Shown here: piece after piece, positions 1-64,000 of the stretch | Numbering within the stretch: position 1 is the first letter of the stretch | Layout: each line of letters starts with the position of its first letter | NCBI GenBank assembly: GCA_964512235.1 | Contig: CAZEGD010000003.1 | Span: forward strand, 101 to 64,100 | DNA length: 64,000 nucleotides | Reading direction: 5' to 3' | From: an uncultured archaeon | GTDB lineage: Archaea; Aenigmatarchaeota; Aenigmatarchaeia; CG10238-14; SCSR01 | The notes under the pieces: generated by a model | The model's input: only the letters and a program-made list of their open reading frames with translations | Database searches by the model: none | What the model was told of the DNA's origin: nothing | Program-made: the position numbers and the translations under genes

Positions 1-1
1 T

Positions 2-676
2 AAAAAAGAGCAATTTCATACTGCTTCTTTATTTGCTTTTGTACCCTGTTCCTCAAGAATTGCTATAATAATGGGGGTAGTTGGATTTTATGGAGGCATA
101 AAGTTAGCTTTTTCTGTTTTTGTTACTTTGCTTGTTGCAGGTTTAATCTGGGCTTTTGGAATAAAAAAAGTTATTCATATAAAGAGTGAACCTTTGCTTT
201 TAGAACTGCCTCCTTATAGAAGGCCCTTGATTAAAAACGTTCTTGCTAAAAGCTGGATTAGAATGAAAGATTTTGTATATATAGTTATACCCTTGTTGGC
301 ACTTGGAGGAATAGCTTATGGTATTTTGAATATATTAGGCCTTGCTAATATCATAGTAGAACCACTTTCGCTAATCACCACTTGGTTAGGATTACCTGCT
401 GTGACTATTATTCCTTTAATCTTTGGATTTTTACAAAAAGATTTAACAGGAGCAATGCTGGTATCAGTCTTGGGCAGTAAGATATCCTTAGCTTTGAACC
501 CTCTCCAAATTTATACATTTGGTGTAGCAGCTACGATTGGAGTTCCGTGCATAATTGCTTTAGGAATGCTTTGGAAGGAATTTGGATTTAAAAGAGCTAT
601 GCTTTTAACAGTAACATCAATGGTTTATGGTCTTTTATTTGCTGGTTTGGCTTGGAGAATAATCTCAATTTTTTGA
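2..676 (+). CDS. feoB: Ferrous iron transporter FeoB, C-terminal membrane part (5' end outside window)
   Basis: The frame is open from nt 2 to the stop at 676. The translation contains LELPPYRRP (the FeoB-type ELPPYR motif) and a multi-TM Gate-domain-like region. Confidence 0.8.
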   Translation, partial: KKEQFHTASLFAFVPCSSRIAIIMGVVGFYGGIKLAFSVFVTLLVAGLIWAFGIKKVIHIKSEPLLLELPPYRRPLIKNVLAKSWIRMKDFVYIVIPLLALGGIAYGILNILGLANIIVEPLSLITTWLGLPAVTIIPLIFGFLQKDLTGAMLVSVLGSKISLALNPLQIYTFGVAATIGVPCIIALGMLWKEFGFKRAMLLTVTSMVYGLLFAGLAWRIISIF

Positions 677-796
677 ATAATGTTTAATAGGAGTAAATAT
701 AATTTCGTAGTGGCAGAGTGAATTTCGCACACAATAATTAAGAAGGATTTTTCTACAGAAGAGGTGCAGGAGGTGAACACAGAACAAAAAATTAGT

Positions 797-1294
797 TCAG
801 TGTTTAAGGATAGTCTCATAGAGTTCTGTTAATCTATATTGATTACCAACTTCTTTAACTAAACCCAATGATACAAGCAGATTCATATGACCCATTAATT
901 CTATCTTATCTTCATATCCTAAAAAGACAAAAGTTGAATCATTATAGAAACGTGGCATTTTTAACTCATCTCCATTTGCACCAGATAAAAATTTAAGTAG
1001 ATTCATATGCTTCATTCGTTTCCCTTTTCCCCCCGCTTCTATCTGAGCCAATGTCAATTCCTCATATTTGATATATTCTTTAGGTGATGATGGTTCTAAT
1101 TTAGGTAACAATTCTTTGAAATATAATTTTGGTACATATCCAGCAATTTTTATTTTCTCGCCTACTTTTTTTCCTATTTCTTTGACACGACTTATTTCCC
1201 AAGACAAAATTTTTGCAATTTCATCAGTATAGAAGCCGTCATTACGCATTTTAACATATAAAGACTCTTCTGGGGTCAATATATCTTTTGTCAT
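797..1294 (-). CDS. Hypothetical protein with helix-turn-helix-like segments
   Basis: ORF-track entry 797..1465 runs through a tRNA gene. I trimmed it to the internal Met at 1294 (MTKDILTPEESLYVKMRNDGFYTDEIAKIL...). The N-terminal segment looks like a sigma-r4/LuxR-type HTH. I recognise no family. Confidence 0.5.
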   Translation of the reverse strand: MTKDILTPEESLYVKMRNDGFYTDEIAKILSWEISRVKEIGKKVGEKIKIAGYVPKLYFKELLPKLEPSSPKEYIKYEELTLAQIEAGGKGKRMKHMNLLKFLSGANGDELKMPRFYNDSTFVFLGYEDKIELMGHMNLLVSLGLVKEVGNQYRLTELYETILKH

Positions 1295-1330
1295 GGTTAT
1301 TTTAAAAGAAGTTAGAGATTTAAGTATGAA

Positions 1331-1416
1331 TGCAGGGGGTGGGATTTGAACCCACGTAGGGACTAACCCACTGGGACCTGAACCCAGCCGAATTGACCAG
1401 ACTATCGGACCCCTGC
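1331..1416 (-). tRNA. tRNA-Leu (anticodon CAG)
   Basis: Reverse complement folds as GCAGGGG / D-arm / CTGGG-TTCAGGT-CCCAG / long variable arm / GTGGG-TTCAAAT-CCCAC / CCCCTGC-A. This is a cloverleaf with a long variable arm, typical of Leu. Confidence 0.9.
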
Positions 1417-1457
1417 ATACAATAAAACATTCCGACAGAAGTAATAAATCTTTGTTT

Positions 1458-2318
1458 TTAGTCATGGTTGCAGACTAGCTCATGGAACTTCTTCAGGTTC
1501 GGCTCGTCATTCACAGGAATCCAGTATTCGCTGGGCAGCAAGACTTTAAACATCTTCCCGTCTTTTGCAAGCTGCTTGAGCACCGTACGCTCAATCTTCA
1601 CTTCTTTGCCGCTAGGCAGAGACTGTATCAATGAAAATATGCTTTTGCTCAATCCAAATATGCCCGTGTTAGAATCTTTAGTTATGAATGGTTTCTCCAC
1701 AAAATCTACAACATCCCCGTCTTTGTCAATGACCTCCCCATACTGGTATAGCTTCCCGGGTACGCATACGACTACTGCCTCATACCCAGCCTTCATAGCC
1801 GCTATAAAGACTTTAACGAAATCTTTGGGGAATTCCTCATAGTTCATTATCTGATCATCCGGGAAATGAATGATTATTGACTTGCTTATGACACCATTTT
1901 CTATTGCTAGCTTGAGTGCGCCACCAGAACCAAGATTGCCATGCTCTACGGAATATTTATTTGTAACACCAAAGTCGCTGCCGTTTCTAAAATAGTTCTG
2001 TATGGACTCTCCCCTATGCGTATCGTCGATGAGAAAGCAAAAGTCTTTGAAGCCCGCTTTCTGCCAAAGATTGAATGTGTATCTGCATATGGGCAGACCG
2101 TTTATTTGTATCATATGCTTGGAGTACTTGTCATTGGTCACGTGCTTGAGCCTAGTACCCCCACCACCCATAAGGAAGACGGCCTGCACATCCTTTATTT
2201 CATCTTCAGACACAGAATCAAGGTCGAGCTTGTTGGACTTTACATAAAGGTGCTTGCCCACACGTTTGTACTTCTTAAGGCTATTCTCAGTATTTCCCTC
2301 GTCAAGTAATTCATGCAT
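1458..2318 (-). CDS. Sugar-phosphate nucleotidyltransferase (NDP-sugar pyrophosphorylase family)
   Basis: N-terminal LMGGGGTRL matches the GxGTRL signature of NTP-transferase enzymes. Size and the rest of the sequence fit the glucose/mannose-1-P nucleotidyltransferase fold. Confidence 0.8.
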   Translation of the reverse strand: MHELLDEGNTENSLKKYKRVGKHLYVKSNKLDLDSVSEDEIKDVQAVFLMGGGGTRLKHVTNDKYSKHMIQINGLPICRYTFNLWQKAGFKDFCFLIDDTHRGESIQNYFRNGSDFGVTNKYSVEHGNLGSGGALKLAIENGVISKSIIIHFPDDQIMNYEEFPKDFVKVFIAAMKAGYEAVVVCVPGKLYQYGEVIDKDGDVVDFVEKPFITKDSNTGIFGLSKSIFSLIQSLPSGKEVKIERTVLKQLAKDGKMFKVLLPSEYWIPVNDEPNLKKFHELVCNHD

Positions 2319-2330
2319 CTTTTACACCCT

Positions 2331-3146
2331 TTATTTCATTTTTGAACCGCCAACTTTTATGTCAATGCATACCTTGTAAGCGTGTGGACTATAAGCTGAC
2401 ACTACATGCTTATTAATGATTTTATATTCCCTGCCCATCTTTTTTAAGTTTTCGTCTATCAACTTCTCAGCCTTCTCAAAGAGCTTGGGCTCCCTTCCCC
2501 AGTTGTAAAAATGTATGATGCCTTCCCCTCTCAGGCAGTTCACTGCAATGTCCAGGAAATTTTCTGCTCCCAATGGCAGTGGCATAACTACGCGGTCGCA
2601 TTTGCCGTACCATCTTACACATACATGTCGCACGTCGCCTGGGAGAGAGAGTATCTTGTGGGAGAGCTTGTTGATTCTGATATTCTCATCCGCATATCGT
2701 ACAGCTTCCGGGTTTATCTCTACAGCAATGACCCTTTCAACATCAGTCTGCTTCTTTGAAATTGCCACAGCAAATGGTGCGACCCCACTGAACATTACCA
2801 TCACAACTTCACCAGCTTTCACCTGCTCGGCAACTCTCTGCCGTTCTGTAGCCTCGCGTGGTGAAAAATAGACTTTCTGCGGGTCAATTCTTATTCTGTA
2901 TCCATGTTCTTTATGCAGGACTTCGGTATCTGCATCTCCAGCGAGAAGATTGTACTTGCGCGTCCTGAATTCACCCTCCCGGTTCGATGTTTTCTGTAGG
3001 ACGGATTTTACGTTCTTATGGGCCTTAAGCAAAACTTCAGCAATCTCTTTTTTCTTTCCTTCCAAGTCGTCTGGAATTTCTATTATAGCTACTGCCTTCT
3101 CTCTCGATCCGATGATGTTGAAGCTTGAAGGAATCAGTTTTCCCAT
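2331..3146 (-). CDS. trm5: tRNA (guanine37-N1)-methyltransferase Trm5 (Met-10+ family)
   Basis: FNIIGSREKAVAIIEIP, YFSPREATERQRV, the SAM-binding MFSGVAPFAVAISK...VIAVEINPEA, and DRVVMPLP are characteristic of archaeal Trm5/Taw22. Confidence 0.85.
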   Translation of the reverse strand: MGKLIPSSFNIIGSREKAVAIIEIPDDLEGKKKEIAEVLLKAHKNVKSVLQKTSNREGEFRTRKYNLLAGDADTEVLHKEHGYRIRIDPQKVYFSPREATERQRVAEQVKAGEVVMVMFSGVAPFAVAISKKQTDVERVIAVEINPEAVRYADENIRINKLSHKILSLPGDVRHVCVRWYGKCDRVVMPLPLGAENFLDIAVNCLRGEGIIHFYNWGREPKLFEKAEKLIDENLKKMGREYKIINKHVVSAYSPHAYKVCIDIKVGGSKMK

Positions 3147-3242
3147 AAGATTAGTTGTAGAATTTAATTAAAATAAAATCATTTTCGATATGTAGATTTC
3201 CTTGAAGGATTGTAATAGAAACAGTTAGAAAGAGTTAGAGCA

Positions 3243-3515
3243 CTAATCTTTCTTGTCAAACTCATTTTTTAGTTTTTCCAAAAGAACTGGATCTAGCTTT
3301 ATTTTACCACGTTTAGCTTGATTAATTATGTAACCGAGCATTTTCTTTGTCGGATTGAAAAACTTGAGCCTTTGCCCCAGATATTTTATCTGCTTTTCGA
3401 GTTTGGTGGGTTCAGCATCTTTAATCTTTTTAACTTTAGCATTGATTAACTTCAGCATTTCTATGATTTTTTTAACTTCCTCAGGACTGTAAGTTTCCCC
3501 ATAATTATTTTCCAT
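3243..3515 (-). CDS. Hypothetical small basic/helical protein
   Basis: 90-aa ORF with coding-like, K/E-rich composition. No recognisable motif. Confidence 0.4.
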   Translation of the reverse strand: MENNYGETYSPEEVKKIIEMLKLINAKVKKIKDAEPTKLEKQIKYLGQRLKFFNPTKKMLGYIINQAKRGKIKLDPVLLEKLKNEFDKKD

Positions 3516-3670
3516 AAAACTATCTTTGTTTTTTTAAAATTTAAAGATTGACTACTATCCACTACTATCTGATTGGTCCGAAGTGGAGACCCTTCTTGAT
3601 ATGTATATTTCCTTGAAAAACTTTCATACAACTATACCTAGGATGGCACTGCCTATGATATTTGCAACCT

Positions 3671-4018
3671 TCAAAAAGGAATTCTCATTTCGACAATGGC
3701 AGTCCCGATAAGATTGGCGACTTTCATGTAAAATTCAATGAAAAATTCTATCACAACCTTCAAAAACCTGAACTCAAAAGGCTCTGTCACAAAAAATTGG
3801 CCAGAGTAGAAGTAGTACATGAAAGCGACTATGGAAAGTATGAACCCTATGCGCGCGACTTGGGTACCGATGAATTTGAGTGCTTCATCATCCGAGTAGA
3901 GCCAGAAGGCTAGGCCGATCAATGCTATGCCGAAATAGAGCGGCAGTTCAAAACCTACAAACAACGACGGTACTATTATTACCGGCAGCAACGCCACAAC
4001 TATCCACAGGCTTCTCAT
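3671..4018 (-). CDS. Hypothetical membrane protein (3-4 TM)
   Basis: The translation is strongly hydrophobic with several TM-length segments. I prefer it to the overlapping + strand 83-aa ORF. Confidence 0.45.
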   Translation of the reverse strand: MRSLWIVVALLPVIIVPSLFVGFELPLYFGIALIGLAFWLYSDDEALKFIGTQVARIGFILSIVAFMYYFYSGQFFVTEPFEFRFLKVVIEFFIEFYMKVANLIGTAIVEMRIPF

Positions 4019-4050
4019 AGATTAAAATTTGAACAGCATTGTATATAATT

Positions 4051-4080
4051 CAGGATGATTTTTAAACCTGCAAAGTTCAG
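4051..4080. repeat. Imperfect direct repeat, copy 1 (promoter-like ATGATTTTTAAAC..TGCAAAGT)
   Basis: caggatgatttttaaacctgcaaagttcag matches 4741-4770 (cagaatgatttttaaacatgcaaagtcatg). 24 of the first 26 nt are identical. Confidence 0.7.
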
Positions 4081-4184
4081 AACTATCTAGTTGATTGGAC
4101 TATTTCAAAATTGGCAGTACTAATCACTAGCTTCAACGTAAGAGTCGTATTAGACTTAAGTATTTAATGGATTAGTGATTAAAT

Positions 4185-4646
4185 ATGACAGACACCATTG
4201 TAGCATCCGACTTGGATGAAATAGCAACCTTATTATACAATGCATTAAGTAACGAGTATAAGCGTGTCTCGACTTCTACTTGGTCAAATGATAAACTAAC
4301 AGATACCGATTATTGGGGTCGAGCCTGGAATGTTGCTAGTGATAGCAGGACATGGATGGCAATAAAAAAGAGCTATGATAATGATAATATATCAGCAATT
4401 AGAAATTATAACTGCCCACTCGCAATGTCAGTCACTCGTGGAGGTTCGGGGATTTTCCATTCTCACTGGTTAACTTATAAAATATTTGACATACAGATTA
4501 TAGAGTCTCTTGCTAACTACGGTTATGTTCCACAGAGCCTAAGGATGAGACCGAGGTCATTCGAAGGTTGCTATACTTCTTGCGAGGAGGGTCACAACCC
4601 CAATACTAAGCGAATTATTCAAGAAGCTCTGGCAGTTTTAAAATAG
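4185..4646 (+). CDS. Hypothetical protein (orphan, W/Y/N-rich)
   Basis: 153-aa ORF with no motif I recognise. It lies between the two copies of the 4051/4741 repeat. Confidence 0.5.
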   Translation: MTDTIVASDLDEIATLLYNALSNEYKRVSTSTWSNDKLTDTDYWGRAWNVASDSRTWMAIKKSYDNDNISAIRNYNCPLAMSVTRGGSGIFHSHWLTYKIFDIQIIESLANYGYVPQSLRMRPRSFEGCYTSCEEGHNPNTKRIIQEALAVLK

Positions 4647-4740
4647 AGGTTAACGCCTAGGATGGCATTTGAGCCCATTGAAATTTCTTTTCTAAGGATT
4701 CTAGCGTTTTATATATCTCCTTGAATAACTCTCTTTCTTT

Positions 4741-4770
4741 CAGAATGATTTTTAAACATGCAAAGTCATG
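4741..4770. repeat. Imperfect direct repeat, copy 2; likely the dphB promoter (BRE/TATA-like TTTTTAAAC)
   Basis: Same sequence as 4051-4080. It ends about 20 nt upstream of the dphB ATG at 4789. Confidence 0.6.
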
Positions 4771-4788
4771 TTAATGAACGGTGTGTAA

Positions 4789-5535
4789 ATGCTTACTATA
4801 GTTGGATTGGGACTGTGGGATGAGAGGGATTTGACGCTTAGAGCCATAGATGCAGCCAAGCAAGCGGACAAAGCATACATCGAATTGTACACGAGCAAGT
4901 GGCACGGTGCAGAGAAAATAAAGGAAATCATTGGTAAGGATGCTGTAGAATTGAAGCGTGAGGATCTGGAGCAGAATGCGAGCAAGCTTGTAGGGGAAGC
5001 GAAGGAGAAGGATGTTGTCTTGTTTGTGCCCGGCGATCCTCTGGTTGCGACAACACATTTGACAATTTTAGAGGCAGCAAAAAAGGCAGGTGTGAAGACT
5101 AGAGTCATACATAACTCTTCAATCATTTCGGCAATTGCTGAGACTGGCCTTCATATATACAAATTCGGCTCTACTGCTACTGTGCCGTTCCCAGAGAAGA
5201 CGAAAGGCAAGCTGCCCGAGTCTGTCTATGATGTGCTGAAGCTGAACAAGCGAGCTGGATTGCATACACTGCTGCTGCTTGACATCACTCCAGAGCGATG
5301 TATGCTACCAAGGGAGGCAATGCAGCAGCTTCTTGCCATGGAAGAACAAAGGAAAGAAGGCATCTTCACCAATCAGACAGCTGTAGTAATCTTTGCCCGT
5401 GCAGGCAGCGAGGATTCAGAGATTGTCTATGGTAAAGTTAACGAACTGTTGGAGAAGGACTTTGGCAAGCCGCCTATGGTCATCATCGTGCCTGGAATTC
5501 TACATTTTACTGAAAAGGACTATCTAAAACTTTGA
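4789..5535 (+). CDS. dphB: Diphthine synthase
   Basis: MLTIVGLGLWDERDLTLRAIDAAKQADKAYIELYTS and GDPLVATTH are the tetrapyrrole-methylase-fold diphthine synthase signatures. Confidence 0.9.
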   Translation: MLTIVGLGLWDERDLTLRAIDAAKQADKAYIELYTSKWHGAEKIKEIIGKDAVELKREDLEQNASKLVGEAKEKDVVLFVPGDPLVATTHLTILEAAKKAGVKTRVIHNSSIISAIAETGLHIYKFGSTATVPFPEKTKGKLPESVYDVLKLNKRAGLHTLLLLDITPERCMLPREAMQQLLAMEEQRKEGIFTNQTAVVIFARAGSEDSEIVYGKVNELLEKDFGKPPMVIIVPGILHFTEKDYLKL

Positions 5536-5595
5536 AAATAGAGAAATGAATAATTATAGAAAGAAATTAAAGAAAAATCTTCTTTTTTTGAAGAG

Positions 5596-6231
5596 TTAGC
5601 CACGTCCCGCAGCACGGAGCATCTTATCTTCTTTGGGCGTCCTAATTAGCCACCACAGACCAAATGCAGTTAATACAATCAAAGCAAGGACAACAATATC
5701 CTGCGCAGAAAGCTCCAAGCTAGGTAAAATATCGGTTGAAATACCACCGACGCTTGGAAATAGTTCAGGGAACATTCCAAAGCCACCACTACTTGCAAAC
5801 AGAGCTACACCCACTAATAAAACTATGATGAGAGCTACCTTGGCAGCTCTTGGAAGTTTCGTGTTTTCATCTATTCCTGAAAATATATCTATTCCAACCA
5901 TCTTTGCTAGGATGTATATTATCATCCCTGCAGCTATTAGTGTAGTTAATATTATTGCTGTCTGACCGAACATCGTTGCAAAGAAGTTCGTTAGAGTAAA
6001 TCCAAGAGGTGTATATGCCATCAAGAACATAGCCGCTGCAAGCGAGAATACCAAGTTAATTGCTCTGGCTAGCCTAGCTTCCTTTAGCGCTGAAGCATTA
6101 AAAGGATCTCCAAATAACTTAAGCTTTGATAGTAACCCATAAAACAATGCAAACAGAATTATGAAAGGTAAATAGAATTCAAAAACACCAAACTCAGTAG
6201 CGAGTCCGACCAAATCTCCAATCGATGCCAT
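5596..6231 (-). CDS. Paralogous polytopic membrane protein, member 1 (subgroup A)
   Basis: N-terminus FGVFEFYLPFIILFALFYGLLSKLKLFGD is shared with members 2 and 3. 5-6 TM segments. Confidence 0.7.
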   Translation of the reverse strand: MASIGDLVGLATEFGVFEFYLPFIILFALFYGLLSKLKLFGDPFNASALKEARLARAINLVFSLAAAMFLMAYTPLGFTLTNFFATMFGQTAIILTTLIAAGMIIYILAKMVGIDIFSGIDENTKLPRAAKVALIIVLLVGVALFASSGGFGMFPELFPSVGGISTDILPSLELSAQDIVVLALIVLTAFGLWWLIRTPKEDKMLRAAGRG

Positions 6232-6303
6232 GTCATTCTCCTTAACTAATTATTCGTGATTTAAGTTTAAAAAGCTTTTTTCTCCCCACTCAACTCTTAA
6301 ATT

Positions 6304-6843
6304 CTATTTAGTCAAAAATACCAGCAATCCCACACTTCCCAGCATCGCTCCGAAAGTGACGGCTACACCTATCCACTCATCGCTACCTCCCCCCAGAGAT
6401 ATACCCTGCGGCAAGAATATGCCTACAATCCCGCTGGTGATGAGCACAACAACACCTATCAGCATGCCAAATATCAGTATTACCGCCCATATCCTTCCAC
6501 CTTTGAATTTATCAGCTAAAGTCTTTGGCAGGTCTGGCGGCATGAACAAGCCGGATACTATCAATCCGAGCATTACGACGAGAGTTGCTATCATACCATG
6601 CGTGAAAAACGTAGCAAGCTGCGTCTCTATATTCACACCCGCTATAATCGGGTATGCCCATACCATGAAAGCCGCTGCAATCGATATGACAGCATTGACT
6701 GTGACATTCCTGTCCGGGTCTCCAAATATCTTGCTCTTCCTGAGCGACCCGTAAAATATTGCAGCAGTGAGGATAAATGGCAGTATGAACTGGAAGAATC
6801 CCAGGTCTCTCATCTTCTGTATTGTCAGTTCCATTGGGTTCAT
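6304..6843 (-). CDS. Paralogous polytopic membrane protein, member 2 (subgroup A)
   Basis: LGFFQFILPFILTAAIFYGSLRKSKIFGD. The TM layout matches member 1. Confidence 0.7.
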   Translation of the reverse strand: MNPMELTIQKMRDLGFFQFILPFILTAAIFYGSLRKSKIFGDPDRNVTVNAVISIAAAFMVWAYPIIAGVNIETQLATFFTHGMIATLVVMLGLIVSGLFMPPDLPKTLADKFKGGRIWAVILIFGMLIGVVVLITSGIVGIFLPQGISLGGGSDEWIGVAVTFGAMLGSVGLLVFLTK

Positions 6844-6847
6844 TTAA

Positions 6848-7390
6848 TCACTCAGACTTCAAAGTCGTGGCAGCCGCGATTATCAAGACTACAATAAATA
6901 TTAACATTCCTCCGATAAGAGTGATTATGTCCGGGTTTATCACTGGACTGGTGGGTGCTCCAGACCCGCCAATAGCTCCAAGTATAGTAGGCAGGAAGCC
7001 GCTAATTACAGCCACAGTCAGGGCTATGGCAACCCCGACGTAGAGCATTGTCCTACTATGGGAGAACTTCTCTTTGAGCATACCCGCGAGATCGGGGTAG
7101 AAAAAACCCGATATTAAAAATGCGAAAAATATTACAAATATAAACAACATAAGCTGCATGAACATAGTCGTCATCGAAAACGTCAATGACGTCCCAGTTA
7201 TTATGGGAAAGCTGAATATGAGGAATGCACCGACAAACGCAACCAACCCGTTGATTGCGGATGACTCTCCCAACAGCTTAGTCTTCTTCAACAATGCAAA
7301 AAACAATGGCAATGCCAAAAGGAACAGCAAAAAGTCATAGAATCCAATATTCAGCAATTCATTTATCACTGTCTCGAACGGGCTTGCCAT
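6848..7390 (-). CDS. Paralogous polytopic membrane protein, member 3 (subgroup A)
   Basis: IGFYDFLLFLLALPLFFALLKKTKLLGE. The gene lies 4 nt upstream of member 2. Confidence 0.7.
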   Translation of the reverse strand: MASPFETVINELLNIGFYDFLLFLLALPLFFALLKKTKLLGESSAINGLVAFVGAFLIFSFPIITGTSLTFSMTTMFMQLMLFIFVIFFAFLISGFFYPDLAGMLKEKFSHSRTMLYVGVAIALTVAVISGFLPTILGAIGGSGAPTSPVINPDIITLIGGMLIFIVVLIIAAATTLKSE

Positions 7391-7467
7391 TTATTAAAAC
7401 ACCTAAATTAGATTTCGTTTGCCAGAAATTTAAGTTTAAAGATTGGGCACATAATTTTATGTTTTTT

Positions 7468-7935
7468 CTATTCGCTCTCCACCAGTTCTATTTCTCTTCT
7501 CAATCTCTCTATATTTTTATATAGAGCCCTTTTCTTATTTTTATTACCCTCAGTTCTTAACTTCTCAAATTCTTTATCACGTCTTTCCATGAGTCTTTTA
7601 AGCCTCCTTCCTTTAGAACCAGTCTCGAAGTAGATATCCCTGCCTCTGTTGATTGTCCAGAGTATAACACCACCTACAAATAATAGAAGGAATGCTGCAA
7701 CCGCTGTCATGCTGCCCAGCTGTATCATCCACTGCGAAACCATTGGAAATATGTCCGTGGATGCGAGGAAGAGCACCATGGCAAGCGAAATCACAATGTT
7801 GATTTTCTTGTTTTTGAAAATCCCCATCGCCGTTAAAATGCCCCAAAGCATTACGAAAATTACTACGAAAGGAATGAAGAATGTGTTAATGAGTTCCCAA
7901 GGTGCCAGTTCATATAATAGGTCTAGGATTGCCAT
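7468..7935 (-). CDS. Paralogous membrane protein, member 4 (short, with a charged coiled-coil tail)
   Basis: INTFFIPFVVIFVMLWGILTAMGIFKNKK, then 2-3 TM segments and the K/R/E-rich tail RRLKRLMERRDKEFEKLRTEG... Confidence 0.65.
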   Translation of the reverse strand: MAILDLLYELAPWELINTFFIPFVVIFVMLWGILTAMGIFKNKKINIVISLAMVLFLASTDIFPMVSQWMIQLGSMTAVAAFLLLFVGGVILWTINRGRDIYFETGSKGRRLKRLMERRDKEFEKLRTEGNKNKKRALYKNIERLRREIELVESE

Positions 7936-7988
7936 AAATACCTAATAATACTTTGGATTTGGGATTAAAAATTTGATTAGAAACTGAA

Positions 7989-8708
7989 TTATGGCTCAAA
8001 CCCTGATTTTCTCATATCTCTAGAAAGTTCCCTCTCTTTCTTTGAGAGATTTCCGTATTCCTTAACCAAACTTTCAACTTTAGATGGAACTTTACCACCT
8101 ACTTTCAATTTCGAAGGCCAGTCTTTAGTATCTGAAGTATTTAGCGCATGTTTAACATCATCACCATAGACAACATCATTTACATCTTTTCCAATTTGGT
8201 TAAGTATACTTGTTTTTCTCCTTGAAATGCCAGTTAAGTCACCTCTAATGCTAGAAACTTCTTTTGCCATTCCACCAAAATTGCCATACAACCTGAAGCT
8301 CGTGCCATATACCCATAGTATGACACCGATGATGAACAGTATACCAAATCCTATTAGGCCTATGAAGGCGCCAAACGCATAGAATATGTTCACTATATAA
8401 GTCAGTATGCCAGAAGGCAGAAGCAGGAATGCAAAGCAAAACGCAATCGTACCATGTAATTTGTTACTTCCTCTTCTGAATATTCTCAATTCTTTGAGTA
8501 TGCCGTAAATAACTACAAAGGCTGTAAAGAAAGGAAAGATAACATAATAGAGTACATTTGGTATTCTAAGCCAGTCTTCAGACATGCCCGGAAAAACCCA
8601 AGTTGCAAGTGCCTCTGGATCCCACAGAGACTCTAGGTAATTCTGCGCTAGACCTACCGTAGGTAACGTCAATAAGATTGCAAAAATTACAGCTGCTACT
8701 CGTCTCAT
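7989..8708 (-). CDS. Paralogous membrane protein, member 5 (subgroup B: signal peptide plus cytoplasmic tail)
   Basis: Signal peptide ending TVGLAQ, core YYVIFPFFTAFVVIYGILKELRIFRR, and a charged C-terminal tail. Confidence 0.65.
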   Translation of the reverse strand: MRRVAAVIFAILLTLPTVGLAQNYLESLWDPEALATWVFPGMSEDWLRIPNVLYYVIFPFFTAFVVIYGILKELRIFRRGSNKLHGTIAFCFAFLLLPSGILTYIVNIFYAFGAFIGLIGFGILFIIGVILWVYGTSFRLYGNFGGMAKEVSSIRGDLTGISRRKTSILNQIGKDVNDVVYGDDVKHALNTSDTKDWPSKLKVGGKVPSKVESLVKEYGNLSKKERELSRDMRKSGFEP

Positions 8709-8770
8709 TTAATACGCCTATTAATTATTTAGTTAGAAGGAATTTAAATTTGAATGGTTATGTTGAGGAT

Positions 8771-10003
8771 ATGGGTATTGAAACAAAGAATAAAGAAAAC
8801 ACGAATGAACTATATTATAAAAATCTTCTGAATTTCTATCTAAATGTAAAATCAAGACCAAAAACAGATTGGCGTTTTATTTTTGGGCAACATCCATATC
8901 TTGGCTATTCTTCTGATACCATACCTAAACTTGCTATCTTTGACTTTGACGGTATATTTGAAAAGCAGGATAAAGACGAACTATATAAACTAGTTCTTTC
9001 CAAGATGGTTAAAACTAATAGAAAACTTCAAAATAGAGTAAATGACTTAGTAAAATGGATTAAAATTTTACAGACACCAGAAGGCTATAAACCAGCTAAA
9101 GACAAAATTGTAGAAATATTTAAAAGCTGTAACCTCACTAGGTCAGAATATGATGAATCCAATGATGAAGCTGCAAAAGAATTTATTAAAAACTCTTTAG
9201 TCAACGGCGCAAAAACATGCATAAAAAGACTCAAATATAAAATGGGTTATTTACCTGCTATAATCTCAGCCGGTTTTAGGCCAGCTGAAATAAAGGTTTG
9301 TGAATATTTAGGAATATCAAACACAAATGTAACTGCAACCCAGTTTTTATTCGATGGTGATGAATTCTATGGAATCGATTTCGTATTAGGATCAAGAAGG
9401 ATGGATGCAAAAAGTAACTTATTGAAGAGAAAACTTGGTAGTAGATATGGATGCTACTTCATATTCGACAATGACCCAGTCCTAAACGCATCTATTCTTA
9501 AATCTGGATTAAACCCGTCAGTTATTATCGGAGATTATCCTAGAGAACAATTAATGCAACTTGACTTTGATGTGTTTACGTGCTGCCCAGAAGCTAGAGA
9601 CAATTTGTTAAATATAATACCATCAATGAACAGATTCGAGTATGGATGGACTGTTGCAAATATATTACCTAAGAAGATTATTAACAAATTTTTTAGTCTA
9701 TCAACCAAACAAAGAAAATTATTTAATCAATTAGAGGCTTTAGATGTAGCAAAGAGTGAATTTTCATCTTTGAGAGACAGGCTCGTTTCTTTATCGCTCC
9801 AAATTTTGAATATAAAAGAAAAGTTTCATTTGATTACAGAAGAGTCGGAGATTAGAGACGATTTGTGGAGATTACTAGTAATCAAAAAAGATGCAAAAAA
9901 GAAAATCAATGATATTTTCGAATTCTTTGAAACTAATGTACCAGAGACAGAATCTTTAGAAGAGTTATTGTATGATGTACAAAAAGAGTATAAACACAAT
10001 TAA
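8771..10003 (+). CDS. HAD-superfamily-like protein with C-terminal coiled coil (hypothetical)
   Basis: I trimmed the start to the ATG at 8771 (MGIETKNK) because the track start overlaps the neighbouring gene. LAIFDFDGIF resembles HAD motif I (DxDx), IISAGF resembles motif II, and FIFDNDPV resembles motif IV. The gene is very AT-rich. Confidence 0.5.
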   Translation: MGIETKNKENTNELYYKNLLNFYLNVKSRPKTDWRFIFGQHPYLGYSSDTIPKLAIFDFDGIFEKQDKDELYKLVLSKMVKTNRKLQNRVNDLVKWIKILQTPEGYKPAKDKIVEIFKSCNLTRSEYDESNDEAAKEFIKNSLVNGAKTCIKRLKYKMGYLPAIISAGFRPAEIKVCEYLGISNTNVTATQFLFDGDEFYGIDFVLGSRRMDAKSNLLKRKLGSRYGCYFIFDNDPVLNASILKSGLNPSVIIGDYPREQLMQLDFDVFTCCPEARDNLLNIIPSMNRFEYGWTVANILPKKIINKFFSLSTKQRKLFNQLEALDVAKSEFSSLRDRLVSLSLQILNIKEKFHLITEESEIRDDLWRLLVIKKDAKKKINDIFEFFETNVPETESLEELLYDVQKEYKHN

Positions 10004-10006
10004 ATC

Positions 10007-10813
10007 TTAAGCAATTCCCCTATTCTCTCTTTGTCTTTTAATAAAAGACTTGAGGTCAAATGAATACTCTCTTATTGTTTTCTCAGTTGCTTCATCTGGC
10101 TGCACTTCACCAGGCATATTTTTCAAGTTATCTTTTATTCTATAAGTTGTATTTAAGAATTCTCTATTTTCTTCAGTCAGATTACCTTCAAAAAGTTCTA
10201 TTTGTAAGACAGTTCCAACACTCTTGGATATAGAATCCATTACATCTCTCATAGTATCAACTTGTCTTTTCAAAAAGCTCTTTGATGTAAGTTCTTTGTG
10301 CAAAGCTTCTAGCTCTTCTAGTTCTTTTACATGTTTTGGTTTAACTTCTGCACTTTTATTTTCAATACTAGCACTAGACAAGGGGTTTGATGCTTCTTCT
10401 ACTTTTTTATTTAATATATCGGCTTCTGTTATTAAAAATTCTTTTTTAATATATGACCTTAATTCTCGAAATTTTCGAGGAATTTTAGTTAAGATATCTA
10501 TACATTCACTGTAAGTTTCATCATCAATTTTATTGCAATGTATTTCGACCCTTCTATATTCTCTTCTTTTTTCAACTCCTGGGATAATTTTTAAATCACT
10601 AAGAATACCTAAAAAGGTATAGTAATTTTTTCTTAATTTTTGGATCCACACATTCTGTATATGGAAAAGGTACGCCACACTATCATAAGGAGGAGCATTC
10701 GAATTTGTCTGCTCCAAATTTTGGAATAATTCATTTTCAAACTCTTGATATCTTTTTAAGGTACCTATTATTTTCGATTTTAATTCTAGATTTGCTATAT
10801 CTGTATCAATCAT
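10007..10813 (-). CDS. Hypothetical coiled-coil protein
   Basis: 268-aa ORF, AT-rich, with heptad-like K/E-rich segments. No recognisable domain. Confidence 0.5.
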   Translation of the reverse strand: MIDTDIANLELKSKIIGTLKRYQEFENELFQNLEQTNSNAPPYDSVAYLFHIQNVWIQKLRKNYYTFLGILSDLKIIPGVEKRREYRRVEIHCNKIDDETYSECIDILTKIPRKFRELRSYIKKEFLITEADILNKKVEEASNPLSSASIENKSAEVKPKHVKELEELEALHKELTSKSFLKRQVDTMRDVMDSISKSVGTVLQIELFEGNLTEENREFLNTTYRIKDNLKNMPGEVQPDEATEKTIREYSFDLKSFIKRQRENRGIA

Positions 10814-10976
10814 CTTAATCTAATTAGGAGATACAAAACTAACCTTTAAATACCTTTAACCTATCTAGAGTAAAAAAAAATTATGAACCCCAACCTATCT
10901 AATAAATGCATGTGTAAGAAGCTTACAACTCAACCAAAATACATTTTTATATACTTTTAAAACGAAATCTAATTTA

Positions 10977-11861
10977 ATGGTTAACATGAACAAAAAAGGG
11001 TTGATTCTATCATTCGTACTTTCTTTCATGCTTTTAACTAATGTAGCTCTTGCTCAGTATGAGTGGTTTAGCGACCTTGGTGAATTATTTGGAGCGGGTG
11101 GTGGTGGAGCGCCACCAGATGCGTTGATAGGTTTTTTAAACTATTTTGGAGTTCCAGAAGACATCCTTGTTGGTTGGGGAGGGATATTTTACTACATAAT
11201 CATACCATTGGCTACGTTTGCGCTAGTTCTGAAAGCCATACTCGTTGAGGAAATAATGGTAAACACGATGAAATTAGAAACATTCAGAGATTGGAGGGGG
11301 TGGCTGTTTATACTTTTAATTCTGGGGTTCTTGCTCCCAACTGGTCTTGTGGGAATGACTGCAATGTGGCTTTATGCCAGTGCTGGTATACTGGTCATAT
11401 ACGGGTTTGGGGCATTGCTGCTCATGGCTGTTATCCAAAAATTAACTTATATGAGAGGGGGGAGGGATTATTATACTTTGGTAATAGGAGTTATAGTTGC
11501 TGCACTTGTAGCAGCATTTATACCTAACGTAGGAATCGTATTGGCCGGATTAGCCATCTTTATGTCAATCGTTGGTTATAGAAGAACTCGTAGAATTGCT
11601 GTAATGGGTCCTTTGGGGGATAAAAAACAGAAAGAATTAGACTACGCTGATAATATCATGGGCAATATAAAGAGGCATTTGAAGGGAAAGAAAGAATTGA
11701 AGACATATCGTAACAAAGAGCCATTTCTTAGGGATGCTCAGAACCTAGCTAGCGATCTTATAAATGAAAGAATTAGCCTCACCAATGCAAGAAAAGAATT
11801 CAAAGCATTAAAGACAAGGATAGACGATGCAGATGCTGCAGCTAAACAGAAAAAACCTTAA
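10977..11861 (+). CDS. Paralogous membrane protein, member 6 (subgroup B)
   Basis: Signal peptide ending NVALAQ, core YYIIIPLATFALVLKAILVEEIMVN, 4 TM segments, and a basic coiled-coil tail. Confidence 0.7.
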   Translation: MVNMNKKGLILSFVLSFMLLTNVALAQYEWFSDLGELFGAGGGGAPPDALIGFLNYFGVPEDILVGWGGIFYYIIIPLATFALVLKAILVEEIMVNTMKLETFRDWRGWLFILLILGFLLPTGLVGMTAMWLYASAGILVIYGFGALLLMAVIQKLTYMRGGRDYYTLVIGVIVAALVAAFIPNVGIVLAGLAIFMSIVGYRRTRRIAVMGPLGDKKQKELDYADNIMGNIKRHLKGKKELKTYRNKEPFLRDAQNLASDLINERISLTNARKEFKALKTRIDDADAAAKQKKP

Positions 11862-11974
11862 TATTTAATTTCCTTAACTTCTTCTTCTCAGATTCTATGT
11901 TAATTCCCTTAGGACTTTTCCTCAATATTTTTTAACGATTTATGTCTTAAATCCAAAATTTAATCTAGGTTGAT

Positions 11975-12826
11975 ATGGACAGGAAAATCTTGATTCTCTC
12001 ATTTATCACTATCTATCTTCTTTTAGTCCCAGTTGTTCTAGCCCAAATTCCAGAATTTGAATTTGGCGTTGGAATCCCTAGTGACTTTGCAAACCTCTTA
12101 GAAAGTTTTGGAATCCCTAGAGGACTCAGCGTCGATTACGGACTCCTTTTAATCTACATCATAGTCCCGATGATAACCTTTATTATAGTTTTGAAAGCCA
12201 TACTCGTCGACCAGATAATGGTGAACTTATCTCCGAGTTTCAGTGGTGCAATGGGTTGGATATTCTGCATTCTAGTAATCATCTTCCTGCTGCCGACAGG
12301 GCTGATAGGTGCGGTAGCCATGATGCTCTATGCTTTATCAGGCATAGTCGTAATATACGGGTTTGGGTTTTTGATACTGATGGAAACATTTAATTATTTT
12401 ACAAGAGGTAAGCCATGGTGGTGGAAATTTATCATATTCGGCATCATAGGCTTTTTCATAGCAACAGTCTTCCTCCCTGGCATAGGTGTCTTAGTAGGAC
12501 TCATTATCGTGGCATACTCAATCTTTAGGGCTTGGAGGTCAAGGGCAAACATAAAGGCTGCATTGCTGGGACTAAAACCACTCGAGGGAGAGCTAAGAAA
12601 GGGAAAATTTGAAAAAGCTGTGAGAGATATTACTCGTGAGATAGGAAAATTACCATCCAATATGCGAGCAGACGCTGAACTAAAATATATAGAATCTCTC
12701 GAGGATGCAGGCGCAAAATACATATCTAACGCCATTGACGAAAATGCATGGAAAAAACAAATCAATAGTATCAAAGAAAGAATAAAAGCACAGAAAGAAG
12801 CCCATAAAAGAATAGAAAAGAGTTAA
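11975..12826 (+). CDS. Paralogous membrane protein, member 7 (subgroup B)
   Basis: Signal peptide ending PVVLAQ, core IYIIVPMITFIIVLKAILVDQIMVN, colinear with member 6. Confidence 0.7.
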   Translation: MDRKILILSFITIYLLLVPVVLAQIPEFEFGVGIPSDFANLLESFGIPRGLSVDYGLLLIYIIVPMITFIIVLKAILVDQIMVNLSPSFSGAMGWIFCILVIIFLLPTGLIGAVAMMLYALSGIVVIYGFGFLILMETFNYFTRGKPWWWKFIIFGIIGFFIATVFLPGIGVLVGLIIVAYSIFRAWRSRANIKAALLGLKPLEGELRKGKFEKAVRDITREIGKLPSNMRADAELKYIESLEDAGAKYISNAIDENAWKKQINSIKERIKAQKEAHKRIEKS

Positions 12827-12838
12827 TCTTTCAATAGT

Positions 12839-13543
12839 TTATCCTTCCCTTTTCATCCTCTGCACCAGATCGCTCAGCGCGCGCACGCTCTCTATCAGCG
12901 CAGGCAAAGTCTCCTTGAAAGCCTTCTCCAACCCAGACAATCGTATGTGTATGTCCTGCAAGCTCGTCCCCACACCTTCAACTTTCGTTATCACCTGGTT
13001 CTGCTCGCCGCTGCGGCCTTGTATTACCGTATTCAGCTGGTGCTTTATCTCTTCCATTCTCTTCTCAAGTTCTGTATAGCGGATGGCAAACTCATTCATC
13101 TGGTGCTGCACATCAGTCATTCGCTCGTTTATGGCATAATCAACATAGTCCTCAGTAGGATAGCTCTGGTAGTATTCTGATGGCAGGGACGTCTCGGGTA
13201 CTACTGGCTGCGACGGTTTTATCTGCTCCATCGTTGGCAGCATCGATGACTGCTGCGCTGGCGGGAATGATGGCTGCCTTGCATTCTGCTGCATGCCTTC
13301 CGCGGGCGTGAATGACGGCTTTTCAGCAGTATATGTTGTGACAGGCTCTCCCCTTACACCGCCCTTTAGCGTCTGCGTCAACGCCGAGTCTATCTCCTCC
13401 GGTGCAAATCCCTCTCTCCTCAACGCATCTATGACATCCGTTTCAGAGAAGCCTCGCGACATAAGTTGCTGCACTCTGTTAGTCGGTGCATATCCTTTGC
13501 CCTTTATTTTCTCCTCTTTGCCACTAAGAAAAGGTATCTTCAT
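12839..13543 (-). CDS. Coiled-coil protein with an N-terminal UBA-like helical module and a Q/P-rich linker
   Basis: N-terminus GFSETDVIDALRREGFAPEEIDSAL, a low-complexity P/Q/S linker, and a C-terminal heptad-rich region. Confidence 0.6.
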   Translation of the reverse strand: MKIPFLSGKEEKIKGKGYAPTNRVQQLMSRGFSETDVIDALRREGFAPEEIDSALTQTLKGGVRGEPVTTYTAEKPSFTPAEGMQQNARQPSFPPAQQSSMLPTMEQIKPSQPVVPETSLPSEYYQSYPTEDYVDYAINERMTDVQHQMNEFAIRYTELEKRMEEIKHQLNTVIQGRSGEQNQVITKVEGVGTSLQDIHIRLSGLEKAFKETLPALIESVRALSDLVQRMKREG

Positions 13544-13615
13544 TTATTTCGACCTTAATAATTTTTCTCGTTCTATTATAATAAATGTTTGTTAGTAGAA
13601 GAAAATTAAATTTTA

Positions 13616-14050
13616 TTAAACCCTTTTCCTCGTCTTCGTCATTCTGTCTTCAAGCGCGCGCTCAAGTTCGCCCTTTGTTATGAACTCCGAAGTTATGGGA
13701 TTGATAATATCTATAAATGTCTCAAGCTGCTTGACTTCATTTTTCGTTGCAGTCTTGTCAAGTCTGTTATTTATCCTAGCCACCTCATTCTCCATCGTTA
13801 TTATCCTGTCCGACACGTCTACAATCTTGTTAGATATCTTCTCCAGTTCCAGCTTCAGTTCATTCAGCTGCATGAGCACAGTCTCATCCAGGCTTCTCAT
13901 TCCATTCTCCATTCTTTCAATCTTCTGCTCCATGAAATGTATTCGTCGGGCGTTCTGGTTTATCCTCTGTATCAGCTCGGACATTACAGAATTGCTATCG
14001 CCTTTCCGCGGCTGCGACTGGAACGATTTTTGGATTTCGTCTGACGGCAT
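13616..14050 (-). CDS. Small coiled-coil protein
   Basis: 144 aa, nearly all heptad-like (IERMENGMRSLDETVLMQLNELKLELEKISNKI...). It is transcribed divergently from the pilus ATPase. Confidence 0.6.
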   Translation of the reverse strand: MPSDEIQKSFQSQPRKGDSNSVMSELIQRINQNARRIHFMEQKIERMENGMRSLDETVLMQLNELKLELEKISNKIVDVSDRIITMENEVARINNRLDKTATKNEVKQLETFIDIINPITSEFITKGELERALEDRMTKTRKRV

Positions 14051-14139
14051 GGCAATCCTCTGGATAATGATGACTACTATAAAGAATTTGTGTCGCCGTA
14101 GATAAATTTAATTAGGTATATGCAAGATGGTTGGAAAAA

Positions 14140-16380
14140 ATGGCAGTTGACTATAAAATTGAAGACGGTACAGCGAGAATAGACGCACGCAACTGGGTGA
14201 TAGAGCCAAGCATTGAGAATTCTGAGGCATGCATGGCCGTTGTCATTGACATATTGCAAGAATCGAAAAATATAGAGCGCATAGTTCTCGCGGAAGTGAG
14301 GGATGTGGAATACGACTTTGAGCAGACGCAATTGCTTGCAAGCATCGCTCGGGCACACAACAAAATATTGAATGAAGAAAAGCTGATGAGCATAGAAAAG
14401 CTCGGCCCGAGGGAGTGCTCGGTGCTGCTGCCCGCCAGGTTCAAGGAGCTGCAGTTCTTGATTCTGGAAGTCCTGCGCAAGGACCCGATAGGTGCCTACG
14501 TCAAAGTGAAGATGATGATAAACAAGGCACAGGAGAAGATGAAAAAGATGAAGATGAAACAGTGCTTCAAGCAGTACATAGATGAAGTGCTGATTCCGAT
14601 GAAAAATATACTGGAGTCTACAGAGATGATAAAGGCTGCACAGCCGTATCTACGCATCTTCAAATTCGGTGACCGCCGGATCTACAGGGAGCTGTTCAAG
14701 CCTGTGATCAGGCCAACATTCATGCTCACTCGCTACATGATCGTCCCACCAAAGGGAGGGAGGCTCATGGAAAAGTACAACATAGCAGCCAATACGACTG
14801 TAGAGATATTCAGCGTGCCAGGCAGGGTGAGGCACAGCTATTTCATAACCCCTCCAGAGTTCAGGTTGAGCGAAGAGAAGTATGCCGTGCTGGACATGGC
14901 GCGCCGGTATCTAGCAGAGCACAGGCCGAGCGAGACGGAGTTCGCAGACCCGGAGCGTGCGCGCGAGGTGTTTATGAACATAAGCCGCGACCTCATCGCT
15001 GACGTGTCAAGGTCGATGAATGTGATGCTTACTGTGAAAGAGATAGAAGAGCTCGCCGTGGTGCTGTCACGCTATACTGCAGGATTTGGTGTGCTTGAGC
15101 TGTTGCTTAGCGACGATAAGATACAGGATTTGTACATAAATTCGCCCATCGGGTTGACACCGATATATGTCTATCATTCAGATTTCGAGGAATGCATAAC
15201 AAACCTCATACCTACAAGGGAGGATGCAGAAGCTTGGGCGACCCGATTCAGGCTGTATTCTGGCAGGCCATTGGACGAAGCCAACCCAGTGCTTGACACT
15301 GAGCTGACAGTGCCTGGAGGGCGCGCACGTGTCGCAGCCATCACCCGCACACTAAGTCCTGAAGGACTGGCATTCACCCTACGCCGTCACCGCGAGAGGC
15401 CATGGACATTCCCACTTTTCATACAGAACAGGTTTATCGATCCGCTGTATGCAGGATTGATGAGTTTCATAGTCGATGGCGGCCGTGCAATATTGATAGC
15501 AGGCGGACGTAGCTCGGGGAAGACAAGCTTGCTAGGTGCGATGATGCTGGAGATATTGCGGAAGTTCAGGTTCATTGTGCAGGAAGATACTTTAGAGCTA
15601 CCTATAGTGTACATGCGAAAGCTAGGCTACAATGTCGAGCGGCTGAAGTCACGCTCCGTGATTACACAAATAGAGACTGAGCTGTCTGCTGATGAAGCTC
15701 TAAGGACAGCGCTCAGATTAGGAGATTCAGTCCTGATTCTGGGCGAAGTGCGCAGCGTAGAGGGCAAAGCATTGTTCGAAGCTATGCGCATAGGCGCGCT
15801 TGCAAATGTGGTCGCCGGTACAATACATGGTGAGTCTGCTTACGGAGTCTACGACCGTGTGGTGAATGATCTAGGAGTGCCGTCTACGAGCTTTAAAGCC
15901 ATAGATCTGATTACGATATGCAACATGCTGCACAGCCCGGACGGTCTGCATCGCTTCCGAAGAGTCGTTGCTTTGACAGAAGTGCGGAAGCACTGGAAGG
16001 ATGATCCTGGAGCAGAAGCCGGGTTTGTGAATCTCATGGAATATTCGGCAAAGGAAGACAGGATGAAGCCTACGGATACTTTGACTGACGGAGAGTCTGA
16101 GGTGCTTAATGAAATTGCAAAGCGCGTGCGTGAATGGCATGGTAGATGGGACGTAATGTGGGACAACATAATGCTGCGGACGAAGATAAAAGAGGCGATG
16201 GTGAAGTACTCTGAAAAATTCAATAGGCCAGATATGCTGGAGGCAGACTGGGTGCTTGACAGCAATGAAATGTTCCATTTGATATCCGACAAAGTGAAGA
16301 AGGAAGTCGGTGGATTGGATAGTAAGCTCATCTACAGCCGATGGGAAGATTGGTTCAAGAATAGGATAAAACAGAAGTAG
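14140..16380 (+). CDS. Type IV pilus/archaellum-family secretion ATPase (ArlI/FlaI-PilB/VirB11 superfamily) with a long N-terminal extension
   Basis: Walker A AGGRSSGKTS, Asp box IVQEDTLEL, Walker B ILGEVRSVEG, and His box GTIHGES. I placed the start at ATG 14140; the track uses an in-frame TTG at 14131. Confidence 0.9.
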   Translation: MAVDYKIEDGTARIDARNWVIEPSIENSEACMAVVIDILQESKNIERIVLAEVRDVEYDFEQTQLLASIARAHNKILNEEKLMSIEKLGPRECSVLLPARFKELQFLILEVLRKDPIGAYVKVKMMINKAQEKMKKMKMKQCFKQYIDEVLIPMKNILESTEMIKAAQPYLRIFKFGDRRIYRELFKPVIRPTFMLTRYMIVPPKGGRLMEKYNIAANTTVEIFSVPGRVRHSYFITPPEFRLSEEKYAVLDMARRYLAEHRPSETEFADPERAREVFMNISRDLIADVSRSMNVMLTVKEIEELAVVLSRYTAGFGVLELLLSDDKIQDLYINSPIGLTPIYVYHSDFEECITNLIPTREDAEAWATRFRLYSGRPLDEANPVLDTELTVPGGRARVAAITRTLSPEGLAFTLRRHRERPWTFPLFIQNRFIDPLYAGLMSFIVDGGRAILIAGGRSSGKTSLLGAMMLEILRKFRFIVQEDTLELPIVYMRKLGYNVERLKSRSVITQIETELSADEALRTALRLGDSVLILGEVRSVEGKALFEAMRIGALANVVAGTIHGESAYGVYDRVVNDLGVPSTSFKAIDLITICNMLHSPDGLHRFRRVVALTEVRKHWKDDPGAEAGFVNLMEYSAKEDRMKPTDTLTDGESEVLNEIAKRVREWHGRWDVMWDNIMLRTKIKEAMVKYSEKFNRPDMLEADWVLDSNEMFHLISDKVKKEVGGLDSKLIYSRWEDWFKNRIKQK

Positions 16381-16425
16381 CAAATCAATAAAGATATATG
16401 ACGAAAAAAAGAAATTTAATAGTAG

Positions 16426-16713
16426 ATGATTATGACTGGCAGAAAGGGTGCAATACCAATACCCTATATAATCGCCATAATTTTCGGGATAGTTGTAATT
16501 GCGATAATTGGCTACTGGTTCTTTACGACCGCCGGCGATATTGGCAGCGCTAGTCAACAAGCAGATTGTGAAACAGCATTGTTTGAATTCTGCATAAGCT
16601 GGATTAGAGAAGGAGAAGCTAATAAACCTTTTGATCATAAAGTAGTAGAAGATTGTGGACCTCTTGATATAGGTGTACCTACGTTTGCCCAATGCACAAG
16701 TGTCTATACCTAA
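16426..16713 (+). CDS. Class III signal peptide (type IV pilin-like) protein, 4 Cys
   Basis: N-terminus MIMTGRKG|AIPIPYIIAIIFGIVVIAIIGYWFF: a short basic leader, K-G, then about 22 hydrophobic residues. Confidence 0.8.
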   Translation: MIMTGRKGAIPIPYIIAIIFGIVVIAIIGYWFFTTAGDIGSASQQADCETALFEFCISWIREGEANKPFDHKVVEDCGPLDIGVPTFAQCTSVYT

Positions 16714-16789
16714 TAATTTAGGCATATCATAAACTCCTTTCAAACCAATTCTTAATACGGACAAAAGCCAAAACTATTTTTAGATATTG

Positions 16790-18742
16790 ATGGTCAGAAG
16801 AGTCTCTAGGGAATACGATGAATTCTTGCGCGGCAAAGTGGAAATCAAGCCCACTCTGTATAGCCAAGCGTGCAAATTTGCAGAGAAAATCCTGCCTATC
16901 CAACCGGGAAAGGATTTGAATAAAAGATACCAGGAAGCGATAAATTTCTCGCACTTGAATGTCACTCCAAAAGGCGCGTTTTCCCTTGCAATTCTAGCCC
17001 TGTTATTAGTCGCAATAATTCCAATAGTTTTAGCTATTCTCCTCGGTATGTTCACAATCGGCCTTGTGGCGATGGCAATGATTTTTGCCGGCGTCACATT
17101 CTACTACCTGTATGACTATCCTCTGCACCATTCCGTGATTTTCCGTATAAAGGCAAGCTCAGAGATGGTCCTAGCTATAGTCTATATGACAATAGCGATG
17201 CGCATATCTCCGAATTTGGAGAATGCAGTCAAGTTTGCAGCCCGCAGTCTTAGCGGACCACTCGCTACAGATCTAAAGCAACTCATATGGGACGTCTATA
17301 TGAGGAAATACGACTCTATGTCTGAAGCTTTGGACGCTTTCATAACCAAGTGGAAGGTCGAAAACAGGGAATTCACAGAAGCCATATACTTGATAAAGAA
17401 CTCTTCTATAGGAACCACTGCAAGAAGGGAGAGCGTGCTAGATGAGGCAGTCTCAGTCGTGCTTGAGGGTACAAAGGAGAGGATGAAGCACTACGCGCAG
17501 GATCTGAGAACACCAGTCACAATATTGAATGCGATGGGAATACTGTTGCCTCTCATAGGGCTTGTGTTTTTGCCGCTTGTAGGACTCTTTATGTCAGAGA
17601 TATTCCAGCCAGTCTTTATAATAGTGGGCTACAATGTGATACTTCCACTGTCCGTGTATTGGATGATGAAGACCACTCTTGAGAAGAGACCATATAGCTT
17701 CCACCAGCCAGACCTTTCAAGGCACCCGAAGTTCAGAAAAAAGAAGATTGACACAACACTCATCATCTCAATGCTAATTCCTCTACCCACTACGGTCTTT
17801 GGGTTCTACTATTTTATGACTATAAAAGAGATTTTCAGCAATACTCTGCTATACTGTTCGCTGATAACGCTGTCGGGAATAGTTGGTGGCATAGTATTCT
17901 ATTGCATAATGTCTACTTGGAAGAAACTGAAAATAAGGCAGGAGATTATTGAAATAGAGCAAGGATTTACTGAAGCACTGTTCCAGATTGGCAAGCAACT
18001 GCAGCGTGGTATACCTATAGAGAAAGCAATCGAAAGGTTTGTAATGAATATGAAGGACTTGAAGATTGCAAGGATGTTCGAAATGGTTCTTTACAACATA
18101 AAGACTTTTGGAATGACATTCGAGCAGGCGGTCTTCGATGAGGAAAGGGGTGCAATAAGACAATATCCGTCCAAGACCGTGGATGCCACAATGCGCGCAA
18201 TAGTCGAAATCTCCAAGAGAGGCATGAAAGTGGTCTCGAATGCGATGATATCAATATCGAGATATATGAAAGACGTGCATGTCGTGGAAGAGGACCTTAG
18301 AGACATGCTGTCCGAGACTACGTCCACTATGAACATACAAGCCCTCTTCCTAGCACCGTTGACATCTGGGATAGTGATATCGATTTCCGCAATAATGATG
18401 CAGATGCTGCTGTCGTTCAAGGGAATGCTAGAAAGCATACAGGACCAGCTGTTCGCCTCCGGCCCATCTGGGTTCATGAGCGGCGGGATACTGACGTCAG
18501 TCCTCAATATAAACAAGATGATACCTGTGCACATATTCCAGCTCATAGTGGGCATATACCTGATAGAAGTGGTAGCGATGCTCGCGATGTTTCTCAGCAA
18601 GATACAATACGGCGAAGAGAATCTGATAAGGACCTATAACATAGGCAAGATGCTCTTATTGGCTACAGTTATCTATATGCTTATCGCGTTTTCGCTCTAT
18701 TCGGTATTCACATCAATCATGCCGGTTTTAATCATGCAGTAA
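16790..18742 (+). CDS. Pilus/archaellum assembly membrane platform (ArlJ/FlaJ-TadC, T2SS-F-like)
   Basis: About 650-aa polytopic membrane protein with two cytoplasmic helical domains separated by TM clusters. It sits directly after the ATPase, which is the standard ATPase+platform pairing. Confidence 0.8.
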   Translation: MVRRVSREYDEFLRGKVEIKPTLYSQACKFAEKILPIQPGKDLNKRYQEAINFSHLNVTPKGAFSLAILALLLVAIIPIVLAILLGMFTIGLVAMAMIFAGVTFYYLYDYPLHHSVIFRIKASSEMVLAIVYMTIAMRISPNLENAVKFAARSLSGPLATDLKQLIWDVYMRKYDSMSEALDAFITKWKVENREFTEAIYLIKNSSIGTTARRESVLDEAVSVVLEGTKERMKHYAQDLRTPVTILNAMGILLPLIGLVFLPLVGLFMSEIFQPVFIIVGYNVILPLSVYWMMKTTLEKRPYSFHQPDLSRHPKFRKKKIDTTLIISMLIPLPTTVFGFYYFMTIKEIFSNTLLYCSLITLSGIVGGIVFYCIMSTWKKLKIRQEIIEIEQGFTEALFQIGKQLQRGIPIEKAIERFVMNMKDLKIARMFEMVLYNIKTFGMTFEQAVFDEERGAIRQYPSKTVDATMRAIVEISKRGMKVVSNAMISISRYMKDVHVVEEDLRDMLSETTSTMNIQALFLAPLTSGIVISISAIMMQMLLSFKGMLESIQDQLFASGPSGFMSGGILTSVLNINKMIPVHIFQLIVGIYLIEVVAMLAMFLSKIQYGEENLIRTYNIGKMLLLATVIYMLIAFSLYSVFTSIMPVLIMQ

Positions 18743-18767
18743 ATAAGATTTAGATAGGGGAATAACG

Positions 18768-18905
18768 ATGAATGGACGCAAAAGCGAAATGAACATGAAG
18801 TCGATATGGTTTCTGGTCCTGTTAATTCTACTTATCTTTCTGATAATTTTATTTTATACACTCGGCAATGAAATAATTGAGGTACTTACCTCCACCTTCG
18901 CTTAA
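18768..18905 (+). CDS. Possible 45-aa single-TM peptide (weak prepilin-like leader MNGRKS...)
   Basis: Not in the ORF track (below its size cutoff). ATG is preceded by GGGG. The peptide is MNGRKSEMNMKSIWFLVLLILLIFLIILFYTLGNEIIEVLTSTFA. Its stop lies 2 nt before the next pilin-like gene. Confidence 0.3.
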   Translation: MNGRKSEMNMKSIWFLVLLILLIFLIILFYTLGNEIIEVLTSTFA

Positions 18906-18907
18906 AA

Positions 18908-19135
18908 ATGGGGAATGATATGAAAAAAAGAAGAAAGGGAATTGCAATAGAGACTATAGTGTATTTGGTGCTTGCGATCGTGGGACTAATTGTTCTATGG
19001 GTTTTCCTTTCAGGTCTGGCCCCAGTAATCAAAACAACCGTAGAGGAGATAGTGAAGGGAATAGGCTGCAAGATATGCGAAATATTTGGGGTTGCCGGCT
19101 GGGTTCTTAGCGCATTTTGCAGGAACTGCCCATAA
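18908..19135 (+). CDS. Class III signal peptide (pilin-like) protein, 4 Cys
   Basis: MGNDMKKRRKG|IAIETIVYLVLAIVGLIVLWVFL. C-terminus CKICE...FCRNCP. Confidence 0.75.
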   Translation: MGNDMKKRRKGIAIETIVYLVLAIVGLIVLWVFLSGLAPVIKTTVEEIVKGIGCKICEIFGVAGWVLSAFCRNCP

Positions 19136-19161
19136 TAAGTAAAAGTTTCTTTGGACAAGAT

Positions 19162-19205
19162 AATCGACAGTTTTAATTCTAGGACTCGAAATAATAATTA
19201 TGGAA
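19162..19205 (+). repeat. Duplicated promoter/5' region, copy 1
   Basis: aatcgacagttttaattctaggactcgaaataataattatgga recurs at 19921-19964 with one mismatch. It includes the TTTTAAT TATA-like box and the ATG. Confidence 0.85.
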
Positions 19206-19865
19206 ATAAGAATGTCTGGGAGTAAAGGGGGAGGGATACCGACCAGGTGGATTGTCTTGGGATTTTTAGGTGTACTCGTCATATTGGGCATTTATGTAGT
19301 CTACGCGAAAGGTCATGAAATGTCTGGAGGTCTATTCGGTTTTTGGGACGACCTTTTTGGAGGAGGAGGACAAACGGGAGGAAAGACGGAGTTCGAGGCT
19401 GCCATAGAATGTGCTTATTACAGGTGCAAAGAGAACTGCCCGTATGCAATAACTAAAGCCGGAGCTGTCGGTGATTTTAATTGCCTAGATTATTGCAAAG
19501 AAGAATGGACTGATGACAATAGACGAATTTGTGATGGACATCCTATCGAAATACAGTTAAGTAGTGGTGAAACTATAGAGGCCAGTTGGTGGCGCCAGAT
19601 TACAGGGGGCTCCAACAATGCACTATCTCGATCGGACTGTATAGTGGACAGAATATATAGGTATAGCAATCTCAACCTAATTTTTCCAATAGACTCCTCA
19701 GAATGCAACATAGAAAGTGCTGGTGTAGATGGAATAATCTACAGCAGTTGCAAGTTGACATCAGATGGTACTTTTTACATATGGAGTGAAAAACACTATT
19801 GGCCAAATGAATGTACAGTTGGTGCTACTTGTATAGCTACCATAATTTGCGACAGGCAACCGTGA
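19200..19865 (+). CDS. Class III signal peptide protein, Cys-rich (12 Cys), paralog A
   Basis: MEIRMSGSKGGG|IPTRWIVLGFLGVLVILGIYVVY. It shares EFEAAIECAYYRCKENCPY with the next gene. Confidence 0.75.
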   Translation: MEIRMSGSKGGGIPTRWIVLGFLGVLVILGIYVVYAKGHEMSGGLFGFWDDLFGGGGQTGGKTEFEAAIECAYYRCKENCPYAITKAGAVGDFNCLDYCKEEWTDDNRRICDGHPIEIQLSSGETIEASWWRQITGGSNNALSRSDCIVDRIYRYSNLNLIFPIDSSECNIESAGVDGIIYSSCKLTSDGTFYIWSEKHYWPNECTVGATCIATIICDRQP

Positions 19866-19920
19866 AATATTTTGAGAATATAAATTTAGTCGATTTAGAC
19901 TCAATGATATGATAATTAAA

Positions 19921-19964
19921 AATCGACAGTTTTAATTCTAGAACTCGAAATAATAATTATGGAT
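19921..19964 (+). repeat. Duplicated promoter/5' region, copy 2
   Basis: See 19162-19205. The copies are 759 bp apart, which equals the tandem gene duplication unit. Confidence 0.85.
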
Positions 19965-20636
19965 ATAGAAACACCTAGAGGTAAAGGTGTCGCAATGAGA
20001 ACTATAGTTTTAGTCGCAATCGGCGTCGGCGGCTTGTTATTCGGTTTTATTATGCTTACAGGAATCGGAGATGCTAGGGAAAATATAATTGACATCCTCC
20101 TTGGTTTAGGTAGCTCTGCTAAAGGACCATCAAAATTGGAAGTGGCAATAGAATGTGCTTATTACAGATGTAAAGAGGGATGTCCACATGGTGCTGAGAA
20201 TGTTGAAATTATCGATGGTTTTGAGTGTTTAAAATTCTGCGACGAAGCAGTAGTCAATAGTGTTGATAGCAATGGAGACAAGAAAATATGCGGCTCCGAG
20301 TCCAGAGATTATCCGGTAACAATCTCGATAGAGGCAAGTTATGTGCATACTAACACGATTGATGATGCTGGCTCCGAGCTGAGCTCGATCGTAGAATTTA
20401 ACGAAGAAACCGTAGGCTGTGAAAACTTCAGGCCGTCATATGCATATCTATATGTAACTAGGTCAATGATAGTCGACGGAAAAACAGAGATCTGTCCTAC
20501 ACGCAATATGGCCTATGGTGGATACAACTGCTACGATAATGTTAAAGTAGCCGCAGGAGATTACTCTATTTGGGTACATAACATCTATGTTCTTGGCGTA
20601 TACGTCGGTACATCGCCTATAGTCTGCATGGGATAG
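19959..20636 (+). CDS. Class III signal peptide protein, Cys-rich (10 Cys), paralog B
   Basis: MDIETPRGKG|VAMRTIVLVAIGVGGLLFGFIML, followed by KLEVAIECAYYRCKEGCPH. Confidence 0.75.
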   Translation: MDIETPRGKGVAMRTIVLVAIGVGGLLFGFIMLTGIGDARENIIDILLGLGSSAKGPSKLEVAIECAYYRCKEGCPHGAENVEIIDGFECLKFCDEAVVNSVDSNGDKKICGSESRDYPVTISIEASYVHTNTIDDAGSELSSIVEFNEETVGCENFRPSYAYLYVTRSMIVDGKTEICPTRNMAYGGYNCYDNVKVAAGDYSIWVHNIYVLGVYVGTSPIVCMG

Positions 20637-20737
20637 TTCCATAAAAGTTTCTACAACTTTAGTGGAAATTAATAATTTTATTCAAGACTAACCTTTAAAA
20701 AGAAGGAATTGAAAATAAGATATAGGTGATAGGTAGA

Positions 20738-21061
20738 ATGATGAAAAAAGGAATAGCAGTTCCTTACATTATTGCCCTTATTCTGGGAATAGTAGTTGTA
20801 GCTCTGCTAGGTTACTGGTTCTTCATACTAGGTGGAACTTTCACCGGTAGAGCTTCAATCACAGAGTGCCAGACCAAATTGAGTACATACTGTGCTGCAT
20901 TCGCAGCTTCAGGCTATGACACAGCAGCGTTCGATCCCTTTACTAGTAGCACTTGCCCAGCAAGCGGTACAGTAGACGCCCCTGAATGTTGCTCACACTA
21001 TAGCTCTCTAATGACTGGTGCTAGCTGGACAGCCACTTGCACGAATTTAATAGGGCAGTAA
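20738..21061 (+). CDS. Class III signal peptide (pilin-like) protein, 6 Cys; paralog of 16426
   Basis: MMKKG|IAVPYIIALILGIVVVALLGYWFF. GGTGA lies 7 nt upstream of ATG 20738; the track starts at an in-frame GTG at 20726. Confidence 0.8.
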   Translation: MMKKGIAVPYIIALILGIVVVALLGYWFFILGGTFTGRASITECQTKLSTYCAAFAASGYDTAAFDPFTSSTCPASGTVDAPECCSHYSSLMTGASWTATCTNLIGQ

Positions 21062-21075
21062 AATAAAGTGGAAAT

Positions 21076-21282
21076 ATGAAAGGTAGTATACCAGTTCCTT
21101 ATTTAATAGCCATAATACTAGCTGTAGTCGTTATAGTTGTGCTTGTCTACATGTATCTTTCTGAAAGCGGATTATTCTCTCAAGTAATTGATGAGAAATA
21201 TTGCCAGGCAAAGTGTATGGAATGCAAAGCGACAGGGGGTTCAATGCCACCTGAGTGCATTGATTATCCTTGTGACCTGTAG
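21076..21282 (+). CDS. Class III signal peptide (pilin-like) mini-protein, 5 Cys
   Basis: MKG|SIPVPYLIAIILAVVVIVVLVYMYL. The mature part is only about 40 aa and contains CQAKCMECK...ECIDYPC. Confidence 0.75.
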   Translation: MKGSIPVPYLIAIILAVVVIVVLVYMYLSESGLFSQVIDEKYCQAKCMECKATGGSMPPECIDYPCDL

Positions 21283-21332
21283 CTGTTGACAACCAGACTA
21301 ACATCTAAATAAAATAAAAAGAAATATAGTTT

Positions 21333-21650
21333 ATGAAGGTCAAGCCAGCTACTACGGATTCTAAAGGCGTAGCAGTTCACACAATCGTAATAGTTATGAT
21401 ATTCGGGATTATGATGCTAATCCTTCTACTGGTATTTTCAGAATATCTTGGAATACAGAACTGCGAGGCTGCAAGGATGGCCTGCTCGACTGCTAGGGCG
21501 TCACACTGCTTCAGTTGGTGGAAAAACGACAATAGCTTTAGCTCTGGCGAGCCTGATTGGGAGAACATAAACGACTGCGACGATACCGGATTGGTGAGTT
21601 GTGACAAACCCGACAGGTCAGAATGCTTAGACTTGATATTCAGCGATTAA
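21333..21650 (+). CDS. Class III signal peptide (pilin-like) protein, 6 Cys
   Basis: MKVKPATTDSKG|VAVHTIVIVMIFGIMMLILLLVF. Confidence 0.7.
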   Translation: MKVKPATTDSKGVAVHTIVIVMIFGIMMLILLLVFSEYLGIQNCEAARMACSTARASHCFSWWKNDNSFSSGEPDWENINDCDDTGLVSCDKPDRSECLDLIFSD

Positions 21651-21706
21651 ATTTCTAGGTTTTGAAATGAAAAACAATTAATTAAACCAAAGAGTAATTT
21701 TTAATT

Positions 21707-22162
21707 ATGAGCCAAAAGGGAGACGCTACCATAAGCGTTCTCGGTACAGCTGTAATTATGGCCATCATGGTCATCTTTGTTGCAAACATCGTCCCAGATT
21801 ATGTAGTGTCTGCATTCGAGTTTATGAGCTCATCCTCGGCCGAGGTAGTCTCTAGGAATTTAGCAGGTTTTATAACAATAAGTGCGGCAGCTCCGAATGA
21901 AATCAGCATCGATTACTTTGCATCTAAAAGCAGTGAGTACAATGTGAAGATTGAGAACAGAGTTATAAATCTAGACCTGTTGTCCGCGAGCTTCGGCGCG
22001 AAAGGAGGTTCCATCACAAAAGCGGGTATAGACTCTATCTGCTATTATACGGACACTATCTGCAGATTCGACGGGGTAAATCACTTCACCATAAAGAAAT
22101 GGTCGGATGAGGACGGTTACATTTGTAATGTCAACGGTGAGATGAGTCTGAATGAAGATTGA
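21707..22162 (+). CDS. Class III signal peptide (pilin-like) protein
   Basis: MSQKG|DATISVLGTAVIMAIMVIFVANIV. Overlaps the next gene by 11 nt. Confidence 0.7.
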   Translation: MSQKGDATISVLGTAVIMAIMVIFVANIVPDYVVSAFEFMSSSSAEVVSRNLAGFITISAAAPNEISIDYFASKSSEYNVKIENRVINLDLLSASFGAKGGSITKAGIDSICYYTDTICRFDGVNHFTIKKWSDEDGYICNVNGEMSLNED

Positions 22163-22808
22163 CTGCTCTAAAAGAAGTAAAGGAATCGGAGATTTAGTAC
22201 CCTATGCGATTATGGCTTTACTGATTATAGGTGTAGTTGTAATCTTCTACATTCTCATGATGACAAAGTTTTTGGATATTAGAACAATTGTAATGGAAGC
22301 CGGTGTCGAAAGACATACCCTAAATTTGGCCCAAGTATTGCTGAGCTATGACAAGCTCGTGTATGTGGAAGAAGACTATTTCAGCATACATAGAGGTATA
22401 TTTGTCAAAGAAAAGCTCGATGAGCAATTCAAAGACGGTAGCGAACTTACAAATGAACTCGGCTATCCAGATTCTGTAATCCTATTGTATGTAAAAGATT
22501 TCGATGCTAACAAGGAATGGGCTCTAAGATACAAAGGCCCTTTCAACTTGGAAGGTTCTAAAGCAGCAAGTTTCATAGAATGTCTGAACGAGAAGACAGA
22601 ATTCGATGTCATACTTTTGTTTCAAATGATACTCTCACCTATTTCACATGTTGGCCCATGGGACTATTACACCATCGCTGAGTGCACATCATCGTTCGCT
22701 TCAGACTATGGAACCTCTGTTAGGAGGTTCCCAGTCGCAATCAAAGATGGAAATGAAATACACGCTGGTATATTGGTAGTTACAATTGACGAATGGACTT
22801 TGATCTAA
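22152..22808 (+). CDS. Class III signal peptide (pilin-like) protein
   Basis: MKIDCSKRSKG|IGDLVPYAIMALLIIGVVVIFYILMM. Overlaps the next gene by 16 nt. Confidence 0.7.
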   Translation: MKIDCSKRSKGIGDLVPYAIMALLIIGVVVIFYILMMTKFLDIRTIVMEAGVERHTLNLAQVLLSYDKLVYVEEDYFSIHRGIFVKEKLDEQFKDGSELTNELGYPDSVILLYVKDFDANKEWALRYKGPFNLEGSKAASFIECLNEKTEFDVILLFQMILSPISHVGPWDYYTIAECTSSFASDYGTSVRRFPVAIKDGNEIHAGILVVTIDEWTLI

Positions 22809-23293
22809 TGAAATACAATAATTTGAAAATTAAAGGGAGAAAGGGAATTGCACCCATTATCATAATCCCAATACTTTTAGCACTGATTACATTCTCAGCA
22901 GTAATCATTGCAGTAATGCCAATCATATTCCTCAAAGTCAACCTAGTCCAGATGATTACATTTGAATATAACTACAACAACGCGCAGCTGGCTCTGAATA
23001 CATTGCTCTCTCTAACGAAGACAGACACGACAGACGGTCAGGTAAAGCCTGTCTATAAAATTATCTCAGAGTATGTGTCATTGCCGCAAAAGCCAAATAT
23101 ACTTTTTCTGAGGGTCGAGCTTAACAGGATGGTAAATAATGGAATATTCAAGTGCTACAAGCTCACATCCCAGACAGCTGGCGAGCTGGCAAGGGGAAGT
23201 TGCGATCCCACTAGTGATGGTGAATATTACAAAGCAGTTTCACCTGTTTTAACACCTACATTCGTAGATAGACTGGAGTTGATGGTGGATTGA
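22793..23293 (+). CDS. Class III signal peptide (pilin-like) protein
   Basis: ...LKIKGRKG|IAPIIIIPILLALITFSAVIIAVMPIIF. Its stop overlaps the TTG start of the giant gene (ATTGA). Confidence 0.7.
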   Translation: MDFDLMKYNNLKIKGRKGIAPIIIIPILLALITFSAVIIAVMPIIFLKVNLVQMITFEYNYNNAQLALNTLLSLTKTDTTDGQVKPVYKIISEYVSLPQKPNILFLRVELNRMVNNGIFKCYKLTSQTAGELARGSCDPTSDGEYYKAVSPVLTPTFVDRLELMVD

Positions 23294-26200
23294 GAGCTAG
23301 AGCAAAGAAAAGAAGCAAAGGCCTAATAGTGGCGGCCATACTCGTCATAGCAGCTATTGCTATCGCTGGTGCAGGCATTTACTACTCCAATTTCATCTAT
23401 AGAGTCCAGACTACAGTGGAGATAGTGAAAGAGGCCACAATTGTAGAAGCGATAAACTATGTAGAGATGCTGAAGATAGGGCTACGTAACGCTGTAGGAT
23501 ATTCTGTCTATAGGGCATCGGATGACGTTTTGACTCTGGGCGGAATCTGCGAGCACAGCCTGCAATCCTCAGAGTCGGGATATTGCACAGAAGATTGCAA
23601 GATACCGGCAGGCACTCCAACATTCGAGTGTACTCCCTGGTGGAAGGTCCATGATAAAATATACGCCCCCACGAAAGGGGAATTCATGGAATATATGACT
23701 AACAGAACGCTCCAGAACTTTGAAGGATATGCGAATATGCTCGAAGTCCAAGACCTTGAGGTACCGAACTACTGTCCCCCTCTGGGAAGAGACTGTAGCG
23801 GGTGCTTGACAGATTCAGAATGTCCAGAAGGCTGCAACGGCTTAAGAGAGACTGGCGGAGTTGCCACCATAGAATCAACAAAAAGTTTAGACCCCGAAAT
23901 AAAAACAAAGATGGAGAGCAAGAATGACTATTTGAAGAATGAAAAAATAGAATACGAACGCGACTTCTTCACAGTAGCTGACAATTCATCTTTCACGGAC
24001 ACCGTCAAAGCCACTACTTTTTCACTGTTTGACTTTGCAAGAGACAAATTTATAGAGAATGACTATATCTCCCAAGTATTTGATCAGGGAGACGAGCCCA
24101 TGCCGAACACATGGTGTGCCATGACAGCAGATAACTACTGTGATGTAACCTCGGATTGTCGTCAGGACACAAACAACTGTTGGAATGGTGACTGTTGCTG
24201 TAAAGGCATCTATTACGGCAACGTATGTTTAGATGAATTGCCAAACTGTGAAGCAGGACTGGATCAATACTGTAAAAGAGACTATACAGGCACGACTTGC
24301 ATGGAAGCAGACTCTAATTGCGACAATACAATATCAGCGAAGGAATATTACAACTATACTGTGAAAGGACAGTTGTCGATAGACGAAGATGAGACTGATG
24401 CATATGGAAATAAATTCAGGGTAAAAACGGCTCTTGATGGATGCATAGAAGTTGGCACTGAATCTACACAGACATACAGTGAAATCGTGGAAGTGAATTG
24501 GTATGACTACGATCCTGTCGCAGACCAAGCAGACTGTGACGTGATTACAGCAGAAGGGTGTGGATGCGGAGAATACTGCACTGCATCTGATCCGGAATGC
24601 GGGGATTGTATAGGGATAACTCCTGGCATCTTCGATGGACCGTGTCCATGGGAGACGCTGAGCTGTCCAGATGAATGTTGTGGTCTGGAATGGGAATGTA
24701 TAGAATGGGAAGAACCAGGTCCGTGTGAAGAGCCTGAAGAAACAGATATTGCCGTAGAAGCTAACTTTCAATATCTCGTGCTTGCAGAAAGCCCTGTCTG
24801 TACAGATTCAGATGGCGGTGCCAATAACCTAGTCTATGGTTGCTGTGAATATGGTACAGACACTTATTGTGACTATTGTGATGGTACCAATGTTGTCGAA
24901 TACTATTGTTCACCTGTGATTAACCCAACACATTGCGGCTCTATAACTCACGGCTGTGTAGGGTGGTATGGTGCTGGTGCTACCTGCTCAGGTGGGAAAT
25001 GTATAGAACCTACGACCACAACCACAACTACACTTCCCCCTGTCTGTACAGATTCAGATGATTGTCCAGCCATAGATACAGATGGAGGCTATAACCTATA
25101 TGAGAAAGGTACTTGTTCATGGAGAATTTGTGATAGTGATCATAACTGTAAAGTTACTTACACTCAAACAGATTCTTGTATCAGTAGCACTAAAGTTTAT
25201 GAAATGCGTCCAGGCTCTCCAGTTAACTATTGCGATGGAGAAACAGAAAATTGCCCTTCTGGTACCATATGTTCAGATGGCGCTTGTGTTGAAACAACTA
25301 CAACAACCACCACGACTACCACAACACTTCCAGCGACATGTATAAATCATAATGAATGCTCTCAAGCGTGTACAGATCTATGTCCTTATATGGTATACGG
25401 TTGCTGCTACGGCTGTATGCTAGGTCAATGTATAGGTGGTACATGCCAGTGCATAGAGAAACCCACATATTGCTCAGGCAGTCCTATTTCTCAAGTCGGC
25501 AGTCAATGTATAGTTGGTCCAGTTTGCTCTGATATAGGATTAGGCACACCTTCTGTCAGTCCCTCAACCCCAACAGCTGGCAGCACATTCCAAATATCAT
25601 GCCCTGTCACTCAGGTAGGAGCAGACTGTATAGCAGCATATGCCAATGATATGAGCTCTAGGTGTAATTACACTCATTGGTCAGGCAATAACGCTGTTTT
25701 TAACTGTCCAGGTCTAGCAGCAGGTACTTATACTGCAAGGTGTACTTCCCAGACAGAAACCCCCAGCAATTGTTGTTATGATACAACAACAACATCTTAT
25801 GCTACAATAACACCTACACACGACATAGTAGTCGGTGTCACACAGGGCTCTGGAGCGGTAAATGTCGCTATAAATGGTATCCCAGTCCAGACTGTCACTG
25901 AAGCATCAACAGCCACAATCACGTTCGAGCACGGAGATAGTGCATCATTTGAAGCAATCCCATCATCAGGTTATACGCTAGAGAGCTATTGCGGCTGGGT
26001 CACTGATGGTGAGGTTGTATGTTGCACACCAGATGAGTGCCCTTCACCACTCATAAGACCAATTTGGGAAAGTGGTGGACTATATGTTAACTTTGTTGCA
26101 AGTGTAACATGTACTAAACATGAAATTAGGTTGGAATGTAGGGATTCTATCTGCGGCTTCCCAGGCTGTTGTAAAAAAGCCGCTTATATGAAAGATGTCA

Positions 26201-26709
26201 AGTGCGAATATGACTATGTGGGTACTGCTAATTTGAGCGTAGAAGTGTCGGATATGGCACACAAGTACCCGATAGGCACCGAAACAAAGAACCTGAAACT
26301 GCCTTTCTACATAGCTTCTGGCAATACATTAGAAGAAGATTTGCTATGCGGTGCTTCTACGACGGACGACGATCCGAATACGGAAGAAGTTGAATTCCCA
26401 CAATGGCAAGACTGCAAAGAACCCTATAAACATGAAATAACGGTTAGTGTTTCTAGCGGATTTGGAACAGTTGACATCTATAGAAATGACGAATTCATCG
26501 GAAAAGCCACCGAAGTAATATCGTTTATAGTCCAATTCAGCTCCGAAGACATTGCAAAATTTGTAGCGACTCCCTCAACAGGGTATAGTTTTGAGAGCTG
26601 GTGCGGAGATGATGATTGCTGTTCGCCACCGGACCCAGAATGCGGCCCTACCATTTCAAGGACAATTAATGCAGATGGTAATCTATATGCCAACTTCGAG
26701 TCAGTTTAG
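23290..26709 (+). CDS. Giant (1139 aa) Cys-rich surface protein with a pilin-like class III N-terminus, poly-Thr linkers and two C-terminal B-repeat-like modules (putative pilus-borne adhesin)
   Basis: TTG start; RARAKKRSKG|LIVAAILVIAAIAIAGAGIYY. Thr7 run at 25012-25032 and Thr11 run at 25294-25326. Repeated PVCTDSDGG/PVCTDSDDC Cys modules. Internal duplication between 25819-26103 and 26431-26706. Confidence 0.85.
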   Translation: MRARAKKRSKGLIVAAILVIAAIAIAGAGIYYSNFIYRVQTTVEIVKEATIVEAINYVEMLKIGLRNAVGYSVYRASDDVLTLGGICEHSLQSSESGYCTEDCKIPAGTPTFECTPWWKVHDKIYAPTKGEFMEYMTNRTLQNFEGYANMLEVQDLEVPNYCPPLGRDCSGCLTDSECPEGCNGLRETGGVATIESTKSLDPEIKTKMESKNDYLKNEKIEYERDFFTVADNSSFTDTVKATTFSLFDFARDKFIENDYISQVFDQGDEPMPNTWCAMTADNYCDVTSDCRQDTNNCWNGDCCCKGIYYGNVCLDELPNCEAGLDQYCKRDYTGTTCMEADSNCDNTISAKEYYNYTVKGQLSIDEDETDAYGNKFRVKTALDGCIEVGTESTQTYSEIVEVNWYDYDPVADQADCDVITAEGCGCGEYCTASDPECGDCIGITPGIFDGPCPWETLSCPDECCGLEWECIEWEEPGPCEEPEETDIAVEANFQYLVLAESPVCTDSDGGANNLVYGCCEYGTDTYCDYCDGTNVVEYYCSPVINPTHCGSITHGCVGWYGAGATCSGGKCIEPTTTTTTTLPPVCTDSDDCPAIDTDGGYNLYEKGTCSWRICDSDHNCKVTYTQTDSCISSTKVYEMRPGSPVNYCDGETENCPSGTICSDGACVETTTTTTTTTTTLPATCINHNECSQACTDLCPYMVYGCCYGCMLGQCIGGTCQCIEKPTYCSGSPISQVGSQCIVGPVCSDIGLGTPSVSPSTPTAGSTFQISCPVTQVGADCIAAYANDMSSRCNYTHWSGNNAVFNCPGLAAGTYTARCTSQTETPSNCCYDTTTTSYATITPTHDIVVGVTQGSGAVNVAINGIPVQTVTEASTATITFEHGDSASFEAIPSSGYTLESYCGWVTDGEVVCCTPDECPSPLIRPIWESGGLYVNFVASVTCTKHEIRLECRDSICGFPGCCKKAAYMKDVKCEYDYVGTANLSVEVSDMAHKYPIGTETKNLKLPFYIASGNTLEEDLLCGASTTDDDPNTEEVEFPQWQDCKEPYKHEITVSVSSGFGTVDIYRNDEFIGKATEVISFIVQFSSEDIAKFVATPSTGYSFESWCGDDDCCSPPDPECGPTISRTINADGNLYANFESV

Positions 26710-28763
26710 GCATACAGCTTTTCTGGTTCTCTACAGCAGCAAGCGGTTTTTGATTCACCATCAACTACGACATTATTGCAGAAATACTCATCTATATTTT
26801 CTGTATCAAAACACTTATCACCACAGGACTCTTCAGATCTGCAATAATAAGGACATCCTGGACAGAATTCCCTATTGATTGGAACGGAATTTCTCCACCC
26901 AAAGAAATTCTTCCCATCTAAATATCTATAAGTTAGATTTCCAACAAAAGAGAATGATTTGTAACTCTGTACATCAACTATAGCACTTTCAGGATCTATT
27001 TCTAGATTGCAAACAAAGCTCCTCGAACCCTCTAAGAACTTCTTTTGTCCACCTTTGTAAAAATCATCTTCTGATATTGTAATCTGATTTCCATCACGTG
27101 TACAATCCCCACTCACACCAGTCAACCACGACGGAAACCCACCTTCAAAGCTTCCTAAGGCTTCTATCGTTATAGCAGCTTTATCATCTATATCTATCGG
27201 TTTGTATTTACCAGTCTCCTTACCATTCACAACTTCAATTGTCATCCTTATTTCATTTCTTCTCATCTCTTCAAGGATATAAGGTGAATCAAAATCGATT
27301 ATCAAGTCAACTGGCCCGTCTGTCGGAATTTCATCGGACAGATGTTTTATAGCCCCCTGTCTAGAAGCGATATACTCATCGTCTTCAGTATTAGCAAGAA
27401 CCAAAGTTCTTGTATGCACGACTGACGAATCGTATCTCAGTTTTATTTCAAACTCCAGTTGTTGTACACCTTGATCCTCACATGGAAATGTGTTGAAATA
27501 GGAAAGCTGCGACACACCATTTATAACTGAATAATCGTTTGGGCAAGGGTCGTATTGCCAGTAGTTTATGCTACACTCTGTACATCCACCTAATGTACTA
27601 CTACTACTGTACCCATCAATTATACACACCTTATACCCACCTGCGAAATAAGATGCAAAAATCTTTAGTTCATCTTCTGGTCCCAACGTACATTCATTTT
27701 CATCATCACATATATCTATAGTCTGAGCCTCGTAAAGGAAGGGGTTTGCATTAGACCTCCTTCCAATAGTTCTATTAACATAGGCCCATACATGGGTTTG
27801 TCTCAATTCTACATTTTCTCTATCGTCTCCATTACCAATCACTATATTGCTAAAGACTAAACCACCACCTTCAGTATCCTCGTCATTCAAGTTTTTGATA
27901 TAGATAGGCAACACGTAGTCCGACTTCACATTATCTGTATAACCATATGGTGTAGGAATTTCGTAAGTTGTTTTTCCTTCTCTGAACCTTTTGTTACCTA
28001 TCTCTATTCCCAGTGTGTCATAAGACTTGTAACCTGCATATGAGATACCATCCTCAACTATTTGAGGGCAGAACATTGGATTGTCAGATCCTATGAGCGA
28101 ACAGAAAAGAGCTTGCGGATTACCCAAACTCGATATAAGCGATGATATATCATACCCAGACACCATTCCCAATGAGAATACTCCCACCGCTACAATTATT
28201 AAAAGCATTATAGGAGTGCCTATTTGCCACTCCCATCTTTTTGTTGAAATGATTAACACAAGACCTATCAGAAGACCTGAAATGATGAGAATCCAATGAC
28301 CTACAGAAAAGAAAAGGAAAGGTGTTAATAAAATGTCTGCAAGGAATGGAAACTGTTTATCTAAGAAACTAAAAATTGGATTGTATAACAAGAACAGTGA
28401 AGCAATTGAAATCCCAGATGAGACTACAAATGTTATACCATTTTTTAATATTTTGCCAATTTTTGTAAGTTGAATTTCAGGTTTCTCTAAATTTTCAATA
28501 TTAGCTCCACAATTTTTACATTTTTTAGATTCTCTTGGATTGCCCGTACCACAATTAGGACAAATCTTTTGAAAAGACCGATCCTTTACTTTACCATAAG
28601 CTTCTTTACCTTTCTCTTTGGCTTTTCCACCCCTTTCCTTGGCCTTCCCCCATTTTTCTTTTAGCCAATCATGTTTACCTTTTTTTTCACGGCCTAACCC
28701 TTGCATCCCAGCGGCTATTTTTTCTTCCTGCTCCTTTGTATATTCTTTTTTCTCTTTAGCCAT
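26706..28763 (-). CDS. Zinc-ribbon / multi-TM / large Cys-containing ectodomain protein (685 aa)
   Basis: K-rich N-terminus (GKAKERGGKAKEKGKEAYGKVKD), CPNCG...CKNCG zinc ribbon, about 4 TM segments, then about 460 aa ending in CPGCPYYCRSEESCGDKC...ACCC. Its stop codon overlaps the stop of 23290..26709. Confidence 0.75.
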   Translation of the reverse strand: MAKEKKEYTKEQEEKIAAGMQGLGREKKGKHDWLKEKWGKAKERGGKAKEKGKEAYGKVKDRSFQKICPNCGTGNPRESKKCKNCGANIENLEKPEIQLTKIGKILKNGITFVVSSGISIASLFLLYNPIFSFLDKQFPFLADILLTPFLFFSVGHWILIISGLLIGLVLIISTKRWEWQIGTPIMLLIIVAVGVFSLGMVSGYDISSLISSLGNPQALFCSLIGSDNPMFCPQIVEDGISYAGYKSYDTLGIEIGNKRFREGKTTYEIPTPYGYTDNVKSDYVLPIYIKNLNDEDTEGGGLVFSNIVIGNGDDRENVELRQTHVWAYVNRTIGRRSNANPFLYEAQTIDICDDENECTLGPEDELKIFASYFAGGYKVCIIDGYSSSSTLGGCTECSINYWQYDPCPNDYSVINGVSQLSYFNTFPCEDQGVQQLEFEIKLRYDSSVVHTRTLVLANTEDDEYIASRQGAIKHLSDEIPTDGPVDLIIDFDSPYILEEMRRNEIRMTIEVVNGKETGKYKPIDIDDKAAITIEALGSFEGGFPSWLTGVSGDCTRDGNQITISEDDFYKGGQKKFLEGSRSFVCNLEIDPESAIVDVQSYKSFSFVGNLTYRYLDGKNFFGWRNSVPINREFCPGCPYYCRSEESCGDKCFDTENIDEYFCNNVVVDGESKTACCCREPEKLYA

Positions 28764-28826
28764 CTCTATCTAGAATTAAATTGTCTTTTGTAAGACTAAA
28801 ATATTCCTCTTTCTAAATTGTTATTA

Positions 28827-29165
28827 ATGGCATGCGACTTGATTGTAAACATCTTTTTATGCGGATGGGTGCACATCTTCCGCGGAATCTTTGGAATCTT
28901 CGTACCCCTAGAAGGAATAGTGCTAACCATTGCCAGCGCTATAATATCCTCAATAATCATTTACATACTTGCCAAAACGCTTGGCAGGATTGGTGGTATG
29001 CTTCTGGCTGGAGTCGGTTTAGTCGGAGCTCTTTTTACAGCTGGTATTTCCCTAACTCTGACTATAATTGGCGTGCTCATAACACTCTTCGAGCGATCGG
29101 TGATGCTGATAGTCATAATCAACATAGGGCTGCATGCGACATGCATGCTGCTAGGCTGCGTTTAA
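28827..29165 (+). CDS. Small hydrophobic membrane protein
   Basis: 3-4 TM segments, G/I/L-rich. Start placed at ATG 28827 (track: TTG 28818). Confidence 0.5.
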   Translation: MACDLIVNIFLCGWVHIFRGIFGIFVPLEGIVLTIASAIISSIIIYILAKTLGRIGGMLLAGVGLVGALFTAGISLTLTIIGVLITLFERSVMLIVIINIGLHATCMLLGCV

Positions 29166-29284
29166 TCAAGACTTTAGGAAAAGGATTTAAATTTCACTGT
29201 TTAATTATGACTATAGTTAGATAGTAACTCAAAATGCTCATCTAATGCAAAAATACAAGGAAAAGATAAACGGAGGTACAATAA

Positions 29285-29635
29285 ATGGCAGAAGAGTCAT
29301 TCCAGACACAAGCTCCAAGAGAGACGCAATCTGCAAGTGTGTCAAATCTTGGAAACAGGAACAGAAAAGATGACAACGTAATCTTCGTAGGTCGCAAGCC
29401 GTCTATGGCTTACGTATTGGGCGTAATTACCCAGTTCAATGACGGGAGACCAGAGGTGCACATCAAAGCCAGAGGCAAATCCATAAGCCGGGCAGTTGAT
29501 GTTGCAGAGATTGCGCGAAGGCGTTTCCTAAGCGATGTGCAGATAAGAAGCATAGATATTGGAACGGAAGAACGAGAGCTTGAAGACAAGTCAAAAATCA
29601 ATGTTTCAACGATTGACATAACACTTGGAAAGTAG
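29285..29635 (+). CDS. albA: Alba (Sso10b) DNA/RNA-binding protein
   Basis: NVIFVGRKPSMAYVLGVITQF...VHIKARGKSISRAVDVAEI matches the Alba core. Confidence 0.9.
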   Translation: MAEESFQTQAPRETQSASVSNLGNRNRKDDNVIFVGRKPSMAYVLGVITQFNDGRPEVHIKARGKSISRAVDVAEIARRRFLSDVQIRSIDIGTEERELEDKSKINVSTIDITLGK

Positions 29636-29695
29636 GTTCTTGATTCACGCAAGTGCCAGTAAGCATACTCGTAAGTATGCTGAAATTTCTATTTT

Positions 29696-31246
29696 TTACC
29701 TTTCTAGAATGAACGATTTTTTGTGCAGGGGCGATTCTTTTACTTCATGCACGAGCATGTGCATGCGCTCGGCCACGTCCATCACAGGATCTTCCTTCAG
29801 GATTTGCTCAGCCCTTTTGAGCTTTCTCGCCTTATCCGCGTATATAGTGAACAGCCTGTCACCAATCTTTACAGCATCCCCTACTTTCTTATAGAGCTGT
29901 ACGCCTGCAGTCTTGTCCTTTGGCGAGCCTGCAGCTCTTGCCACGGCTATCAATGCCGAATTATTTATCCACAGGACGTAGCCCTTTCTTTCAGCCTTTA
30001 CATCCAGTCCATATTTACTCACTTCAAGGTCGTCCGGCTTTATCTCAGAGTCACCACCCTGCTCAAAAATTATCTGACGCAGCTTCTTCTCGGCCTTGCC
30101 GGATTTTAGCGCTTCCATTGCAACCTCCTGGCCATTACCTTTTGCCTTGCCAGCGAGCTCGAGGAGCATGCCTGCTATATGCGTAGCTTTGTCTACGAGA
30201 TCAGGCACCGCTGCCTTGCGCATGATTGCCTGCAATGCCTCTCTTGCTTCCAATAGAGGACCGACAGTATGACCTATGGGCTGCTCGCCATGTGTGATTG
30301 CACACTCTACGCGTACACCAACTTTCTTCCCGAGTTCTATAAAATCCTTTGCAAGCAAGTTCGCATCGCCTATTGTCTTCAGCTTGGAGCCACGTCCGCA
30401 CGGCATGTCTATCACAACATACTCAGCACCTACAGCCTTCTTCTTGCTCATTATGGAAGGCATCATCAACGGGTCAATGGACAATGGATACTCTATCTGA
30501 ACGAACTTGTCATCCGCCGGTGCAAGATGCAAGGCACCGCCCCATACTATGCAACCATTCGTCTTTTTGACTACAGTCTTCATATCGTCTATGTCAAGTG
30601 CAACAGGCATCAGGACTTCTGCCCTATCGGCTGTGCCGGCTGCAGATGTGATTGCACGTGACGATGTCTTAGGAATCACCACCCCACAAGCTGCTACAAT
30701 GGGTACGACAAGAAGCGTAGTCTTGTCGCCAGGCACACCACCTATGCTATGTTTGTCCACAATCGGGCCGTCTTTTATTTTCAGACGATCCCCAGTATCA
30801 ACCATAGCATTTGTCAGACCGGCAGCTTCGTCTATACTCAAGCCAAAAGCTTCCAAAGCAGTGACAAAAGCAGCAAGCTCTATTTCATCCAACCTGTCAT
30901 CCACCACATCTTGCACAATCTCTCTAAGATCTTCCTCGTTCAGCTTGCGGCCCTTCAGCTTGTCCCTTATGTGCTGCAACGATTTCGGAAACTTTGCAAC
31001 TTCCACTGTTATTTTTGCACCATCCTCTATATTCAAAGCTTTAGCCACTTCATCAAATACTCCTATAGTTCCCTCCTCTACAACACGCTCTGCCAGGTTC
31101 ACTATAGCTATGCGCTCTTTGCCTCTCAGCTGCAGCCACACCCTGCTATCGCTGCGTATGCCAAGATCTTCCGCATCCTCTACATTCAGGACTACAACCG
31201 GACTACCGCCCGACTCCATCCCCAAAATCTTTGCATTCAGTTTCAT
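29696..31246 (-). CDS. deoA: AMP phosphorylase (archaeal thymidine-phosphorylase family)
   Basis: N-terminal extension MKLNAKILGMESGGSPVVVLNVEDAEDLGI plus DKHSIGGVPGDKTT and a pyrimidine-nucleoside-phosphorylase C-terminal domain. It sits next to rbcL and e2b2. Confidence 0.9.
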   Translation of the reverse strand: MKLNAKILGMESGGSPVVVLNVEDAEDLGIRSDSRVWLQLRGKERIAIVNLAERVVEEGTIGVFDEVAKALNIEDGAKITVEVAKFPKSLQHIRDKLKGRKLNEEDLREIVQDVVDDRLDEIELAAFVTALEAFGLSIDEAAGLTNAMVDTGDRLKIKDGPIVDKHSIGGVPGDKTTLLVVPIVAACGVVIPKTSSRAITSAAGTADRAEVLMPVALDIDDMKTVVKKTNGCIVWGGALHLAPADDKFVQIEYPLSIDPLMMPSIMSKKKAVGAEYVVIDMPCGRGSKLKTIGDANLLAKDFIELGKKVGVRVECAITHGEQPIGHTVGPLLEAREALQAIMRKAAVPDLVDKATHIAGMLLELAGKAKGNGQEVAMEALKSGKAEKKLRQIIFEQGGDSEIKPDDLEVSKYGLDVKAERKGYVLWINNSALIAVARAAGSPKDKTAGVQLYKKVGDAVKIGDRLFTIYADKARKLKRAEQILKEDPVMDVAERMHMLVHEVKESPLHKKSFILER

Positions 31247-31253
31247 TTTCTCA

Positions 31254-32474
31254 CTAATACCATTTCTTTAGAGCGGCCGCAAGCTCTTTATGCTTCTTTG
31301 CATACTCACCCAAGCTGATTTTATTTATTGTAGCATATAGTGCTTGCCTAGCAGCAGTTGCACCTGCACGCGTGCCTCTAGGATGGCCATGGATGCCACC
31401 ACCCATCTGGATAATCACATCATTCCCAAACAGCTTAACAATCTTCGGCAGCAGTGCCGGATGCAAACCGCCTGATGCGACAGGCATAGTTTGCTTCAAG
31501 CCATGCATCTTTGACTTGAGCGCATCTACATTCTCCAGCACTTCTTGCTTAGTCTCATACATCTTTCCAACCCCGGTACCAACATGCAACTGATCTATAC
31601 CGACAATTCTTAGTAACTTTGCAAAGACTTTCATAGATATCCCATTCTTAGGATTCTTCGTTATAGCAGCATGCATCGCCCTATGTCCATGTAGTACCAA
31701 CCCAAAATTGTGCTCACGCATCGTCTGCAAGGCAGACCAGCCGGCTGTAAATACGTCTATCATAGCATACCTACCGCCACGGTCTTTCACAAATTTTGCC
31801 CTACGAATCATATCATCAGTCTCTGCGGTTATGTTTGGCATATATGCTTTGCATTTGCCAGTCTCTCTCTCTGCAAGATCCCGCATCTTGAGTGTCTGTA
31901 CTATGCGTTTGCTAAATACATTAAAGATTTGACTGGACAGGTTTTCATCGTCTTTTACAATATCACACCCACCAATCCAAGCATTGTAGGCAACTTTGGC
32001 ATGATGACTTGTCTTAAGCCCAAGCTTTGGCTTTATTATGCTTCCAATTAATGGCCTTTTCTCAACTCGCAACATCCTTCTTATCCCATCTATCCCATAG
32101 CGCGGGCCTTTGAAACTCTTTACGAGCTTCCTCGGCAGCTGTATGTCTTCAAGCCTCAAATTTTTCAATTCATTCAGACCAAAGACGTTGCCCGCCACAC
32201 TGCTGAGGATGTTTGCCATGTTACCTGGCTCGAAGAGTTTTTGGGGGTATGCAACTCTTACGCTATTGCCTTTTATTTCAAAGACATTCGCCTGCAGTTT
32301 CTCAATGTACTTGTGCATCGTGGCGACTTCAGTCCACGTACCTATACTGCTTTCAGCCGCGACTGCGCCCGCAGCTTTCTTCAGACTTATGCCTCTAGGC
32401 TCTACGTAGAATTCGCAAACCACATCACTCTTCTTTGGCTTGTACTTCAAATTTACAAAATCTAGATATTTCAT
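31254..32474 (-). CDS. rbcL: Ribulose-bisphosphate carboxylase large subunit, form III-like
   Basis: GGCDIVKDDENL (carbamyl-Lys motif), GHRAMHAA, LHVGTGVGK and QMGGGIHGHP. I placed the start at Met 32474, which forms an ATGA overlap with the e2b2 stop; the track start at 32546 adds 24 unlikely residues. Confidence 0.9.
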   Translation of the reverse strand: MKYLDFVNLKYKPKKSDVVCEFYVEPRGISLKKAAGAVAAESSIGTWTEVATMHKYIEKLQANVFEIKGNSVRVAYPQKLFEPGNMANILSSVAGNVFGLNELKNLRLEDIQLPRKLVKSFKGPRYGIDGIRRMLRVEKRPLIGSIIKPKLGLKTSHHAKVAYNAWIGGCDIVKDDENLSSQIFNVFSKRIVQTLKMRDLAERETGKCKAYMPNITAETDDMIRRAKFVKDRGGRYAMIDVFTAGWSALQTMREHNFGLVLHGHRAMHAAITKNPKNGISMKVFAKLLRIVGIDQLHVGTGVGKMYETKQEVLENVDALKSKMHGLKQTMPVASGGLHPALLPKIVKLFGNDVIIQMGGGIHGHPRGTRAGATAARQALYATINKISLGEYAKKHKELAAALKKWY

Positions 32475-33286
32475 CTCAACATCCTCTTCACTTTTGCAGG
32501 ACTCAGAATCCCCTTCTCGGTCACTATACCTGTAACGTACTTCCAAGGTGTGACATCGAACGCTGGGTTCCGCACATCAAATCCCTCTCTTTCTGTCTTT
32601 GTGACTTCACTCTGGTCTCTTTCTTCTATTACAAATTTCTTTCTCTTGTCAATCTTCATCAATCCGCCTATGAAATATACGGGGACTTTATTTTCCTTTG
32701 CAAGCACGGCAAGCATGTACGTGCCAATCTTGTTCACAACACCCTCTTTGCGTATGGCATCGCACCCAAAAATCATTGCATTCACATCTTTAATGTAAAA
32801 CCCTGCGGCCGCATCAACGATATAGACAACCGGTATGTCCGCATCTACCAACGTCCGAGCAGTTATCTTACCCTGCCACATAGGCCTAGTCTCCGTAACA
32901 ATAACTCTGAATTTTATTTTCTTCGTCTTGGCAACCTTCAACAAATCAACAACGCTACCGCTGTGGCAATGTGTCAGAAGTGTGGGATACTTCTTAATCA
33001 GCTTGTAGTTTACAGTTCCAATCACGTTCCCTATATTTTCAAAATAATATATCATCTCGTCTATGGTATCAACAGTCTTTCCCTTTTTGATTTTTTCCAC
33101 TGCATTGTAGAGCGTGACTGCAGTCGGCCTTGCACCGACCATTCTTTTGCTTGCAGAATTGAAACTCTTTCCAAACCCATCTTTTTTTGCAACAACTTTC
33201 AAAGCATTCAATCCAGCTATTGCTATTGATCTTGCTCCACGGATTCTCATGCTTTTAATGTCTTCCACTATATTCTCCAGACCCAT
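32471..33286 (-). CDS. Ribose-1,5-bisphosphate isomerase (eIF-2B alpha/beta/delta-like, e2b2)
   Basis: IRGARSIAIAG..., THCHSG and GCDAI...G.VNKIGT are eIF2B-family motifs. Operonic with rbcL and deoA. Confidence 0.85.
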   Translation of the reverse strand: MGLENIVEDIKSMRIRGARSIAIAGLNALKVVAKKDGFGKSFNSASKRMVGARPTAVTLYNAVEKIKKGKTVDTIDEMIYYFENIGNVIGTVNYKLIKKYPTLLTHCHSGSVVDLLKVAKTKKIKFRVIVTETRPMWQGKITARTLVDADIPVVYIVDAAAGFYIKDVNAMIFGCDAIRKEGVVNKIGTYMLAVLAKENKVPVYFIGGLMKIDKRKKFVIEERDQSEVTKTEREGFDVRNPAFDVTPWKYVTGIVTEKGILSPAKVKRMLR

Positions 33287-33295
33287 AATTCAATT

Positions 33296-33595
33296 TTATT
33301 TTCTGAGCTTATAATTTCTCACTGCTTTTTCAATATAGTTCAAGAATCTGACCAATACCTTTGCATGCCTCGGTTTCAGATATTTATCAGCAGCAAGATG
33401 AAGAAGAGCGGAAGCTAGACCTTTATACCCATCCATGAAGTACCCTATAAATGCAGCACTCAACGGATCGTGAAAGAGCACCCTATGACGCCTGCCTAGA
33501 AAACGATAAGGGTAGTCGATTGCCGCGTGCGTAGCATTGCAATCATCGCCCAGCAGCAGCTTTGAGAATTTCTTATGTGCAGTCCTATCTGGCAT
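33296..33595 (-). CDS. Hypothetical protein (His-rich helical)
   Basis: 99-aa ORF, 9 nt downstream of... (upstream in transcription of) e2b2 on the same strand. No recognised motif. Confidence 0.45.
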   Translation of the reverse strand: MPDRTAHKKFSKLLLGDDCNATHAAIDYPYRFLGRRHRVLFHDPLSAAFIGYFMDGYKGLASALLHLAADKYLKPRHAKVLVRFLNYIEKAVRNYKLRK

Positions 33596-33677
33596 AAAGA
33601 TTGATTCACGCTAAGCAGTGATAGCAATTTAGAACCAACTCAAGTGGTTATTTTTCAATAAAACAAATTATAATTTG

Positions 33678-34346
33678 ATGCCTAAGATAAGTTTTGAGAA
33701 GCAGCATAGTGAGCTAGTAAATCACTTGAAAGCAATGGGTTATGCAAAATCCAAAGCCATAGAGAGAGCTATGCTTAAAGTAAAGCGTGAGCAGTTTGTA
33801 TGGGTTACATACAAAGACGATGCGTATTCCGACACACCGCTACCGATACCGGGAGAAGTAACAATAAGCGCACCGCATATGCATGCCATTTTCATGTCTG
33901 CATTGAAGCTGAAGGCAGGCGATAAAGTTTTAGAAATTGGTGCTGGTAGTGGCATATTGCTGGCATATATGAAAGAAGTCGTTGGCAGTAAGGGAAAAGT
34001 ATACGGTGTGGAAATAATAAAAGAAACGTACGAATTTGCAAGGAAGAATCTGCAGAAAGCCGGCTATGGTAGAAAAGTTAAGCTCGTTCTTGGCGACGGT
34101 TCTAAAGGACTCCCTAAGTATACACCTTATGACAAAATAGTTTCCGGGGCTTCTGCTCCGAAGATACCCAAACCATGGATAGACCAACTAAATCCGGGTG
34201 GCATAATAGTCACGCCCGTCGGTCCCACGTACGGCAGCCAGGATTTAATCTATCTGGAAAAGACAAAGAAAGGGAAGATTATTAGGAAGAACTTAGGCGG
34301 TGTGATTTTCGTTCCCCTAGTTGGACAGTTCGGTTATGATTTTTAG
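33678..34346 (+). CDS. pcm: Protein-L-isoaspartate O-methyltransferase
   Basis: ISAPHMHA and VLEIGAGSGILLAYM (SAM motif I), with C-terminal GGIIVTPVG. Confidence 0.9.
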   Translation: MPKISFEKQHSELVNHLKAMGYAKSKAIERAMLKVKREQFVWVTYKDDAYSDTPLPIPGEVTISAPHMHAIFMSALKLKAGDKVLEIGAGSGILLAYMKEVVGSKGKVYGVEIIKETYEFARKNLQKAGYGRKVKLVLGDGSKGLPKYTPYDKIVSGASAPKIPKPWIDQLNPGGIIVTPVGPTYGSQDLIYLEKTKKGKIIRKNLGGVIFVPLVGQFGYDF

Positions 34347-34368
34347 CTCTCAAAGATAGATAATTACT

Positions 34369-34473
34369 ATGGACATCTTATCTGAGAATATAGTTCTGTT
34401 TTTCGGCTTATTCTTTACTATGACTGTTGGCATATTCTTATTTTTTTATTTGTGGCACAAGTCTACAGACTAG
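34369..34473 (+). CDS. Possible 34-aa single-TM micro-protein
   Basis: MDILSENIVLFFGLFFTMTVGIFLFFYLWHKSTD. Below the ORF-track cutoff. No RBS evidence. Confidence 0.2.
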   Translation: MDILSENIVLFFGLFFTMTVGIFLFFYLWHKSTD

Positions 34474-34492
34474 AAGATGGAAGCGCTACGAT

Positions 34493-34918
34493 TTAATCGC
34501 ATACCTTTTTCAAGTCGTTGTTAATAACTGTTGGTTTCATAGATTGTATCTCGTCGAGATATGGAGATTCTTCTGGAGACGGGTTTAGCAGAAATATCTT
34601 CTTGTTATGCTCGAATGCGATAGCCATCTCCAAGAACGTATTACCGCCAATGTAATTTTCCTTGCCGTTTTTGTCGTAGTTCAGAACCAGTATGGTATCA
34701 GAAGATTTTATCTTTTCAAAATGGTCACGTATCCTACGCTCTTTTTCATTCACAAAACTCTCAAAGTCTACCTTCTTTTTATTCTGCCAAAATTCCTTAG
34801 TCTGTCCCATCTCAGCAGATAATGGGAGAAGAGCTTCATGCCCCATATTTTCTAACTTCTCTTTCACGTCATTCATTTCATTTATGAAGGTGAGGCTTCC
34901 GCATAGAGTTATTTTCAT
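34493..34918 (-). CDS. Nucleoside 2-deoxyribosyltransferase-like superfamily protein (hypothetical)
   Basis: The track ORF extends into tRNA-Trp, so I trimmed it to MKITLCGSL at 34918. The pattern CGS...ILVLNYDKNGKENYIGGNTFLEMAIAF resembles that fold. Confidence 0.5.
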   Translation of the reverse strand: MKITLCGSLTFINEMNDVKEKLENMGHEALLPLSAEMGQTKEFWQNKKKVDFESFVNEKERRIRDHFEKIKSSDTILVLNYDKNGKENYIGGNTFLEMAIAFEHNKKIFLLNPSPEESPYLDEIQSMKPTVINNDLKKVCD

Positions 34919-34932
34919 AACATCACTTGAAA

Positions 34933-35050
34933 TGGGGTCGGAGGGATTTGAACCCCCACTAGCCGGTATCACCCTATCATCTTGGAATCAACGCTCCAAT
35001 TACATATAAGTCTGGAGCCGGATGTCCTAGCCAGGTTAGACTACGACCCC
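34933..35050 (-). tRNA. tRNA-Trp (CCA) with an intron of about 44 nt (about 34968-35011)
   Basis: GGGGUCG / D-arm / UCCGG-CUCCAG[intron]A-CCGGC / GGGGG-UUCAAAU-CCCUC / CGACCCC-A. One mismatch (27:43) in the anticodon stem under my parse. Confidence 0.8.
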
Positions 35051-35138
35051 TCAGCTAAAAATTGTTTGTTTTCAGCCTTTTATAACTTTAGCGTTTATTA
35101 ACTTTGTTTGACGTTAATAATTTATTGACGGTGGAAGC

Positions 35139-35891
35139 ATGAAAGTGAAGGCAAAACGCTTCTGGGAGATAGATGCGTTAAGAGGCATAGCAATAATCAT
35201 GATGATCATTTTCCACATAATATTTGACTTGAACTATTTCGGCATTTACAGATTTGATGTCTCTTCCAGTTTTTGGTTTATTTTTGCTCGTTTGACAGCT
35301 TCGATTTTCATCTTCCTCGTCGGCGTCTCACTCACTATAAGCTACGCTAGAACTACAAAGCAAGAGAAGTACAAAGGCAAGCATGCATTGTTTGGAAAAT
35401 ATTTGAAGCGAGGTCTGAAAATATTCTGTCTGGGTTTGGTAATAACATTTGCGACTTGGATTTCTATTGGATATGGCTTCATTGTCTTTGGTATTCTTCA
35501 TTTCATTGGACTTTCAATAGTCTTAGCCTACCCATTTTTGAAATCCCGTTTTTGGGATTTCTACCTTCCGCTCGGAGCATTTTTAATTATCGCTGGACTT
35601 CTGCTAAGGACACTCACTTTCAGCTCACCTTGGTTGATGTGGCTTGGATTTACACCAACAAACTTTTACACGTTCGATTACTTCCCACTTCTACCATGGT
35701 TCGGTATTGTTTTAATCGGTCTCTATTTCGGTAATTTATTGTATCCAAACGGACTACAACGATTTAAAGTCAAAGACCTTTCTAAGCTCCCACTCGTAAA
35801 AACACTTTCATTCCTTGGTAGACATTCGTTGGTTATTTATTTCCTGCATCAGCCGATAGTGATTGCATTGCTATATCTCTTTGTTTTGTAG
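35139..35891 (+). CDS. DUF1624/heparan-alpha-glucosaminide N-acetyltransferase-like membrane protein
   Basis: N-terminus RFWEIDALRGIAIIMMIIFH plus about 8 TM segments, typical of this acyltransferase-like family. Confidence 0.65.
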   Translation: MKVKAKRFWEIDALRGIAIIMMIIFHIIFDLNYFGIYRFDVSSSFWFIFARLTASIFIFLVGVSLTISYARTTKQEKYKGKHALFGKYLKRGLKIFCLGLVITFATWISIGYGFIVFGILHFIGLSIVLAYPFLKSRFWDFYLPLGAFLIIAGLLLRTLTFSSPWLMWLGFTPTNFYTFDYFPLLPWFGIVLIGLYFGNLLYPNGLQRFKVKDLSKLPLVKTLSFLGRHSLVIYFLHQPIVIALLYLFVL

Positions 35892-35899
35892 AAAATTAA

Positions 35900-35971
35900 A
35901 GCCTCAGGCGAGACTTGAACTCGCGACCTACTGCTTACAAGGCAGTTGCTCTACCACTGAGCTACTGAGGC
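35900..35971 (-). tRNA. tRNA-Thr (UGU)
   Basis: GCCUCAG-UA-GCUC-AGUGGUA-GAGC-A-ACUGC-CUUGUAA-GCAGU-AGGUC-GCGAG-UUCAAGU-CUCGC-CUGAGGC-U. Confidence 0.9.
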
Positions 35972-36023
35972 ACCATTGCAATAATTAAATACCTTTTACT
36001 TAATAAACTTAAAAGTGTTTATC

Positions 36024-36935
36024 ATGAAGTCACAGGTCCCAAAAGAAGCAAGAGAGAGATTTACAAATGCAGGCTACAGGATAGTAGGTACGCACTCAGC
36101 AGTGGAAATATGCCACTGGACGAGAGAGAGCTTGCGCAAGAATAGAGTCTGCTACAAAGAAAAATGGTACGGTATAGAGTCACACCGTTGTTTGGAGATG
36201 ACACCTGCTGTTGTTTGGTGTACCCATAAGTGCAAGTTCTGCTGGAGGCCATTACAATTTACTATAAATGGCGAACCCAAACCAGATGATCCTAAAGCAA
36301 TAATCGACGGATGCATAGAAGCAAGGAAGAAGTTGCTTAGTGGGTTTGGTGGTAGAGAGGGAATTGACAAGAAAAGACTGAAAGAATCATTTGTACCGAC
36401 AAGCGCAGCCATAAGCCTGGCAGGCGAACCTACACTCTACCCAAGAATAGCAGAACTTATAGAAGAATTCCACAGAAGAAGGATGCAATCCTTTCTAGTC
36501 ACCAACGGCACTAGACCGGACAGGCTGCAGAGCTTGACTAAGGAACCTACAAATCTCTACATCAGCCTCTGCGCACCAGACAAGGAGACATATCTGAAAG
36601 TGAACAGGCCACTGATTGCAGATGGTTGGGATAAGCTGAATGAAAGCCTCCAACTTATGAAGAGCTTCAATTGCAGGAAAGTACTTAGGCTGACTCTTGT
36701 GAACGGGTTGAACTTTTTCAAACCGGAAAAATATGCAAAGCTAATCTCAAAGACAGAGCCAGACTTCATAGAAGCCAAGAGCTACTCTTGGGTCGGAGAG
36801 TCTAGGCAGAGATTGCCCGGTACTGCAGTGATTTCCGTAGAGGAATTGAAAGAATTTGCGCAAAAATTAGCTGAAAATACAAATTATAAGATAAAAGATG
36901 TGGATAATGCAAGTAGGGTAGTCTTATTGGAGTGA
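36024..36935 (+). CDS. taw1: tRNA 4-demethylwyosine synthase Taw1 (radical SAM, TYW1 homolog)
   Basis: AGYRIVGTHSAVEICHWT, CYKEKWYGIESHRC and the radical-SAM cluster CTHKCKFC. Confidence 0.85.
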   Translation: MKSQVPKEARERFTNAGYRIVGTHSAVEICHWTRESLRKNRVCYKEKWYGIESHRCLEMTPAVVWCTHKCKFCWRPLQFTINGEPKPDDPKAIIDGCIEARKKLLSGFGGREGIDKKRLKESFVPTSAAISLAGEPTLYPRIAELIEEFHRRRMQSFLVTNGTRPDRLQSLTKEPTNLYISLCAPDKETYLKVNRPLIADGWDKLNESLQLMKSFNCRKVLRLTLVNGLNFFKPEKYAKLISKTEPDFIEAKSYSWVGESRQRLPGTAVISVEELKEFAQKLAENTNYKIKDVDNASRVVLLE

Positions 36936-36940
36936 ATAAT

Positions 36941-37630
36941 ATGGGAATGAAAAAGAAGTTCTGTCCAAAGTGCGGCCGCGAGGCAGACAAGATTTTTGAC
37001 GGAATGTGCGTAGACTGCCTTTTCGAGAAAAAACGTACAATCAAAATCCCGTCAAAGATTATTGTCAAAAAGTGCAAGCGCTGTGGCAAATATTTTCTGG
37101 GCAAAATCAAGAGCGAAAGAATAGAAGATATAGTCGATCCAGAGATAAAAAAGATATTAAACTCAGCAAAGCTTGCGGAAAGCGGGATAAAGTATATGAA
37201 CTATAGGGTAGCCGATGGTAAAGTGCATTTGAGCTTGAAATTCGACTTCAATGGCATTCAAAAGTCTGAAGAGCATGAGATTGAGATTGAAGAGAAGATG
37301 AAGACATGTCAATATTGTGCAATGTCCGGCACAAGATACTACAATGCAATCCTGCAGATAAGGGCACCAGAAGAAATTATTGATGAAGCATTGAAAGAAG
37401 TGATAAAGAGAGTTGCTGAAATGAAGTCGGACAATCTGGCATTCATTTCCGATATCAAGAAGCAGAGAAGCGGAGTAGACGTATACATCGGTTCAAAGGC
37501 CGCGGCAAGGAAGGCAGCAAGGGCACTCAAATCCAGATTTAATGCAAGGCTCAAAGTTACGAGAGAGATGGGTGGAAAAAAAATGGGAAAGCAAGTTTAT
37601 AGAGATACGATATTAATTCTTATTGAGTAG
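36941..37630 (+). CDS. NMD3-family protein (archaeal 60S export adaptor homolog)
   Basis: N-terminal zinc motifs FCPKCG...MCVDC and CKRCGKYF...TCQYC. GGAGTGA lies 6 nt before ATG 36941. Confidence 0.8.
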   Translation: MGMKKKFCPKCGREADKIFDGMCVDCLFEKKRTIKIPSKIIVKKCKRCGKYFLGKIKSERIEDIVDPEIKKILNSAKLAESGIKYMNYRVADGKVHLSLKFDFNGIQKSEEHEIEIEEKMKTCQYCAMSGTRYYNAILQIRAPEEIIDEALKEVIKRVAEMKSDNLAFISDIKKQRSGVDVYIGSKAAARKAARALKSRFNARLKVTREMGGKKMGKQVYRDTILILIE

Positions 37631-37649
37631 AGATATCATAGGTGATTGA

Positions 37650-37976
37650 TTGGCAAAGAAAAAAGAAGAGATGTCACGAGAGCAGATGGAAGTAGCGAGA
37701 ATAAGAATGCCCAGAAGAGGAGAAGTGCTTGGTGTAGTGGAGCAGATGCTGGGAGCGGACAGACTGCGCGTACGCTGCAAAGACGGACACACTCGTATTT
37801 GTAGGATACCAGGCAGGCTCAGAAAGAGGGTATGGATGCGCCCTGAAGATTTAGTACTTGTAAAACCGTGGATTGTGCAGACAGATGTGCGCGGTGACAT
37901 ATCCTTCAGATACACTAGGACACAGGCAAACTGGCTCAAGAGAAAGGGCTATGTGGATCCCGAGTTGGGATTCTAA
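37650..37976 (+). CDS. eif1a: Translation initiation factor aIF-1A
   Basis: RMPRRGEVLGVVEQMLGADRLRVRCKDGHTRICRIPGRLRKRVWMRPEDLVLVKPW, an S1-like OB fold. TTG start after GGTGA. Confidence 0.9.
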   Translation: MAKKKEEMSREQMEVARIRMPRRGEVLGVVEQMLGADRLRVRCKDGHTRICRIPGRLRKRVWMRPEDLVLVKPWIVQTDVRGDISFRYTRTQANWLKRKGYVDPELGF

Positions 37977-38028
37977 TCTTAAATTTTTACATTTCAACTC
38001 CCAAATCTATAATAGTTGGAGTCTATCT

Positions 38029-38529
38029 ATGATTGATTTCGTTTCAATCCCACACGAACGGATAAAGAAGTTTGACGAGCTGAAAAGGAAGTTGGAAGAG
38101 CTCATTGGTACAAAGATAGAAGTGAGCAGGAGCGAGGAGAATGCTGTAAGAATTGAAGATGATGATAGCTTGAAAGTTATGTCCTGCTCTAGGGTGGTGC
38201 ATGCGTTCGGCCGTGGATTCGATGTTGATGCAGCACTGAATCTACTGGACGATGAATACAATCTGGATATAATCGCCATACAGGAATATGCAGGCAAGTC
38301 CAAGCAAAGATTAATCACTCTAAGAGGCAGACTGATAGGCACTAAAGGAAAAACCAAAGATATGATTGAAAATACTGCTAGTGTTAAGTTGTCTATATAC
38401 GGAAAGACTGTCGCGATAATAGGAAAGTGGGACAGAGTGTCAGTAGCAAGGCAGGCAGTGGAAATGATTTTAAGAGGGAGCAAGCACAACAGTGTGTATA
38501 GATTTTTGGAAGAACAAAAAATTACATAG
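38029..38529 (+). CDS. KH-domain RNA-binding protein (Dim2/Pno1-like)
   Basis: The track ORF overlaps aIF-1A, so I trimmed it to MIDFVSIPHERI at 38029. Two KH-like units, with LIGTKGKTKDMIE as the GxxG loop. Confidence 0.75.
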   Translation: MIDFVSIPHERIKKFDELKRKLEELIGTKIEVSRSEENAVRIEDDDSLKVMSCSRVVHAFGRGFDVDAALNLLDDEYNLDIIAIQEYAGKSKQRLITLRGRLIGTKGKTKDMIENTASVKLSIYGKTVAIIGKWDRVSVARQAVEMILRGSKHNSVYRFLEEQKIT

Positions 38530-40146
38530 GTGAGAAGGTTGGCAGTCGAGCAAAGAATAGCTAAGCAGATGGCAAAGGATATGAAAGCCATAAGCATAGC
38601 CGAATTTTTCGAGAAGAACAGGCACTTGCTCGGCTATGAGAATTCGACAAAGGCTTTAATCACTGTTGTGAAGGAAGCCATGGACAACAGCTTGGATGCG
38701 TGTAATGAGGCAGGCATACTGCCGGATATTTATGTGACTCTGAAGCAGGTTGGCATAGACAGGTTCAAGCTCATTGTTGAAGACAACGGGCCGGGGATAG
38801 TCGAATCCAAGATACCATACGCGTTCGGCAAGCTACTCTTCGGCTCCAAATTCCACAGGCTCAGGCAGTCAAGAGGCACGCAAGGCATAGGCATCACTGG
38901 TGCCATTCTCTACTCCCAACTTACGACAGGAAAATCTGCATTGATAACATCCAGCACGGGTGACAAGAAGCTACACACCGTCAAGCTGATGATAGACACT
39001 GTGCATAACGAGCCACACATAATGTCGCGCGATGTCAAGTCAAACAAAGACAGCTGGCATGGCATAAAGATAGAGCTAGAGCTTGAAGGCAAATACGTTG
39101 AGCGCTTCCAGTCCATACCAGAATATCTGAAGCAGACTGCAATCGCTAATCCTTATGCACGCATAGTATACAACGGCCCGAACGGTGTAGAGAAGTTCGA
39201 CCGATCTACAGAAGTAATGCCAAAGCAGCCAAAAGAAATCAAGCCACATCCGTACGGCATAGAACTTGGAATATTAAGGCGAATGGCTAGGTTCACACGA
39301 TCCAGGAACACCACAGGTTTTATTACGAACGACTTCAGCCGAGTTGGTAAGCGGTCTGCCACGCAGATATTGAGACTTGCAAAGATAGACCCTAGGAAAA
39401 ATCCGAAGAATCTTGAAGCAGGCGAGATTGACAGGTTGCATAAGGCGATGCAAATGGTCAAGCTCATTTCACCGCCAACAAACTGTCTATCCCCACTCAC
39501 CAACCAGCTGATTGAAGATGGTCTGAAAAAGGAAGTGGATGCAGAATTCTACGTATCAGTCACCCGACCGCCTACTGTATATAGAGGAAACCCGTTCCAA
39601 GTTGAAGTGGGTATAGCATATGGCGGCAGCCTCAATCCAGCTACATCATGCAATATCTATCGTTTTGCAAACAAAGTACCGTTGCTTTACCATCAAAGCA
39701 GTTGCGCAATCACGGAATCTGTTACAGAAGTGGACTGGAGGCGATACGGTCTGCAGCAGAGCACAGGCAACATACCCAACGGTCCTGCAGTGATACTTGT
39801 GCACTTTGCATCGGTCTGGGTGCCATTCACATCAGAAGGCAAGGAGGCAATAGCAAAGTACCCGAAAATAATCAAAGAAGTTAAGCTTGCCTTGCAGGAT
39901 GCAGGCAGAAAGATGGCAAAATTTGTCAGGCAGAAAAAACACGCTAAGAGACTGCAGCAGCGCAGGCAAATGTTCGAGAGGTACATACCAGAGCTTGCGT
40001 CTGCATTGAACTCATTAACAAAGGAAGACAAAAATAAGATAATTAAAGGTTTGGAGAGGATATTGAAGAAAAACAATAAGGAAAATGGTATTGAAGAGGT
40101 AAAAGGTGAGAAGGTTGAAGAAGGAAAAGACGACGGAAAAGCTTGA
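38530..40146 (+). CDS. top6B: DNA topoisomerase VI subunit B
   Basis: ISIAEFFEKNRHLLGY, the Bergerat ATPase motifs EAMDNSLDA and DNGPGI, and GTQGIG. The start is uncertain: GTG 38530, TTG 38539 or ATG 38569. Confidence 0.9.
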   Translation: MRRLAVEQRIAKQMAKDMKAISIAEFFEKNRHLLGYENSTKALITVVKEAMDNSLDACNEAGILPDIYVTLKQVGIDRFKLIVEDNGPGIVESKIPYAFGKLLFGSKFHRLRQSRGTQGIGITGAILYSQLTTGKSALITSSTGDKKLHTVKLMIDTVHNEPHIMSRDVKSNKDSWHGIKIELELEGKYVERFQSIPEYLKQTAIANPYARIVYNGPNGVEKFDRSTEVMPKQPKEIKPHPYGIELGILRRMARFTRSRNTTGFITNDFSRVGKRSATQILRLAKIDPRKNPKNLEAGEIDRLHKAMQMVKLISPPTNCLSPLTNQLIEDGLKKEVDAEFYVSVTRPPTVYRGNPFQVEVGIAYGGSLNPATSCNIYRFANKVPLLYHQSSCAITESVTEVDWRRYGLQQSTGNIPNGPAVILVHFASVWVPFTSEGKEAIAKYPKIIKEVKLALQDAGRKMAKFVRQKKHAKRLQQRRQMFERYIPELASALNSLTKEDKNKIIKGLERILKKNNKENGIEEVKGEKVEEGKDDGKA

Positions 40147-41194
40147 AGGTTTGGGCAAGGATGTCTTGAAAGACATAGAAAAGAAGCAAAACCCGAGCAT
40201 AAAGATACCAATACGGTCTTTGTCCAATGTCATTTATGACAAAAATACCAAATCGCTCAAGCTGGGCAACAAAGTATCCAAGCGATTCCTCTTCAATGTT
40301 GCTCATGCCAAGAAATTCACGCAGACTATGATGGTCGCAGCATTTTGCAACCAGCTGCTTAAAGAGAAGATACATACAAGCCTGAGGGACATGTTCTACA
40401 ACCTCAAGCGGACATTCCCGAATTCCAATGAAAATACTTTTGATGAGCAGAGTGAGAGCGATCCTATAGTAGTTGATCTGGAGGTTGCACTTGACATACT
40501 GCGAGAACATCTGCACTTGAATGCGGACATACGCGGCCGGGTGGTTGGCCAGGCAAAAGTTGTTGACAGGGGTGATGTGGTAGACTGGTCCAAACTTGGC
40601 AGCGGTGGATGGGCCATACCGTCAAACGTTGAAGACATAAAATTGAAGCGGGTATCTGCAAAGTTCATCCTTGTCATAGAGAAGAACGCAGCATTCGAGA
40701 GATTGCATGAGGACAAGTTCTGGCAGAAGCACAAATGCATACTCATCACGACGCAAGGCCAGGCTGCTAGAGGGTGCAGAAGGTTGATACAGAGATTGGT
40801 GGATGAGTACAAACTGCCCGTGTACGTATTTTGCGATAGCGATCCCTACGGATGGTACATTTATTCCGTCATTAAGTACGGCTCCATGAGCTTGGCGCAT
40901 GTATCAGAGAGGCTCGGCACACCGAATGCAAAATACATAGGGTTGACTATGACAGACATAGAGAAGTTCAAGCTGCAGAAATTCACGATCAAAGCAAGGG
41001 ACGTAGACATAAAGCGCGCTAAAGATATGCTGAAGTATGAATGGTTCCAGCACCCTGCATGGCAGAAAGAATTAAAGCTTTTGATAAAAGACAAGAGAAA
41101 GGCAGAGCTGGAAGCATTGTCTGGTCGAGGATTGAAGTTCATGACTGAGGAGTATCTGCCGAAGAAGATAAAAAACAAAGATTTCCTACCTTAG
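40106..41194 (+). CDS. top6A: DNA topoisomerase VI subunit A (Spo11 family)
   Basis: Toprim region VIEKNAAFERL...LITTQGQAARGCRRL...VYVFCDSDPYGWYI. Start is GTG 40106 or TTG 40115. Overlaps the top6B 3' end. Confidence 0.9.
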   Translation: MRRLKKEKTTEKLEGLGKDVLKDIEKKQNPSIKIPIRSLSNVIYDKNTKSLKLGNKVSKRFLFNVAHAKKFTQTMMVAAFCNQLLKEKIHTSLRDMFYNLKRTFPNSNENTFDEQSESDPIVVDLEVALDILREHLHLNADIRGRVVGQAKVVDRGDVVDWSKLGSGGWAIPSNVEDIKLKRVSAKFILVIEKNAAFERLHEDKFWQKHKCILITTQGQAARGCRRLIQRLVDEYKLPVYVFCDSDPYGWYIYSVIKYGSMSLAHVSERLGTPNAKYIGLTMTDIEKFKLQKFTIKARDVDIKRAKDMLKYEWFQHPAWQKELKLLIKDKRKAELEALSGRGLKFMTEEYLPKKIKNKDFLP

Positions 41195-41238
41195 TTAAAC
41201 GCTATAACCTTTAAAATTGTAGTTTCCTTATCCTATTT

Positions 41239-41928
41239 ATGAAAAATGAAGTGTTTGCCATAGTACCGGCATACAACGAAGAAGAAAGCATAGTAGAAGT
41301 CATTAGCCGTATCAAAAAAATTGGTATTACACCAGTTGTGGTGGACGATCATTCTACTGATAGAACTGCAGATATTGCAAAATCCAACGGCGTAGCTATC
41401 GTAAGGCAAAAAAGAAACATGGGTAAGGGGCATGCCATGAGAGCTGGCCTGGACTATGTTATAAAGAATTATCCAGAAGCCAAGATTATAGTTTTTATCG
41501 ATGCCGACATGCAATACAAACCAGAGAGTATGGTGAAAATGATTGAGATGTTGCGAGCGGATAAAGCAGACTTTGTGACAGGCTACAGGGATTTGTCTAC
41601 AATACCATTTAGGCATAAGCTGGGTAATTTTGTGTGGCGTTCAACATTCAATACTTTATTTGGCACTAAGTTCAGGGACACAAACTGTGGATTGATTGCA
41701 TTGCAAAGAGATGCAATAGAAAAAATAAAGGGCAGTCTCACGGGCGGGTATATAATAGAGAATAGCATGTTCATTGAAGCGCTAAAGAACAATTTAAGAA
41801 TAAAACAGGTTCCTGTACCCGTGGTCTACAATAGAGTGAGTAGAATTAAGCGCGGTACTAGGACAGTAGGCGGTGTATTGCTGTTCATATTGAAAGAAGG
41901 GATAAACTACAGGTTTGGCAGGAGATAA
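41239..41928 (+). CDS. Family 2 glycosyltransferase (dolichyl-phosphate sugar synthase-like)
   Basis: FAIVPAYNEEESI, VVDDHSTDRT and FIDADMQ are GT-A/GT2 motifs. Confidence 0.8.
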   Translation: MKNEVFAIVPAYNEEESIVEVISRIKKIGITPVVVDDHSTDRTADIAKSNGVAIVRQKRNMGKGHAMRAGLDYVIKNYPEAKIIVFIDADMQYKPESMVKMIEMLRADKADFVTGYRDLSTIPFRHKLGNFVWRSTFNTLFGTKFRDTNCGLIALQRDAIEKIKGSLTGGYIIENSMFIEALKNNLRIKQVPVPVVYNRVSRIKRGTRTVGGVLLFILKEGINYRFGRR

Positions 41929-41958
41929 TTTTCTATAAAAGGAAGTAACGCCAAAATA

Positions 41959-42357
41959 ATGGCTATGATTTTAAATGAAATCGAAATAATTTTCAAAATA
42001 ATGCTGTGCGCTGCACTCATGTTCATCATAGGCAAGGAGAGGCAGAAGAAGAAAAGGTTTGTCGGACCCAGGACACTGATGTTGATAGGATGTGCAACTA
42101 CGCTCCTTTCAGCTATATCATCCAGTCTTGATATATCCTTCATACTCGGTGGGACAGTGACAGGTGTCGGTTTTCTGGGTGGTGGAGTGATAACAAAAGA
42201 AAATGGAAAGGTCAGCGGCCTTACGACAGCTTCGATGATATGGCTAGCCGCTATAATAGGGATATCCATAGGATTGGAACTCTATTTAACATCAATATTT
42301 GTAACAGTTTTCTCTTTCTTCGTCCTTAGAAACAAGAACATGTTGAGAGCGCTGTAA
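41959..42357 (+). CDS. MgtC/SapB family membrane protein
   Basis: GKERQKKKRFVGPRTLMLIG and VTGVGFLGGGVI...SGLTTASMIWLAAIIGISIG match the MgtC core. Confidence 0.75.
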   Translation: MAMILNEIEIIFKIMLCAALMFIIGKERQKKKRFVGPRTLMLIGCATTLLSAISSSLDISFILGGTVTGVGFLGGGVITKENGKVSGLTTASMIWLAAIIGISIGLELYLTSIFVTVFSFFVLRNKNMLRAL

Positions 42358-42416
42358 AGTTGTGGCACAAAAATCAATAAAGATTTTTAAAATCAAAAAG
42401 TAGATTAAAATGAGAA

Positions 42417-42490
42417 GGGAACGTAGCTCAGCCTGGGAGAGCAATCGGCTGAAGACCGATGTGTCGCGAGTTCAAATCTCGCCGTTCCCA
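42417..42490 (+). tRNA. tRNA-Phe (GAA)
   Basis: GGGAACG-UA-GCUC-AGCCUGGGA-GAGC-A-AUCGG-CUGAAGA-CCGAU-GUGUC-GCGAG-UUCAAAU-CUCGC-CGUUCCC-A. Confidence 0.95.
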
Positions 42491-42561
42491 CTCTCTTTCT
42501 AACAACACATTTATCCAGCCACCGCAAAATAAAATTAGATATTTAAGCATCGTAGTGGAAG

Positions 42562-43143
42562 ATGTTTAGTATGGCCGCAAAGGAAAAGACAAAAACATGG
42601 GAAGGAGAACTGGTAGGAAAGAGGGTGATAATCTGGGACCCTGCAGCCGTAGCTCTATATGACGAGTCTGGATATGGCAAGCCACTGCCAGAGAAAGAAA
42701 CCAACAGGTTAGAGCTAGAGCTTGTAGAGGCAACCTATCTTGTTGAGAAGAAGAAATTGAAAGTTAAGAAAAAAGGTAGGAAAAAGGTGCTTGCATTCAA
42801 GGATTTGATGAAGATTGCCACTGATGAAGTAAATCAATTCCACCCGCAGTTCATAGTTTTCCGTGATTTACGTGAGCGGGGATATCTGGTTAAGACGGGT
42901 TATAAATTTGGTGCACACTTTAGAGTATACGAACGCGGCGTTAAGCTCAGGCGCGGTCCAAAGGCCGCACACGAACATACGAAGTTCGTGCTACATGCCG
43001 TGCCAGAGGAGGCTGCATTCTCTCTACCAGAAATGTCTCGCGCGGTAAGGCTTGCACACAACATACGTGCCACATTTGTATGGGCAGTAGTGGACAAAGA
43101 GAGCGACGTCACCTACTATACAATACAGAGGTTGACTCCTTAG
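42562..43143 (+). CDS. endA: tRNA-splicing endonuclease EndA (single-unit size)
   Basis: GYLVKTGYKFGAHFRVYERG and HEHTKFVLHAV...RLAHNIRATFVWAVV form the catalytic C-terminal domain. The 193-aa length is typical of the homotetramer-type subunit. Confidence 0.85.
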   Translation: MFSMAAKEKTKTWEGELVGKRVIIWDPAAVALYDESGYGKPLPEKETNRLELELVEATYLVEKKKLKVKKKGRKKVLAFKDLMKIATDEVNQFHPQFIVFRDLRERGYLVKTGYKFGAHFRVYERGVKLRRGPKAAHEHTKFVLHAVPEEAAFSLPEMSRAVRLAHNIRATFVWAVVDKESDVTYYTIQRLTP

Positions 43144-43159
43144 ATCAGTAGGTGAAACA

Positions 43160-43369
43160 ATGGGAAACATAAAGACGTCTTTCGTAAAATCAGTCGCCCA
43201 TGAGCTGTATGAAGAGTATGCTGATAAGTTCACTACTGACTTTTCGAAGAACAAAGAAGTCGTCAAGCAGCTTGCGGATATAAAATCCAAGCGGCTAATG
43301 AATATGATTGTAGGGTACTTGACAAAGCTGAAGAAGCGCAATAATCACGAGAAGCTCGGTGCGCGCTAA
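43160..43369 (+). CDS. rps17e: 30S ribosomal protein S17e
   Basis: MGNIKTSFVKSVAHELYEEYADKFTTDFSKNKE. Confidence 0.9.
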   Translation: MGNIKTSFVKSVAHELYEEYADKFTTDFSKNKEVVKQLADIKSKRLMNMIVGYLTKLKKRNNHEKLGAR

Positions 43370-43465
43370 TTACACCCTTTTCCTCATGTACCATAAGAAT
43401 TAATTGTTTTAAAAATAACTTTATTTTAGGATATTTTAAGAGATTGAGCTTAGAGCGGTGAAACA

Positions 43466-44581
43466 ATGGCAGTCATACCGAAGATAGACGAATTCGCATT
43501 TGTCCTGCTAGGTGGGTTGTTGTTTATTTTCATCCTAATGGTAGTGTGGAGCACGCCGATAGAGCCGCCGCCAGTAATAGAGCCAAAGACAGTAAGCCTT
43601 GTAATCAGGCAGGGCTCCTCTGATAGTTTTGACATAGAATTCGACGGTACAGTCTCAGCCGTGAACCTAACTGCTCATGGTGAGATAAGCGGATGGGTGA
43701 CATTCAACAAACAGGACTTTAACATAAATGAAAAGGGTTCAGTAGGAGTGACGGTGGAAGTACCGGATAATGAAGATGAGGGTTTCTATAACGGCAGAAT
43801 AGAAGTGCATTCTGCAGGTGGCAAATCCTATGTATCTGTCAACATTGAAGTCTTGGAACAGACTGGAGAGGTGGTTTCAAAACCTGTATTTCTGGGAGAT
43901 TTTATCGTGAGCTATAGCGAAGGCGCTGAAGTATTGGATTCAAAGTCCACAACTACAGTATCTAAAAGCTACTTCAGCGAAAGAGCACTTACACTGACTG
44001 GCATTATGACAGAAGACAGGCTAACAATTGTCACAGACGCATATGTGCAGTTGGATGTAGAAGACACGAATATGGCAGGCAATCTCATAGTTAAAGTCAA
44101 CGGTGAGACTGTGTACAAGGATGTTACGGCCATCGGTACTCTGACCATCCCAGTCGATAAGGATTTGCTAGAGACTTCCAATACCGTAGAGATAAAAGCC
44201 GGTTCGCCTGGTTGGAGGTTCTGGATGAGCACTATGTACAAGTTGCGATCAAGCTTCGAGATAAGTTATATGGGCATATTTTCAGAGAGTTTTAACTTTG
44301 ACTTAAATGCTGTGCAGATTGCAAATTTCAAGGATTTGGGTCTGAACTACAGGGTACAAAACTACAACCTACCGTTGCCTGAGCTTATGATTAAAGTCAA
44401 CGGCCAGCTTGCATTCTGGGAGCGGCCGCCACTGGTGCTTGGAGACCATACATTCACAGAAGATGTCTTTGGAAATGATATAATTCTGAACGAAGGGAAT
44501 AACACAATATCGTTCAACTTTGAGCGCGAAGCATCCTACAGTGTAGCTGATGCAATACTGACTGTCAATTACTATGCCTAG
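43466..44581 (+). CDS. N-terminally anchored secreted protein with Ig-like beta-rich domains (hypothetical)
   Basis: Signal-anchor FAFVLLGGLLFIFILMVVW followed by a beta-strand-pattern ectodomain. Confidence 0.6.
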   Translation: MAVIPKIDEFAFVLLGGLLFIFILMVVWSTPIEPPPVIEPKTVSLVIRQGSSDSFDIEFDGTVSAVNLTAHGEISGWVTFNKQDFNINEKGSVGVTVEVPDNEDEGFYNGRIEVHSAGGKSYVSVNIEVLEQTGEVVSKPVFLGDFIVSYSEGAEVLDSKSTTTVSKSYFSERALTLTGIMTEDRLTIVTDAYVQLDVEDTNMAGNLIVKVNGETVYKDVTAIGTLTIPVDKDLLETSNTVEIKAGSPGWRFWMSTMYKLRSSFEISYMGIFSESFNFDLNAVQIANFKDLGLNYRVQNYNLPLPELMIKVNGQLAFWERPPLVLGDHTFTEDVFGNDIILNEGNNTISFNFEREASYSVADAILTVNYYA

Positions 44582-44583
44582 AA

Positions 44584-45378
44584 TCAGCCAAGTGCCATAA
44601 GAGCCAATAAATCTCTAGTTCCAGTCGCAGCACCAAGTACACCTATGACCAGTTTGACATACGTATTGAATTGCTTGTCATCCGAAAACTTGTCTATAGC
44701 CATTAACAGTACAGCAATTCCTACAGCTTTGACTACTATGAAAGATGCAGGTCCGAATATGTTTATGAAAGCTGTCGGCAGTATATGCTGCTCGTAGAAG
44801 TTGAAGAATTGTAAAGAGACAAACGTAGCTGTCGCATCAAGCATCTGCAAAGACATAACAGCCTTGTTCTCTCCACTCCATCTCAAGAATTTAAAAAGTA
44901 AAATCCAAGGGACAAAGAACACCACGAAGAGCAGTGCACCATAGAGATTGATATGAGTCATTAATGATGCTATCAAAACACTGAGTGGCAGCGACATCAA
45001 CAGAGTACCGAACATGCAGACAGGCTTGAAATACGGTATACCCCTCTTCTTTTCAATGAACAAAGACACAAGCAAAGCTGCAATCGTAATAGCAAACACG
45101 AAAACGTATATGCCTGGAGTGACGAATATGTTGCCATGTATGAGGCCAAGGTCTTCCAAGACTCTTATAGAACTACCTAAGACCACATAAGGTGCAATTG
45201 CTATTGCCAGTCTCCTATCAATTTTCACTTTCAACTTTTTCAATGTTTCATATATCACATAAACAGCCGCTACAAGCAACAAGCCATATGTGAGCGTCTT
45301 TGGCACGTCATAGCCGCTACGCTTTGGTTGAAGGAAGTATTCTAGTAATTTGTCAATACTGAAACTACTCAAATCCAT
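44584..45378 (-). CDS. DUF63-like archaeal polytopic membrane protein
   Basis: About 7 TM segments. The N-terminal YDVPKTLTYGLLLVAAVYVIYETLKKLKV and SSIRVLEDLGL resemble the DUF63 family. This rests on memory only. Confidence 0.5.
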   Translation of the reverse strand: MDLSSFSIDKLLEYFLQPKRSGYDVPKTLTYGLLLVAAVYVIYETLKKLKVKIDRRLAIAIAPYVVLGSSIRVLEDLGLIHGNIFVTPGIYVFVFAITIAALLVSLFIEKKRGIPYFKPVCMFGTLLMSLPLSVLIASLMTHINLYGALLFVVFFVPWILLFKFLRWSGENKAVMSLQMLDATATFVSLQFFNFYEQHILPTAFINIFGPASFIVVKAVGIAVLLMAIDKFSDDKQFNTYVKLVIGVLGAATGTRDLLALMALG

Positions 45379-45435
45379 ACAACTAATATATGACTTGGAT
45401 AAAATTAATATCCGCTCAAGCCCAAAGATTAATCA

Positions 45436-46395
45436 ATGGTAAATGCAAAAAAGACTCTAATTTTATTGCTAGTATTGGTAGTTGTAGTGAGCCTTTCAGG
45501 ATGCGATGAAGCTTATGGGGAAGAGCAGCAATACGACGATAATGTGATAACTATTGAATACTACTCCGTATCTTCGTTAAAACCATATGCTGAAAGACCC
45601 ACTACGATTAGATTCTTCTTGAGAAATAATGGACAGTATGATGTGGAAAATCTAGTAGTGGATTTCTTTAACATCCAAGACTTTAGTGTGACCGATATGT
45701 ATTGTGATGACGCAGATAATGCACTCTCTACAGGAATGATACAGATAATAGAAGGTAATCAAAACTGCACCTATAACACCTTTGAAGATTATGAGAAGAA
45801 AGTATGGATTATGCTGATGGCACCAGATAATGATAAAATTCCCAAACCAACAACACTTAGAGTCGATTATAACGTTAGCTATGATTATTTTGGAGTCAGG
45901 GAGGCGCATATACCTATAGTCGATGAAATGACAATCATAAAACCAATGTCTAAATTTACGCAGACTGCACATTCTCCTAGCCCTATACATGTAAGCTTTG
46001 AGCCACCTGTGGGTGATGTGAGAATAGAGGATGGTGTTGAAATAAAAGAGTATTGGGGCACCCAGAACGAGCCATTCGAGCTAAATATGAATTTCAAGCA
46101 TGTCGGCAGCAGCTCTGTCGGTACCATAGGCAAGTTGGAGATTGAAGAAGGGAATGTCAAATTAAGGTCAAGTGGCCTTAGCATATTCTCCGGCCTTCCT
46201 TGCGACTTCACCGTGAGCGGGGATGAGATGGTTTCCAATAAAGAAGTAGAAATCCCGGGAACTTTGACGTGTTATTTCGTTTTGAGCAATGAAAATCCAC
46301 TACCTGAAGTTACTGAGACGTTGCAGGCAGAGTTTACATTCTCATATAATTTCGTCAGAAGCCAGGAATTTGAAGTCCAGCCACTTTCGGACTGA
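45436..46395 (+). CDS. Putative lipoprotein, CARDB/Ig-like secreted protein (paralog pair A)
   Basis: Signal peptide with lipobox-like LSGC. Beta-rich and colinear with 46462..47379. Confidence 0.6.
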   Translation: MVNAKKTLILLLVLVVVVSLSGCDEAYGEEQQYDDNVITIEYYSVSSLKPYAERPTTIRFFLRNNGQYDVENLVVDFFNIQDFSVTDMYCDDADNALSTGMIQIIEGNQNCTYNTFEDYEKKVWIMLMAPDNDKIPKPTTLRVDYNVSYDYFGVREAHIPIVDEMTIIKPMSKFTQTAHSPSPIHVSFEPPVGDVRIEDGVEIKEYWGTQNEPFELNMNFKHVGSSSVGTIGKLEIEEGNVKLRSSGLSIFSGLPCDFTVSGDEMVSNKEVEIPGTLTCYFVLSNENPLPEVTETLQAEFTFSYNFVRSQEFEVQPLSD

Positions 46396-46461
46396 AAAAC
46401 AAAAAACACCTTAGATGTATTTAAATTGCTCGGTGCATAAATTAATTATAAGAGTGAGTAA

Positions 46462-47379
46462 ATGAAGAAAATAGTCTTAGCCAGTTTGTTCTTGGCGGTA
46501 TTCTTGGCCGGTTGTACAATCTTTGAAACCGTTTCAGGAACGTCGTCAGGGACTAATGGTATAATCATAAAAGACTTTGGTTTTGACTATTCCCCAATAT
46601 ATGCAGAAGAGTCAACGGGATTGACTCTGACGCTCCAGAACGTAGGTGGAGCTGAGGGAACAATAACAGAAATAACAATATTCGGCGTTGACGCGCCAGG
46701 TGCAAATGCAGGATCCCTCACTTGGGGTTATGGAAGTGGCGATGACTTCAGTTTAACTCCAGGTACAGAATTGTTGCCACCAGATCCAAGTACGGGATTT
46801 GATGGAGAGGAATACTTCCAAGAATGGATACCTGAGGCACCGACAAGTATAACAGCAGCAACAACTTACGATTTCCAGACGAGAGTCAAGTATACCTATA
46901 CTACGACTTTCACAGGGACGATTCAAATAGTCGACAACGACTACCTAAGGACTCTATCATCTAGCGATAGAGAATCATTGATAAAAGTAGGCGGAGTCCA
47001 AGACTCGACAGTAACGGGTGGTCCATTATCACTGAAGGCTGCAAGCAGCAGAAACTTCATAGTCAGAGATGGTGATACGGCAGAGAACAGAGACATTAAA
47101 TTCAAGATAACAAACGTCGGAAGCGGTTACCCGTATAAAGAACCTTGGAGTGATGTCAATCTACACATTGTTTCAGTTACGGTAGACGATGGGATAGACT
47201 GTAGTACACAAGACATAAAATTGAGCAGAGGAAAGACAGGAGTTTTGACATGTACTTTCACAACACCAGCACAAGGGAGTTTCACGAACAAAATAGACAA
47301 GATGTTCTCAATAACGCTAGGATATGGCTACTACGTTGACAGCGCTGCATCTATAACGGTAAACCCAATACTTGACTAA
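46462..47379 (+). CDS. Putative lipoprotein, CARDB/Ig-like secreted protein (paralog pair B)
   Basis: Signal peptide with lipobox LAGC. T/G/S-rich beta ectodomain. A T-rich stretch follows the gene. Confidence 0.6.
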   Translation: MKKIVLASLFLAVFLAGCTIFETVSGTSSGTNGIIIKDFGFDYSPIYAEESTGLTLTLQNVGGAEGTITEITIFGVDAPGANAGSLTWGYGSGDDFSLTPGTELLPPDPSTGFDGEEYFQEWIPEAPTSITAATTYDFQTRVKYTYTTTFTGTIQIVDNDYLRTLSSSDRESLIKVGGVQDSTVTGGPLSLKAASSRNFIVRDGDTAENRDIKFKITNVGSGYPYKEPWSDVNLHIVSVTVDDGIDCSTQDIKLSRGKTGVLTCTFTTPAQGSFTNKIDKMFSITLGYGYYVDSAASITVNPILD

Positions 47380-47460
47380 AACCAAAGGCTTGAGAGAATT
47401 TAAGAATCTTTTACAGCCTTCTTTTTATTTTAATTTTTACAGAATCATTTATCTTCCGTA

Positions 47461-47476
47461 TATGGGCCCGAGGAGA
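47461..47476 (-). other. Orphan copy of the 3' end of tRNA-Val (possible att remnant)
   Basis: tatgggcccgaggaga is identical to 48024-48039, which covers the discriminator, the 3' acceptor strand and the start of the T-stem of the tRNA-Val gene. Confidence 0.5.
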
Positions 47477-47522
47477 CATATTTATTTTTCTTGTTCATCA
47501 ATTAGAATTTACTATTTTGTAT

Positions 47523-47969
47523 CTAATAAAGAAACTTTTCACGTTCCTCTTCCGAAATATACCCTTTCTTACACGCCCATGATAGTAATGAAGCATTATG
47601 AATTCTAGCTGGTCGACCCTTTCCAATTAACTTCAATGATTCTGGAAGTGTTTTGTCTCTCGATAAATAATATGCAATTCCAACAGCAACACTCCTGCTA
47701 GTTCCAGATTCACAACAAATTAGGACATCACCTTTATCTATGCATTTATTAATGAACTCAATTGCAATATCAAAGGCGTAATAAGATATAGGAAAGTCAT
47801 CGTATAGTTGCATCTCTAGGCAAGGTTTACCTTCAACTATCCTTTCCTCCCCCTTCCCAGTTAAACAATTGATTACTGCAGCGGATGTGGAATATGGACT
47901 AGTCTTCTTATAGTCCAAATCCTCTAGACAGCCAATTATTATCTTATGTTTTGACAAACCGTTGCTCAT
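47523..47969 (-). CDS. Dual-specificity/tyrosine protein phosphatase (CX5R)
   Basis: VLICCESGTSRSVAVGIAY contains the HCX5R(S/T)-type P-loop (here CCESGTSRS). AT-rich gene. Confidence 0.75.
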   Translation of the reverse strand: MSNGLSKHKIIIGCLEDLDYKKTSPYSTSAAVINCLTGKGEERIVEGKPCLEMQLYDDFPISYYAFDIAIEFINKCIDKGDVLICCESGTSRSVAVGIAYYLSRDKTLPESLKLIGKGRPARIHNASLLSWACKKGYISEEEREKFLY

Positions 47970-48025
47970 AATAAAATTTTACAGGTGAGAGATTTATTTA
48001 GATGTTTTTATCTTCGATTCTAGTA

Positions 48026-48117
48026 TGGGCCCGAGGAGAATTGAACTCCTGTCTTTACCGTTCTCAAGTTTGAATCTGTCATGTGAGGGTAATGTCCTAC
48101 CACTAGACTACGGGCCC
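48026..48117 (-). tRNA. tRNA-Val (CAC) with a 21-nt intron (48061-48081)
   Basis: GGGCCCG-UA-GUCU-AGUGGUA-GGAC-A-UUACC-CUCACA[UGACAGAUUCAAACUUGAGAA]C-GGUAA-AGAC-AGGAG-UUCAAUU-CUCCU-CGGGCCC-A. A UGAG near the intron 3' end can pair with C32-A35, as expected for a bulge-helix-bulge (BHB) splicing motif. Confidence 0.85.
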
Positions 48118-48147
48118 AGTGATGTATAATTGGACTTCTGCTTTTAT

Positions 48148-49434
48148 TTATTTAAAATCTACAAGCCTCTTCTGCTCTTTAGCCTTCTTTTCCATCTTAG
48201 TCTTCAATTTTTCGTATTGAGCAGTGTCAAACACAGGTTGGCCGTACACACCATCATAACCCGGTATGTACTTTACCTTGCCCTCCCGCACTTTGATTAT
48301 CGCATCGGCTATGCTTTCTTTCGTCGCTTCCAAGAGATGCTCTTTAGGCACATTCAACAGTACGTTAAACTCATTGCCGAATCTCTTCACCAAAGCATCC
48401 TGTTGGTCAATCACACTTCTATTATACAGCTGACCGACACCCGTGGCAAATGATATTATCTCATACAAAGGTAGTAGCGATTTGTAAGGCACGGCACCAT
48501 CGGGCTTAAAGCCTTCCGGTCTGTCTGACAATTGCTCCACGCGCTGTAGCACACCGACAGTCATCCTACGGCCGCACTTCGGACATTTATTGTCAAACTG
48601 CAGAGACTGCTTAGGGCTTATATTGATACCGCAACTGCGGTGGCCTGTAAAATGGTATTTGCCGTACGAAGGCTCGACTTCAATGGTATACTTCAACTGC
48701 CCTTTCTTTATAGCTTCGTTTATTGCAGCATACGTAAGCGAGTTAATGCTGTCAATATCAAACTCGAATACATTCGCCTCCCTTCCCAATCTCCATATCC
48801 AAGGACTATGTGCATCCGAGTTGCTAAGCAGTGTGTACTTGTCAAGAGCGGACAGTCTCCAGTTCATAGGCGGATCGCTACTCATTCCAGTCTCCAGAGC
48901 ATGAATATGTTTCGTCTGGTCTTTGTAGCATTCCTCCATAGAATCGTAGCCAGAGAAAGAACCAAAAATAGCCCACCAGCTCGTCCAAACATGTGCTGGA
49001 TAGATGAGAATACCTTTGTCAACCTCCATCACAAGCTCAACAAGCTCGGGCGACGTGAGACCGGAGAACATAGGTCTGCCATCTACGGACAGGTTCCCTC
49101 TCTTACCCAACAATTCATTTACCTGTGCAACTACTTCCAAGCTAGGTGCGTGGATGACATGATGTATCTTTCTCGTCTTCCCGCCATCACCGTATACGGT
49201 TGCAACTTCAGTCGTTGCAATCCACAGCACACCACCATAACTGTATACGCCATCTCCAGCAGGCTCTAGCTTCTGCTTTAATTCATCAAACCAAGCTGGA
49301 AATGTGAAATCGCCAGTGCCCAAGAGATTCAATCCCTTCATCTTGGCATTCCTCGCCAATTGCTCCAAATCCATCTGCTTGCTCGTCGCACGGGAATATT
49401 TTGAATGTATGTGAAAATCAGCAATTATCTCCAA
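48148..49434 (-). CDS. Endonuclease Q-like PHP-domain protein with zinc finger
   Basis: N-terminus IADFHIHSKYSRATS...LNLLGTGDFTFP (PHP) and CPKCGRRMTVGVLQRVEQL. About 428 aa, as in archaeal EndoQ. Confidence 0.7.
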   Translation of the reverse strand: MEIIADFHIHSKYSRATSKQMDLEQLARNAKMKGLNLLGTGDFTFPAWFDELKQKLEPAGDGVYSYGGVLWIATTEVATVYGDGGKTRKIHHVIHAPSLEVVAQVNELLGKRGNLSVDGRPMFSGLTSPELVELVMEVDKGILIYPAHVWTSWWAIFGSFSGYDSMEECYKDQTKHIHALETGMSSDPPMNWRLSALDKYTLLSNSDAHSPWIWRLGREANVFEFDIDSINSLTYAAINEAIKKGQLKYTIEVEPSYGKYHFTGHRSCGINISPKQSLQFDNKCPKCGRRMTVGVLQRVEQLSDRPEGFKPDGAVPYKSLLPLYEIISFATGVGQLYNRSVIDQQDALVKRFGNEFNVLLNVPKEHLLEATKESIADAIIKVREGKVKYIPGYDGVYGQPVFDTAQYEKLKTKMEKKAKEQKRLVDFK

Positions 49435-49452
49435 CCAATCACACCTTTAATT

Positions 49453-50076
49453 TTAAACAAAGAAGATTAAGACGTTGATTATAACCAAGAAAAACCATGC
49501 CAAAGGTTTCCAAACGATTATTCTGTAACCATTTAATGGTTTTATGGGCAGCAGATTGAAGATTGCAAAGTAAGCACTTACAAAAGACATATAGCTGAAA
49601 AACGAACCCGGAAAGAGGCTAAACAGCATAGCGAGCATTATATTCGAAGCTGGGCCAATGAAGCCTACTAAGCCCTCTTCCATCATCGACAATCGCCTGC
49701 TCTTGAATCCCCACCTCCCGAAAGCAAAAGGATGTACAATAATGAGACCGACTACCGGAAACTTGAACCCCATAATCATCAGGAGCAGACCGAAAATTAT
49801 GCCAGGAAGCCATAATTTGTAGTATGCGGCACAACCAAACTTGCTTGCGAGCAGATTATGTGCAATCTTGTTGACGAAAAAGGCCACACCTACCGCCAGC
49901 AATGCAGGTATGACAGAATTTACAGTACCTACCGGATTCTGGAAATTATATGCAAATATCAGCGTAAGCAAAAGAATAGCCAAGACAGTGTCCCTAAAAT
50001 CTTTTGCAAGGAGGATTTTGCCCTTTTCCTTTGCAATCCTCTTTCTCACTAATTTCAATTTCTTCGCTTTTGCCAT
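49453..50076 (-). CDS. M50 (site-2 protease)-like membrane protein with degenerate catalytic motifs
   Basis: IAHNLLASKFG replaces HExxH, and FNLLPIKPLNGYRI replaces NLLPxxPLDGG. Both metal and catalytic positions are substituted. Confidence 0.65.
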   Translation of the reverse strand: MAKAKKLKLVRKRIAKEKGKILLAKDFRDTVLAILLLTLIFAYNFQNPVGTVNSVIPALLAVGVAFFVNKIAHNLLASKFGCAAYYKLWLPGIIFGLLLMIMGFKFPVVGLIIVHPFAFGRWGFKSRRLSMMEEGLVGFIGPASNIMLAMLFSLFPGSFFSYMSFVSAYFAIFNLLPIKPLNGYRIIVWKPLAWFFLVIINVLIFFV

Positions 50077-50085
50077 AATTACAAT

Positions 50086-50880
50086 TTATATTAGAAAATA
50101 TTTTAATGCCTCATTGATGGTGAATACTTCTTCCACTTCTATATCAGCTTCCTCGCTCACAGCAAGCCTTTGCTCCACATAATCCGTAGTGCAGTACGTT
50201 ATTGGCCCTATCCTCTGGCATTCTCTTTGCGGCTCGTAATAAACTATCACAGCCTGTCCACCGGGGACTATAAAGAGTTCGGCGCCTATATCCTTCGCTG
50301 CAGTAGCCTTTGTCACAATACCACCTACCGGTCCGACCAGACCGCCTCTGCTAATCGTTCCTGTGATCATCACACTCTCGTTTATAGTCTTGTTCTCCAA
50401 CGCAGCCACTGTTGCAACTGTCAGTGCAGCACCTGCCGACGGGCCCTCTATCACTGATGCATTAGTCTCTATGGTATAGACAATGTCCAGGCCCGACAGA
50501 TCCATTCCTGTAACATTCTGCGCGACTATCTTCGCACTCTGTATAGAGTATTGCGTGTCAACCCAGAACAGGAGTTGGTTGATGTTTACAAGTACACGTC
50601 CCTCGCCAGGCATAATGTCAACTTTAAGATTTGTCACCACACCATTGCCTTCGTTATCCACGGCAGGTACTTTGATTGTTGCCGACTGCTTCGACTCGGG
50701 AGATTCTGCCGTAGGTGTTATAAATTCAGGCAGAGTAATCTCTGTAGTCGTAGTGGCGGTTGGGACAATATAAGTCTCACCGCCCGTAACCATAAAATAA
50801 GAGGCAATTATTAGCACCGCCAGCAACGGGACTATGAGAATCAGCAGTTTTTCTATTGACAAATCAAAACCCCTTCTCAT
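50086..50880 (-). CDS. Membrane-anchored S16 (Lon C-terminal proteolytic domain) serine protease
   Basis: N-terminal TM segment, then IEGPSAGAALTVA (catalytic Ser motif) and GGIVTKATAAKDIGA (catalytic Lys region). Confidence 0.8.
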   Translation of the reverse strand: MRRGFDLSIEKLLILIVPLLAVLIIASYFMVTGGETYIVPTATTTTEITLPEFITPTAESPESKQSATIKVPAVDNEGNGVVTNLKVDIMPGEGRVLVNINQLLFWVDTQYSIQSAKIVAQNVTGMDLSGLDIVYTIETNASVIEGPSAGAALTVATVAALENKTINESVMITGTISRGGLVGPVGGIVTKATAAKDIGAELFIVPGGQAVIVYYEPQRECQRIGPITYCTTDYVEQRLAVSEEADIEVEEVFTINEALKYFLI

Positions 50881-50934
50881 TATACCACTTCAGTAGCCTT
50901 TTGTAATTGAATAAGTATTGGAAAAATATAAAGA

Positions 50935-51213
50935 GCGCAGGAAACACGCCATCAGTGGATACAACTTCATGAATTAGTTGACCCAAATCTCTTCCTCCAT
51001 CCCGTTGATTTACGAGCACCAAATTACATAGCTTATGGCTGCTCCATTCCTGGCCTCGCCAGTTTCGCTAGGTAAATGGCCCCGCAAGACGAGACTTCTC
51101 AGTCCGAAACTCGGACTAACTCACAAAAGTCATACCGCCCTCAGGCTTCGACCCCACCATAAACCGGATTTGTGGTTATAGAGAACCGGTAGCTCTCCAG
51201 TCTAGCTTCCTGC
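50935..51213 (-). ncRNA. ffs: Signal recognition particle RNA (7S/SRP RNA), about 280 nt
   Basis: No ORF. The 5' GCAGGAA pairs with the 3' UUCCUGC. GCUAGAC-UGG and UAUAACC loops look like Alu-domain loops. GGGGUCGAAGCCUGAGGGCGG resembles the archaeal helix 5. GGCCAGG...GGAGCAGCC resembles the helix-8 symmetric-loop motif, although the distal stem looks truncated. A T-rich tract follows. Confidence 0.7.
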
Positions 51214-51321
51214 AAAAGAATGTTTGCTAAAACCAATTTAAATATCTTACACTTATACTGTACAGACAATTAAAAAATTACTAATTCTCGGAAATACAAT
51301 TAATAGATAAGGCATGATCGA

Positions 51322-53058
51322 ATGAAAGTTGAGACTATTAAAAAGCAGTCGTTCAAAGTCGAGCCAAATCTGAAGGATTACAAAAAGACGTATAGGACTT
51401 TTGACTGGAGAGATGCACATAAAGAAGTGGACTGGTTCAAAGGTAAGCGGCTGAATATGGCATACAATGCTGTGGATAGGCATGCCGATGGTCTGAGAAA
51501 GAACAAAGTTGCGCTGTACTGGGAAGGTGGTGGCAAGGCTGAGAAATATACATTTTTGGATTTGCAGGGACTTTCAAACAAATTCGCAAATTTAATAAAA
51601 AGTCTTGATGTGAAAAAGGGTGACCGTGTATTCTTTTTCCTGCCTCGCATACCTCCGCTTTATTTTGGCTTCCTAGGTACCCTAAAGACCGGGGCTATAG
51701 CTGGAACAATGTTTGCCGCATTCGGTCCGGCTGGAATTAAAGACAGGCTTGAGAACAGCGGTGCAAAAGTTCTTGTGACAGCTCCAGAGCTGGTGAAGCG
51801 TGTGTATAAGGTAAAGAGAGAATTGCCGGATTTGAAAAAGATAATAATTGTCAACGGCTACAGTAAGAAAAAACACAAACTCAAGCGAGGGGAAGTGAAC
51901 TATGAGAAAGCCATGGCCAAAACATCAGACGAATTTAGAATATCGCGAATGAAACCAAGCGATCCTTCATTCATGCTATACACGAGCGGCACTACGGGCA
52001 AGCCCAAAGGCGTAGTCCATCAGCATTATGCACTGATTCAAGAGCATATGACTGCGAAATGGATTCTAGATTTGCACGAGGATGATGTATATTGGTGCAC
52101 GGCCGATCCTGGCTGGGTTACGGGAATAGCATATGGCATAATCGGCTCATGGTCTAATGGTGCTTCCTCCGTAGTCTCCGGCGACAGGTTCAGTCCCGAT
52201 GGCTGGTATTCGATTATTGAAAGGTATGGCATAACAGTCTGGTATACTGCCCCTACTGCTATTCGTATGCTTATGTCAGCTGGTGGCAAACTGGTAAAGC
52301 AGTACGACTTGAGCAGCTTACGTCATATATGCAGCGTCGGCGAGCCGTTGAACCCTGAAGCAATACGATGGGGAATGAAAGTCTTCAAGCTATCAATACA
52401 TGACAATTGGTGGCAGACTGAAACTGGTGGAATACTGATTGCTAATTATCCATCAATGGCAATCAAACTCGGATCCATGGGTAGGCCGCTGCCTGGAGTG
52501 CAAGCATCAATAGTCAACGATAAGGGCAATAGAATAAAGACTGGAAGAGAAGGCAATCTTGCAATAAAGCCAGGATGGCCTTCAATGATGATAAAAATAT
52601 GGAGACGGCCGAAGAAGTATAAGTCGTACTTTTTAAAAGGATGGTACATAACGGGCGATCGTGCCTTTATGGACAAAGATGGCTACTTTTGGTTTGTCGG
52701 TAGATCAGATGATGTGATTAAGACCTCCGGTGAAAGAGTAGGACCGTTTGAAGTCGAAAGTATATTGATTGAACACCCTGCAATCATCGAGGCTGGTGTA
52801 ATCGGTAAACCAGATCCGTTGCGCGGAGAAATAATTAAGGCATTTGTCGTTCTGAAGAAAGGTTACAAAGAATCGGACAAGCTGAAAGATGATATAAAGA
52901 AATTCGTCAAGCATCACCTAGCAGGCCATGCTTATCCAAGGGAGATTGAATTCGTGAAAAGTTTGCCAAAGACAAGATCAGGTAAAATTATGCGACGAAT
53001 TCTTAAGGCAAAAGAGCTTGGACTGCCAATAGGCGACACTTCTACTTTGATAAAATAA
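51322..53058 (+). CDS. acs: AMP-forming acyl/acetyl-CoA synthetase
   Basis: YTSGTTGKPKGV (AMP-binding motif), WWQTETGG, YITGDRA and the C-terminal PKTRSGKIMRR. Confidence 0.85.
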   Translation: MKVETIKKQSFKVEPNLKDYKKTYRTFDWRDAHKEVDWFKGKRLNMAYNAVDRHADGLRKNKVALYWEGGGKAEKYTFLDLQGLSNKFANLIKSLDVKKGDRVFFFLPRIPPLYFGFLGTLKTGAIAGTMFAAFGPAGIKDRLENSGAKVLVTAPELVKRVYKVKRELPDLKKIIIVNGYSKKKHKLKRGEVNYEKAMAKTSDEFRISRMKPSDPSFMLYTSGTTGKPKGVVHQHYALIQEHMTAKWILDLHEDDVYWCTADPGWVTGIAYGIIGSWSNGASSVVSGDRFSPDGWYSIIERYGITVWYTAPTAIRMLMSAGGKLVKQYDLSSLRHICSVGEPLNPEAIRWGMKVFKLSIHDNWWQTETGGILIANYPSMAIKLGSMGRPLPGVQASIVNDKGNRIKTGREGNLAIKPGWPSMMIKIWRRPKKYKSYFLKGWYITGDRAFMDKDGYFWFVGRSDDVIKTSGERVGPFEVESILIEHPAIIEAGVIGKPDPLRGEIIKAFVVLKKGYKESDKLKDDIKKFVKHHLAGHAYPREIEFVKSLPKTRSGKIMRRILKAKELGLPIGDTSTLIK

Positions 53059-53090
53059 TAGTGTAAATAAAAAATGTACAGATTTTACTA

Positions 53091-53117
53091 TTGCTCAGTT
53101 TTACTGAGCATGCTCAG
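53091..53117. promoter_or_regulatory. Three-arm palindromic element, copy 1 (TGCTCAG-N5-CTGAGCA-TGCTCAG)
   Basis: ttgctcag tttta ctgagca tgctcag. The same architecture recurs at 58928-58953. Confidence 0.6.
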
Positions 53118-53184
53118 CAAACTTTTAAATAGTTTTACATCACTTTAGTGAGTTATAGAAAGAAGTCCAAATCAGGGTGGTAAA

Positions 53185-53262
53185 ATGCTCGGCGATTGGG
53201 ACGAAGAAGACGAAGATCCAAATTGGAACGAACCTGAAGAAGAAATGGATGACTGGTTCTAG
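53185..53262 (+). CDS. Possible 25-aa acidic Trp-rich micro-protein
   Basis: MLGDWDEEDEDPNWNEPEEEMDDWF. GGGTGGT lies 5 nt upstream of the ATG. Below the ORF-track cutoff. Confidence 0.3.
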   Translation: MLGDWDEEDEDPNWNEPEEEMDDWF

Positions 53263-53310
53263 CATTTGAATATTTTTTTCTTTTTATTTTTCCCTTACGT
53301 ACTTTAATTT

Positions 53311-53901
53311 ATGCAGTTAAACTACCATGATGGAAAAGTCATTGTCAAGCTTGCCCGTCAGACAGTTGAGAAATTTCTTGAAAAGGGAAAGTTTGAGCTA
53401 GTGAAAGCTGAAAGGAAATCATTGCAAGGGAAATCACGCGCATTCGTGACTATAAACACGCATCCCGAACGCTTGCTCAGGGGGTGCATAGGTTTCACTT
53501 CACCGTTTCCACTATATGAAGTTGTGCAGCGCGCGGCACATGCAGCAGCGTTTGAGGATCCGAGATTCCCACCTATTACAAAAGAAGAGTTGGAAAGAGT
53601 TGTATTTGAAGTCTCCGTGTTGACAGATCCAGAAGAGTTGAAGTGTGAACCACGTGAATATGCGAATAACATAGAGATTGGAAAAGACGGTTTAATTGTT
53701 CAATATGAATCGCATAGTGGTCTGTTGCTGCCGCAGGTTGCAGGCGAGCAGAACTGGACGGCAGAAGAGTTCTTGGGACAAGTCTGCTTCAAAGCAGGTC
53801 TAACTCCGGATTACATACATGATAAATCTACAAAATTATGGAAGTTCCAAGCCCAGATTTTTACTGAAAAAGAACCGCATGGTGAAGTCGAGGAGATTTG
53901 A
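53311..53901 (+). CDS. AMMECR1 domain protein
   Basis: RAFVTINTHPERLLRGCIGF and FEDPRFPPIT are AMMECR1 signatures. Confidence 0.85.
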   Translation: MQLNYHDGKVIVKLARQTVEKFLEKGKFELVKAERKSLQGKSRAFVTINTHPERLLRGCIGFTSPFPLYEVVQRAAHAAAFEDPRFPPITKEELERVVFEVSVLTDPEELKCEPREYANNIEIGKDGLIVQYESHSGLLLPQVAGEQNWTAEEFLGQVCFKAGLTPDYIHDKSTKLWKFQAQIFTEKEPHGEVEEI

Positions 53902-53910
53902 AATCACTCA

Positions 53911-54462
53911 TCAATCATATATCTTGCGTTTTATTATTTTAAAATCTGTAGCAAAGTCACTACCGCCTATATGAAGTACTGGATTTATTGCTCGTAGGTC
54001 AACTTTTCCATCCTTTATTACACTACCCTTCACTTCCGCTTCCAGAATTTCTCCAAAAACAGCAATATGATCACCTATTTTTTTACTTTCTGTAACTCTA
54101 CACTCAAGCCATGCCGAAGCTTCGCGTATCCGCGGTGGCGAAACAAGTTTTGAGCTATACCAATCCAGATCGGCTTGCTGGATTTTATTCACACCCTCTT
54201 GGTATTTGGCTGCACATCGCAAGAGCTGGTCTATATAACGTTTGCCTAGGATATTCACTACGAATTCACCGCTGTTTATTATATTCTTGTATGTATGCCT
54301 CACTGGAGCTAGAGAGATCATTAATACTGGTGGTGATTTTGAAACAGGAGAAATGAAGCTGACAACGCATGCATTTGGCGTGTCTGTGGAATTCAGAGTC
54401 GTTATAGCTACAGCCAGTCTAGGCGAGATTAGTTTATAAGACTTTTTCAGGTCTAACCTCAT
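53911..54462 (-). CDS. Flavin reductase-like (FMN-binding split-barrel) protein
   Basis: PRLAVAITTLNSTDTPNACVVSFISPVSKSPPVLMISL...GEFVVNIL. Start placed at ATG 54462 (track: TTG 54483). Confidence 0.75.
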   Translation of the reverse strand: MRLDLKKSYKLISPRLAVAITTLNSTDTPNACVVSFISPVSKSPPVLMISLAPVRHTYKNIINSGEFVVNILGKRYIDQLLRCAAKYQEGVNKIQQADLDWYSSKLVSPPRIREASAWLECRVTESKKIGDHIAVFGEILEAEVKGSVIKDGKVDLRAINPVLHIGGSDFATDFKIIKRKIYD

Positions 54463-54577
54463 AATTACATTTACGCTATACAAGAGTTAATATTGTTACC
54501 ACTCTCCAAAAGTATACAAAGAGCTCACCACAACCTTTTTAACCCACCAATTAAATTTCAATTAGGTGAAATCAGTA

Positions 54578-54856
54578 ATGTGGTTTGCAAACGGTCTAAT
54601 CGACCTAGGAATAGCATTACTTGCTGTAGTGGCTTTAGCCGAGATAGCAAAAGTCAGAAAGAAATCCCCACGTGGCTATAGTTGGTTGGCTGCTGCGGGA
54701 GTATTCTCCATATTCGCTGGTGGAATGGGTGTACTACCAGCAACTGTCCCATACGTCGGGGATTTGTTCTTGGCAGAAATATTCTCGCTAATCGGCTGGC
54801 TATTCGCGATAATAGGAACGCTATTCATAGGATATGAAACACTATTGGAAAAATAA
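54578..54856 (+). CDS. Small 3-TM membrane protein
   Basis: AGGTGA lies 8 nt before ATG 54578. The protein is hydrophobic. Confidence 0.5.
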   Translation: MWFANGLIDLGIALLAVVALAEIAKVRKKSPRGYSWLAAAGVFSIFAGGMGVLPATVPYVGDLFLAEIFSLIGWLFAIIGTLFIGYETLLEK

Positions 54857-54942
54857 ATTTGAGAATTTTTTATTTTTCAATTTTCCAATAAATTCTGTAT
54901 GATTGTAGGGTTTTCTATATAGATTTTCTTATAAAGAATTAA

Positions 54943-55061
54943 TGCAGGGGCTGGGATTTGAACCCAGGAAAGCACTAAGCTAACAGGTTTCTTATCATCT
55001 TGTATCAACGCTCAAGAAGCTCTTGAGCCTGTCCCCTTTGACCAGACTTGGGTACCCCTGC
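54943..55061 (-). tRNA. tRNA-Leu (CAA) with an intron of about 33 nt (about 54989-55021)
   Basis: GCAGGGG / D-arm / ACAGG-CUCAAG[intron]A-CCUGU / long variable arm / CUGGG-UUCAAAU-CCCAG / CCCCUGC-A. Confidence 0.85.
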
Positions 55062-55110
55062 ACTCTAAACTAATGATTAATTAGTATTTAAAAATTAAGA
55101 AAACACCTGT

Positions 55111-55593
55111 CTAAGCCAAAGTTTCTATCTGTGATTTCAACTGGTTTATTTGGCTTCTGAGATCTTCCAGTGTCACTCCCAAGTTTTCAACATCCTGCAA
55201 CTGTGGCACTTCCTCTACAAATCCCGACGGTCGCATAAAGCTAGAATCTAGCGTCAGCATCCTCTGATCGACTGTGTTCACGGCATCCTCTACCATTCTG
55301 AGATTTTCATCCCTTAACTTGTCGAGCTCCTTTAGAATAGAAATGCTACTCTTTACGGCATTTATCGTAGTCTTCATATAGTTCATCGTATGCAGTATCT
55401 GTCTGTATTTGTTTATCCTGACAAACAAAGGTGCAAACTCCGGTTTTTGTTTTTTCTCTGCTTTAGGTGGAGTAGGCATTGCCTCTGCTTTTGGCATTCT
55501 TTTTTCCAATAACTTTTCTTCCTTATCAAGTTCTTTCATGACATCCTTGGCTTCCTTTACGCCTTTCTTTTTCTTTAATCCGAAAAGAGCCAT
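55111..55593 (-). CDS. Coiled-coil protein (hypothetical)
   Basis: 160 aa with a K/E-rich N-terminus, PLFVRINKYRQIL and a C-terminal heptad region. Confidence 0.55.
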   Translation of the reverse strand: MALFGLKKKKGVKEAKDVMKELDKEEKLLEKRMPKAEAMPTPPKAEKKQKPEFAPLFVRINKYRQILHTMNYMKTTINAVKSSISILKELDKLRDENLRMVEDAVNTVDQRMLTLDSSFMRPSGFVEEVPQLQDVENLGVTLEDLRSQINQLKSQIETLA

Positions 55594-55666
55594 AACATCT
55601 ACTATTTATTTTCTGTTTATGCAAAATATAAGTATTTGTTCTTAATAAAAGAGGAAATTTAAAAAA

Positions 55667-55741
55667 TGCGGTGACCGGGATTTGAACCCGGGTTCTAAGC
55701 TTGGCAAGCTTATGTCTTAGACCAGGCTGGACCATCACCGC
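55667..55741 (-). tRNA. tRNA-Gly (GCC)
   Basis: GCGGUGA...UAAGC-UUGCCAA-GCUUA-GAAC-CCGGG-UUCAAAU-CCCGG-UCACCGC-A. Confidence 0.9.
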
Positions 55742-55747
55742 ATACAC

Positions 55748-56065
55748 TCAGCCTAAAAATGAGCCGAAACCTTCAATCGCTTTATCTTCTTCTTCCTTTA
55801 TCTTTTTTATTATTTCTTCCGCTTTGCTACTCTCCACTTCCTCAGCAAACTCTGTAACATTACCCTCTTCATCCTCTATTTTGACAATTTCTAAAGCCCG
55901 TTGACATCGCTCATCAGTACCACTGATATAGCATACATAGCCATCTACGTCAAACCCTTTGCCTTCTTTGAATGTCATGCTCGCGCGGTTGACTATTTCA
56001 TCCTTGAGCAGCAAATCTTTTACTTTGCTTAGGTTCTCTGACTTTATCTTTAGCACTACTTCCAT
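55748..56065 (-). CDS. Small acidic protein with a ribosomal P-stalk-like C-terminal tail (hypothetical)
   Basis: The track ORF runs into tRNA-Thr, so I trimmed it to MEVVLKIK at 56065, which is preceded by GGGGGTG. The C-terminus is KKIKEEEDKAIEGFGSFLG. Confidence 0.6.
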   Translation of the reverse strand: MEVVLKIKSENLSKVKDLLLKDEIVNRASMTFKEGKGFDVDGYVCYISGTDERCQRALEIVKIEDEEGNVTEFAEEVESSKAEEIIKKIKEEEDKAIEGFGSFLG

Positions 56066-56086
56066 CTTTTCACCCCCGGTTCTCAG

Positions 56087-56173
56087 AGCCCTAGGCGAGG
56101 ATTGAACTCGCGACCTCCTGTTTACGAGATTCACCAAAGCATTCAGGTGCTCTACCAACTGAGCTACTAGGGC
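56087..56173 (-). tRNA. tRNA-Thr (CGU) with a 14-nt intron at a non-canonical position (after nt 30; 56130-56143)
   Basis: GCCCUAG-UA-GCUC-AGUUGGUA-GAGC-A-CCUG[AAUGCUUUGGUGAA]U-CUCGUAA-ACAGG-AGGUC-GCGAG-UUCAAUC-CUCGC-CUAGGGC-U. Only this excision restores a 5-bp anticodon stem and a U33-containing loop. Confidence 0.7.
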
Positions 56174-56298
56174 ACATTTAACTCATTTTCACTTCTATAA
56201 TTTAAAGTTTTTGCAACTCCTGCAGCTAATCTATATTACTATGCACAACCAATATAATACTTACGCGTTTCGTTTTTGAGCGATGGTTGGCTGTCATT

Positions 56299-57354
56299 AT
56301 GGCGAAGAGAAAGCGTAAAAACACTACTAAAAAGCTTCACGAGGCTATGCTCTGGCAGAAGGAGCGCAATGGCGTGCGTTGTTTCCTATGTGCCCGAAGA
56401 TGCTTTATACCCAAGGGTAAACGAGGATTCTGCCTAGTCCGTATGAACAAAGACAATGTTCTGTACACGTTAAACTATGGTAAACTGATAGCCGTGAATG
56501 TTGACCCTGTTGAAAAGAAGCCATTATTCCACTTTTATCCAGGATCTAAAACTTTGAGCATAGCCGCAAAAGGATGCAACTTCCGGTGCCAGTTTTGTGA
56601 CAATTGGCAGATAAGCCAGACTGTCGAAGCTGAAGTAGAAGATATAGAAGGGGATCCATACACACCAGAAGATATTGTAAAACTTGCTGAGAAGTATGAA
56701 TGTAAGATGATAAGCTATACTTATACTGAGCCAACAATATTCTTTGAATTTGCATACAAAACCGCGAAGTTAGCCCATCGTAACAACATACTAAATACTT
56801 TTGTAACGAATGGCTATATGACAGACGATGCGATAAAGAAGATATCTAAGTATTTGGACGCTGCCACTGTTAACATCAAAGCTTCAGCTGATCCGGAATT
56901 CTACAAGAAGTTTATGTCAGTCCCCAACGTCGAACCAATATTCGATTCGATGAAACGACTGAAAAAACAGAGGATATTCATGGAAATAACAAATCTTATA
57001 ATTCCGCAGATAGGTGATAGTGTAGAACGTTGTAGGCAGTTGGCCGAGAGGATAAATGCAAACTTGGGAACTGATATTCCTTTTCATATCTTACAGTTCT
57101 TTCCAAACTACCAACTAAAAGAGCTTCCCAGTACATCAATAGATGCTCTTGAGAGGTGTGCACGAGAGGCTAGGCAATCTGGGCTGCGCTACGTATATAT
57201 AGGAAATGTTCCTGGTCATCCAGAAGCAAATACCTACTGTTATAACTGCAGGAGTTTGTTAATAGAGCGTGACGGCATGCAAATACGATCTATAAACCTA
57301 GTCAACGATAGATGTTCACAGTGCGGCCAAAAAATAAACATCGTACAGGAATAA
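56299..57354 (+). CDS. AmmeMemoRadiSam-system radical SAM enzyme (PFL-activase-like)
   Basis: VRCFLCARRCFIPKGKRGFC, DPVEKKPLFHFYPGS and CNFRCQFCDNWQISQ. Confidence 0.85.
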   Translation: MAKRKRKNTTKKLHEAMLWQKERNGVRCFLCARRCFIPKGKRGFCLVRMNKDNVLYTLNYGKLIAVNVDPVEKKPLFHFYPGSKTLSIAAKGCNFRCQFCDNWQISQTVEAEVEDIEGDPYTPEDIVKLAEKYECKMISYTYTEPTIFFEFAYKTAKLAHRNNILNTFVTNGYMTDDAIKKISKYLDAATVNIKASADPEFYKKFMSVPNVEPIFDSMKRLKKQRIFMEITNLIIPQIGDSVERCRQLAERINANLGTDIPFHILQFFPNYQLKELPSTSIDALERCAREARQSGLRYVYIGNVPGHPEANTYCYNCRSLLIERDGMQIRSINLVNDRCSQCGQKINIVQE

Positions 57355-57425
57355 ATATCATTCTGAATGAAAAGAAATAAATCAATCCCAATCCTTTATA
57401 ATTTTAGCTATTAAACATATTTTAT

Positions 57426-58442
57426 ATGCTTTATTGGCGAACAATAATACAAACAATTTTGTTGGGTGATAGGTTGAAACAATCTGAAACAGTTTCATTA
57501 TATAGAAGAATTGTTTCACAGAAAGCTGTAACTGTTTCACTCATTGTGTCGTTTCTTTTATCGGTTCTCCTCATCAACTCTACAGTACTTGCCCAAATAC
57601 AGTATTATGAGATAAATACAGAATTATCAGAGAGTGGTGTAAGTACAGTAAGGATGGTCATAACGTTTGCCGAGCCGGAGACGGAGTTTTCATTCAATAT
57701 AATAGGAAGAGTGGAAAATTTTACTGCAGAGAGCATAGCTGGCCCAGTCGATTGTGAAGTGGACGTTACTGGAATAAGTTCAATAGATTGTAAACTCAAT
57801 TTGACAAAGGAGAAAAGGGAAGTGAAAATATGTTTCTTAACACCAGATTTTGTCAGAATATTGGAGGATAAAATTTTCTTTTCAGGTGATTTCACTTTGA
57901 ACAAGAATATAAATAGTATATCTGCATCGCTAAAGCTCCCCATAAACGCATTCTTAGTCGGTGAGAATGTTACTGCAAGTATGCTTTCATTTCCAGATAG
58001 TGTTTCTGTATTTATTGCAGAAGATGGAAGAGTACTTGTCAACTGGCGCCTAGTAAATATAGAGAAGGATCAATCATTGAGATTTGAAGCTTTATATCAA
58101 CATATACAAGAACCATTTTGGTTTGGACTTAGAATCAGGCACTTCATCTTTCTTGGCGTGGCATTTGCAGTTGTTTTTGGATTCATAGTTTTCAGATATT
58201 TTAGAAAATCCGAGAAATTAGTGCTTTCCGTCCTTGACGAGTATGAACGCCAAATAGTAAACATACTGCTCACCGAAGATAGGATAAAACAGAAGAAAAT
58301 AGTAGATATGACAAGATTGTCAAAAGCAAAAGTCAGTAGAGTTATCAAAAGTTTAGCCGAGCGCGGTCTAGTAGAAGTGGAACGTAGAGGCAGGACAAAC
58401 TTACTAAAATTGAAGAAGAAAAAATTGAGTGGTGAATTCTGA
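57426..58442 (+). CDS. Membrane-tethered winged-helix (MarR/ArsR-like) protein with an extracytoplasmic N-terminal domain
   Basis: Signal/anchor segment ending STVLAQ, an ectodomain of about 190 aa, the TM segment FIFLGVAFAVVFGFIVF, then a cytoplasmic YERQIVNILL...IVDMTRLSKAKVSRVIKSLAERGLVEVERRGRTN. Confidence 0.65.
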   Translation: MLYWRTIIQTILLGDRLKQSETVSLYRRIVSQKAVTVSLIVSFLLSVLLINSTVLAQIQYYEINTELSESGVSTVRMVITFAEPETEFSFNIIGRVENFTAESIAGPVDCEVDVTGISSIDCKLNLTKEKREVKICFLTPDFVRILEDKIFFSGDFTLNKNINSISASLKLPINAFLVGENVTASMLSFPDSVSVFIAEDGRVLVNWRLVNIEKDQSLRFEALYQHIQEPFWFGLRIRHFIFLGVAFAVVFGFIVFRYFRKSEKLVLSVLDEYERQIVNILLTEDRIKQKKIVDMTRLSKAKVSRVIKSLAERGLVEVERRGRTNLLKLKKKKLSGEF

Positions 58443-58448
58443 GTTTAA

Positions 58449-58814
58449 TTAACTTCTCATCAGGAGAAAGACACCACCGACTATTATTAACATGGCTATC
58501 CATCTCGTAGCAGATACGCTTTCGTTAAAAAAGAATATTGCAAGAAATGCCGTCAGCACGTACGCAAGGGATATGAATGGATAGACAAAACTTACATCTC
58601 CCATGGACAGGACAACTAGCCAAAAGACAGTTGAAATCACATAAAGCGATAGTCCTAAAAACACATTAGGATTGAAAAATGTTGTAAAGAACTTTGTCGA
58701 TAATATTTCGTTGAATTTAAGTCCACCAACTTCATTCAACCCTTTCTTAATATATACCTGGCCAAAACTTCCCAGTGTTACGCAGACCAAAACCAATGCA
58801 AGAAAAGTGAACAT
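58449..58814 (-). CDS. Small EamA/ArnE-like 4-TM transporter-family protein
   Basis: GGAGGT lies 6 nt before ATG 58814. FLALVLVCVTLGSFGQVYIKKGL... and a 4-TM layout. Confidence 0.6.
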   Translation of the reverse strand: MFTFLALVLVCVTLGSFGQVYIKKGLNEVGGLKFNEILSTKFFTTFFNPNVFLGLSLYVISTVFWLVVLSMGDVSFVYPFISLAYVLTAFLAIFFFNESVSATRWIAMLIIVGGVFLLMRS

Positions 58815-58927
58815 CTTTTTACCTCCAAACTTTTTTAATTTTATAACACTGAACTTATCAAATAATCTTTTTTTAACCATTTAAATCAATAAGATTAATT
58901 GAGAACGTAAATTAATAAATTTTTAAG

Positions 58928-58953
58928 TGCTCACTTTCTGAGCAATTGCTCAG
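58928..58953. promoter_or_regulatory. Three-arm palindromic element, copy 2 (TGCTCAC-N3-CTGAGCA-AT-TGCTCAG)
   Basis: gtgctcac ttt ctgagca at tgctcag. CTGAGCAATTGCTCAG is a perfect 16-nt palindrome. Confidence 0.6.
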
Positions 58954-59300
58954 TCAAAAAATGACAGAAATCATGCAAAAACAGTATTTCTTATTTCTTC
59001 CAATATTTGAGCATAACGGGATTAAAATAGACCTTATTCCAGCAAGATAGAGTCTATATCCCTTTTAGGAACAATTATAAAGTTTATAACTATACATTTG
59101 ACTAATTTTAAGACTTTGATTAGATAGCTCTAAACAGCTGTAAATTGTTTCATTCAATGTATAAGTATCATGTAAAACGAATTTTTTTCTAGAAAACCCA
59201 AGCACTACAGAGTATAGAGTGCATTATCTATTGCATGTACAACAATAGATATTGTAGTCTGGCTTTGTGGTGAGTTAAAAAGGATAAAAGGAAATAAAAA

Positions 59301-61601
59301 ATGAAAAAGCTAATCGCAGGATTTATAACTGCGCTAATGGCTCTACTAACTGTAGCGGCTCCGACATTGGCGGCTTCAGCACTGGGAGACTATCCTGGTT
59401 TGCTTGCAGCAACCGATGGAACATTGGACGCTTACGTGGTAGTTGGTACAGGCGGTACCGATCCAGCTGGTCTGGCTTCAGATATCGCAGGTGCTATTAA
59501 CATAGCCGTTAGATTAGCTGAAGTTGGAAAGACGTCAACAAGTGTATCGTGTGAAGGCGTAAGTGGCGCCGTAACAGGAACAGAAAAAGACACATGTCTA
59601 TTAACAACGCCTCTTTCACAAACAGGATGTTTGCCGGCAAGTGGTGTGTTAAAGAATGCACATTACTCAGGTCTGGCAGATACTACCTATGCATGGCGTA
59701 CAGACGACTATGACTTTCGTGAGCAGGTAAATGTGGCTGGTGTAGCACTGAGCCATGATTTGGCTGTCAGTAACGTTAATGGTACTGAAACGATGGTTGT
59801 AGAGACTGGCGACATAATATATCAATGGGTGGTCGAAGAGACACTCAAGGGTACAGGTAGCATAGCCGATCCTAACTATACATATCCAGTAAATATTGAG
59901 ATGCTTGGTGAAGCGTTCTCGATAGTCGGTACTGGAAGTACTAGTGTAAAGATGCTTACAGGATCTATTGGAACAGCGACAGCAACATCAGGCATAACAT
60001 ATGGTGATTACACCGCGTATTCAGATCTAGGTAGCGATGCTGCTTGGGCGAGAGTACAGATTAAGGATGCTGCCGATAACACAGTCGACACTCTGATAAT
60101 CAACGATGGAGAGAGTAAAAGCTCGACTGCAACAGGTTTGACTGTGCAAGTCACACAAACCAGGGCTTTGACAGATGGAACCATTGTGGGTGCAGATTTG
60201 GTTGTTGGTCCATCCACACAAGGTGTAGTCAAGACATACGATGTTACAGCCGATGTAACTTCAACAGGTACATCAAGCGACAGATTCCCAGGAGAGACTA
60301 ACTGGGGAGTTCAGGTTGAATCAGGAGACTTCGGAACCGATGGTCAACTAGTCGCAACTGACATAATTGAGGTAATCTACAAACCTAGCTCTACACAGTA
60401 CATAAAAGCTGGTGGAAAGGTTACCCTACCAAACGATTACGCAGACCTAGGATTCGAAGGTTTCAACACTAACAAGTTCGCAACAATAACCATTCAGCCA
60501 TTGAGTGGTACTGTATCTGCTTACAATTACAGTGCAGACACCCAAGCTTTCGGTAGCTTGAGTGGATTCGAGATAATCAGTGACGTTGGAGGCACAATAA
60601 TAAGTCAGGTAAACTCAAACGCATTTACCAAGGCTTATATATTGTACAACTACTCCACTCCAGACGAGTATCCAGTGATGATTGGTTTCTACGATTCCAG
60701 TAAACAGAAGATTATGGTAAACGGTAGTATCATAGAACCAGGTGTAGCAGCCGATACAACCGAATATGTTACCAAGAGGTTGAACGCAAGTAGTGGAGAT
60801 AATGTTACCTACGAATTCACACTATGTTACAGTAATTCATGTGAAGACAATCACTATCTGACTGTGGTCTTGAACGGATCAAATCTGATGTCGTTGATGC
60901 AACTAGGAAACTCATCAGCAAAGACAAGCGTCAATGTATCATACACAAACAAGACTGCTCCGGGAACATCAAATGCAGCAGAGTTCAAATTGGGTATTAC
61001 TGCAGCATCTGCTGAGACTACAGAAGTTGTAGCAACAACTGCAGGTACGGCAAGGAATGCAGGTAAACAATCTGGAGACGTGGTAGACGATACAGGAATA
61101 ATACTAGTGAGTACAGCGACATATGGAGGATCTGACAAAGTAGTGGTAAAAGTACCATTCAAGGCTCTGAGAACAAAGATTTACTTCGGTAAACTTGGTA
61201 CGGGAGTCACAGGAGATACAGTTTCATACGATAGCTATCCGTCAATTCCATTGACATCTGCTGTAGCTAAACTTGACAGCGAGGTCGGAACTACTGAGAA
61301 GGCGAAAAACCTCATCTCAATTGGTGGATCTTGTGTCAACAGCGTCACGGCAGACGCTCTTGGATTGACATATCCGACTTGCGGTGCAGCATCAACTATC
61401 CCAGAAGACAAAGGTCTCATTAAGGTAGTCGATGACATATTCACGACCGGAAAGGTTGTGGTAGTAGTCGCAGGTTGGGAGGCAGCTAACACAAGAACAG
61501 CAGCAAGCGTATTGCAACAGTACGATACACTATTGACTGGTCAGACTGCAGCATCAGTAGAAATAACTTCAGCTACAAGCGCAGGTATAACAGCGGTGTA
61601 A
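59301..61601 (+). CDS. Putative S-layer / major surface protein
   Basis: Sec signal peptide MKKLIAGFITALMALLTVAAPTLAAS. 766 aa, T/S/G/A/V-rich, with few Cys and many N-x-S/T sequons. About 400 nt of AT-rich upstream region and a strong downstream terminator. Confidence 0.65.
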   Translation: MKKLIAGFITALMALLTVAAPTLAASALGDYPGLLAATDGTLDAYVVVGTGGTDPAGLASDIAGAINIAVRLAEVGKTSTSVSCEGVSGAVTGTEKDTCLLTTPLSQTGCLPASGVLKNAHYSGLADTTYAWRTDDYDFREQVNVAGVALSHDLAVSNVNGTETMVVETGDIIYQWVVEETLKGTGSIADPNYTYPVNIEMLGEAFSIVGTGSTSVKMLTGSIGTATATSGITYGDYTAYSDLGSDAAWARVQIKDAADNTVDTLIINDGESKSSTATGLTVQVTQTRALTDGTIVGADLVVGPSTQGVVKTYDVTADVTSTGTSSDRFPGETNWGVQVESGDFGTDGQLVATDIIEVIYKPSSTQYIKAGGKVTLPNDYADLGFEGFNTNKFATITIQPLSGTVSAYNYSADTQAFGSLSGFEIISDVGGTIISQVNSNAFTKAYILYNYSTPDEYPVMIGFYDSSKQKIMVNGSIIEPGVAADTTEYVTKRLNASSGDNVTYEFTLCYSNSCEDNHYLTVVLNGSNLMSLMQLGNSSAKTSVNVSYTNKTAPGTSNAAEFKLGITAASAETTEVVATTAGTARNAGKQSGDVVDDTGIILVSTATYGGSDKVVVKVPFKALRTKIYFGKLGTGVTGDTVSYDSYPSIPLTSAVAKLDSEVGTTEKAKNLISIGGSCVNSVTADALGLTYPTCGAASTIPEDKGLIKVVDDIFTTGKVVVVVAGWEAANTRTAASVLQQYDTLLTGQTAASVEITSATSAGITAV

Positions 61602-61616
61602 ACTGCTGTTGAATCT

Positions 61617-61648
61617 GGGTCATATTTGACCCCCTTTTCTTTTCTTTT
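61617..61648 (+). terminator. Hairpin plus T-tract terminator after the S-layer-like gene
   Basis: GGGTCA-tatt-TGACCC followed by cctttt cttttctttt. Confidence 0.6.
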
Positions 61649-61710
61649 ACAATCTTAGCGCAAGCTACATCAAAGAAAGCTTTTAACTTTTCACACACAA
61701 TAATTCTAAT

Positions 61711-62316
61711 ATGGCTAGTAAAGATAGCGTGAAATTAAGACTAAAGTTCTCGCGCAATATGAAGATAGTACTGTTGATTTTTGCACTGGTTATTGTGGGA
61801 GGTCTAATTTATAGTGCGTATAATACTTACCTCTCTCCAAAACCGATAACTGCTTGGAACTATTATGGACAGACTTTAAATTTTCGCGCTGATTTAAGAG
61901 CCGCGGACAAAGTACCAGTATATCCGAGTGAGGATGCAGTCTATCTCGATCTCGTACACGGACTTGCAAAGAATGTGACGATTGTATACAAATACATAGA
62001 CGAGCCAGCAAGTGCAAATGCCTATTATACAGTACAAATCTTCCAAATCATACGAAACATACTTCCAGCATACGAACATGTGTGGAAATTTACACCTAGC
62101 TTCAATTTTACAGAGGTGGATTCATATGAGAACTTGCCAGGAAAGATACAGAACCCGATAATAGCAATAGTGCCGCCTCCTTACTCGGATGAAACTGCAA
62201 TAAGGACAGATTACCATGTCACCTATTTGAAAGCAAAGACGTACGAAGAATTGGATTTAGTCGTTACGAAGCTGTTGATGATTGCACTGAATATAGACTT
62301 GGAAGAGGCTATATAA
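61711..62316 (+). CDS. N-terminally anchored hypothetical protein
   Basis: Basic N-terminus plus the TM segment IVLLIFALVIVGGLIYSAY. No recognised domain. Confidence 0.5.
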   Translation: MASKDSVKLRLKFSRNMKIVLLIFALVIVGGLIYSAYNTYLSPKPITAWNYYGQTLNFRADLRAADKVPVYPSEDAVYLDLVHGLAKNVTIVYKYIDEPASANAYYTVQIFQIIRNILPAYEHVWKFTPSFNFTEVDSYENLPGKIQNPIIAIVPPPYSDETAIRTDYHVTYLKAKTYEELDLVVTKLLMIALNIDLEEAI

Positions 62317-62376
62317 ACCCAGCATTTTTATCCAAAGCATTTGAATATTTAAGTCGAATAATATTTTAGTGATTTT

Positions 62377-63609
62377 ATGATTAAGATACTATTTTTACTT
62401 TCCGTGACGTTTATAGGAATTTACCTAAATGTGTGGTTCCTACTGATAGTTCTTGGTAACAAGTCCAAGATTAGAGAAAAAAAGAAAGTAACAAGACTAC
62501 CTTCAATTTCGATATTGATTCCGGCTTATAATGAAGCTAAGACTTTATATAAAAGCTTGAATTCAGTACTCAAGCTAGACTATCCAAAGAACAAATTGGA
62601 AACGATAGTGATTGACAACGGTTCTACAGACGATACTCTAAAAGTTGCAAAAAAGTTCGCAAGATTCAAAGTGCGCACTTTCAGGCTAGCGGTACGTAGC
62701 AAGACAAAAGCTCTAAATCTAGGATTAAAACATGCAAAGGGTGAGTTAATAGGCGTGCTGGATGCGGACACATTCGTTACCAAAGGATGCCTGAAAAAGA
62801 TGATAGGACACCTTGATGATGACCGTGTCGGAGCAGTAACAAACCATGTAAAAGTTGCATCCCCACACAAGCTACTACCATCCATACAAGAGATAGAATA
62901 TATATTCTCGGCTTTCAGTAAAAAACTGATAAGCCTGATAGGCGCATTGTACATTGTGCCAGGTACGTTGTCTTTGATTAGAAAAGACATTATAGAAAAG
63001 ACAGGCTTTTCTGAAGATACTATAACGGAAGATATGGATATTGCACTCTGTATGTTGAAGAAAGATTATAAAATTGTGAATGCTATCGATGCAATTAGCT
63101 ATACTGAAGTACCAACATCGTTCAGAGGATTGCTCAGGCAGAGGGTGAGATGGTACAGGGGATTCCTACAGAACGTGAGGAAGCACTCAGATATGATTTT
63201 CAACAAAAGATATCCACATTTGGGATGTTTTATACTTCCCTTTTCAAGTTTCTTTGCAATATTTATCGGTGTAGTCCTTACGACTCTTCTAGTCTTTGGC
63301 ATGATTCGGAATGTTTTCTTTTTTGCAAAAGACATCCTTTATATGCCAGTTCTTGAAAAAATCGGTATGAGCATAGGTAATATATCTTTGGTAAATTTCA
63401 TCATGGAACCTTACTCTACGATAACTTATGTTATAATAATCTTGGGATCGTTTATAACACTACTTATATCATTCAGATATTTGAAAATCAAGTTAAAGAA
63501 AAGGCTTATAATCTTGCCACTCTATTTCTTTATTTACTATAACCTCATAATGCTGTTTTGGATAGTTTCAGCCTTCTTGGAATTAATAGGATGGAAGAGA
63601 GAGTGGTGA
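62377..63609 (+). CDS. Processive-type family 2 glycosyltransferase with integral membrane C-terminus
   Basis: ISILIPAYNEAKTL, VIDNGSTDDT, LDADT and QRVRWYRG (the Q-x-x-R-W motif of cellulose/chitin/NodC-like synthases), flanked by TM segments. Confidence 0.8.
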   Translation: MIKILFLLSVTFIGIYLNVWFLLIVLGNKSKIREKKKVTRLPSISILIPAYNEAKTLYKSLNSVLKLDYPKNKLETIVIDNGSTDDTLKVAKKFARFKVRTFRLAVRSKTKALNLGLKHAKGELIGVLDADTFVTKGCLKKMIGHLDDDRVGAVTNHVKVASPHKLLPSIQEIEYIFSAFSKKLISLIGALYIVPGTLSLIRKDIIEKTGFSEDTITEDMDIALCMLKKDYKIVNAIDAISYTEVPTSFRGLLRQRVRWYRGFLQNVRKHSDMIFNKRYPHLGCFILPFSSFFAIFIGVVLTTLLVFGMIRNVFFFAKDILYMPVLEKIGMSIGNISLVNFIMEPYSTITYVIIILGSFITLLISFRYLKIKLKKRLIILPLYFFIYYNLIMLFWIVSAFLELIGWKREW

Positions 63610-63615
63610 AAAATA

Positions 63616-64000
63616 ATGGCCAAGCGTACAAAAAGTGAGAGCACAAATGGCATAAGTCTATATGTGAAGACTTTCATCATTTCAGTGGCGATTTTTTCAT
63701 TCGGACTCATAGTCGGTCTATTCATAGAGAACTTTTTTGTATCCGACCTCTCTGCACGCGCGAGGATAATAGAGAATTCAGTGCGAGAGATAGAGCTTGA
63801 GATGCTTTATTTCCAAGAATTAACAGATACTGAGTCGTGTGGTGCTTTAAATGAAATAGTGAGGACGACGAACAATAACTTGGATACTCTTGCAGGTGAG
63901 CTTACACAATACTCGGAAAAGAATGTGTTATTTACGGGTAGTGAGATAAAAAACGTGAAGACGACATACACATCAATGCTGATAAAAGACTGGTTGTTAC
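63616..64000 (+). CDS. N-terminally anchored hypothetical protein (3' end outside window)
   Basis: GGTGA lies 6 nt before ATG 63616. The frame is open to the window end. MAKRTKSESTNGISLYVKTFIISVAIFSFGLIVGLFI... Confidence 0.55.
   Translation, partial: MAKRTKSESTNGISLYVKTFIISVAIFSFGLIVGLFIENFFVSDLSARARIIENSVREIELEMLYFQELTDTESCGALNEIVRTTNNNLDTLAGELTQYSEKNVLFTGSEIKNVKTTYTSMLIKDWLL

Follow-up and report, generated by a model that had tools for sequence, protein, structure and literature searches.

The window analysed here (64,000 nucleotides) contains a block of about 23 kb in which genes for small membrane proteins (MPs), a pair of coiled-coil genes, a secretion-type ATPase, a polytopic platform protein, a series of pilin-like genes and a zinc-ribbon protein follow one another. 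All elements listed for this island in an initial annotation were found at their positions, with corrections to details. One correction concerns the right end, which had been set to 29165 and is moved to 28763: the ORF 28818–29165 shows no conservation, and in the relative L083 an Alba gene directly abuts the zinc-ribbon gene with no equivalent of this ORF in between. The host, previously suspected to be a reduced archaeon, is to judge by sequence a reduced member of the Aenigmatarchaeota (DPANN), since orthologs of the ATPase with 50–72% identity come nearly all from Aenigmatarchaeota MAGs. The AMP salvage noted earlier is real; genes for AMP phosphorylase, RuBisCO and R15P isomerase were identified, and they directly adjoin the island.

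The ATPase (14140–16380, + strand, 746 aa) is of the GspE/ArlI/CpaF type (Pfam T2SSE, E = 4e-11), in agreement with its first assignment as ArlI/PilB-like. Matches in the PDB (2oap, E = 3e-24; CpaF, 4.5e-19; FlaI, 4.5e-15) all begin at about residue 205; the roughly 200 aa before this point form a lineage-specific N-terminal domain. Residues 1–190 were modelled with block-mean pLDDT values of 73–94. The Walker A motif (G455–S463), GEVR (535–538) and H563 are invariant. The platform protein (16790–18742, + strand, 650 aa, 8 predicted TM segments) is of the T2SSF/TadC/ArlJ type. It does not match any Pfam family itself, and the ArlJ/TadC-type platform proposed earlier is recognisable solely via its orthologs, 18 of 30 of which match Pfam T2SSF (best E = 7e-8). 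Its profile reaches the cytoplasmic domain of GspF (2vmb) marginally, at E = 0.14.

Between 16426 and 26709, a motif scan detected 11 contiguous plus-strand ORFs in which [KR]G precedes a hydrophobic helix; for the remaining 338 ORFs in the window, the same scan gave only three weaker matches. This bears out the expected 11 to 12 class III genes ending in a 1139-aa Cys-rich protein, with a count of 11. The proteins are recognised by the motif, and none of them matches a Pfam or NCBIfam pilin family. Their Cys content is 5.65%, compared with 0.92% for the other proteins of the window. The gene at 16426–16713, located between ATPase and platform, encodes a small Cys-containing pilin-like protein of 95 aa, which starts with MIMTGRKG followed by AIPIPYIIAIIFG... 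It is annotated as a gene on public contigs and is related to 20738–21061. Six Cys-rich class III-like pilin genes (18908–19135, 19200–19865, 19959–20636, 20738–21061, 21076–21282 and 21333–21650, all + strand; 4.4–7.4% Cys) have collinear orthologs in L083. They are followed by three class III-like genes on the same strand (21707–22162, 22152–22808 and 22793–23293), a candidate minor-pilin set whose order recurs in L083, L102, L123, L124 and L129. Stop and start codons overlap at 22152/22162, 22793/22808 and 23290/23293, the last of these at the beginning of the 1139-aa gene (23290–26709, + strand). The latter encodes a modular pilin-like protein with a class III-like N-terminus, poly-Thr linkers, 90 Cys residues (7.9%) and an InlB B-repeat-like C-terminus (Pfam Flg_new_2, E = 8e-7, residues 1086–1138). 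L083 and L084 preserve its N-terminal and C-terminal parts, and we consider it a candidate adhesin. In 80 related loci, the region downstream of the ATPase has, on the strand of the ATPase gene, 2.99 class III-like ORFs per 10 kb, compared with 0.14–0.31 per 10 kb elsewhere.

Convergent to the 1139-aa gene lies the 685-aa zinc-ribbon/TM protein (26706–28763, − strand) that had been noted initially. It is confirmed by a match to Pfam Zn_Ribbon_1 (E = 4e-4) and three predicted TM segments, and it carries a Cys-containing ectodomain. Only four homologs were found. On the two homolog contigs examined, the gene likewise faces the 1139-aa gene's ortholog in convergent orientation. The zinc-ribbon protein is an addition restricted to a narrow lineage.

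The coiled-coil genes are transcribed divergently from the ATPase gene, as initially observed. CC234 (12839–13543, − strand) comprises, according to ortholog and profile matches, a three-helix (UBA/RecX-HTH-like) N-terminus, a P/Q-rich linker and a C-terminal coiled coil. RecX_HTH1 is matched by 13 of 38 CC234 orthologs, and the CC234 profile matches sigma-1 (6gao, E = 1.6e-5) alongside further coiled-coil structures. CC144 (13616–14050, − strand) contains a coiled-coil segment homologous to one in CC234 (hhalign probability 90.5%, E = 1.3e-6; the HMMs cross-hit at 3e-4 and 8e-5). A TM segment was predicted in neither protein, nor was a signal peptide, and both are predicted to be cytoplasmic.

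For the MP family an HMM was built from external homologs only, without the window sequences. It matches five genes on the minus strand: 5596–6231 (core type, 211 aa, 5 TM segments predicted from hydropathy; E = 1e-53), 6304–6843 (179 aa, 5 TM; 4e-54), 6848–7390 (core type, 180 aa, 5 TM; 2e-37) and the divergent 7468–7935 (155 aa, 3 TM and a charged helical C-terminal tail, predicted cytoplasmic; 1e-6) and 7989–8708 (239 aa, Sec-type signal peptide, TM core and charged C-terminal tail; 3e-6). The best conserved paralog is 6304–6843, with ortholog identities of 45–75%. Its AF2 model is all-helical (pLDDT 78) and has no fold match in the PDB, and the protein belongs to no Pfam or NCBIfam family. 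Orthologs of 5596–6231 hold the same position in relatives, the position of 7468–7935 is conserved as well, and the counterpart of 7989–8708 adjoins the coiled-coil gene. Seven paralogs had been counted originally. Five of them are firm members, while 10977–11861 (+ strand, 294 aa, signal peptide, TM core, charged tail) and 11975–12826 (+ strand, 283 aa) are 7989-like membrane proteins that are weakly related and not equal paralogs. These two share 34–38% identity, and their link to the family is pairwise similarity to 7989–8708 alone (E = 0.002 and 3e-7, respectively). The external HMM does not match 10977–11861, and hhalign gives 2.8% probability for 11975–12826 against the family. Both are probable distant MPs. 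Charged C-terminal tails occur on four MPs, three of which also have signal peptides; together with the positive-inside rule, the signal peptides suggest an N-out, C-in topology. Clustered at 50% identity, the family amounts to at least 2,126 clusters; its genes are tandem and multicopy, and its proteins have a conserved N-terminal helix and a variable remainder. It corresponds to none of the families in Pfam or NCBIfam, its structure is without a match in the PDB, and no discussion of it was found in the literature searched. Since the MP fold matches nothing, any role assigned to it comes purely from context.

This context is well conserved. The order MPs, coiled-coil pair, ATPase, platform and pilin operon is kept in dozens of Aenigmatarchaeota loci and also in loci from Nanohaloarchaea and Woesearchaeota; many of the related loci stem from one phylum, so that the counts do not represent independent events. 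With at least 1.5 kb of upstream flank available, CC234 is present in 55 of 66 loci and CC144 in 56 of 66. The platform occurs in 51 of 55 loci with sufficient downstream flank and MPs in 41 of 55 with at least 3 kb upstream. Coiled-coil genes accompany 30 of 31 MP-positive loci, and in the ATPase clade of the window all loci with enough flank carry both. Since all 26 metagenomic loci that were anchored on MPs and extend at least 9 kb on the relevant side contain the ATPase and the coiled-coil pair, the lack of linkage that the initial annotation had considered as a refutation does not apply. Linkage to ATPase and platform in relatives holds for the MPs and the coiled-coil pair. The coiled-coil pair and the MP array stay beside the ATPase across phyla.

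Nevertheless, the MP array might act in the membrane independently, for instance in the handling of lipids or of the envelope, and might lie beside the pilus genes through inherited gene order, outside the machine. Neither sequence nor fold ties the MPs to any pilus component. Moreover, diphthine synthase, which is clearly unrelated, likewise keeps its place next to the MPs, on their far side. Eight loci have coiled-coil genes without a detected MP; hence, MPs are not obligatory. On the other hand, adjacency of the MPs to the coiled-coil/ATPase module persists in Nanohaloarchaea and Woesearchaeota despite inversion of the array between close and distant lineages, and ATPase subclades that lack coiled-coil genes also lack MPs. 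In addition, all MP matches in the loci examined lie upstream of the ATPase and none was found in their 482 kb of downstream flank. We regard a separate function as rather unlikely.

The 23-kb block is the form that a gene cluster for pilus assembly takes in Aenigmatarchaeota. This cluster is conserved among several groups of DPANN, very small archaea that depend on hosts, and part of it (CpaF, TadC and coiled-coil proteins) has already been published. Hamm et al. 2024 (Nat Commun 15:6449, Fig. 4; PMC11291902) described CpaF-TadC-coiled-coil loci conserved across cluster 2 DPANN, known from Aenigmarchaeota, Nanohaloarchaeota and Woesearchaeota, and reported detection by proteomics in Ca. Nanohaloarchaeum antarcticus. 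Makarova et al. 2019 had earlier pointed out dark-matter pilin islands in DPANN. Like the window, the cluster 2 loci combine one or two coiled-coil proteins with an ATPase of the CpaF-like kind and a TadC-like platform. Sigma-1 (6GAO) is a common match of the window coiled-coil profile and the proteins of Hamm et al. 2024, and loci orthologous to the window were recovered from named Nanohaloarchaea and Woesearchaeota MAGs. The window locus is a new member of this cluster 2 kind. The initial view that known loci do not explain these gene families is thus not upheld for the coiled-coil pair, the CpaF-like ATPase and the TadC-like platform; the MPs remain outside the published set. The match to a described type IV pilus (T4P) locus is partial, as the text of Hamm et al. 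2024 contains neither the tandem MP family nor a class III pilin operon with coupled distal genes nor the zinc-ribbon protein. The coiled-coil proteins were described there as viral attachment protein- or nucleoporin-like, whereas ours, lacking signal peptide and TM segment, look cytoplasmic. The MP family is a tightly linked, unnamed part of the locus that the earlier literature leaves unexplained.

The archaeal T4P covered by surveys (Makarova, Koonin & Albers 2016; Sivabalasarma & Albers 2026), for which the Epd/system 1, Aap, Ups, bindosome and clade 4 subsystems were compared, share the core of ATPase, platform and class III pilins with the window. Fast-evolving pilins and Cys-rich components have been reported for some subsystems, and coiled-coil accessories (arCOG07564) as well as zinc-ribbon membrane proteins (arCOG07264) occur in other archaeal T4P loci (Makarova 2016). 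In contrast, the window ATPase has its own N-terminal domain, and these surveys, which cover DPANN marginally, list neither the MP array nor the paired coiled-coil genes as accessories. No Aap-, Ups- or Epd-specific accessory was recognised in the island. With bacterial Tad/Flp systems the window shares very short pilins and an ATPase core that aligns with CpaF structures (E = 4.5e-19) and matches the NCBIfam model of TadA at 2.4e-34, below its cutoff. Unlike Tad/Flp, however, it lacks homologs of TadZ, the secretin and TadV, has one fused platform gene instead of the TadB/TadC pair, and possesses archaeal-type signal peptides and the MP and coiled-coil accessories.

We propose as the likely reading that this conserved DPANN locus, known here from its genes, serves to assemble a type IV filament (Tad/Epd-like pilus). 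Its core consists of the GspE/CpaF/ArlI-superfamily ATPase, the T2SSF-type platform and the operon of 11 class III-like proteins. A prepilin peptidase encoded elsewhere would trim the pilins; as noted initially, none was recognised among the island genes, nor was one found among the polytopic proteins tested elsewhere in the window. An ATPase hexamer under the platform would then lift the pilins from the membrane into the filament. The small Cys-rich pilins (about 57–100 aa after processing) may form a disulfide-stabilised shaft, and the coupled trio 21707–23293 together with the 1139-aa modular pilin may constitute a priming or tip complex that displays the adhesin. Together with the charged cytoplasmic tails of the 7468/7989-type MPs, the two coiled-coil paralogs could build a membrane-anchored scaffold. 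This scaffold would hold or regulate the ATPase via the latter's DPANN-specific N-terminal domain and would correspond in function to ArlX/ArlCDE or PilMNO. The 5-TM MPs could encircle the platform within the membrane. Crenarchaeal ArlX consists of a TM helix and a cytoplasmic coiled coil and forms a ring around ArlI/ArlH. The likeness is purely by analogy, in that membrane-anchored and soluble coiled-coil proteins are encoded beside the ATPase; the island lacks the rest of the archaellum gene set. Judged from gene content, the machine most likely serves the cell to adhere to a surface or to a host cell. Host attachment, the same hypothesis as in the literature, is plausible.

Alternatively, the core machine could be a short pseudopilus for DNA or nutrient uptake or for secretion (Com/T2SS/bindosome-like) that feeds nucleotide salvage in a reduced cell. 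The neighbouring salvage genes and the many different small pilins without a clear major pilin would suit such a function, pilus-mediated DNA import has been proposed for DPANN (PMC9563170), and the bindosome locus of Sulfolobus also comes with zinc-ribbon membrane proteins (Makarova 2016). However, family searches of the island revealed neither a nuclease nor a ComEC-like channel, nor any substrate-binding protein that carries a class III signal, NCBIfam BasE scores 42 bits against a cutoff of 1000, and the terminal 1139-aa protein with its InlB-repeat-like domains resembles an adhesin. A pseudopilus is rather unlikely.

It is far less probable still that the MPs are polymerising or conduit subunits related to VirB2-type conjugative pilins and that the locus builds a cell-to-cell channel. 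The tandem arrangement and the conserved N-terminal helix with its variable remainder would fit, and Ca. Nha. antarcticus enters its host or passes cytoplasmic content into it (Hamm 2024). Among 146 MPs, NCBIfam NF045849 (Mbov_0395 pilin-like conjugal transfer protein) is matched by two (E = 3e-6 and 5e-3), Pfam T4SS_pilin by one (0.0018) and PrgI by one (0.0016). These matches are rare, sub-threshold and of the hydrophobic-versus-hydrophobic kind, and DUF2070, another family of unknown function, is matched more often (16 of 146). Moreover, the MPs have 3–5 TM segments instead of the two helices of VirB2, and family searches found no VirB4, VirD4 or VirB6 homologs in the island. An archaellum (motility) locus is effectively refuted, since the ATPase scores 117 bits with the FlaI model against a cutoff of 550, the weak FlaC_arch matches (5 of 38 and 5 of 40 coiled-coil orthologs) sit among dozens of generic coiled-coil matches, and Pfam and NCBIfam searches of the island genes detected no archaellin, ArlH, ArlF/G or ArlC/D/E family, in accordance with the absence of archaellum accessory genes noted at first.

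Two further genes interrupt the MP array. The first (8771–10003, + strand) encodes a HAD-IB-like protein (NCBIfam HAD-SF-IB, E = 3.6e-6, under the family cutoff). It has counterparts in one of 82 genome-scan loci and in two metagenome loci, and it lies in a stretch of 33.7% GC, compared with roughly 40–43% in neighbouring 2-kb windows. This gene is probably an insertion rather than a core part. The second (10007–10813, − strand) encodes a soluble protein of 268 aa without a family match and with a homolog in L007 only; it is probably part of the same insertion.

The gene block that starts at position 5596 is a well-resolved example of a recently described DPANN locus type and nothing categorically new. 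A type IV filament assembly system is the reading with the best support. Hamm et al. 2024 (PMC11291902) described two type IV pilus-like loci that are conserved among cluster 2 DPANN, with Aenigmarchaeota explicitly included. Both loci encode CpaF, TadC and coiled-coil proteins resembling sigma-1 (6GAO). Several of their products were found by proteomics and are expressed in the sole cultivated nanohaloarchaeon examined (PMC11291902). The window matches this description in its CpaF-like ATPase, TadC-like platform, coiled-coil proteins and Aenigmatarchaeota lineage. The same arrangement occurs in related loci from Nanohaloarchaea and Woesearchaeota, and the coiled-coil profile of the window matches 6GAO. 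By its predicted gene content the island thus qualifies as a cluster 2 DPANN type IV pilus-like locus. The initial annotation had set it apart from known archaeal pilus loci. Since the description of Hamm et al. is matched, this does not hold for the core and the coiled-coil pair, although the correspondence is not gene for gene. Neither GroEL, GatE nor Mpg was seen beside the island or, judged from ORF N-termini, among the listed ORFs of the nanohaloarchaeal loci L052 and L070, which would fit Locus 2 of Hamm et al.

DPANN type IV pilus islands full of unrecognisable pilins were noted by Makarova et al. 2019. Tad-like clusters, for which adhesion and DNA uptake are the proposed roles, are described in Nanohaloarchaeota and Undinarchaeota (PMC9563170). 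The archaeal TFF classifications of 2016 (Makarova) and 2026 (Sivabalasarma & Albers) record coiled-coil and zinc-ribbon proteins as accessories of other clades. DPANN are barely covered there, and nothing like the membrane-protein array of the window is mentioned.

The left border of the compact block is the diphthine synthase gene dph5 (4789-5535, Pfam TP_methylase). Five genes of a small membrane-protein family (MP, members named by their start coordinate) follow on the minus strand (5596-8708). Two soluble genes (8771-10003 and 10007-10813) separate them from two membrane-protein genes, 10977 and 11975, on the plus strand (10977-12826). The two coiled-coil genes (12839-14050, minus strand) precede the ATPase of 746 aa (14140-16380), a 95-aa gene (16426-16713), the polytopic platform protein of 650 aa (16790-18742) and ten further genes reaching 26709, all on the plus strand. 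A 685-aa zinc-ribbon gene is convergent to them (26706-28763, minus strand), and Alba (29285-29635) forms the right border. The zinc-ribbon gene lies inside the island as initially drawn, but the ORF 28818-29165 at its right end is not conserved and falls outside. No RNA element was detected within the island by Rfam.

Between 8000 and 12000 the GC content is 33.7%, compared with roughly 40-43% in neighbouring 2-kb windows. This stretch contains both soluble genes and the first 7989-like membrane gene. The product of 8771-10003 is HAD-IB-like, with a HAD-IB score below the cutoff, and 10007-10813 encodes 268 aa. Since the stretch is low in GC and both genes have homologs in few relatives only, the pair looks like an insertion within the MP array.

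The ATPase matches Pfam T2SSE with 42.6 bits (cutoff 24.9, E 4e-11). Its nearest solved structures are Archaeoglobus GspE (2oap, 3e-24), CpaF (4.5e-19) and FlaI (4.5e-15). Walker A (G455-S463), GEVR (535-538) and the His-box residue H563 are invariant among its orthologs. These features point to a hexameric secretion ATPase of the GspE/PilB/ArlI/CpaF type. All structure alignments begin only at about residue 205; the first ~200 residues are therefore an extra domain, which is conserved across all orthologs. AlphaFold2 models the N-terminal 190 residues confidently (block-mean pLDDT 73-94) and the core with a pLDDT below 50. For the platform, the window's own sequence has no Pfam match. Among its orthologs, which are 28-55% identical to the window copy, 18 of 30 match PF00482 (T2SSF, best E 7e-8), and because of this it can be assigned by orthology as a T2SSF-type (PilC/TadC/ArlJ) polytopic platform protein.

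At least eight ATPase orthologs (P0034, P0069, P0073, P0074, P0082, P0090, P0104 and P0113), 1239-1267 aa long, carry inteins with LAGLIDADG homing-endonuclease domains (PF14890, PF14528); the window copy is free of an intein. Two platform-type genes occur at some related ATPase loci. In L035, L040 and L068 they flank the ATPase, and coiled-coil and MP genes are absent; these three are probably a second, differently built type of pilus locus in the same phylum. In L027 the two platform ORFs lie in tandem downstream, and MP and coiled-coil genes are present.

Genes for putative pilins were sought by a class III motif scan, requiring [KRQ]G in the first 40 residues and then a 17-residue uncharged hydrophobic stretch. 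The scan recovered 11 contiguous plus-strand ORFs (16426-26709), including the one between ATPase and platform, and three weaker matches in the 338 other ORFs of the window. In 80 related loci, class III-like ORFs are enriched 10- to 20-fold at the equivalent position, on the strand of the ATPase and downstream of it (2.99 per 10 kb vs 0.14-0.31 elsewhere). The products are accordingly predicted class III signal-peptide substrates, with a short basic leader, Gly at -1 and a hydrophobic helix. No curated pilin family in Pfam or NCBIfam matches any of the 11. Their cysteine content is 5.65%, compared with 0.92% in the remaining window proteins. The terminal 1139-aa protein contains 90 Cys, and its C-terminus is InlB B-repeat-like. 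Stop and start codons overlap among the last four genes of the pilin operon. The count of 11-12 pilin genes in the initial annotation thus agrees with the scan, a possible twelfth being 18768-18905 (plus strand). This ORF of 45 aa directly after the platform lacks the KG motif but combines a basic N-terminus with a single hydrophobic helix, and may encode a very small pilin or membrane peptide. Tiny ORFs (43-70 aa) are similarly placed in many related loci.

A dedicated prepilin peptidase (A24/FlaK/PibD/EppA) was found neither among the island genes nor among those polytopic proteins from the remainder of the 64-kb window that were tested. The gene for this enzyme is often unlinked. One candidate, the 207-aa 5-TM protein of 49453-50076 (minus strand), was rejected as an A24 peptidase and instead resembles a degenerate protein of the S2P/M50 type, with an NLLPxxPLNG motif. 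Because HNLLA replaces HExxH, it may be an inactive protease homolog. Adjoining it, within 49453-50880 (minus strand), is a 264-aa membrane-anchored protein with only the C-terminal proteolytic domain of Lon. Its N-terminus (MRRG|FDLS followed by a hydrophobic stretch) also passes the class III motif scan.

Two other filament types were considered. For an archaellum, the ATPase reaches only 117 bits against the FlaI model (cutoff 550), and no archaellum family (archaellins, ArlH, ArlF/G, ArlC/D/E, ArlX) was found in any island protein by Pfam or NCBIfam, which bears out the absence of archaellum accessory genes reported initially. A Sulfolobus bindosome (Bas) is dismissed, with 42 bits for BasE (cutoff 1000) and no substrate-binding domains in the pilin-like genes.

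Conservation of the arrangement was followed in an ATPase-anchored genome scan of 80 loci, with gene counts restricted to loci with enough flank. The 144-aa coiled-coil gene was present in 56 of 66 loci, the 234-aa coiled-coil gene in 55 of 66 and the platform in 51 of 55. MP members lay upstream in 41 of 55 (1-8 copies per locus), and the downstream flanks of the ATPase loci gave no MP match. Conversely, the coiled-coil pair and the ATPase were found in every one of the 26 MP-anchored metagenomic loci that extend 9 kb or more on the side of the ATPase. These counts uphold the proposed linkage of the membrane paralogs to the ATPase and platform. Coiled-coil genes accompany 30 of 31 MP-positive loci (Fisher p = 0.006, phylogeny ignored). 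Within the phylum the order is rigid: dph5, 5596-type, 6304, 6848, 7468, 7989-type, the two coiled-coil genes (234 aa, then 144 aa), ATPase, platform, pilins. More distant lineages have an inverted MP array that nevertheless abuts the coiled-coil genes. ATPases lacking both MP and coiled-coil genes fall into a few small subclades, and two platform genes accompany some of them.

The linkage of the zinc-ribbon gene, also part of the initial proposal, is conserved only within a narrow clade. Four homologs of the protein were found. Two of their contigs (L083 and L084) were examined, and in each the zinc-ribbon gene and the 1139-aa ortholog are convergent; collinearity of L083 with the window extends from the 20738-type pilin to Alba. 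Because the linkage is kept only in this clade, the zinc-ribbon gene is a lineage-specific add-on.

A profile search of 1.84 billion representatives placed the MP family at no fewer than 2,126 clusters at 50% identity (E ≤ 1e-3; 666 at E ≤ 1e-10), mostly 170-210 aa long among the clusters listed. Common to the members are an N-terminal amphipathic helix, the first TM helix and the motif G-(F/I)-(F/Y)-(D/E/Q)-F-x-L-P-F...F-Y-G-L-L-x-K-S-K-I-F-G. The AlphaFold2 model is an all-helical 5-TM bundle (pLDDT 78). Foldseek against the PDB gave E 4 at best, and the profile found only weak transporter TM matches among PDB sequences. Seven membrane paralogs had been proposed. An HMM from which the window sequences were left out supports five of them but not 10977 and 11975; these two resemble only 7989, by pairwise comparison, and share its architecture. 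Long charged helical C-terminal tails are present in four of the seven (7468, 7989, 10977 and 11975). Going by the positive-inside rule and by the signal peptides on three of these proteins, the tails are expected on the cytoplasmic side.

Scans of 146 members against Pfam and NCBIfam yielded scattered sub-threshold matches and no consistent family. The most recurrent was DUF2070 (16 of 146, sub-threshold, best E 2.8e-5), an archaeal membrane family of unknown function, and this recurrence may reflect a real distant relationship. VirB2/T4SS pilin-like proteins were suggested by NF045849 (Mycoplasma ICE pilin-like, 2 of 146), T4SS_pilin (PF18895, 1 of 146) and PrgI (1 of 146). The NF045849 and PF18895 matches are below the cutoffs and the island contains no VirB4 or VirB6, so that this identity is very unlikely. 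A role of the MPs as the prepilin peptidase not found elsewhere was rejected, since no Asp or Glu is invariant across the aligned orthologs. Comparison with the platform gave an hhalign probability of 0.2%, and the MPs were therefore also rejected as pieces or copies of it.

For both coiled-coil proteins, CC234 (12839-13543) and CC144 (13616-14050), prediction gave neither a signal peptide nor a TM segment. CC234 begins with a conserved three-helix domain and ends in a coiled coil, the two being joined by a P/Q-rich linker. RecX_HTH1 is weakly matched by 13 of 38 CC234 orthologs, and UBA matches are also weak. CC144 is a coiled coil for most of its length. The two share a homologous segment (hhalign probability 90.5%), and their HMMs cross-match. 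PDB matches of the coiled-coil profile are generic (spike HR1, sigma-1 6GAO, GCN4 fusions, chemoreceptors). These proteins probably partner the ATPase in the cytoplasm instead of serving as 'attachment' proteins at the surface. Distant from any ATPase gene, 55111-55593 (minus strand) encodes a 160-aa coiled-coil protein with a weak match to the CC144 family HMM (E 0.001) and an N-terminus (MALFGLKKKKG) like that of the CC234 family; it could be a third family member.

In the type IV filament assembly system proposed here, the small disulfide-rich pilins would form the filament, with a coupled distal gene set that ends in a large adhesin-like modular pilin. The predicted location of the proteins, the linkage of their genes and the analogy with ArlX lead us to infer that the two coiled-coil proteins, together with the tailed MPs, would provide the ATPase with a cytoplasmic scaffold anchored in the membrane. 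More tentatively, and with odds that we place on the low side, the MP family and the paired coiled-coil proteins could be a DPANN-specific membrane and cytoplasmic subcomplex of the filament machine. Among characterised pili and archaella nothing would correspond to such a subcomplex. It might act as a stator or scaffold coupling the unique N-terminal domain of the ATPase to the membrane, or alternatively part of a contact or bridge structure built on hosts.

DPANN archaea require physical contact with their hosts, and we know of no machinery established for it. Host adhesion, as envisaged initially, is the most likely role of the filament, with uptake or secretion by the machine a live alternative. 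The locus is one of few surface-machine clusters conserved across several DPANN phyla. What is added here is a well-delimited parts list of the Aenigmatarchaeota version, evidence for the coiled-coil proteins as probable cytoplasmic ATPase partners, and the recognition of a large, unnamed family of membrane proteins whose linkage to the module is as tight as that of the platform. Each is a concrete target for complex structure prediction, proteomics and cryo-ET. The chief remaining interest lies in the MP family, which is large, tightly linked and without a known fold or family assignment in the searches described.

Homologs of the ATPase at 65-72% identity come from Aenigmatarchaeota wherever a name exists. 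The 80 loci of the scan are nearly all from Aenigmatarchaeota MAGs, with Nanohaloarchaea and Woesearchaeota at about 50% identity. The island is followed by a complete AMP-salvage trio on the minus strand: AMP phosphorylase (29696-31246), a form III-type RuBisCO large subunit (31254-32474) and an IF-2B-family ribose-1,5-bisphosphate isomerase (32471-33286). Over-long tRNA matches on the minus strand at 34933-35050, 48026-48117 and 56087-56173 (118, 92 and 87 nt) are consistent with introns; ARAGORN missed the 118-nt tRNA and left one anticodon unassigned. Given the lineage of the homologs, the AMP-salvage genes and the tRNA lengths, the initial picture of a reduced DPANN archaeon is correct. 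An archaeal SRP RNA is located at 50938-51212 (minus strand, 127.7 bits). The 766-aa secreted protein of 59301-61601 (plus strand) matches the S-layer-like family outer domain PF05124 (E 1.8e-14) and is likely the S-layer protein of the organism.

Follow-up and report, generated by a model that had tools for sequence, protein, structure and literature searches.

Seven small membrane protein paralogues encoded beside a type IV filament locus in an uncultured archaeon

Seven open reading frames encoding small membrane proteins, here called M1 to M7, lie next to type IV filament genes in a 64,000-nucleotide stretch of DNA (the window) from an uncultured small-genome archaeon of the Aenigmatarchaeota. 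A first-pass annotation had read them as a paralogous family and suggested a structural or scaffold role in the envelope, which raises the question of whether the seven proteins are truly related and whether they belong to the filament machine. All seven ORFs were found exactly as listed there (Table 1), and when the 376 ORFs of the window were all scanned with the family HMMs, M1-M7 and no eighth member were recovered. Instead of flanking the pilus locus, as had been claimed, the seven genes are all found to the same side of it.

Table 1. Features of the M1-M7 region and the adjoining filament locus (window coordinates; TM, transmembrane helices).
Feature	Position	Strand	Description
M1	5596-6231	-	211 aa, M1-3 subfamily; last gene of the cassette; predicted N-out, 5 TM, short basic C-terminus
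M2	6304-6843	-	179 aa, M1-3 subfamily; N-terminal helix and 5 TM
M3	6848-7390	-	180 aa, M1-3 subfamily; 5 TM; first of three genes downstream of M4
M4	7468-7935	-	155 aa; no signal peptide; N-out, 3 TM; basic helical tail of 60 aa, net +8
M5	7989-8708	-	239 aa; signal peptide ending in GLA before Q; 3 TM; basic heptad-periodic tail
p441, p268	8678-10813	p441 +, p268 -	two genes inserted in the cassette
M6	10977-11861	+	294 aa; signal peptide, 5 TM, basic tail, net +12
M7	11975-12826	+	283 aa; M6 paralogue, identical architecture
cc234	12839-13543	-	soluble; second gene of the ancestral cassette; orthologues in 20 loci (44-51 % identity), always after cc144
cc144	13616-14050	-	soluble coiled-coil protein; first cassette gene, divergent from the ATPase; orthologues in 20 loci (37-51 % identity)
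Predicted bidirectional promoter region cc144/ATPase	14051-14139	.	conserved core at 14079-14111
Type IV filament ATPase	14131-16380	+	749 aa; N-terminal extension of ~290 aa
Pilin-like cluster, ~10 small ORFs	16426-23293	+	class III (prepilin-type) signal peptides; range includes the platform-like gene
Platform-like (TadC/FlaJ-like) polytopic membrane protein	16787-18742	+	651 aa; identity inferred from position only

Homology among the seven proteins

Pairwise similarity linked the seven proteins as a chain (M1-M2, 1e-13; M2-M3, 2e-15 to 5e-22, the latter by BLASTP; M6-M7, 2e-40; M4-M5, 2e-8; M5-M7, 2e-6; M1-M4, 1e-5). In profile-profile comparisons with hhalign, for which the family profiles included homologues from other genomes, the M4 family matched the M5 family (99.5 %, E 1.5e-22, 146 columns) and the M5 family matched the M6/7 family (98.6 %, E 1e-15, 143 columns); judged by sequence, M4-M7 are clearly homologous to one another. 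The M1-3 family, joined to M4/M5 through the segment TM1-loop-TM2, matched the M4 family at 94.1 %, the M5 family at 92.6 % and a 193-sequence M4-7 profile at 96.1 % (E 2.9e-9, score 64.7). Among controls that preserve the hydrophobicity profile, reversed profiles scored 13-19 and local column shuffles at most 26-32. Because these scores are far below that of the real match, the similarity goes beyond generic hydrophobic composition, and the family proposed by the first-pass annotation is real. The M1-3 HMM (4e-45 with M1 itself) was matched by 78 of 137 independent M4-7-type proteins (top 1.4e-11), and the broad M4-7 HMM recognized M1 (3e-6) and M2 (6e-9). A direct signal was absent from the profile comparison of M1-3 with M6/7, a rare subfamily with just 7 relatives in a word-indexed search, and the link between the two is transitive; the hub of the network is the M5 family. 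On this sequence evidence, M1-M7 are one fast-evolving superfamily of small helical membrane proteins without a curated name.

Searches of Pfam, NCBIfam, PHROGs, PADLOC and the PDB returned no relative of M1-M7, and all Foldseek matches of the AF2 models of M2 and M5 in the PDB had E > 1 and TM-score <= 0.25, in agreement with the earlier statement that the family cannot be assigned to a named domain. The sole lead was a weak in-register match to DUF2070 (PF09843), a family of archaeal predicted membrane proteins and the only curated family matched repeatedly in the same register: 10 of 60 M1-3-family members matched it, with scores of 12-18 bits against a cut-off of 30 bits, and positions 35-38 of its profile coincide with the point where TM1 begins in P0049, P0054 and M4. 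However, at about 560 aa, DUF2070 proteins are three times longer, and the link would yield no functional insight even if real, because the function of DUF2070 is unknown.

Predicted topology and shared core

Two architectural subgroups had been described, but four were observed: M1-3 with five TM helices and no tail, M4 with three TM helices and a tail, M5 with a signal peptide, three TM helices and a tail, and M6/7 with a signal peptide, five TM helices and a tail. The lack of signal peptide and tail in M1-3 was as described. All seven predicted topologies are N-out and satisfy the positive-inside rule (K+R counts by segment of M1: 0/4/0/3/0/5). The predicted shared core starts with a short acidic extracellular N-terminal helix and TM1, usually with a Pro, and continues with a short cytoplasmic loop (basic save in M6/M7) that ends, where TM2 begins, in a conserved Asn, and then with TM2 and TM3; two further TM helices in M1-3, a basic helical cytoplasmic tail of 60-105 aa in M4-M7 and a cleavable signal peptide in M5-M7 are the predicted additions to it. 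The AF2 model of M2 (pLDDT 77.9) contains helices at residues 3-13, 16-37, 47-68, 72-100, 116-136 and 155-178, and that of M5 (pLDDT 82.2), which has an acidic and aromatic extracellular segment, contains a 75-residue helix at 101-176, in which TM3 is extended as a long cytoplasmic helix.

Several sequence features ascribed to the family at first held only in part. The central Pro of the shared helix is found in most members, but in M3 it is displaced to six residues after the aligned position, and the basic patch behind the helix is present except in M6/M7, which have a K within the helix followed by EE or DQ. Members M5-M7 do carry a signal peptide, but it most likely ends in LA, not LAQ, so that the mature protein would start at the conserved Gln. 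The supposed coiled-coil tails of M4-M7 are basic and helical, and a net positive charge is found in the tails of 91 % of 193 family members, but heptad periodicity is strong just in M5 (peak 3.5; power 2.19 vs a median of 0.12), with little or none in M4, M6 and M7. No sequence relation of the tails to cc144 or cc234 was detected. Invariant positions comprise Pro, Gly, Phe, Leu, Trp, Ser and one interfacial Asn, and the family alignments contain no conserved charged or polar residues inside TM helices.

A conserved cassette divergent from the filament genes

That the adjoining locus encodes a type IV filament is borne out by the family matches of its ATPase and by class III signal peptides. 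The ATPase matched Pfam T2SSE (4e-11) and, in the PDB, afGspE (2oap, 3.5e-24) as well as CpaF and FlaI; its NCBIfam matches to the TadA type (2.4e-34) and to FlaI (8.8e-34) were both under the family cut-offs. Across loci it is always followed by the platform-like protein, for which no Pfam T2SSF or PDB match was obtained even using a 5-sequence profile. The pilin-like ORFs, among which there is paralogy, start with a short basic leader ending in [KR]-G and continue with a hydrophobic stretch.

In about 17 divergent related contigs with enough flank, the gene order is cc144, cc234, one to four M5-class genes, M4, M3, M2 and M1, divergent from the TadA/FlaI-type ATPase, the platform-like protein and ~10 pilin-like genes. 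Housekeeping proteins of these loci are just 48-63 % identical, and M5-class proteins down to 26-35 %. There is one M4 per cassette in every locus, positional orthologues of M3 share 32-46 % identity, and an M1-like orthologue likewise occupies the last position in other genomes. The order M3, M2, M1 is kept at 31-57 % identity; the paralogues are therefore older than the radiation of the lineage, and each was retained individually. Compared with the ancestral cassette, M6 is inverted; a TATA-like TTTTTATATA is located ~35 nt upstream of it. The genes p441, weakly matching HAD-IB phosphatases (NCBIfam TIGR01488, 3.6e-6, under the cut-off), and p268 lie outside the core cassette, since they are present in just some related genomes. 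The companion protein cc234 consists of a small N-terminal helical domain, a P/Q-rich linker and a C-terminal heptad coiled coil (heptad peak 3.5), with no relative in Pfam or the PDB, and cc144 gave only generic coiled-coil matches in the PDB (GCN4 fusions).

The cassette and the ATPase operon have a conserved promoter region in common in every related genome examined, within an ATPase-cc144 gap of 37-102 bp. Its core reads TTAAATTTATC-N9-12-CAAATTCTTTAT, and 22 of 42 aligned columns (14 loci) are at least 90 % identical, compared with 3 of 35 in the Dph5/TRM5 control region; the motif does not recur upstream of the other cassette genes. In the lineage of the window, the genes are predicted to be expressed as a single cassette from a promoter region shared with the ATPase/platform/pilin operon.

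Candidate roles of the family

A fixed operon back-to-back with type IV pilus motor genes is always seen in the lineage of the window, and only there. Our best reading, held tentatively, is that M1-M7 constitute a hetero-oligomeric membrane scaffold that this lineage recruited to its pilus machine. Nearly as likely, they could form a general envelope or membrane-organizing complex that acts independently of the pilus, such as a membrane-anchored layer of basic coiled-coil tails organizing cell shape, division, the chromosome or host contact, with pilus adjacency as inherited synteny. In line with the latter, the M4-M7 superfamily is large, forming 555 clusters at 50 % identity, and extends, as tandem arrays, to MAGs labelled Aenigmarchaeota and Micrarchaeota, the arrays seeming to have expanded independently in different phyla. 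In four long contexts of other lineages (L039, labelled Micrarchaeota; L040 and L044, Aenigmarchaeota cluster; L042 and L043), the arrays adjoin SMC-ScpA, GatB/GatD or CBS genes, and no T2SSE ATPase was found within ~10 kb of them; the superfamily therefore did not start out with a pilus-specific role. Moreover, synteny is just as strong for the housekeeping genes of the other flank, Dph5 and TRM5; the whole region is therefore stable in the lineage and adjacency is weak evidence. However, the strong conservation of the bidirectional promoter shared with the ATPase, two rearranged relatives (L037 and L041) in which family members still adjoin the same ATPase and platform genes, and the confinement of cc144 and cc234 to pilus-linked cassettes all speak against a pilus-independent complex.

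Tandem genes for small polytopic subunits also recall some multi-subunit transporters, and weak, scattered Pfam matches (e.g. ABC2_membrane_3, DUF350, MurJ) were obtained, but a channel or transporter for small solutes or ions built from such 3-5-TM subunits is unlikely given TM helices free of conserved charged or polar residues, domain searches without a significant transporter family, the lack of a significant PDB fold match and a cassette without transporter-type ATPase or substrate-binding partner. It is highly improbable that M1-3 are non-canonical pilin-like substrates cut at their Gly, although this residue is invariant in 60 of 60 members and leads into a hydrophobic helix that is rich in aromatic residues and has a polar residue at +3: the residue before it is I, L or F and the one before that D, E or N, not K or R, the leader is net acidic, the N-terminus is placed outside by the positive-inside rule, opposite to prepilins, and five TM helices replace a single helix plus globular domain, while the neighbouring pilin genes carry genuine class III signal peptides. 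The likeness to a prepilin junction is thus superficial, as first noted. Least probable of all, and close to refuted, are holin-/viroporin-like or defence-related membrane-disrupting proteins; the N-out, 3-TM architecture of M4 with its basic C-terminal tail fits class I holin topology, which is also what weak Pfam matches to Vpu and SieB reflect, but PHROGs and PADLOC searches were empty, phage or defence genes are absent nearby, and seven paralogues are retained in a housekeeping context, in an order kept over deep divergence.

The scaffold role suggested at the outset gains strength from the conserved cassette including cc144/cc234 and from the conserved promoter region, and loses strength through the equal synteny of Dph5/TRM5 and the arrays elsewhere without a pilus ATPase. 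Homology, the predicted topology, the structure of the cassette, positional orthology and conservation of the promoter are established by the analysis; the scaffold role, plausible in this lineage, is inferred, as are oligomerization and contact with the pilus machine. As such a scaffold, the paralogues, separate orthologues in fixed order, would assemble as a hetero-oligomeric patch or ring round the platform protein. The basic helices continuing TM3 would reach ~9-11 nm into the cytoplasm and, together with cc144 and cc234, might form a collar to hold or position the ATPase hexamer, with the unusual N-terminal extension of the ATPase as a possible docking site. Such a scaffold would be the functional counterpart of archaellar ArlX/ArlCDE or bacterial PilMNO/GspLM, without being homologous to any of them.

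ArlX (FlaX) and ArlC/D/E build a cytoplasmic scaffold round the archaellum motor. Their genes adjoin those of a FlaI-type ATPase and a platform protein, and the products are coiled-coil proteins, membrane-anchored and/or soluble (PMC4858521), and the basic helical cytoplasmic tails of M4-M7 and the soluble cc144 and cc234 encoded next to the ATPase resemble them in this respect. However, ArlX has one TM helix and M1-M7 three to five, seven paralogues stand against one gene, and, unlike archaellum loci, the window locus has pilins, with ArlH, ArlF and ArlG unmatched among the region products scanned; Pfam and NCBIfam scans, models of archaellum accessory proteins included, gave no sequence relationship to them. 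PilM/PilN/PilO and GspL/GspM are similar in being accessory inner-membrane proteins that bridge the cytoplasmic ATPase to the platform and envelope and are encoded with the machine, but PilMNO/GspLM are bitopic and carry coiled-coil and ferredoxin-like domains in the periplasm, whereas M1-M7 are polytopic and M4-M7 have cytoplasmic tails; Pfam matches to PilN, PilO, T2SSL or T2SSM and a structure match to the PDB were absent. Type IV pilus loci of archaea are known to carry accessory membrane and coiled-coil proteins specific to a lineage, such as arCOG07564 of halobacterial subclade 4F and the 'system 2' membrane proteins (PMC4858521; preprint 10.64898/2026.04.22.720090). These loci share with the present one the tight linkage of uncharacterized membrane/coiled-coil genes to an N-extended ATPase, a single platform gene and many pilins. 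A set of seven paralogues in fixed order, with a spread beyond pilus loci, is not described in these two sources. With its invariable position back-to-back with the pilus motor genes of this lineage, the family is therefore a good candidate, though an unproven one, for a new membrane scaffold associated with the pilus.

Seven membrane proteins in four architectures

All seven ORFs proposed in the first-pass annotation (M1–M7, Table) were present exactly where it had placed them, and when the window's 376 ORFs were all scanned by HMM, no further family member came up. In pairwise comparisons their similarity forms a chain and not a clique (E-values: M1–M2, 1e-13; M2–M3, 2e-15 to 5e-22; M6–M7, 2e-40; M4–M5, 2e-8; M5–M7, 2e-6; M1–M4, 1e-5). 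Because these are membrane proteins and the database of the pairwise test was tiny, homologues of each subgroup were gathered from public protein collections and family profiles were compared, every profile being seeded from the window's own proteins. The M4 family was linked to the M5 family (hhalign probability 99.5 %, E = 1.5e-22, 146 columns) and the M5 family to the M6/7 family (98.6 %, E = 1e-15, 143 columns). The M1–3 family matched the M4 family (94.1 %, 42 columns) and the M5 family (92.6 %, 47 columns) over TM1, the loop and the start of TM2, and gave no direct hhalign signal with the M6/7 family. This short link was tested against controls preserving the hydrophobicity profile: the real scores were 52–53, compared with 13–18 for reversed profiles and at most 26 for 100 local column shuffles. 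Against a more diverse M4–7 profile (193 sequences) the match rose to 96.1 % (E = 2.9e-9, score 64.7; control maximum 31.8). Moreover, the M1–3 HMM matched 78 of 137 independent M4–7-type proteins (best 1.4e-11), and the broad M4–7 HMM matched M1 (3e-6) and M2 (6e-9) of the window. Because of these profile links, controls and HMM matches, M1–M7 are, judged by sequence, one superfamily. The paralogous family recognized at first reading was thus borne out, and, the control scores being far lower, the element common to all seven is not generic hydrophobicity.

The two architectural subgroups of the first-pass annotation were replaced by four: M1–3, M4, M5 and M6/7. All seven proteins obey the positive-inside rule cleanly (hydrophobic segments and charge counts), and AF2 models of M2 (pLDDT 77.9, five long helices) and M5 (pLDDT 82.2, TM3 running on as a single helix to residue 176) agree with the predicted topologies. 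The putative signal peptides of M5–M7 are compatible with cleavage after ...LA, which would make a conserved Gln the first mature residue: A21/Q22 are near-invariant among 43 M5-type proteins, the Gln after the signal peptide is invariant across the M6/7 family, and 151 of 193 family members have a signal-peptide-like N-terminus, 123 of these with AQ. Net-positive tails were found in 91 % of the 193 members (median tail 77 aa), heptad periodicity being strong in M5, weaker in M4 and M6 and absent from M7. The core helix with a central Pro followed by a basic patch, originally ascribed to all seven genes, holds in part: M3 has no Pro at the aligned position, and M6 and M7 have no basic patch. 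Conservation in the family falls on Pro, Gly, Phe, Leu, Trp and Ser and on a single Asn where TM2 begins on its cytoplasmic side. No conserved charged residue inside the membrane was found in the family alignments, and a channel or transporter is an improbable reading of these polytopic proteins.

Prepilins, including those with an archaeal class III signal peptide, carry a short positive leader ending in [KR]-[GAS] that is cut before the hydrophobic helix, and they are N-in, one N-terminal helix preceding an extracellular domain. M1–3 are predicted to have the opposite orientation, N-out with five TM helices (positive-inside rule; AF2 model). Their consensus around the invariant Gly is [KRLQ]-[DEN]-[ILF]-G-[FAV]-[FY]-[QED]-F, and their leader is acidic (medians of one K+R and two D+E; 60 family members in both cases). 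M1–3 were therefore rejected as prepilins, having an acidic leader without [KR]-G, a predicted N-out orientation and five TM helices. The first-pass caution that their G-[FV]-[FY]-[EQD]-F start only resembles a prepilin junction was correct and can be put more firmly, and even a role as non-canonical pilins is very unlikely. Short basic leaders ending in [KR]-G and followed by a hydrophobic stretch do occur in about ten small ORFs 3' of the ATPase.

Two side observations concern other ORFs of the window. The broad family HMM weakly matched, through tail-like composition only, a helical soluble protein that was ruled out as an eighth member (highly charged; hhalign 0.4 %). In addition, tRNA matches of 86–118 nt are consistent with intron-containing archaeal tRNAs, and one of them lies inside a mechanical ORF, which is therefore probably not a gene.

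Features of the window and, in the last rows, of distant loci fetched for comparison
Feature	Position	Strand	Description
M1	5596–6231	−	No signal peptide; 5 TM, N-out predicted; tail none or very short basic end
M2	6304–6843	−	As M1
M3	6848–7390	−	As M1
M4	7468–7935	−	No signal peptide; 3 TM, N-out predicted; tail 60 aa, net +8
M5	7989–8708	−	Signal peptide; 3 TM; cytoplasmic tail 106 aa, net +6
p441	8678–10003	+	Weak HAD-IB phosphatase-like region (TIGR01488, 3.6e-6, under cut-off)
p268	10007–10813	−	No match found
M6	10977–11861	+	Signal peptide; 5 TM; cytoplasmic tail ~95 aa, net +12
M7	11975–12826	+	Signal peptide; 5 TM; cytoplasmic tail ~95 aa, net +8
cc234	12839–13543	−	Soluble coiled-coil protein
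cc144	13616–14050	−	Soluble coiled-coil protein
Noncoding core	14079–14111		TTAAATTTATC-N9-12-CAAATTCTTTATT, also given as TTAAATTTATC-N-CAAATTCTTTAT
ATPase	14131–16380	+	749 aa, TadA/FlaI/GspE-type
Small ORFs	16426–23293		Pilin-like
Platform-like protein	16787–18742	+	651 aa, polytopic; platform position, following ATPase
Candidate adhesin	23290–26709		1139 aa, closing pilin cluster
Charged soluble protein	55111–55593		160 aa
tRNA matches	1331–1416; 34933–35050; 48026–48117; 56087–56173
Mechanical ORF	797–1465		222 aa; contains tRNA match 1331–1416
CBS genes	L036 2858–3232; L039 3488–3880; L040 9748–10131; L044 7889–8272		124–130 aa
SMC + ScpA	L040 2245–5458; L042 3668–6885; L044 487–3700
L037 contig	1–3770		Short contig

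A conserved cassette beside the pilus ATPase

The window is archaeal and carries an archaeal SRP RNA. The ATPase matched Pfam T2SSE, PDB 2oap (3.5e-24) and, under the family cut-offs, the NCBIfam TadA-type and FlaI models (~1e-34). For the platform-like protein, Pfam T2SSF and the PDB gave no match, and a profile of five sequences did not change this, so we infer its identity from its position; it is either a platform protein that has diverged very far or a protein of another kind. A protein that closes the pilin cluster and has a C-terminal InlB B-repeat-like domain (Flg_new_2, 7.9e-7) is a candidate pilus-associated adhesin. The locus fits the architecture called 'system 2' in a recent preprint (10.64898/2026.04.22.720090), in which the ATPase has a long N-terminal extension and is accompanied by one platform gene, numerous pilins and a large protein resembling an adhesin. 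In two related loci (L013 and L016) the ATPase ORF is 1267 aa long, compared with about 750 aa, and the next platform-like match about 400 aa; a fusion of genes, an additional domain, or an artefact of assembly or reading frame may explain this.

Of 30 related loci, drawn from metagenomes and from two GTDB genomes, about 17 had enough flanking sequence, and in every one of these the gene order was the same: ATPase, platform and pilins are read in one direction, and cc144, cc234, one to four M5-class genes, M4, M3-like, M2-like and M1-like genes in the other, followed by the housekeeping genes Dph5 and TRM5. Identity to the window across related genomes was 64–71 % for the ATPase, 48–63 % for Dph5 and 37–51 % for cc144, and fell to 26–35 % for M5-class proteins. 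In nearly every genome having the stretch 3' of M4, the best matches were M3, M2 and M1 in this order (31–57 % identity), so these paralogues are older than the lineage's radiation and have been retained individually. The cassette of the window is a rearranged version in which M6 and M7 are inverted and p441 and p268 have been added; homologues of these two genes occupy the same place only in some related genomes (L003, L005, L010, L031/32 and L034). For cc144 and cc234 no relatives were known among the families searched: in the PDB the cc234 profile matched nothing and cc144 generic coiled coils only, and their similarity to each other was not significant (42 %). A relationship of the M-protein tails to cc144 or cc234 was rejected (hhalign 8 % and 4 %).

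The gap between ATPase and cc144 measures 37–102 bp across related loci and contains a conserved noncoding core. In 14 loci, 22 of its 42 columns were at least 90 % identical, compared with 3 of 35 in the divergent Dph5–TRM5 control of the same genomes, and the core holds a 13-nt block at least 90 % identical across 14 divergent loci. The two AT-rich boxes of the core are possibly interlocked TATA elements of divergent promoters, or else a regulator site. The idea of a regulon was dropped, as the motif did not recur above chance elsewhere in the window.

Relation to known families

Scans of M1–M7 and of 116 family members against Pfam, NCBIfam, PHROGs and PADLOC gave no significant match, and Foldseek searches of the PDB with the two AF2 models gave no fold match (E > 1, TM-score ≤ 0.25), so that the initial statement that no named domain could be assigned was upheld. 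The sole recurrent lead is DUF2070 (PF09843), weakly matched by 10 of 60 M1–3-family and 2 of 56 M4–7-family members; the best scores (P0049, 18.3 bits; P0054, 16.5 bits; M4, 12.4 bits) lie under the gathering threshold of 30 bits, and the three matches examined all begin at profile positions 35–38, in the same register. A holin or defence protein is scarcely credible: no PHROGs or PADLOC profile matched, and the gene context is housekeeping and syntenic.

Among filament components, the T2SSF/TadC/FlaJ platform (PF00482) had no match in M1–M7 at E ≤ 1 or in the 116 family members at E ≤ 0.1. PilN, PilO, GspL and GspM are bitopic with an extracytoplasmic domain, whereas M1–M7, which had no Pfam or NCBIfam match to them, are predicted to be polytopic with cytoplasmic tails. 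ArlX (FlaX) has a single N-terminal TM helix and a cytoplasmic coiled coil, forms large rings, binds the ATPase and is encoded in the archaellum operon with ArlH, ArlI and ArlJ. M1–M7, in contrast, have 3–5 TM helices, their locus encodes pilin-like genes, and none of the region's scanned products matched ArlH, ArlF or ArlG; the likeness is limited to TM plus a cytoplasmic helical tail. MotA/ExbB/TolQ stators have conserved polar or charged TM residues, whereas in the family only Pro, Gly, Phe, Leu, Trp and Ser are invariant within the TM helices, and neither Pfam (PF01618) nor PDB Foldseek (at the values stated for the fold search) gave a match. The nearest functional analogues would be ArlX/ArlCDE and PilMNO/GspLM, the membership features tested being absent from M1–M7. 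We found no description of the family in the literature and nothing useful on DUF2070. The family is new to curated databases, and it is of a known kind, that of accessory components in archaeal type IV filament loci. PMC4858521 describes lineage-specific membrane and coiled-coil accessory proteins as common in archaeal pilus loci, and according to PMC6393860 many components of DPANN pilus loci are unrecognisable.

Wider distribution and possible role

An exhaustive profile search of 1.84 billion representatives yielded at least 555 family clusters (50 % identity) at E ≤ 1e-3, 425 of them at ≤ 1e-10, far above the estimate of a word-indexed search; all listed matches were 108–308 aa long. Some members have NCBI names that trace to MAGs of Candidatus Aenigmarchaeota and of Candidatus Micrarchaeota RBG_16_49_10. 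In two distant loci (L041 and L037) family members adjoin the same ATPase type and platform genes in different arrangements; L037 has three members plus an Alba gene, flanked by a platform-like fragment on one side and by a fragment of the ATPase on the other. Up to four members stand in tandem arrays in L039 (labelled Micrarchaeota), L040 and L044 (Aenigmarchaeota cluster) and L042, where no T2SSE ATPase was seen within about 10 kb, and L043 has a single copy. These arrays adjoin SMC-ScpA, GatB/GatD or a small CBS gene; CBS genes lie at an array end or no more than about 1.5 kb from it, and SMC and ScpA just upstream of four-gene arrays (Table). The SMC-ScpA adjacency may be lineage synteny or may hint that the basic tails have a function linked to the chromosome or to division. 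Positional orthology exists within lineages and is absent between phyla, so the arrays of different phyla seem to have expanded independently; an ancient four-subunit set across phyla was not supported, the best matches not being position-specific.

The structural or scaffold role suggested in the first-pass annotation is partly supported as an interpretation, and we infer it in a specific form. Our tentative reading, held at somewhat under an even chance, is that M1–M7 would form a hetero-oligomeric membrane scaffold with a cytoplasmic basic-helix layer that acts with cc144 and cc234, is coupled transcriptionally to the pilus ATPase and platform and works with them in this lineage. The conserved cis-regulatory core, if read as a promoter, ties the operon of one lineage to its pilus ATPase, and among the loci examined the M1–3 subfamily, cc144 and cc234 were found only in pilus-linked cassettes. 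The main rival, a pilus-independent envelope function with the adjacency being inherited synteny, is almost as probable. The family's tandem arrays elsewhere among DPANN phyla point to a broader envelope function. A bolder version of the scaffold reading, which we regard as unlikely though worth stating, would make the nine-gene cassette (seven M paralogues and two coiled-coil proteins) a new motor scaffold or stator for the type IV filament machine of DPANN-type archaea, with a hetero-oligomeric membrane ring and a coiled-coil cage in the cytoplasm. It would have no kinship with ArlX/ArlCDE or PilMNO and would derive from a membrane-anchored coiled-coil family found across DPANN.

Type IV pili are believed to have a central part in the host attachment and interaction of small-genome symbiotic archaea, whose pilus machines are, to our knowledge, known as ATPase, platform protein and pilins only. 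The superfamily, unannotated so far, merits a database entry, and the family data define precise subfamilies, a predicted topology and a conserved operon. They also provide the testable hypothesis that the cassette is a missing structural module of DPANN pilus machines; if instead its function is pilus-independent, the family would still be conserved 'dark matter' of the DPANN cell envelope.

Follow-up and report, generated by a model that had tools for sequence, protein, structure and literature searches.

What kind of machine is encoded where a secretion ATPase gene is followed by twelve genes for mostly small proteins with prepilin-like N-termini? In the window, that is, the whole 64-kb stretch of DNA analysed, positions 16426–26709 carry eleven genes whose products have a short, basic N-terminal leader that ends in K-G, followed by a ~20–28-residue hydrophobic segment, and a twelfth prepilin-like gene (18768–18905) with K-S in place of K-G, all on the plus strand. 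These genes lie downstream of an ATPase gene (14131–16380) and flank a divergent T2SSF platform gene (16787–18742). The proteins are prepilin-like (class III signal), as originally proposed, and their genes share one cluster with those for a secretion ATPase and a platform protein; about 20 genomes of Aenigmatarchaeota (DPANN) show synteny over the entire arrangement. The FlaI/GspE/CpaF-family ATPase, the T2SSF platform and the synteny within Aenigmatarchaeota together identify an archaeal type IV filament locus. The region is probably the pilin-rich part of a chromosomal, archaeal T4P-like filament locus conserved across this lineage of DPANN, which are tiny symbiotic archaea, and this degree of confidence covers the preferred explanation as a whole.

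Assembly machinery and gene neighbourhood

The assembly ATPase (14131–16380, plus strand, 749 aa, the true start probably being the ATG at codon 4) is of the FlaI/GspE/CpaF (VirB11-superfamily) type, matching T2SSE in Pfam (4e-11), TadA (2.4e-34) and FlaI (8.8e-34) in NCBIfam, both under the family cut-offs, and afGspE (2oap, 3.5e-24, the closest solved relative), CpaF (4.6e-19) and FlaI (4.6e-15) in the PDB. Its 21 orthologues (56–78% identity) all come from Aenigmatarchaeota or unclassified archaeal MAGs, and relatives of its ~200-aa N-terminal extension were not detected. The polytopic platform protein (16787–18742, plus strand, 651 aa, ~9 TM segments) is of a divergent T2SSF/TadC/FlaJ type, from a family of 956 representative clusters (E ≤ 1e-3). 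The window's own protein had no Pfam match, 19 of its 41 relatives matched PF00482 T2SSF (best 5e-9), and a search of the PDB with the family profile gave the GspF cytoplasmic domain as top match (E 0.01) at a 'GiPlEkAl' motif; the N-terminal and C-terminal halves showed a weak repeat (hhalign E 0.016). A hexameric ATPase of this type, acting with the platform protein, would build the filament.

Gene order was shared with related loci L004, L005, L009, and L025. On the minus strand, five paralogous small polytopic membrane proteins (F0 array, 5596–8708) are tied to the pilus by synteny only; most related loci likewise have such an array beside the ATPase locus. Two coiled-coil proteins of 234 and 144 aa (F1, 12839–14050), also on the minus strand and divergent from the ATPase gene, may have an accessory or regulatory role in the cytoplasm, and nearly all related loci have one or both of them at the same position. 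A convergent gene (26706–28763, minus strand) encodes a 685-aa membrane protein with a Lys-rich N-terminus bearing a Zn-ribbon, three TM segments, and a Cys-rich ectodomain. By position it corresponds to F13, a family of the same architecture found in relatives at the locus's 3′ edge; sequence similarity to F13 was not detected, and the protein may be an accessory component.

Small and Cys-rich subunits

Independent calls on short contigs of identical sequence, assembled from other samples, recovered gene models of 107, 68, 105, 151, 218, and 166 aa. Family F5 (PxPY type) is represented by a small pilin encoded between the ATPase and platform genes (16426–16713, 95 aa, 4 Cys, RKG/AIPIPYII, the slash marking the predicted cleavage site), a candidate major pilin (20726–21061, 107 aa if started at the ATG at 20738, 6 Cys, KKG/IAVPYIIALILGIVVVALLGYWFF), a truncated paralogue (21076–21282, 68 aa, MKG/SIPVPYLI, with an identical gene call on other contigs), and a pilin of subfamily F5b (21333–21650, 105 aa, 6 Cys, DSKG/VAVHTIVI). 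The truncated paralogue consists of the leader MKG, an H-domain of ~25 aa, and, as described at the outset, a ~40-aa head with 5 Cys. Across 26 database clusters of F5, the 28-residue H-domain was near-invariant, C44 and C52 were invariant, and C84 and C101 were present in at least 90%. An AlphaFold2 model of the 20726–21061 product, the one paralogue modelled (pLDDT 79), predicted an N-terminal helix (residues 8–35) and a small three-helix head, for which no structural match was found in the PDB. Combining a near-invariant N-terminal helix, a ~40–70-aa head, and four conserved Cys, the small F5 proteins probably serve as the major subunits.

Just 3′ of the platform gene, a mini prepilin-like protein (18768–18905, 45 aa comprising leader, H-domain, and ~15 further residues, RKS/EMNM) is the orthologue of 'KKG/DVERY' mini-pilins, which directly follow the platform gene in relatives too. 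The adjacent gene (18908–19135, 75 aa, 4 Cys, RRKG/IAIETIVY) occupies the position of family F16 (KG/VSGK...) in relatives, with no link between the two by BLAST. It is followed by two Cys-rich proteins of family F2a, the first (19200–19865, 221 aa, 217 aa in the database call) with 12 Cys, the motif AIxCxYYRCxxxC, and orthologues in L004 and L005, and the second (19959–20636, 225 aa) with 10 Cys. A 38-nt stretch upstream of the second gene is that of the first with 1 mismatch, which indicates a tandem duplication that included a promoter-like region. Among nine F2a homologues (21–43% identity), Cys made up 7 of 13 invariant columns, and the structure model had a pLDDT of 36; the F2a proteins may be alternative or minor subunits.

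Terminal four-gene block

The last four genes encode F6 (21707–22162, 151 aa, 3 Cys, QKG/DATISVLG), F2b (22152–22808, 218 aa, 2 mature Cys, both at conserved positions), F9 (22793–23293, 166 aa, 2 conserved Cys), and a giant prepilin-like protein (23290–26709, 1139 aa, 90 Cys), with successive overlaps of 11, 16, and 4 nt. The TTG start of the giant overlaps the upstream stop (TTGA), and the 1139-aa protein with this start was already in the database. The overlap between F9 and the giant was found again in L004 and L005, and the block was retained even where inverted (L012, L018). The N-terminal ~390 aa of the giant are common to orthologues of 437–454 aa, and the remainder is a lineage-specific, Cys-rich modular extension with InlB-B-repeat-like domains and two poly-Thr linkers (575–581 and 669–679); the protein is a candidate tip adhesin. 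The overlaps agree with the range originally given, and the reading of these genes as a minor-pilin or tip module fits a conserved, tightly packed block. Bacterial tip complexes (GspH-I-J-K; FimU-PilV-W-X plus PilY1) likewise have four adjacent, often overlapping pilin-like genes with the largest last, an analogy which suggests that F6, F2b, F9, and the giant form a fixed-stoichiometry complex that would prime assembly and cap the filament with the adhesin at its tip. Sequence or structural similarity of the block to the bacterial complexes was not detected, and unlike in those complexes, the adhesin has its own pilin-like N-terminus.

Terminal blocks of four genes are usual for T2SS pseudopilus tips as well (GspH-K), and pilus and pseudopilus are not separable by sequence alone. 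The locus might encode a genuine type IV filament machine whose main job is not adhesion (a short secretion pseudopilus, a DNA uptake/exchange device, or a bindosome-like scaffold), its Cys-rich proteins being cargo-binding or structural pseudopilins, which would agree with the very large and diverse subunit set (12 genes), with the kinship of the ATPase to afGspE, and with the need of DPANN archaea to import host material (PMC8407114). We consider such a machine unlikely, as substrate-binding-protein, nuclease, and DNA-binding domains and secretin-like/channel components were not detected in the locus, the InlB-B-repeat-like and Thr-linker modules of the giant are typical of adhesins, and the highly conserved, multi-copy small F5 proteins resemble a fibre-forming major pilin.

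Prepilin-like signal motif

All eleven K-G N-termini of the original prediction were found, in the genes starting at 16426, 18908, 19200, 19959, 20726, 21076, 21333, 21707, 22152, 22793, and 23290. [KR]G followed by a hydrophobic 20-mer occurred in 10 of the 12 chosen plus-strand ORFs in 16400–26709 (a count from which the non-overlap ORF filter left out the eleventh K-G gene, 18908–19135), versus 3/70 elsewhere in the window, one of these three being an ordinary Sec signal peptide. In 133 homologous or positionally equivalent proteins from downstream ORFs of 22 loci, the residues preceding the H-domain were KG in 87, KA in 11, KS in 4, and RG in 2, so that KG, KA, or KS was present in 102, across unrelated families for which this motif was the sole shared feature. 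None of the pilin-like proteins matched Pfam pilin/archaellin families. The stricter FlaFind pattern calls for hydrophobic residues at +1 to +4, from which most of the sites deviate, having Pro, His, Arg, or Glu between +3 and +5. The general archaeal class III rule asks for G/A/S at −1 after a charged −2 residue, with known KG sites in Epd pilins (KG/Q) and UpsB (KG/IS) (PMC4371748). The uniform K-G junction is real, and as the canonical archaeal processing motif it is a mark of membership and no anomaly. The twelve proteins would each bear a class III signal (a short basic leader with Lys at −2 and, apart from a single Ser, Gly at −1, then a hydrophobic helix of 20–28 residues), be inserted by Sec, and be cut after Gly by an unlinked Peptidase_A24 (PibD-type).

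No Peptidase_A24 match was obtained in any window ORF scanned, in line with the earlier statement that a prepilin peptidase is absent from the window, and neither prepilin peptidase nor DsbA/DsbB/VKOR or thioredoxin-like genes were found, either in the 64-kb window or in the relatives' ±10-kb flanks. Archaeal prepilin peptidases are commonly unlinked to pilus loci, and the absence from 64 kb is therefore uninformative. In published tables, 21/23 Aenigmarchaeota MAGs are credited with Peptidase_A24 and 10/23 with DsbB (arCOG06168) (PMC8407114 supplement).

The lack of a peptidase gene in the window would also suit uncleaved Sec-type anchors, in which case the products would be membrane-tethered, Cys-rich surface proteins beside an ATPase/platform pair, with no filament. 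Several sites have Pro, His, or Arg between +3 and +5, which is atypical of characterised archaeal pilins, and some orthologues have no K-G (for example, a 'VES/TAKIV' N-terminus in P0028 and P0029), but a signal anchor needs no invariant Gly after the Lys at the n/h boundary, as opposed to the KG/KA/KS found in 102/133, and the near-invariant F5 H-domain is characteristic of helices packed together in the core of a filament. Together with strict synteny with an assembly ATPase and T2SSF platform in about 20 genomes, and the peptidase in most published genomes of the phylum, this makes uncleaved anchors improbable, and processed filament subunits are preferred.

Conserved cysteines

Cys counts in gene order were 4, 4, 12, 10, 6, 5, 6, 3, 3, 2, and 90 for the eleven K-G proteins; one of the three Cys encoded by 22152–22808 lies in the leader, leaving two in the mature part, as first reported. 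Cys accounts for 5.5% of the pilin-like proteins against 0.94% elsewhere in the window, and for 3.1% versus a background of 0.85% across related loci, in which 89 of 113 Cys-containing proteins had an even count. F9 and F2b have one conserved Cys pair each, and two proteins have odd mature counts (5 and 3). Since Cys columns are the most conserved columns of the families, structural disulfides are likely; the conserved, mostly even Cys thus favour the extensive bonding originally proposed, although the bonding itself is something we infer from this pattern. The accompanying claim that such bonding would be unusual for archaeal pilins was only half right, with precedent in Thermoproteales subsystem 4E, the components of which have multiple conserved Cys (PMC4858521), and in a Pyrobaculum pilin with Cys bonds (preprint). 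Disulfides between the mostly paired Cys would stabilise very small extracellular domains.

The habitats of the relatives are anoxic and reducing (cold seep, lake sediment, hot springs), and extracellular disulfide formation there needs explaining. That the Cys mainly bind metals (Zn, Fe, Fe-S) or form thioether or other cross-links, giving metal-stabilised or redox-active domains, would agree with anoxic, often sulfidic habitats that disfavour disulfides, with the resemblance of CxxxxCxxxC (F2a) and CxxxCxxC (68-aa protein) to metal-binding knuckles, and with DsbB in fewer than half of the MAGs, but is very improbable given the mostly even counts, the location of the four conserved F5 Cys on separate predicted head helices, unlike a single compact knuckle, the lack of conserved partner residues (His, Asp, or Glu) from the F5 and F2a alignments, and the disulfides of the archaeal pilus precedent.

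Comparison with known systems

The locus resembles archaeal adhesive T4P (Sulfolobus Aap/Ups, Haloferax PilA, Methanococcus Epd; Makarova, Koonin & Albers 2016) in having an ATPase/platform pair and then class III genes, and shares with them a charged −2 residue, G/A/S at −1, an ~20-aa H-domain, and, presumably, a peptidase encoded elsewhere. It differs from them in that none of the twelve subunits falls in a known Pfam pilin family, the +1 Gln of EppA substrates is absent from all of them, the ATPase extension is unmatched, the platform protein is under Pfam detection, Cys content is high, and the conserved neighbours (F0 array and F1 coiled-coil pair) do not belong to the systems described so far. 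By description, it can be likened to the Thermoproteales 4E systems (Pyrobaculum/Vulcanisaeta, including the P. arsenaticum pilus), in which large signal-peptide proteins, putative adhesins or minor pilins (PMC4858521), adjoin diverse small minor pilins (PMC4858521; preprint). Those systems belong to hyperthermophilic Thermoproteota and often have their pilin genes at a distance from the genes for the machinery, whereas the locus described here is from DPANN, whose lineages include cold-seep and lake-sediment ones, so that heat stability is an insufficient explanation for the Cys.

The locus is of the same kind as the DPANN 'dark-matter' pilin islands, where unannotated signal-peptide proteins, predicted to be pilins of many sorts, come after FlaI- and TadC-like genes (Makarova, Wolf & Koonin 2019). 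It is likewise of a kind with the 'FlaI/FlaJ plus adjacent archaellum homologs' noted in Aenigmarchaeota, with FlaI and FlaJ in most MAGs (Li et al. 2021). Those two accounts consist of a one-paragraph prediction and a presence/absence table, and the families, the uniformity of K-G, the conservation of Cys, the four-gene terminal block, the giant putative adhesin, and the conserved F0/F1 neighbours are undescribed in them. What sets the locus apart is mainly the wealth of conserved Cys in its pilin-like proteins and the giant adhesin-like protein at its end. It is real and common to Aenigmatarchaeota, an uncharacterised variant of a known system type, in which the giant would display a modular, Cys-rich, Thr-linked adhesin, presumably for attachment to host cells or surfaces.

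Gene content of the locus

Fourteen closely packed genes occupy 14131-26709 on the + strand. The first four encode an ATPase (14131-16380, 749 aa), a pilin-like protein (16426-16713, 95 aa), a polytopic membrane protein (16787-18742, 651 aa) and a mini prepilin-like protein (18768-18905, 45 aa, N-terminus RKS|EMNM...), and ten more proteins of 68-1139 aa are encoded on the same strand up to 26709. All N-termini quoted in the original prediction, which had described a series of eleven to twelve prepilin-like genes sharing a K-G junction, most with Cys-rich mature domains, were recovered from the genes stated. Cys totals were 4, 4, 12, 10, 6, 5, 6, 3, 3, 2 and 90 per protein (one of the 3 Cys encoded by 22152-22808 lies within the leader, so that the mature part has 2), 5 Cys are carried by the ~40-residue head of the 68-aa protein, and the successive overlaps among the last four genes measure 11, 16 and 4 nt, all as had been described. 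The 45-aa protein, an orthologue of KKG|DVERY... mini-proteins encoded 3' of the platform gene in related Aenigmatarchaeota loci, is a twelfth member, absent from the earlier list. Gene models are independently supported, since database gene calls agree with them: calls of 107, 68, 105, 151, 218 and 166 aa are found on identical short contigs from other samples, and the TTG-started 1139-aa product is already recorded. An archaeal SRP RNA at 50938-51212 marks the window as archaeal.

ATPase and platform protein

The 749-aa ATPase was matched by Pfam T2SSE (PF00437) at 4e-11 and by the NCBIfam TadA and FlaI models at ~1e-34 each, well under the equivalog cut-offs (117 bits for the FlaI equivalog, cut-off 550). 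The nearest solved structures in the PDB were Archaeoglobus GspE (afGspE, 3.5e-24), CpaF (4.6e-19) and FlaI (4.6e-15), and by sequence the protein is a member of the GspE/FlaI/CpaF (VirB11-superfamily) family of secretion ATPases. Its first ~200 residues are without any match.

The 651-aa membrane protein, searched alone, had no match in Pfam, NCBIfam or the PDB, and is detectable as a platform protein solely through its relatives, which were found in 956 representative clusters by exhaustive phmmer search. Of 41 relatives sampled, 19 matched PF00482 T2SSF (best 5e-9), the best PDB match of the family profile was the cytoplasmic domain of GspF (E 0.01, on the GiPlEkAl motif), and comparison of N-half and C-half profiles gave a marginal repeat signal (E 0.016). 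From the T2SSF and GspF evidence of these relatives, the ATPase-adjacent protein is taken to be a divergent platform protein of the PilC/TadC/FlaJ type.

Class III signal junctions

A [KR]G dipeptide followed by a strongly hydrophobic 20-mer was present in 10 of 12 chosen + strand ORFs in 16400-26709 (an eleventh K-G gene, 18908-19135, had been removed from this count by a non-overlap filter) versus 3 of the 70 from the rest of the window, one of these three being an ordinary Sec signal peptide; the enrichment is not due to chance. Another of the three outside cases belongs to a 264-aa protein (50086-50880, - strand) with a class-III-like N-terminus, MRRG|FDLSIEKLLILIV..., and a Lon_C proteolytic domain. 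Across 22 loci, junctions were surveyed in 133 ORFs that start with a hydrophobic segment and lie 3' of the platform gene; the residues at -2/-1 were KG in 87, KA in 11, KS in 4 and RG in 2. The K-G junction is the sole feature common to families that otherwise lack detectable similarity.

Archaeal class III signals consist of a short charged leader and an H-domain of ~20 residues, with a charged residue at -2 preceding G, A or S at -1; examples already known are KG|Q (Epd pilins), KG|IS (UpsB) and KA|IS (UpsA) (PMC4371748). All 12 window proteins comply with this rule (11 with K-G, 1 with K-S), and the junction is therefore a mark of prepilin membership rather than an anomaly. The original interpretation is borne out in part. 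The reading of these genes as prepilins of a type IV filament system stands, and the junction that had been singled out is itself canonical (PMC4371748). What is lineage-specific is the strong preference for Lys-Gly, together with conserved residues early in the mature part, Pro/Tyr in the small pilin family F5 (genes starting at 16426, 20726 and 21076) or His/Thr in the related F5b (21333-21650).

A pair of ~270-aa paralogues in one related locus, L012 (15356-16955, - strand), starts with KG and an H-domain, followed by four further TM segments. They sit within the pilin block of that locus, and would be class-III-like N-termini on polytopic proteins.

Cysteine content and predicted folds

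Cys content is 5.5% in the pilin-like proteins versus 0.94% in other window proteins, and 3.1% versus a background of 0.85% across all loci, where the Cys count is even in 89 of 113 Cys-containing proteins. For F5, an alignment of 26 database clusters and the window paralogues showed an almost invariant N-terminal KG-IAVPYIIALILGIVVVALLGYWFF and an otherwise variable head, in which C44 and C52 never vary and C84 and C101 are kept in 90% or more of the sequences. For F2a (19200-19865 and 19959-20636), Cys accounts for 7 of 13 invariant columns at 21-43% identity, in the motif AIxCxYYRCxxxC...C..C...ICxxxxxxxP; a word-indexed search with F2a returned only itself, a profile query returned 3 proteins only, and the profile had no match among PDB sequences. 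F9 and F2b, two families of the terminal gene block, have one conserved Cys pair apiece.

Structure prediction of the mature domains, proposed as a check with the original prediction, was productive for one of the two families modelled. The F5 model (AlphaFold2, pLDDT 79) has a long N-terminal helix (8-35) and then a small three-helix head. The first head helix carries C44 and C52, and the second and third carry C84 and C101, a spacing that would allow disulfides to staple the helices in the modelled fold; a Foldseek search with this model gave no PDB match. The 12-Cys F2a protein, predicted from four sequences, gave an unusable model (pLDDT 36).

By the positive-inside rule, the Cys-bearing head domains are predicted to be extracytoplasmic, which makes disulfides between the conserved Cys the most economical reading. 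Relatives sampled from a cold seep (L005) and lake sediment (L020) share the Cys-rich character, which is therefore not simply a thermophile trait. Disulfide-rich pilins, as first proposed, are probable; the accompanying claim that they would be unusual for archaea is right only in part, since Cys-rich archaeal pilus proteins have precedent. The archaeal T4P catalogue of Makarova et al. 2016 includes Thermoproteales systems with multiple conserved Cys in almost all components (PMC4858521), and a 2026 preprint resurveying archaeal TFF systems mentions the Cys-bonded Pyrobaculum pilin.

Comparison with known filament systems

The curated Pfam models for pilin N-termini and class III signal domains gave no significant match to the locus, the only matches being PsbJ and DUF2768 at chance level (E>0.005). 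Archaella have as hallmarks, beside FlaI/FlaJ, archaellin (FlaA/B), FlaH (KaiC-like), FlaF/FlaG, and FlaC/D/E or FlaX. In favour of an archaellum or a remnant of one, published annotation names the pair FlaI/FlaJ, and the Aenigmarchaeota tally of Li et al. 2021 has FlaI/FlaJ together with 'adjacent archaellum homologs', FlaI and FlaJ being listed for all but one of 23 MAGs (PMC8407114), but no archaellin, FlaH or FlaF/G was found with Pfam or NCBIfam models at E<=0.1 in any locus protein, and this identity was rejected.

For an Epd/EppA-type system, +1 Gln was sought at the predicted sites, and was found in none of the 12 window proteins and in 5 of 113 sites across loci, which removes this candidate; EppA substrates require Gln at +1 and usually have Glu at +5. 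Proteins of 209 aa encoded 5' of the ATPase gene in two related loci (L010, 5272-6583; L013, 6448-7077) start with KG|QT..., with +1 Gln as in EppA-type substrates, and the window encodes no such protein. Tad/Flp systems combine an Flp subunit carrying G|xxxxEY, TadB and TadC platforms, and a CpaF/TadA ATPase. The ATPase found here has CpaF among its nearest structures, but is no closer to it than to archaeal GspE, and with one 651-aa platform gene and no G|xxxxEY, a Tad/Flp assignment was also rejected.

The kind of system is known, and the present analysis overturns nothing: DPANN loci with FlaI/TadC amid unrecognisable signal-peptide proteins, probably pilins, were described by Makarova et al. 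2019. The literature searched contained no description of the families of this locus, their Cys conservation, the terminal block or the conserved neighbours.

Conservation and gene order

Orthologues of the ATPase, 56-78% identical, are encoded by 21 species-level genomes, each of which bears the label Aenigmatarchaeota or uncultured archaeon; the sites of origin include hot springs, a cold seep and lake sediment, among others. All ORFs of the orthologue loci were clustered, with one further locus (L025) added; the homologue clusters were without names in database look-ups. The resulting super-locus has a recurrent order, consisting of paralogues of small polytopic membrane proteins (F0), one or two divergently transcribed coiled-coil genes (F1), the ATPase and platform genes, and a run of K-G proteins, followed in several relatives by a convergent gene for a protein with Zn-ribbon, three TM segments and an ectodomain. 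Housekeeping genes come next in the window and several relatives, including AMP phosphorylase and, where the contig extends far enough, form III RuBisCO.

Among the closest relatives (L004, L005, L009 and L025), the order of the pilin-like genes is fixed, and reads F12 (mini-pilin), F16 (~70-aa pilin), one or two F2a, two or three F5 (PxPY), one F5b (HT), and a terminal block of F6, F2b, F9 and a large protein. This block is intact even where it is inverted (L012, L018), and the 4-nt overlap between F9 and the large-protein gene recurs in L004 and L005. A mobile island was ruled out by the chromosomal synteny with the AMP phosphorylase, RuBisCO and R15P isomerase genes, so that the super-locus is a stable part of the chromosome in this phylum.

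Genes for AMP phosphorylase, form III RuBisCO and an IF-2B-family protein, which we take to be ribose-1,5-bisphosphate isomerase, lie together at 29696-33286 (- strand) and in L025 are syntenic with the pilus locus. AMP phosphorylase, form III RuBisCO and R15P isomerase make up the archaeal AMP salvage pathway.

Candidate subunit roles

The best candidate for the major pilin is F5, a small protein present in three or four copies with a near-invariant assembly helix; the 10-12 Cys proteins of F2a may be alternative or minor subunits. A 38-nt stretch, AATCGACAGTTTTAATTCTAG[G/A]ACTCGAAATAATAATT, is found at 19162-19199 and 19921-19958, abutting the ATG of both F2a paralogues, and contains a TATA-like TTTTAATT ~25 nt upstream of the start, which suggests that F2a was duplicated in tandem together with a promoter-like stretch, and that its transcripts are leaderless.

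The overlapping terminal block of F6 (21707-22162), F2b (22152-22808), F9 (22793-23293) and the giant protein (23290-26709) can be likened, by analogy only, to the four-protein priming/tip complexes of bacterial T2SS/T4P, and is likely to be a tip module. Orthologues of 437-454 aa share the first ~390 residues of the giant protein, which then continues for ~750 more residues of Cys-rich modules, with two poly-Thr linkers and domains resembling InlB-B repeats (one matched by Pfam, another copy recognised by eye); searched against PDB sequences, the giant protein had no match. A diversifying tip adhesin would be expected to have such an architecture, and the protein is a putative example. A host-attached life is suspected for Aenigmarchaeota (PMC8407114).

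Prepilin peptidase and thiol oxidase

The window was said to encode no prepilin peptidase, and the ORFs scanned indeed gave no Peptidase_A24; DsbA/DsbB, VKOR and thioredoxin-fold proteins were likewise not found among them, and the ±10-kb flanks of the relatives contained none of these candidates. Li et al. 2021, in a supplementary table, list Peptidase_A24 (PF01478) for 21 of 23 Aenigmarchaeota MAGs and DsbB (arCOG06168/COG1495) for 10 of 23 (PMC8407114). From the published tables, a phylum lacking the peptidase everywhere is unlikely, and its absence from the window is uninformative. Two sets of membrane proteins, F0 and the 5-TM proteins of L012, were considered as divergent prepilin peptidases and rejected, having no conserved Asp, no GxGD and no A24 match; the L012 proteins themselves start with KG and an H-domain.

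Accessory neighbours and other features of the window

Five tandem F0 paralogues of 155-239 aa are encoded at 5596-8708 (- strand), with the motif GFF.F.LPF...A.FYG.L.K.KIFG, and F0 arrays adjoin the ATPase locus in most related loci. No convincing Pfam or PDB relative was found for F0, a weak DUF2070 match being present in 4 of 21 members only. Two coiled-coil proteins of F1 (12839-13543 and 13616-14050, - strand) are divergent from the ATPase gene, one or both are at the same position in nearly every related locus, and they may serve the machine as accessory or regulatory components in the cytoplasm. Two + strand paralogues (10977-11861 and 11975-12826), neither matching Pfam, combine a Sec-type signal peptide (...VALA|Q) with several TM segments and, at the C-terminus, a charged coiled coil.

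The convergent gene at 26706-28763 (- strand) encodes a 685-aa protein with a Lys-rich N-terminus, a Zn-ribbon, three TM segments and a Cys-rich ectodomain, and its counterparts in relatives (F13) have the same architecture and position with no detectable sequence similarity. Zn-ribbon membrane proteins have been linked to Sulfolobus bindosome loci, and the 685-aa protein recalls them.

Elsewhere in the window, a 766-aa protein (59301-61601, + strand) is the likely S-layer protein, having a Sec signal peptide and matching S_layer_C, and a membrane GT2 glycosyltransferase is encoded 3' of it (62377-63609). The tRNA genes at 1330-1417, 34933-35050, 48025-48118 and 56086-56173 are unusually long (86-118 nt), one with an anticodon unassigned by ARAGORN, and archaeal tRNA introns are the probable cause; a gene for a tRNA-splicing endonuclease is located at 42562-43143.

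Implications

As a tentative proposal that we regard as rather doubtful in its full form, the locus would represent a previously unclassified, Aenigmatarchaeota-wide DPANN filament subsystem, built from disulfide-stapled mini-pilins (with helical heads predicted for one F5 paralogue, in a fold without PDB match), equipped with its own accessory modules (the F0 array, the F1 pair and the Zn-ribbon membrane protein), dependent on extracytoplasmic oxidative folding in strictly anaerobic, genome-reduced archaea, and bearing a hypervariable giant tip protein as the symbiont's host-recognition determinant.

DPANN archaea live attached to hosts, and few of the molecules that make the contact are known. 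With its gene order kept in more than 20 Aenigmatarchaeota species, the locus supplies concrete candidates for attachment, namely a likely major pilin with a near-invariant assembly helix, a four-protein tip module, and a giant, fast-diversifying, Cys-rich adhesin that could set host range. Current pilin models (Pfam, NCBIfam) miss the pilins of a whole phylum. The conserved Cys of these exported proteins, used heavily in relatives from cold anoxic sediment as well as in those from hot springs, raise the question of how genome-reduced anaerobes make or protect extracellular disulfides.
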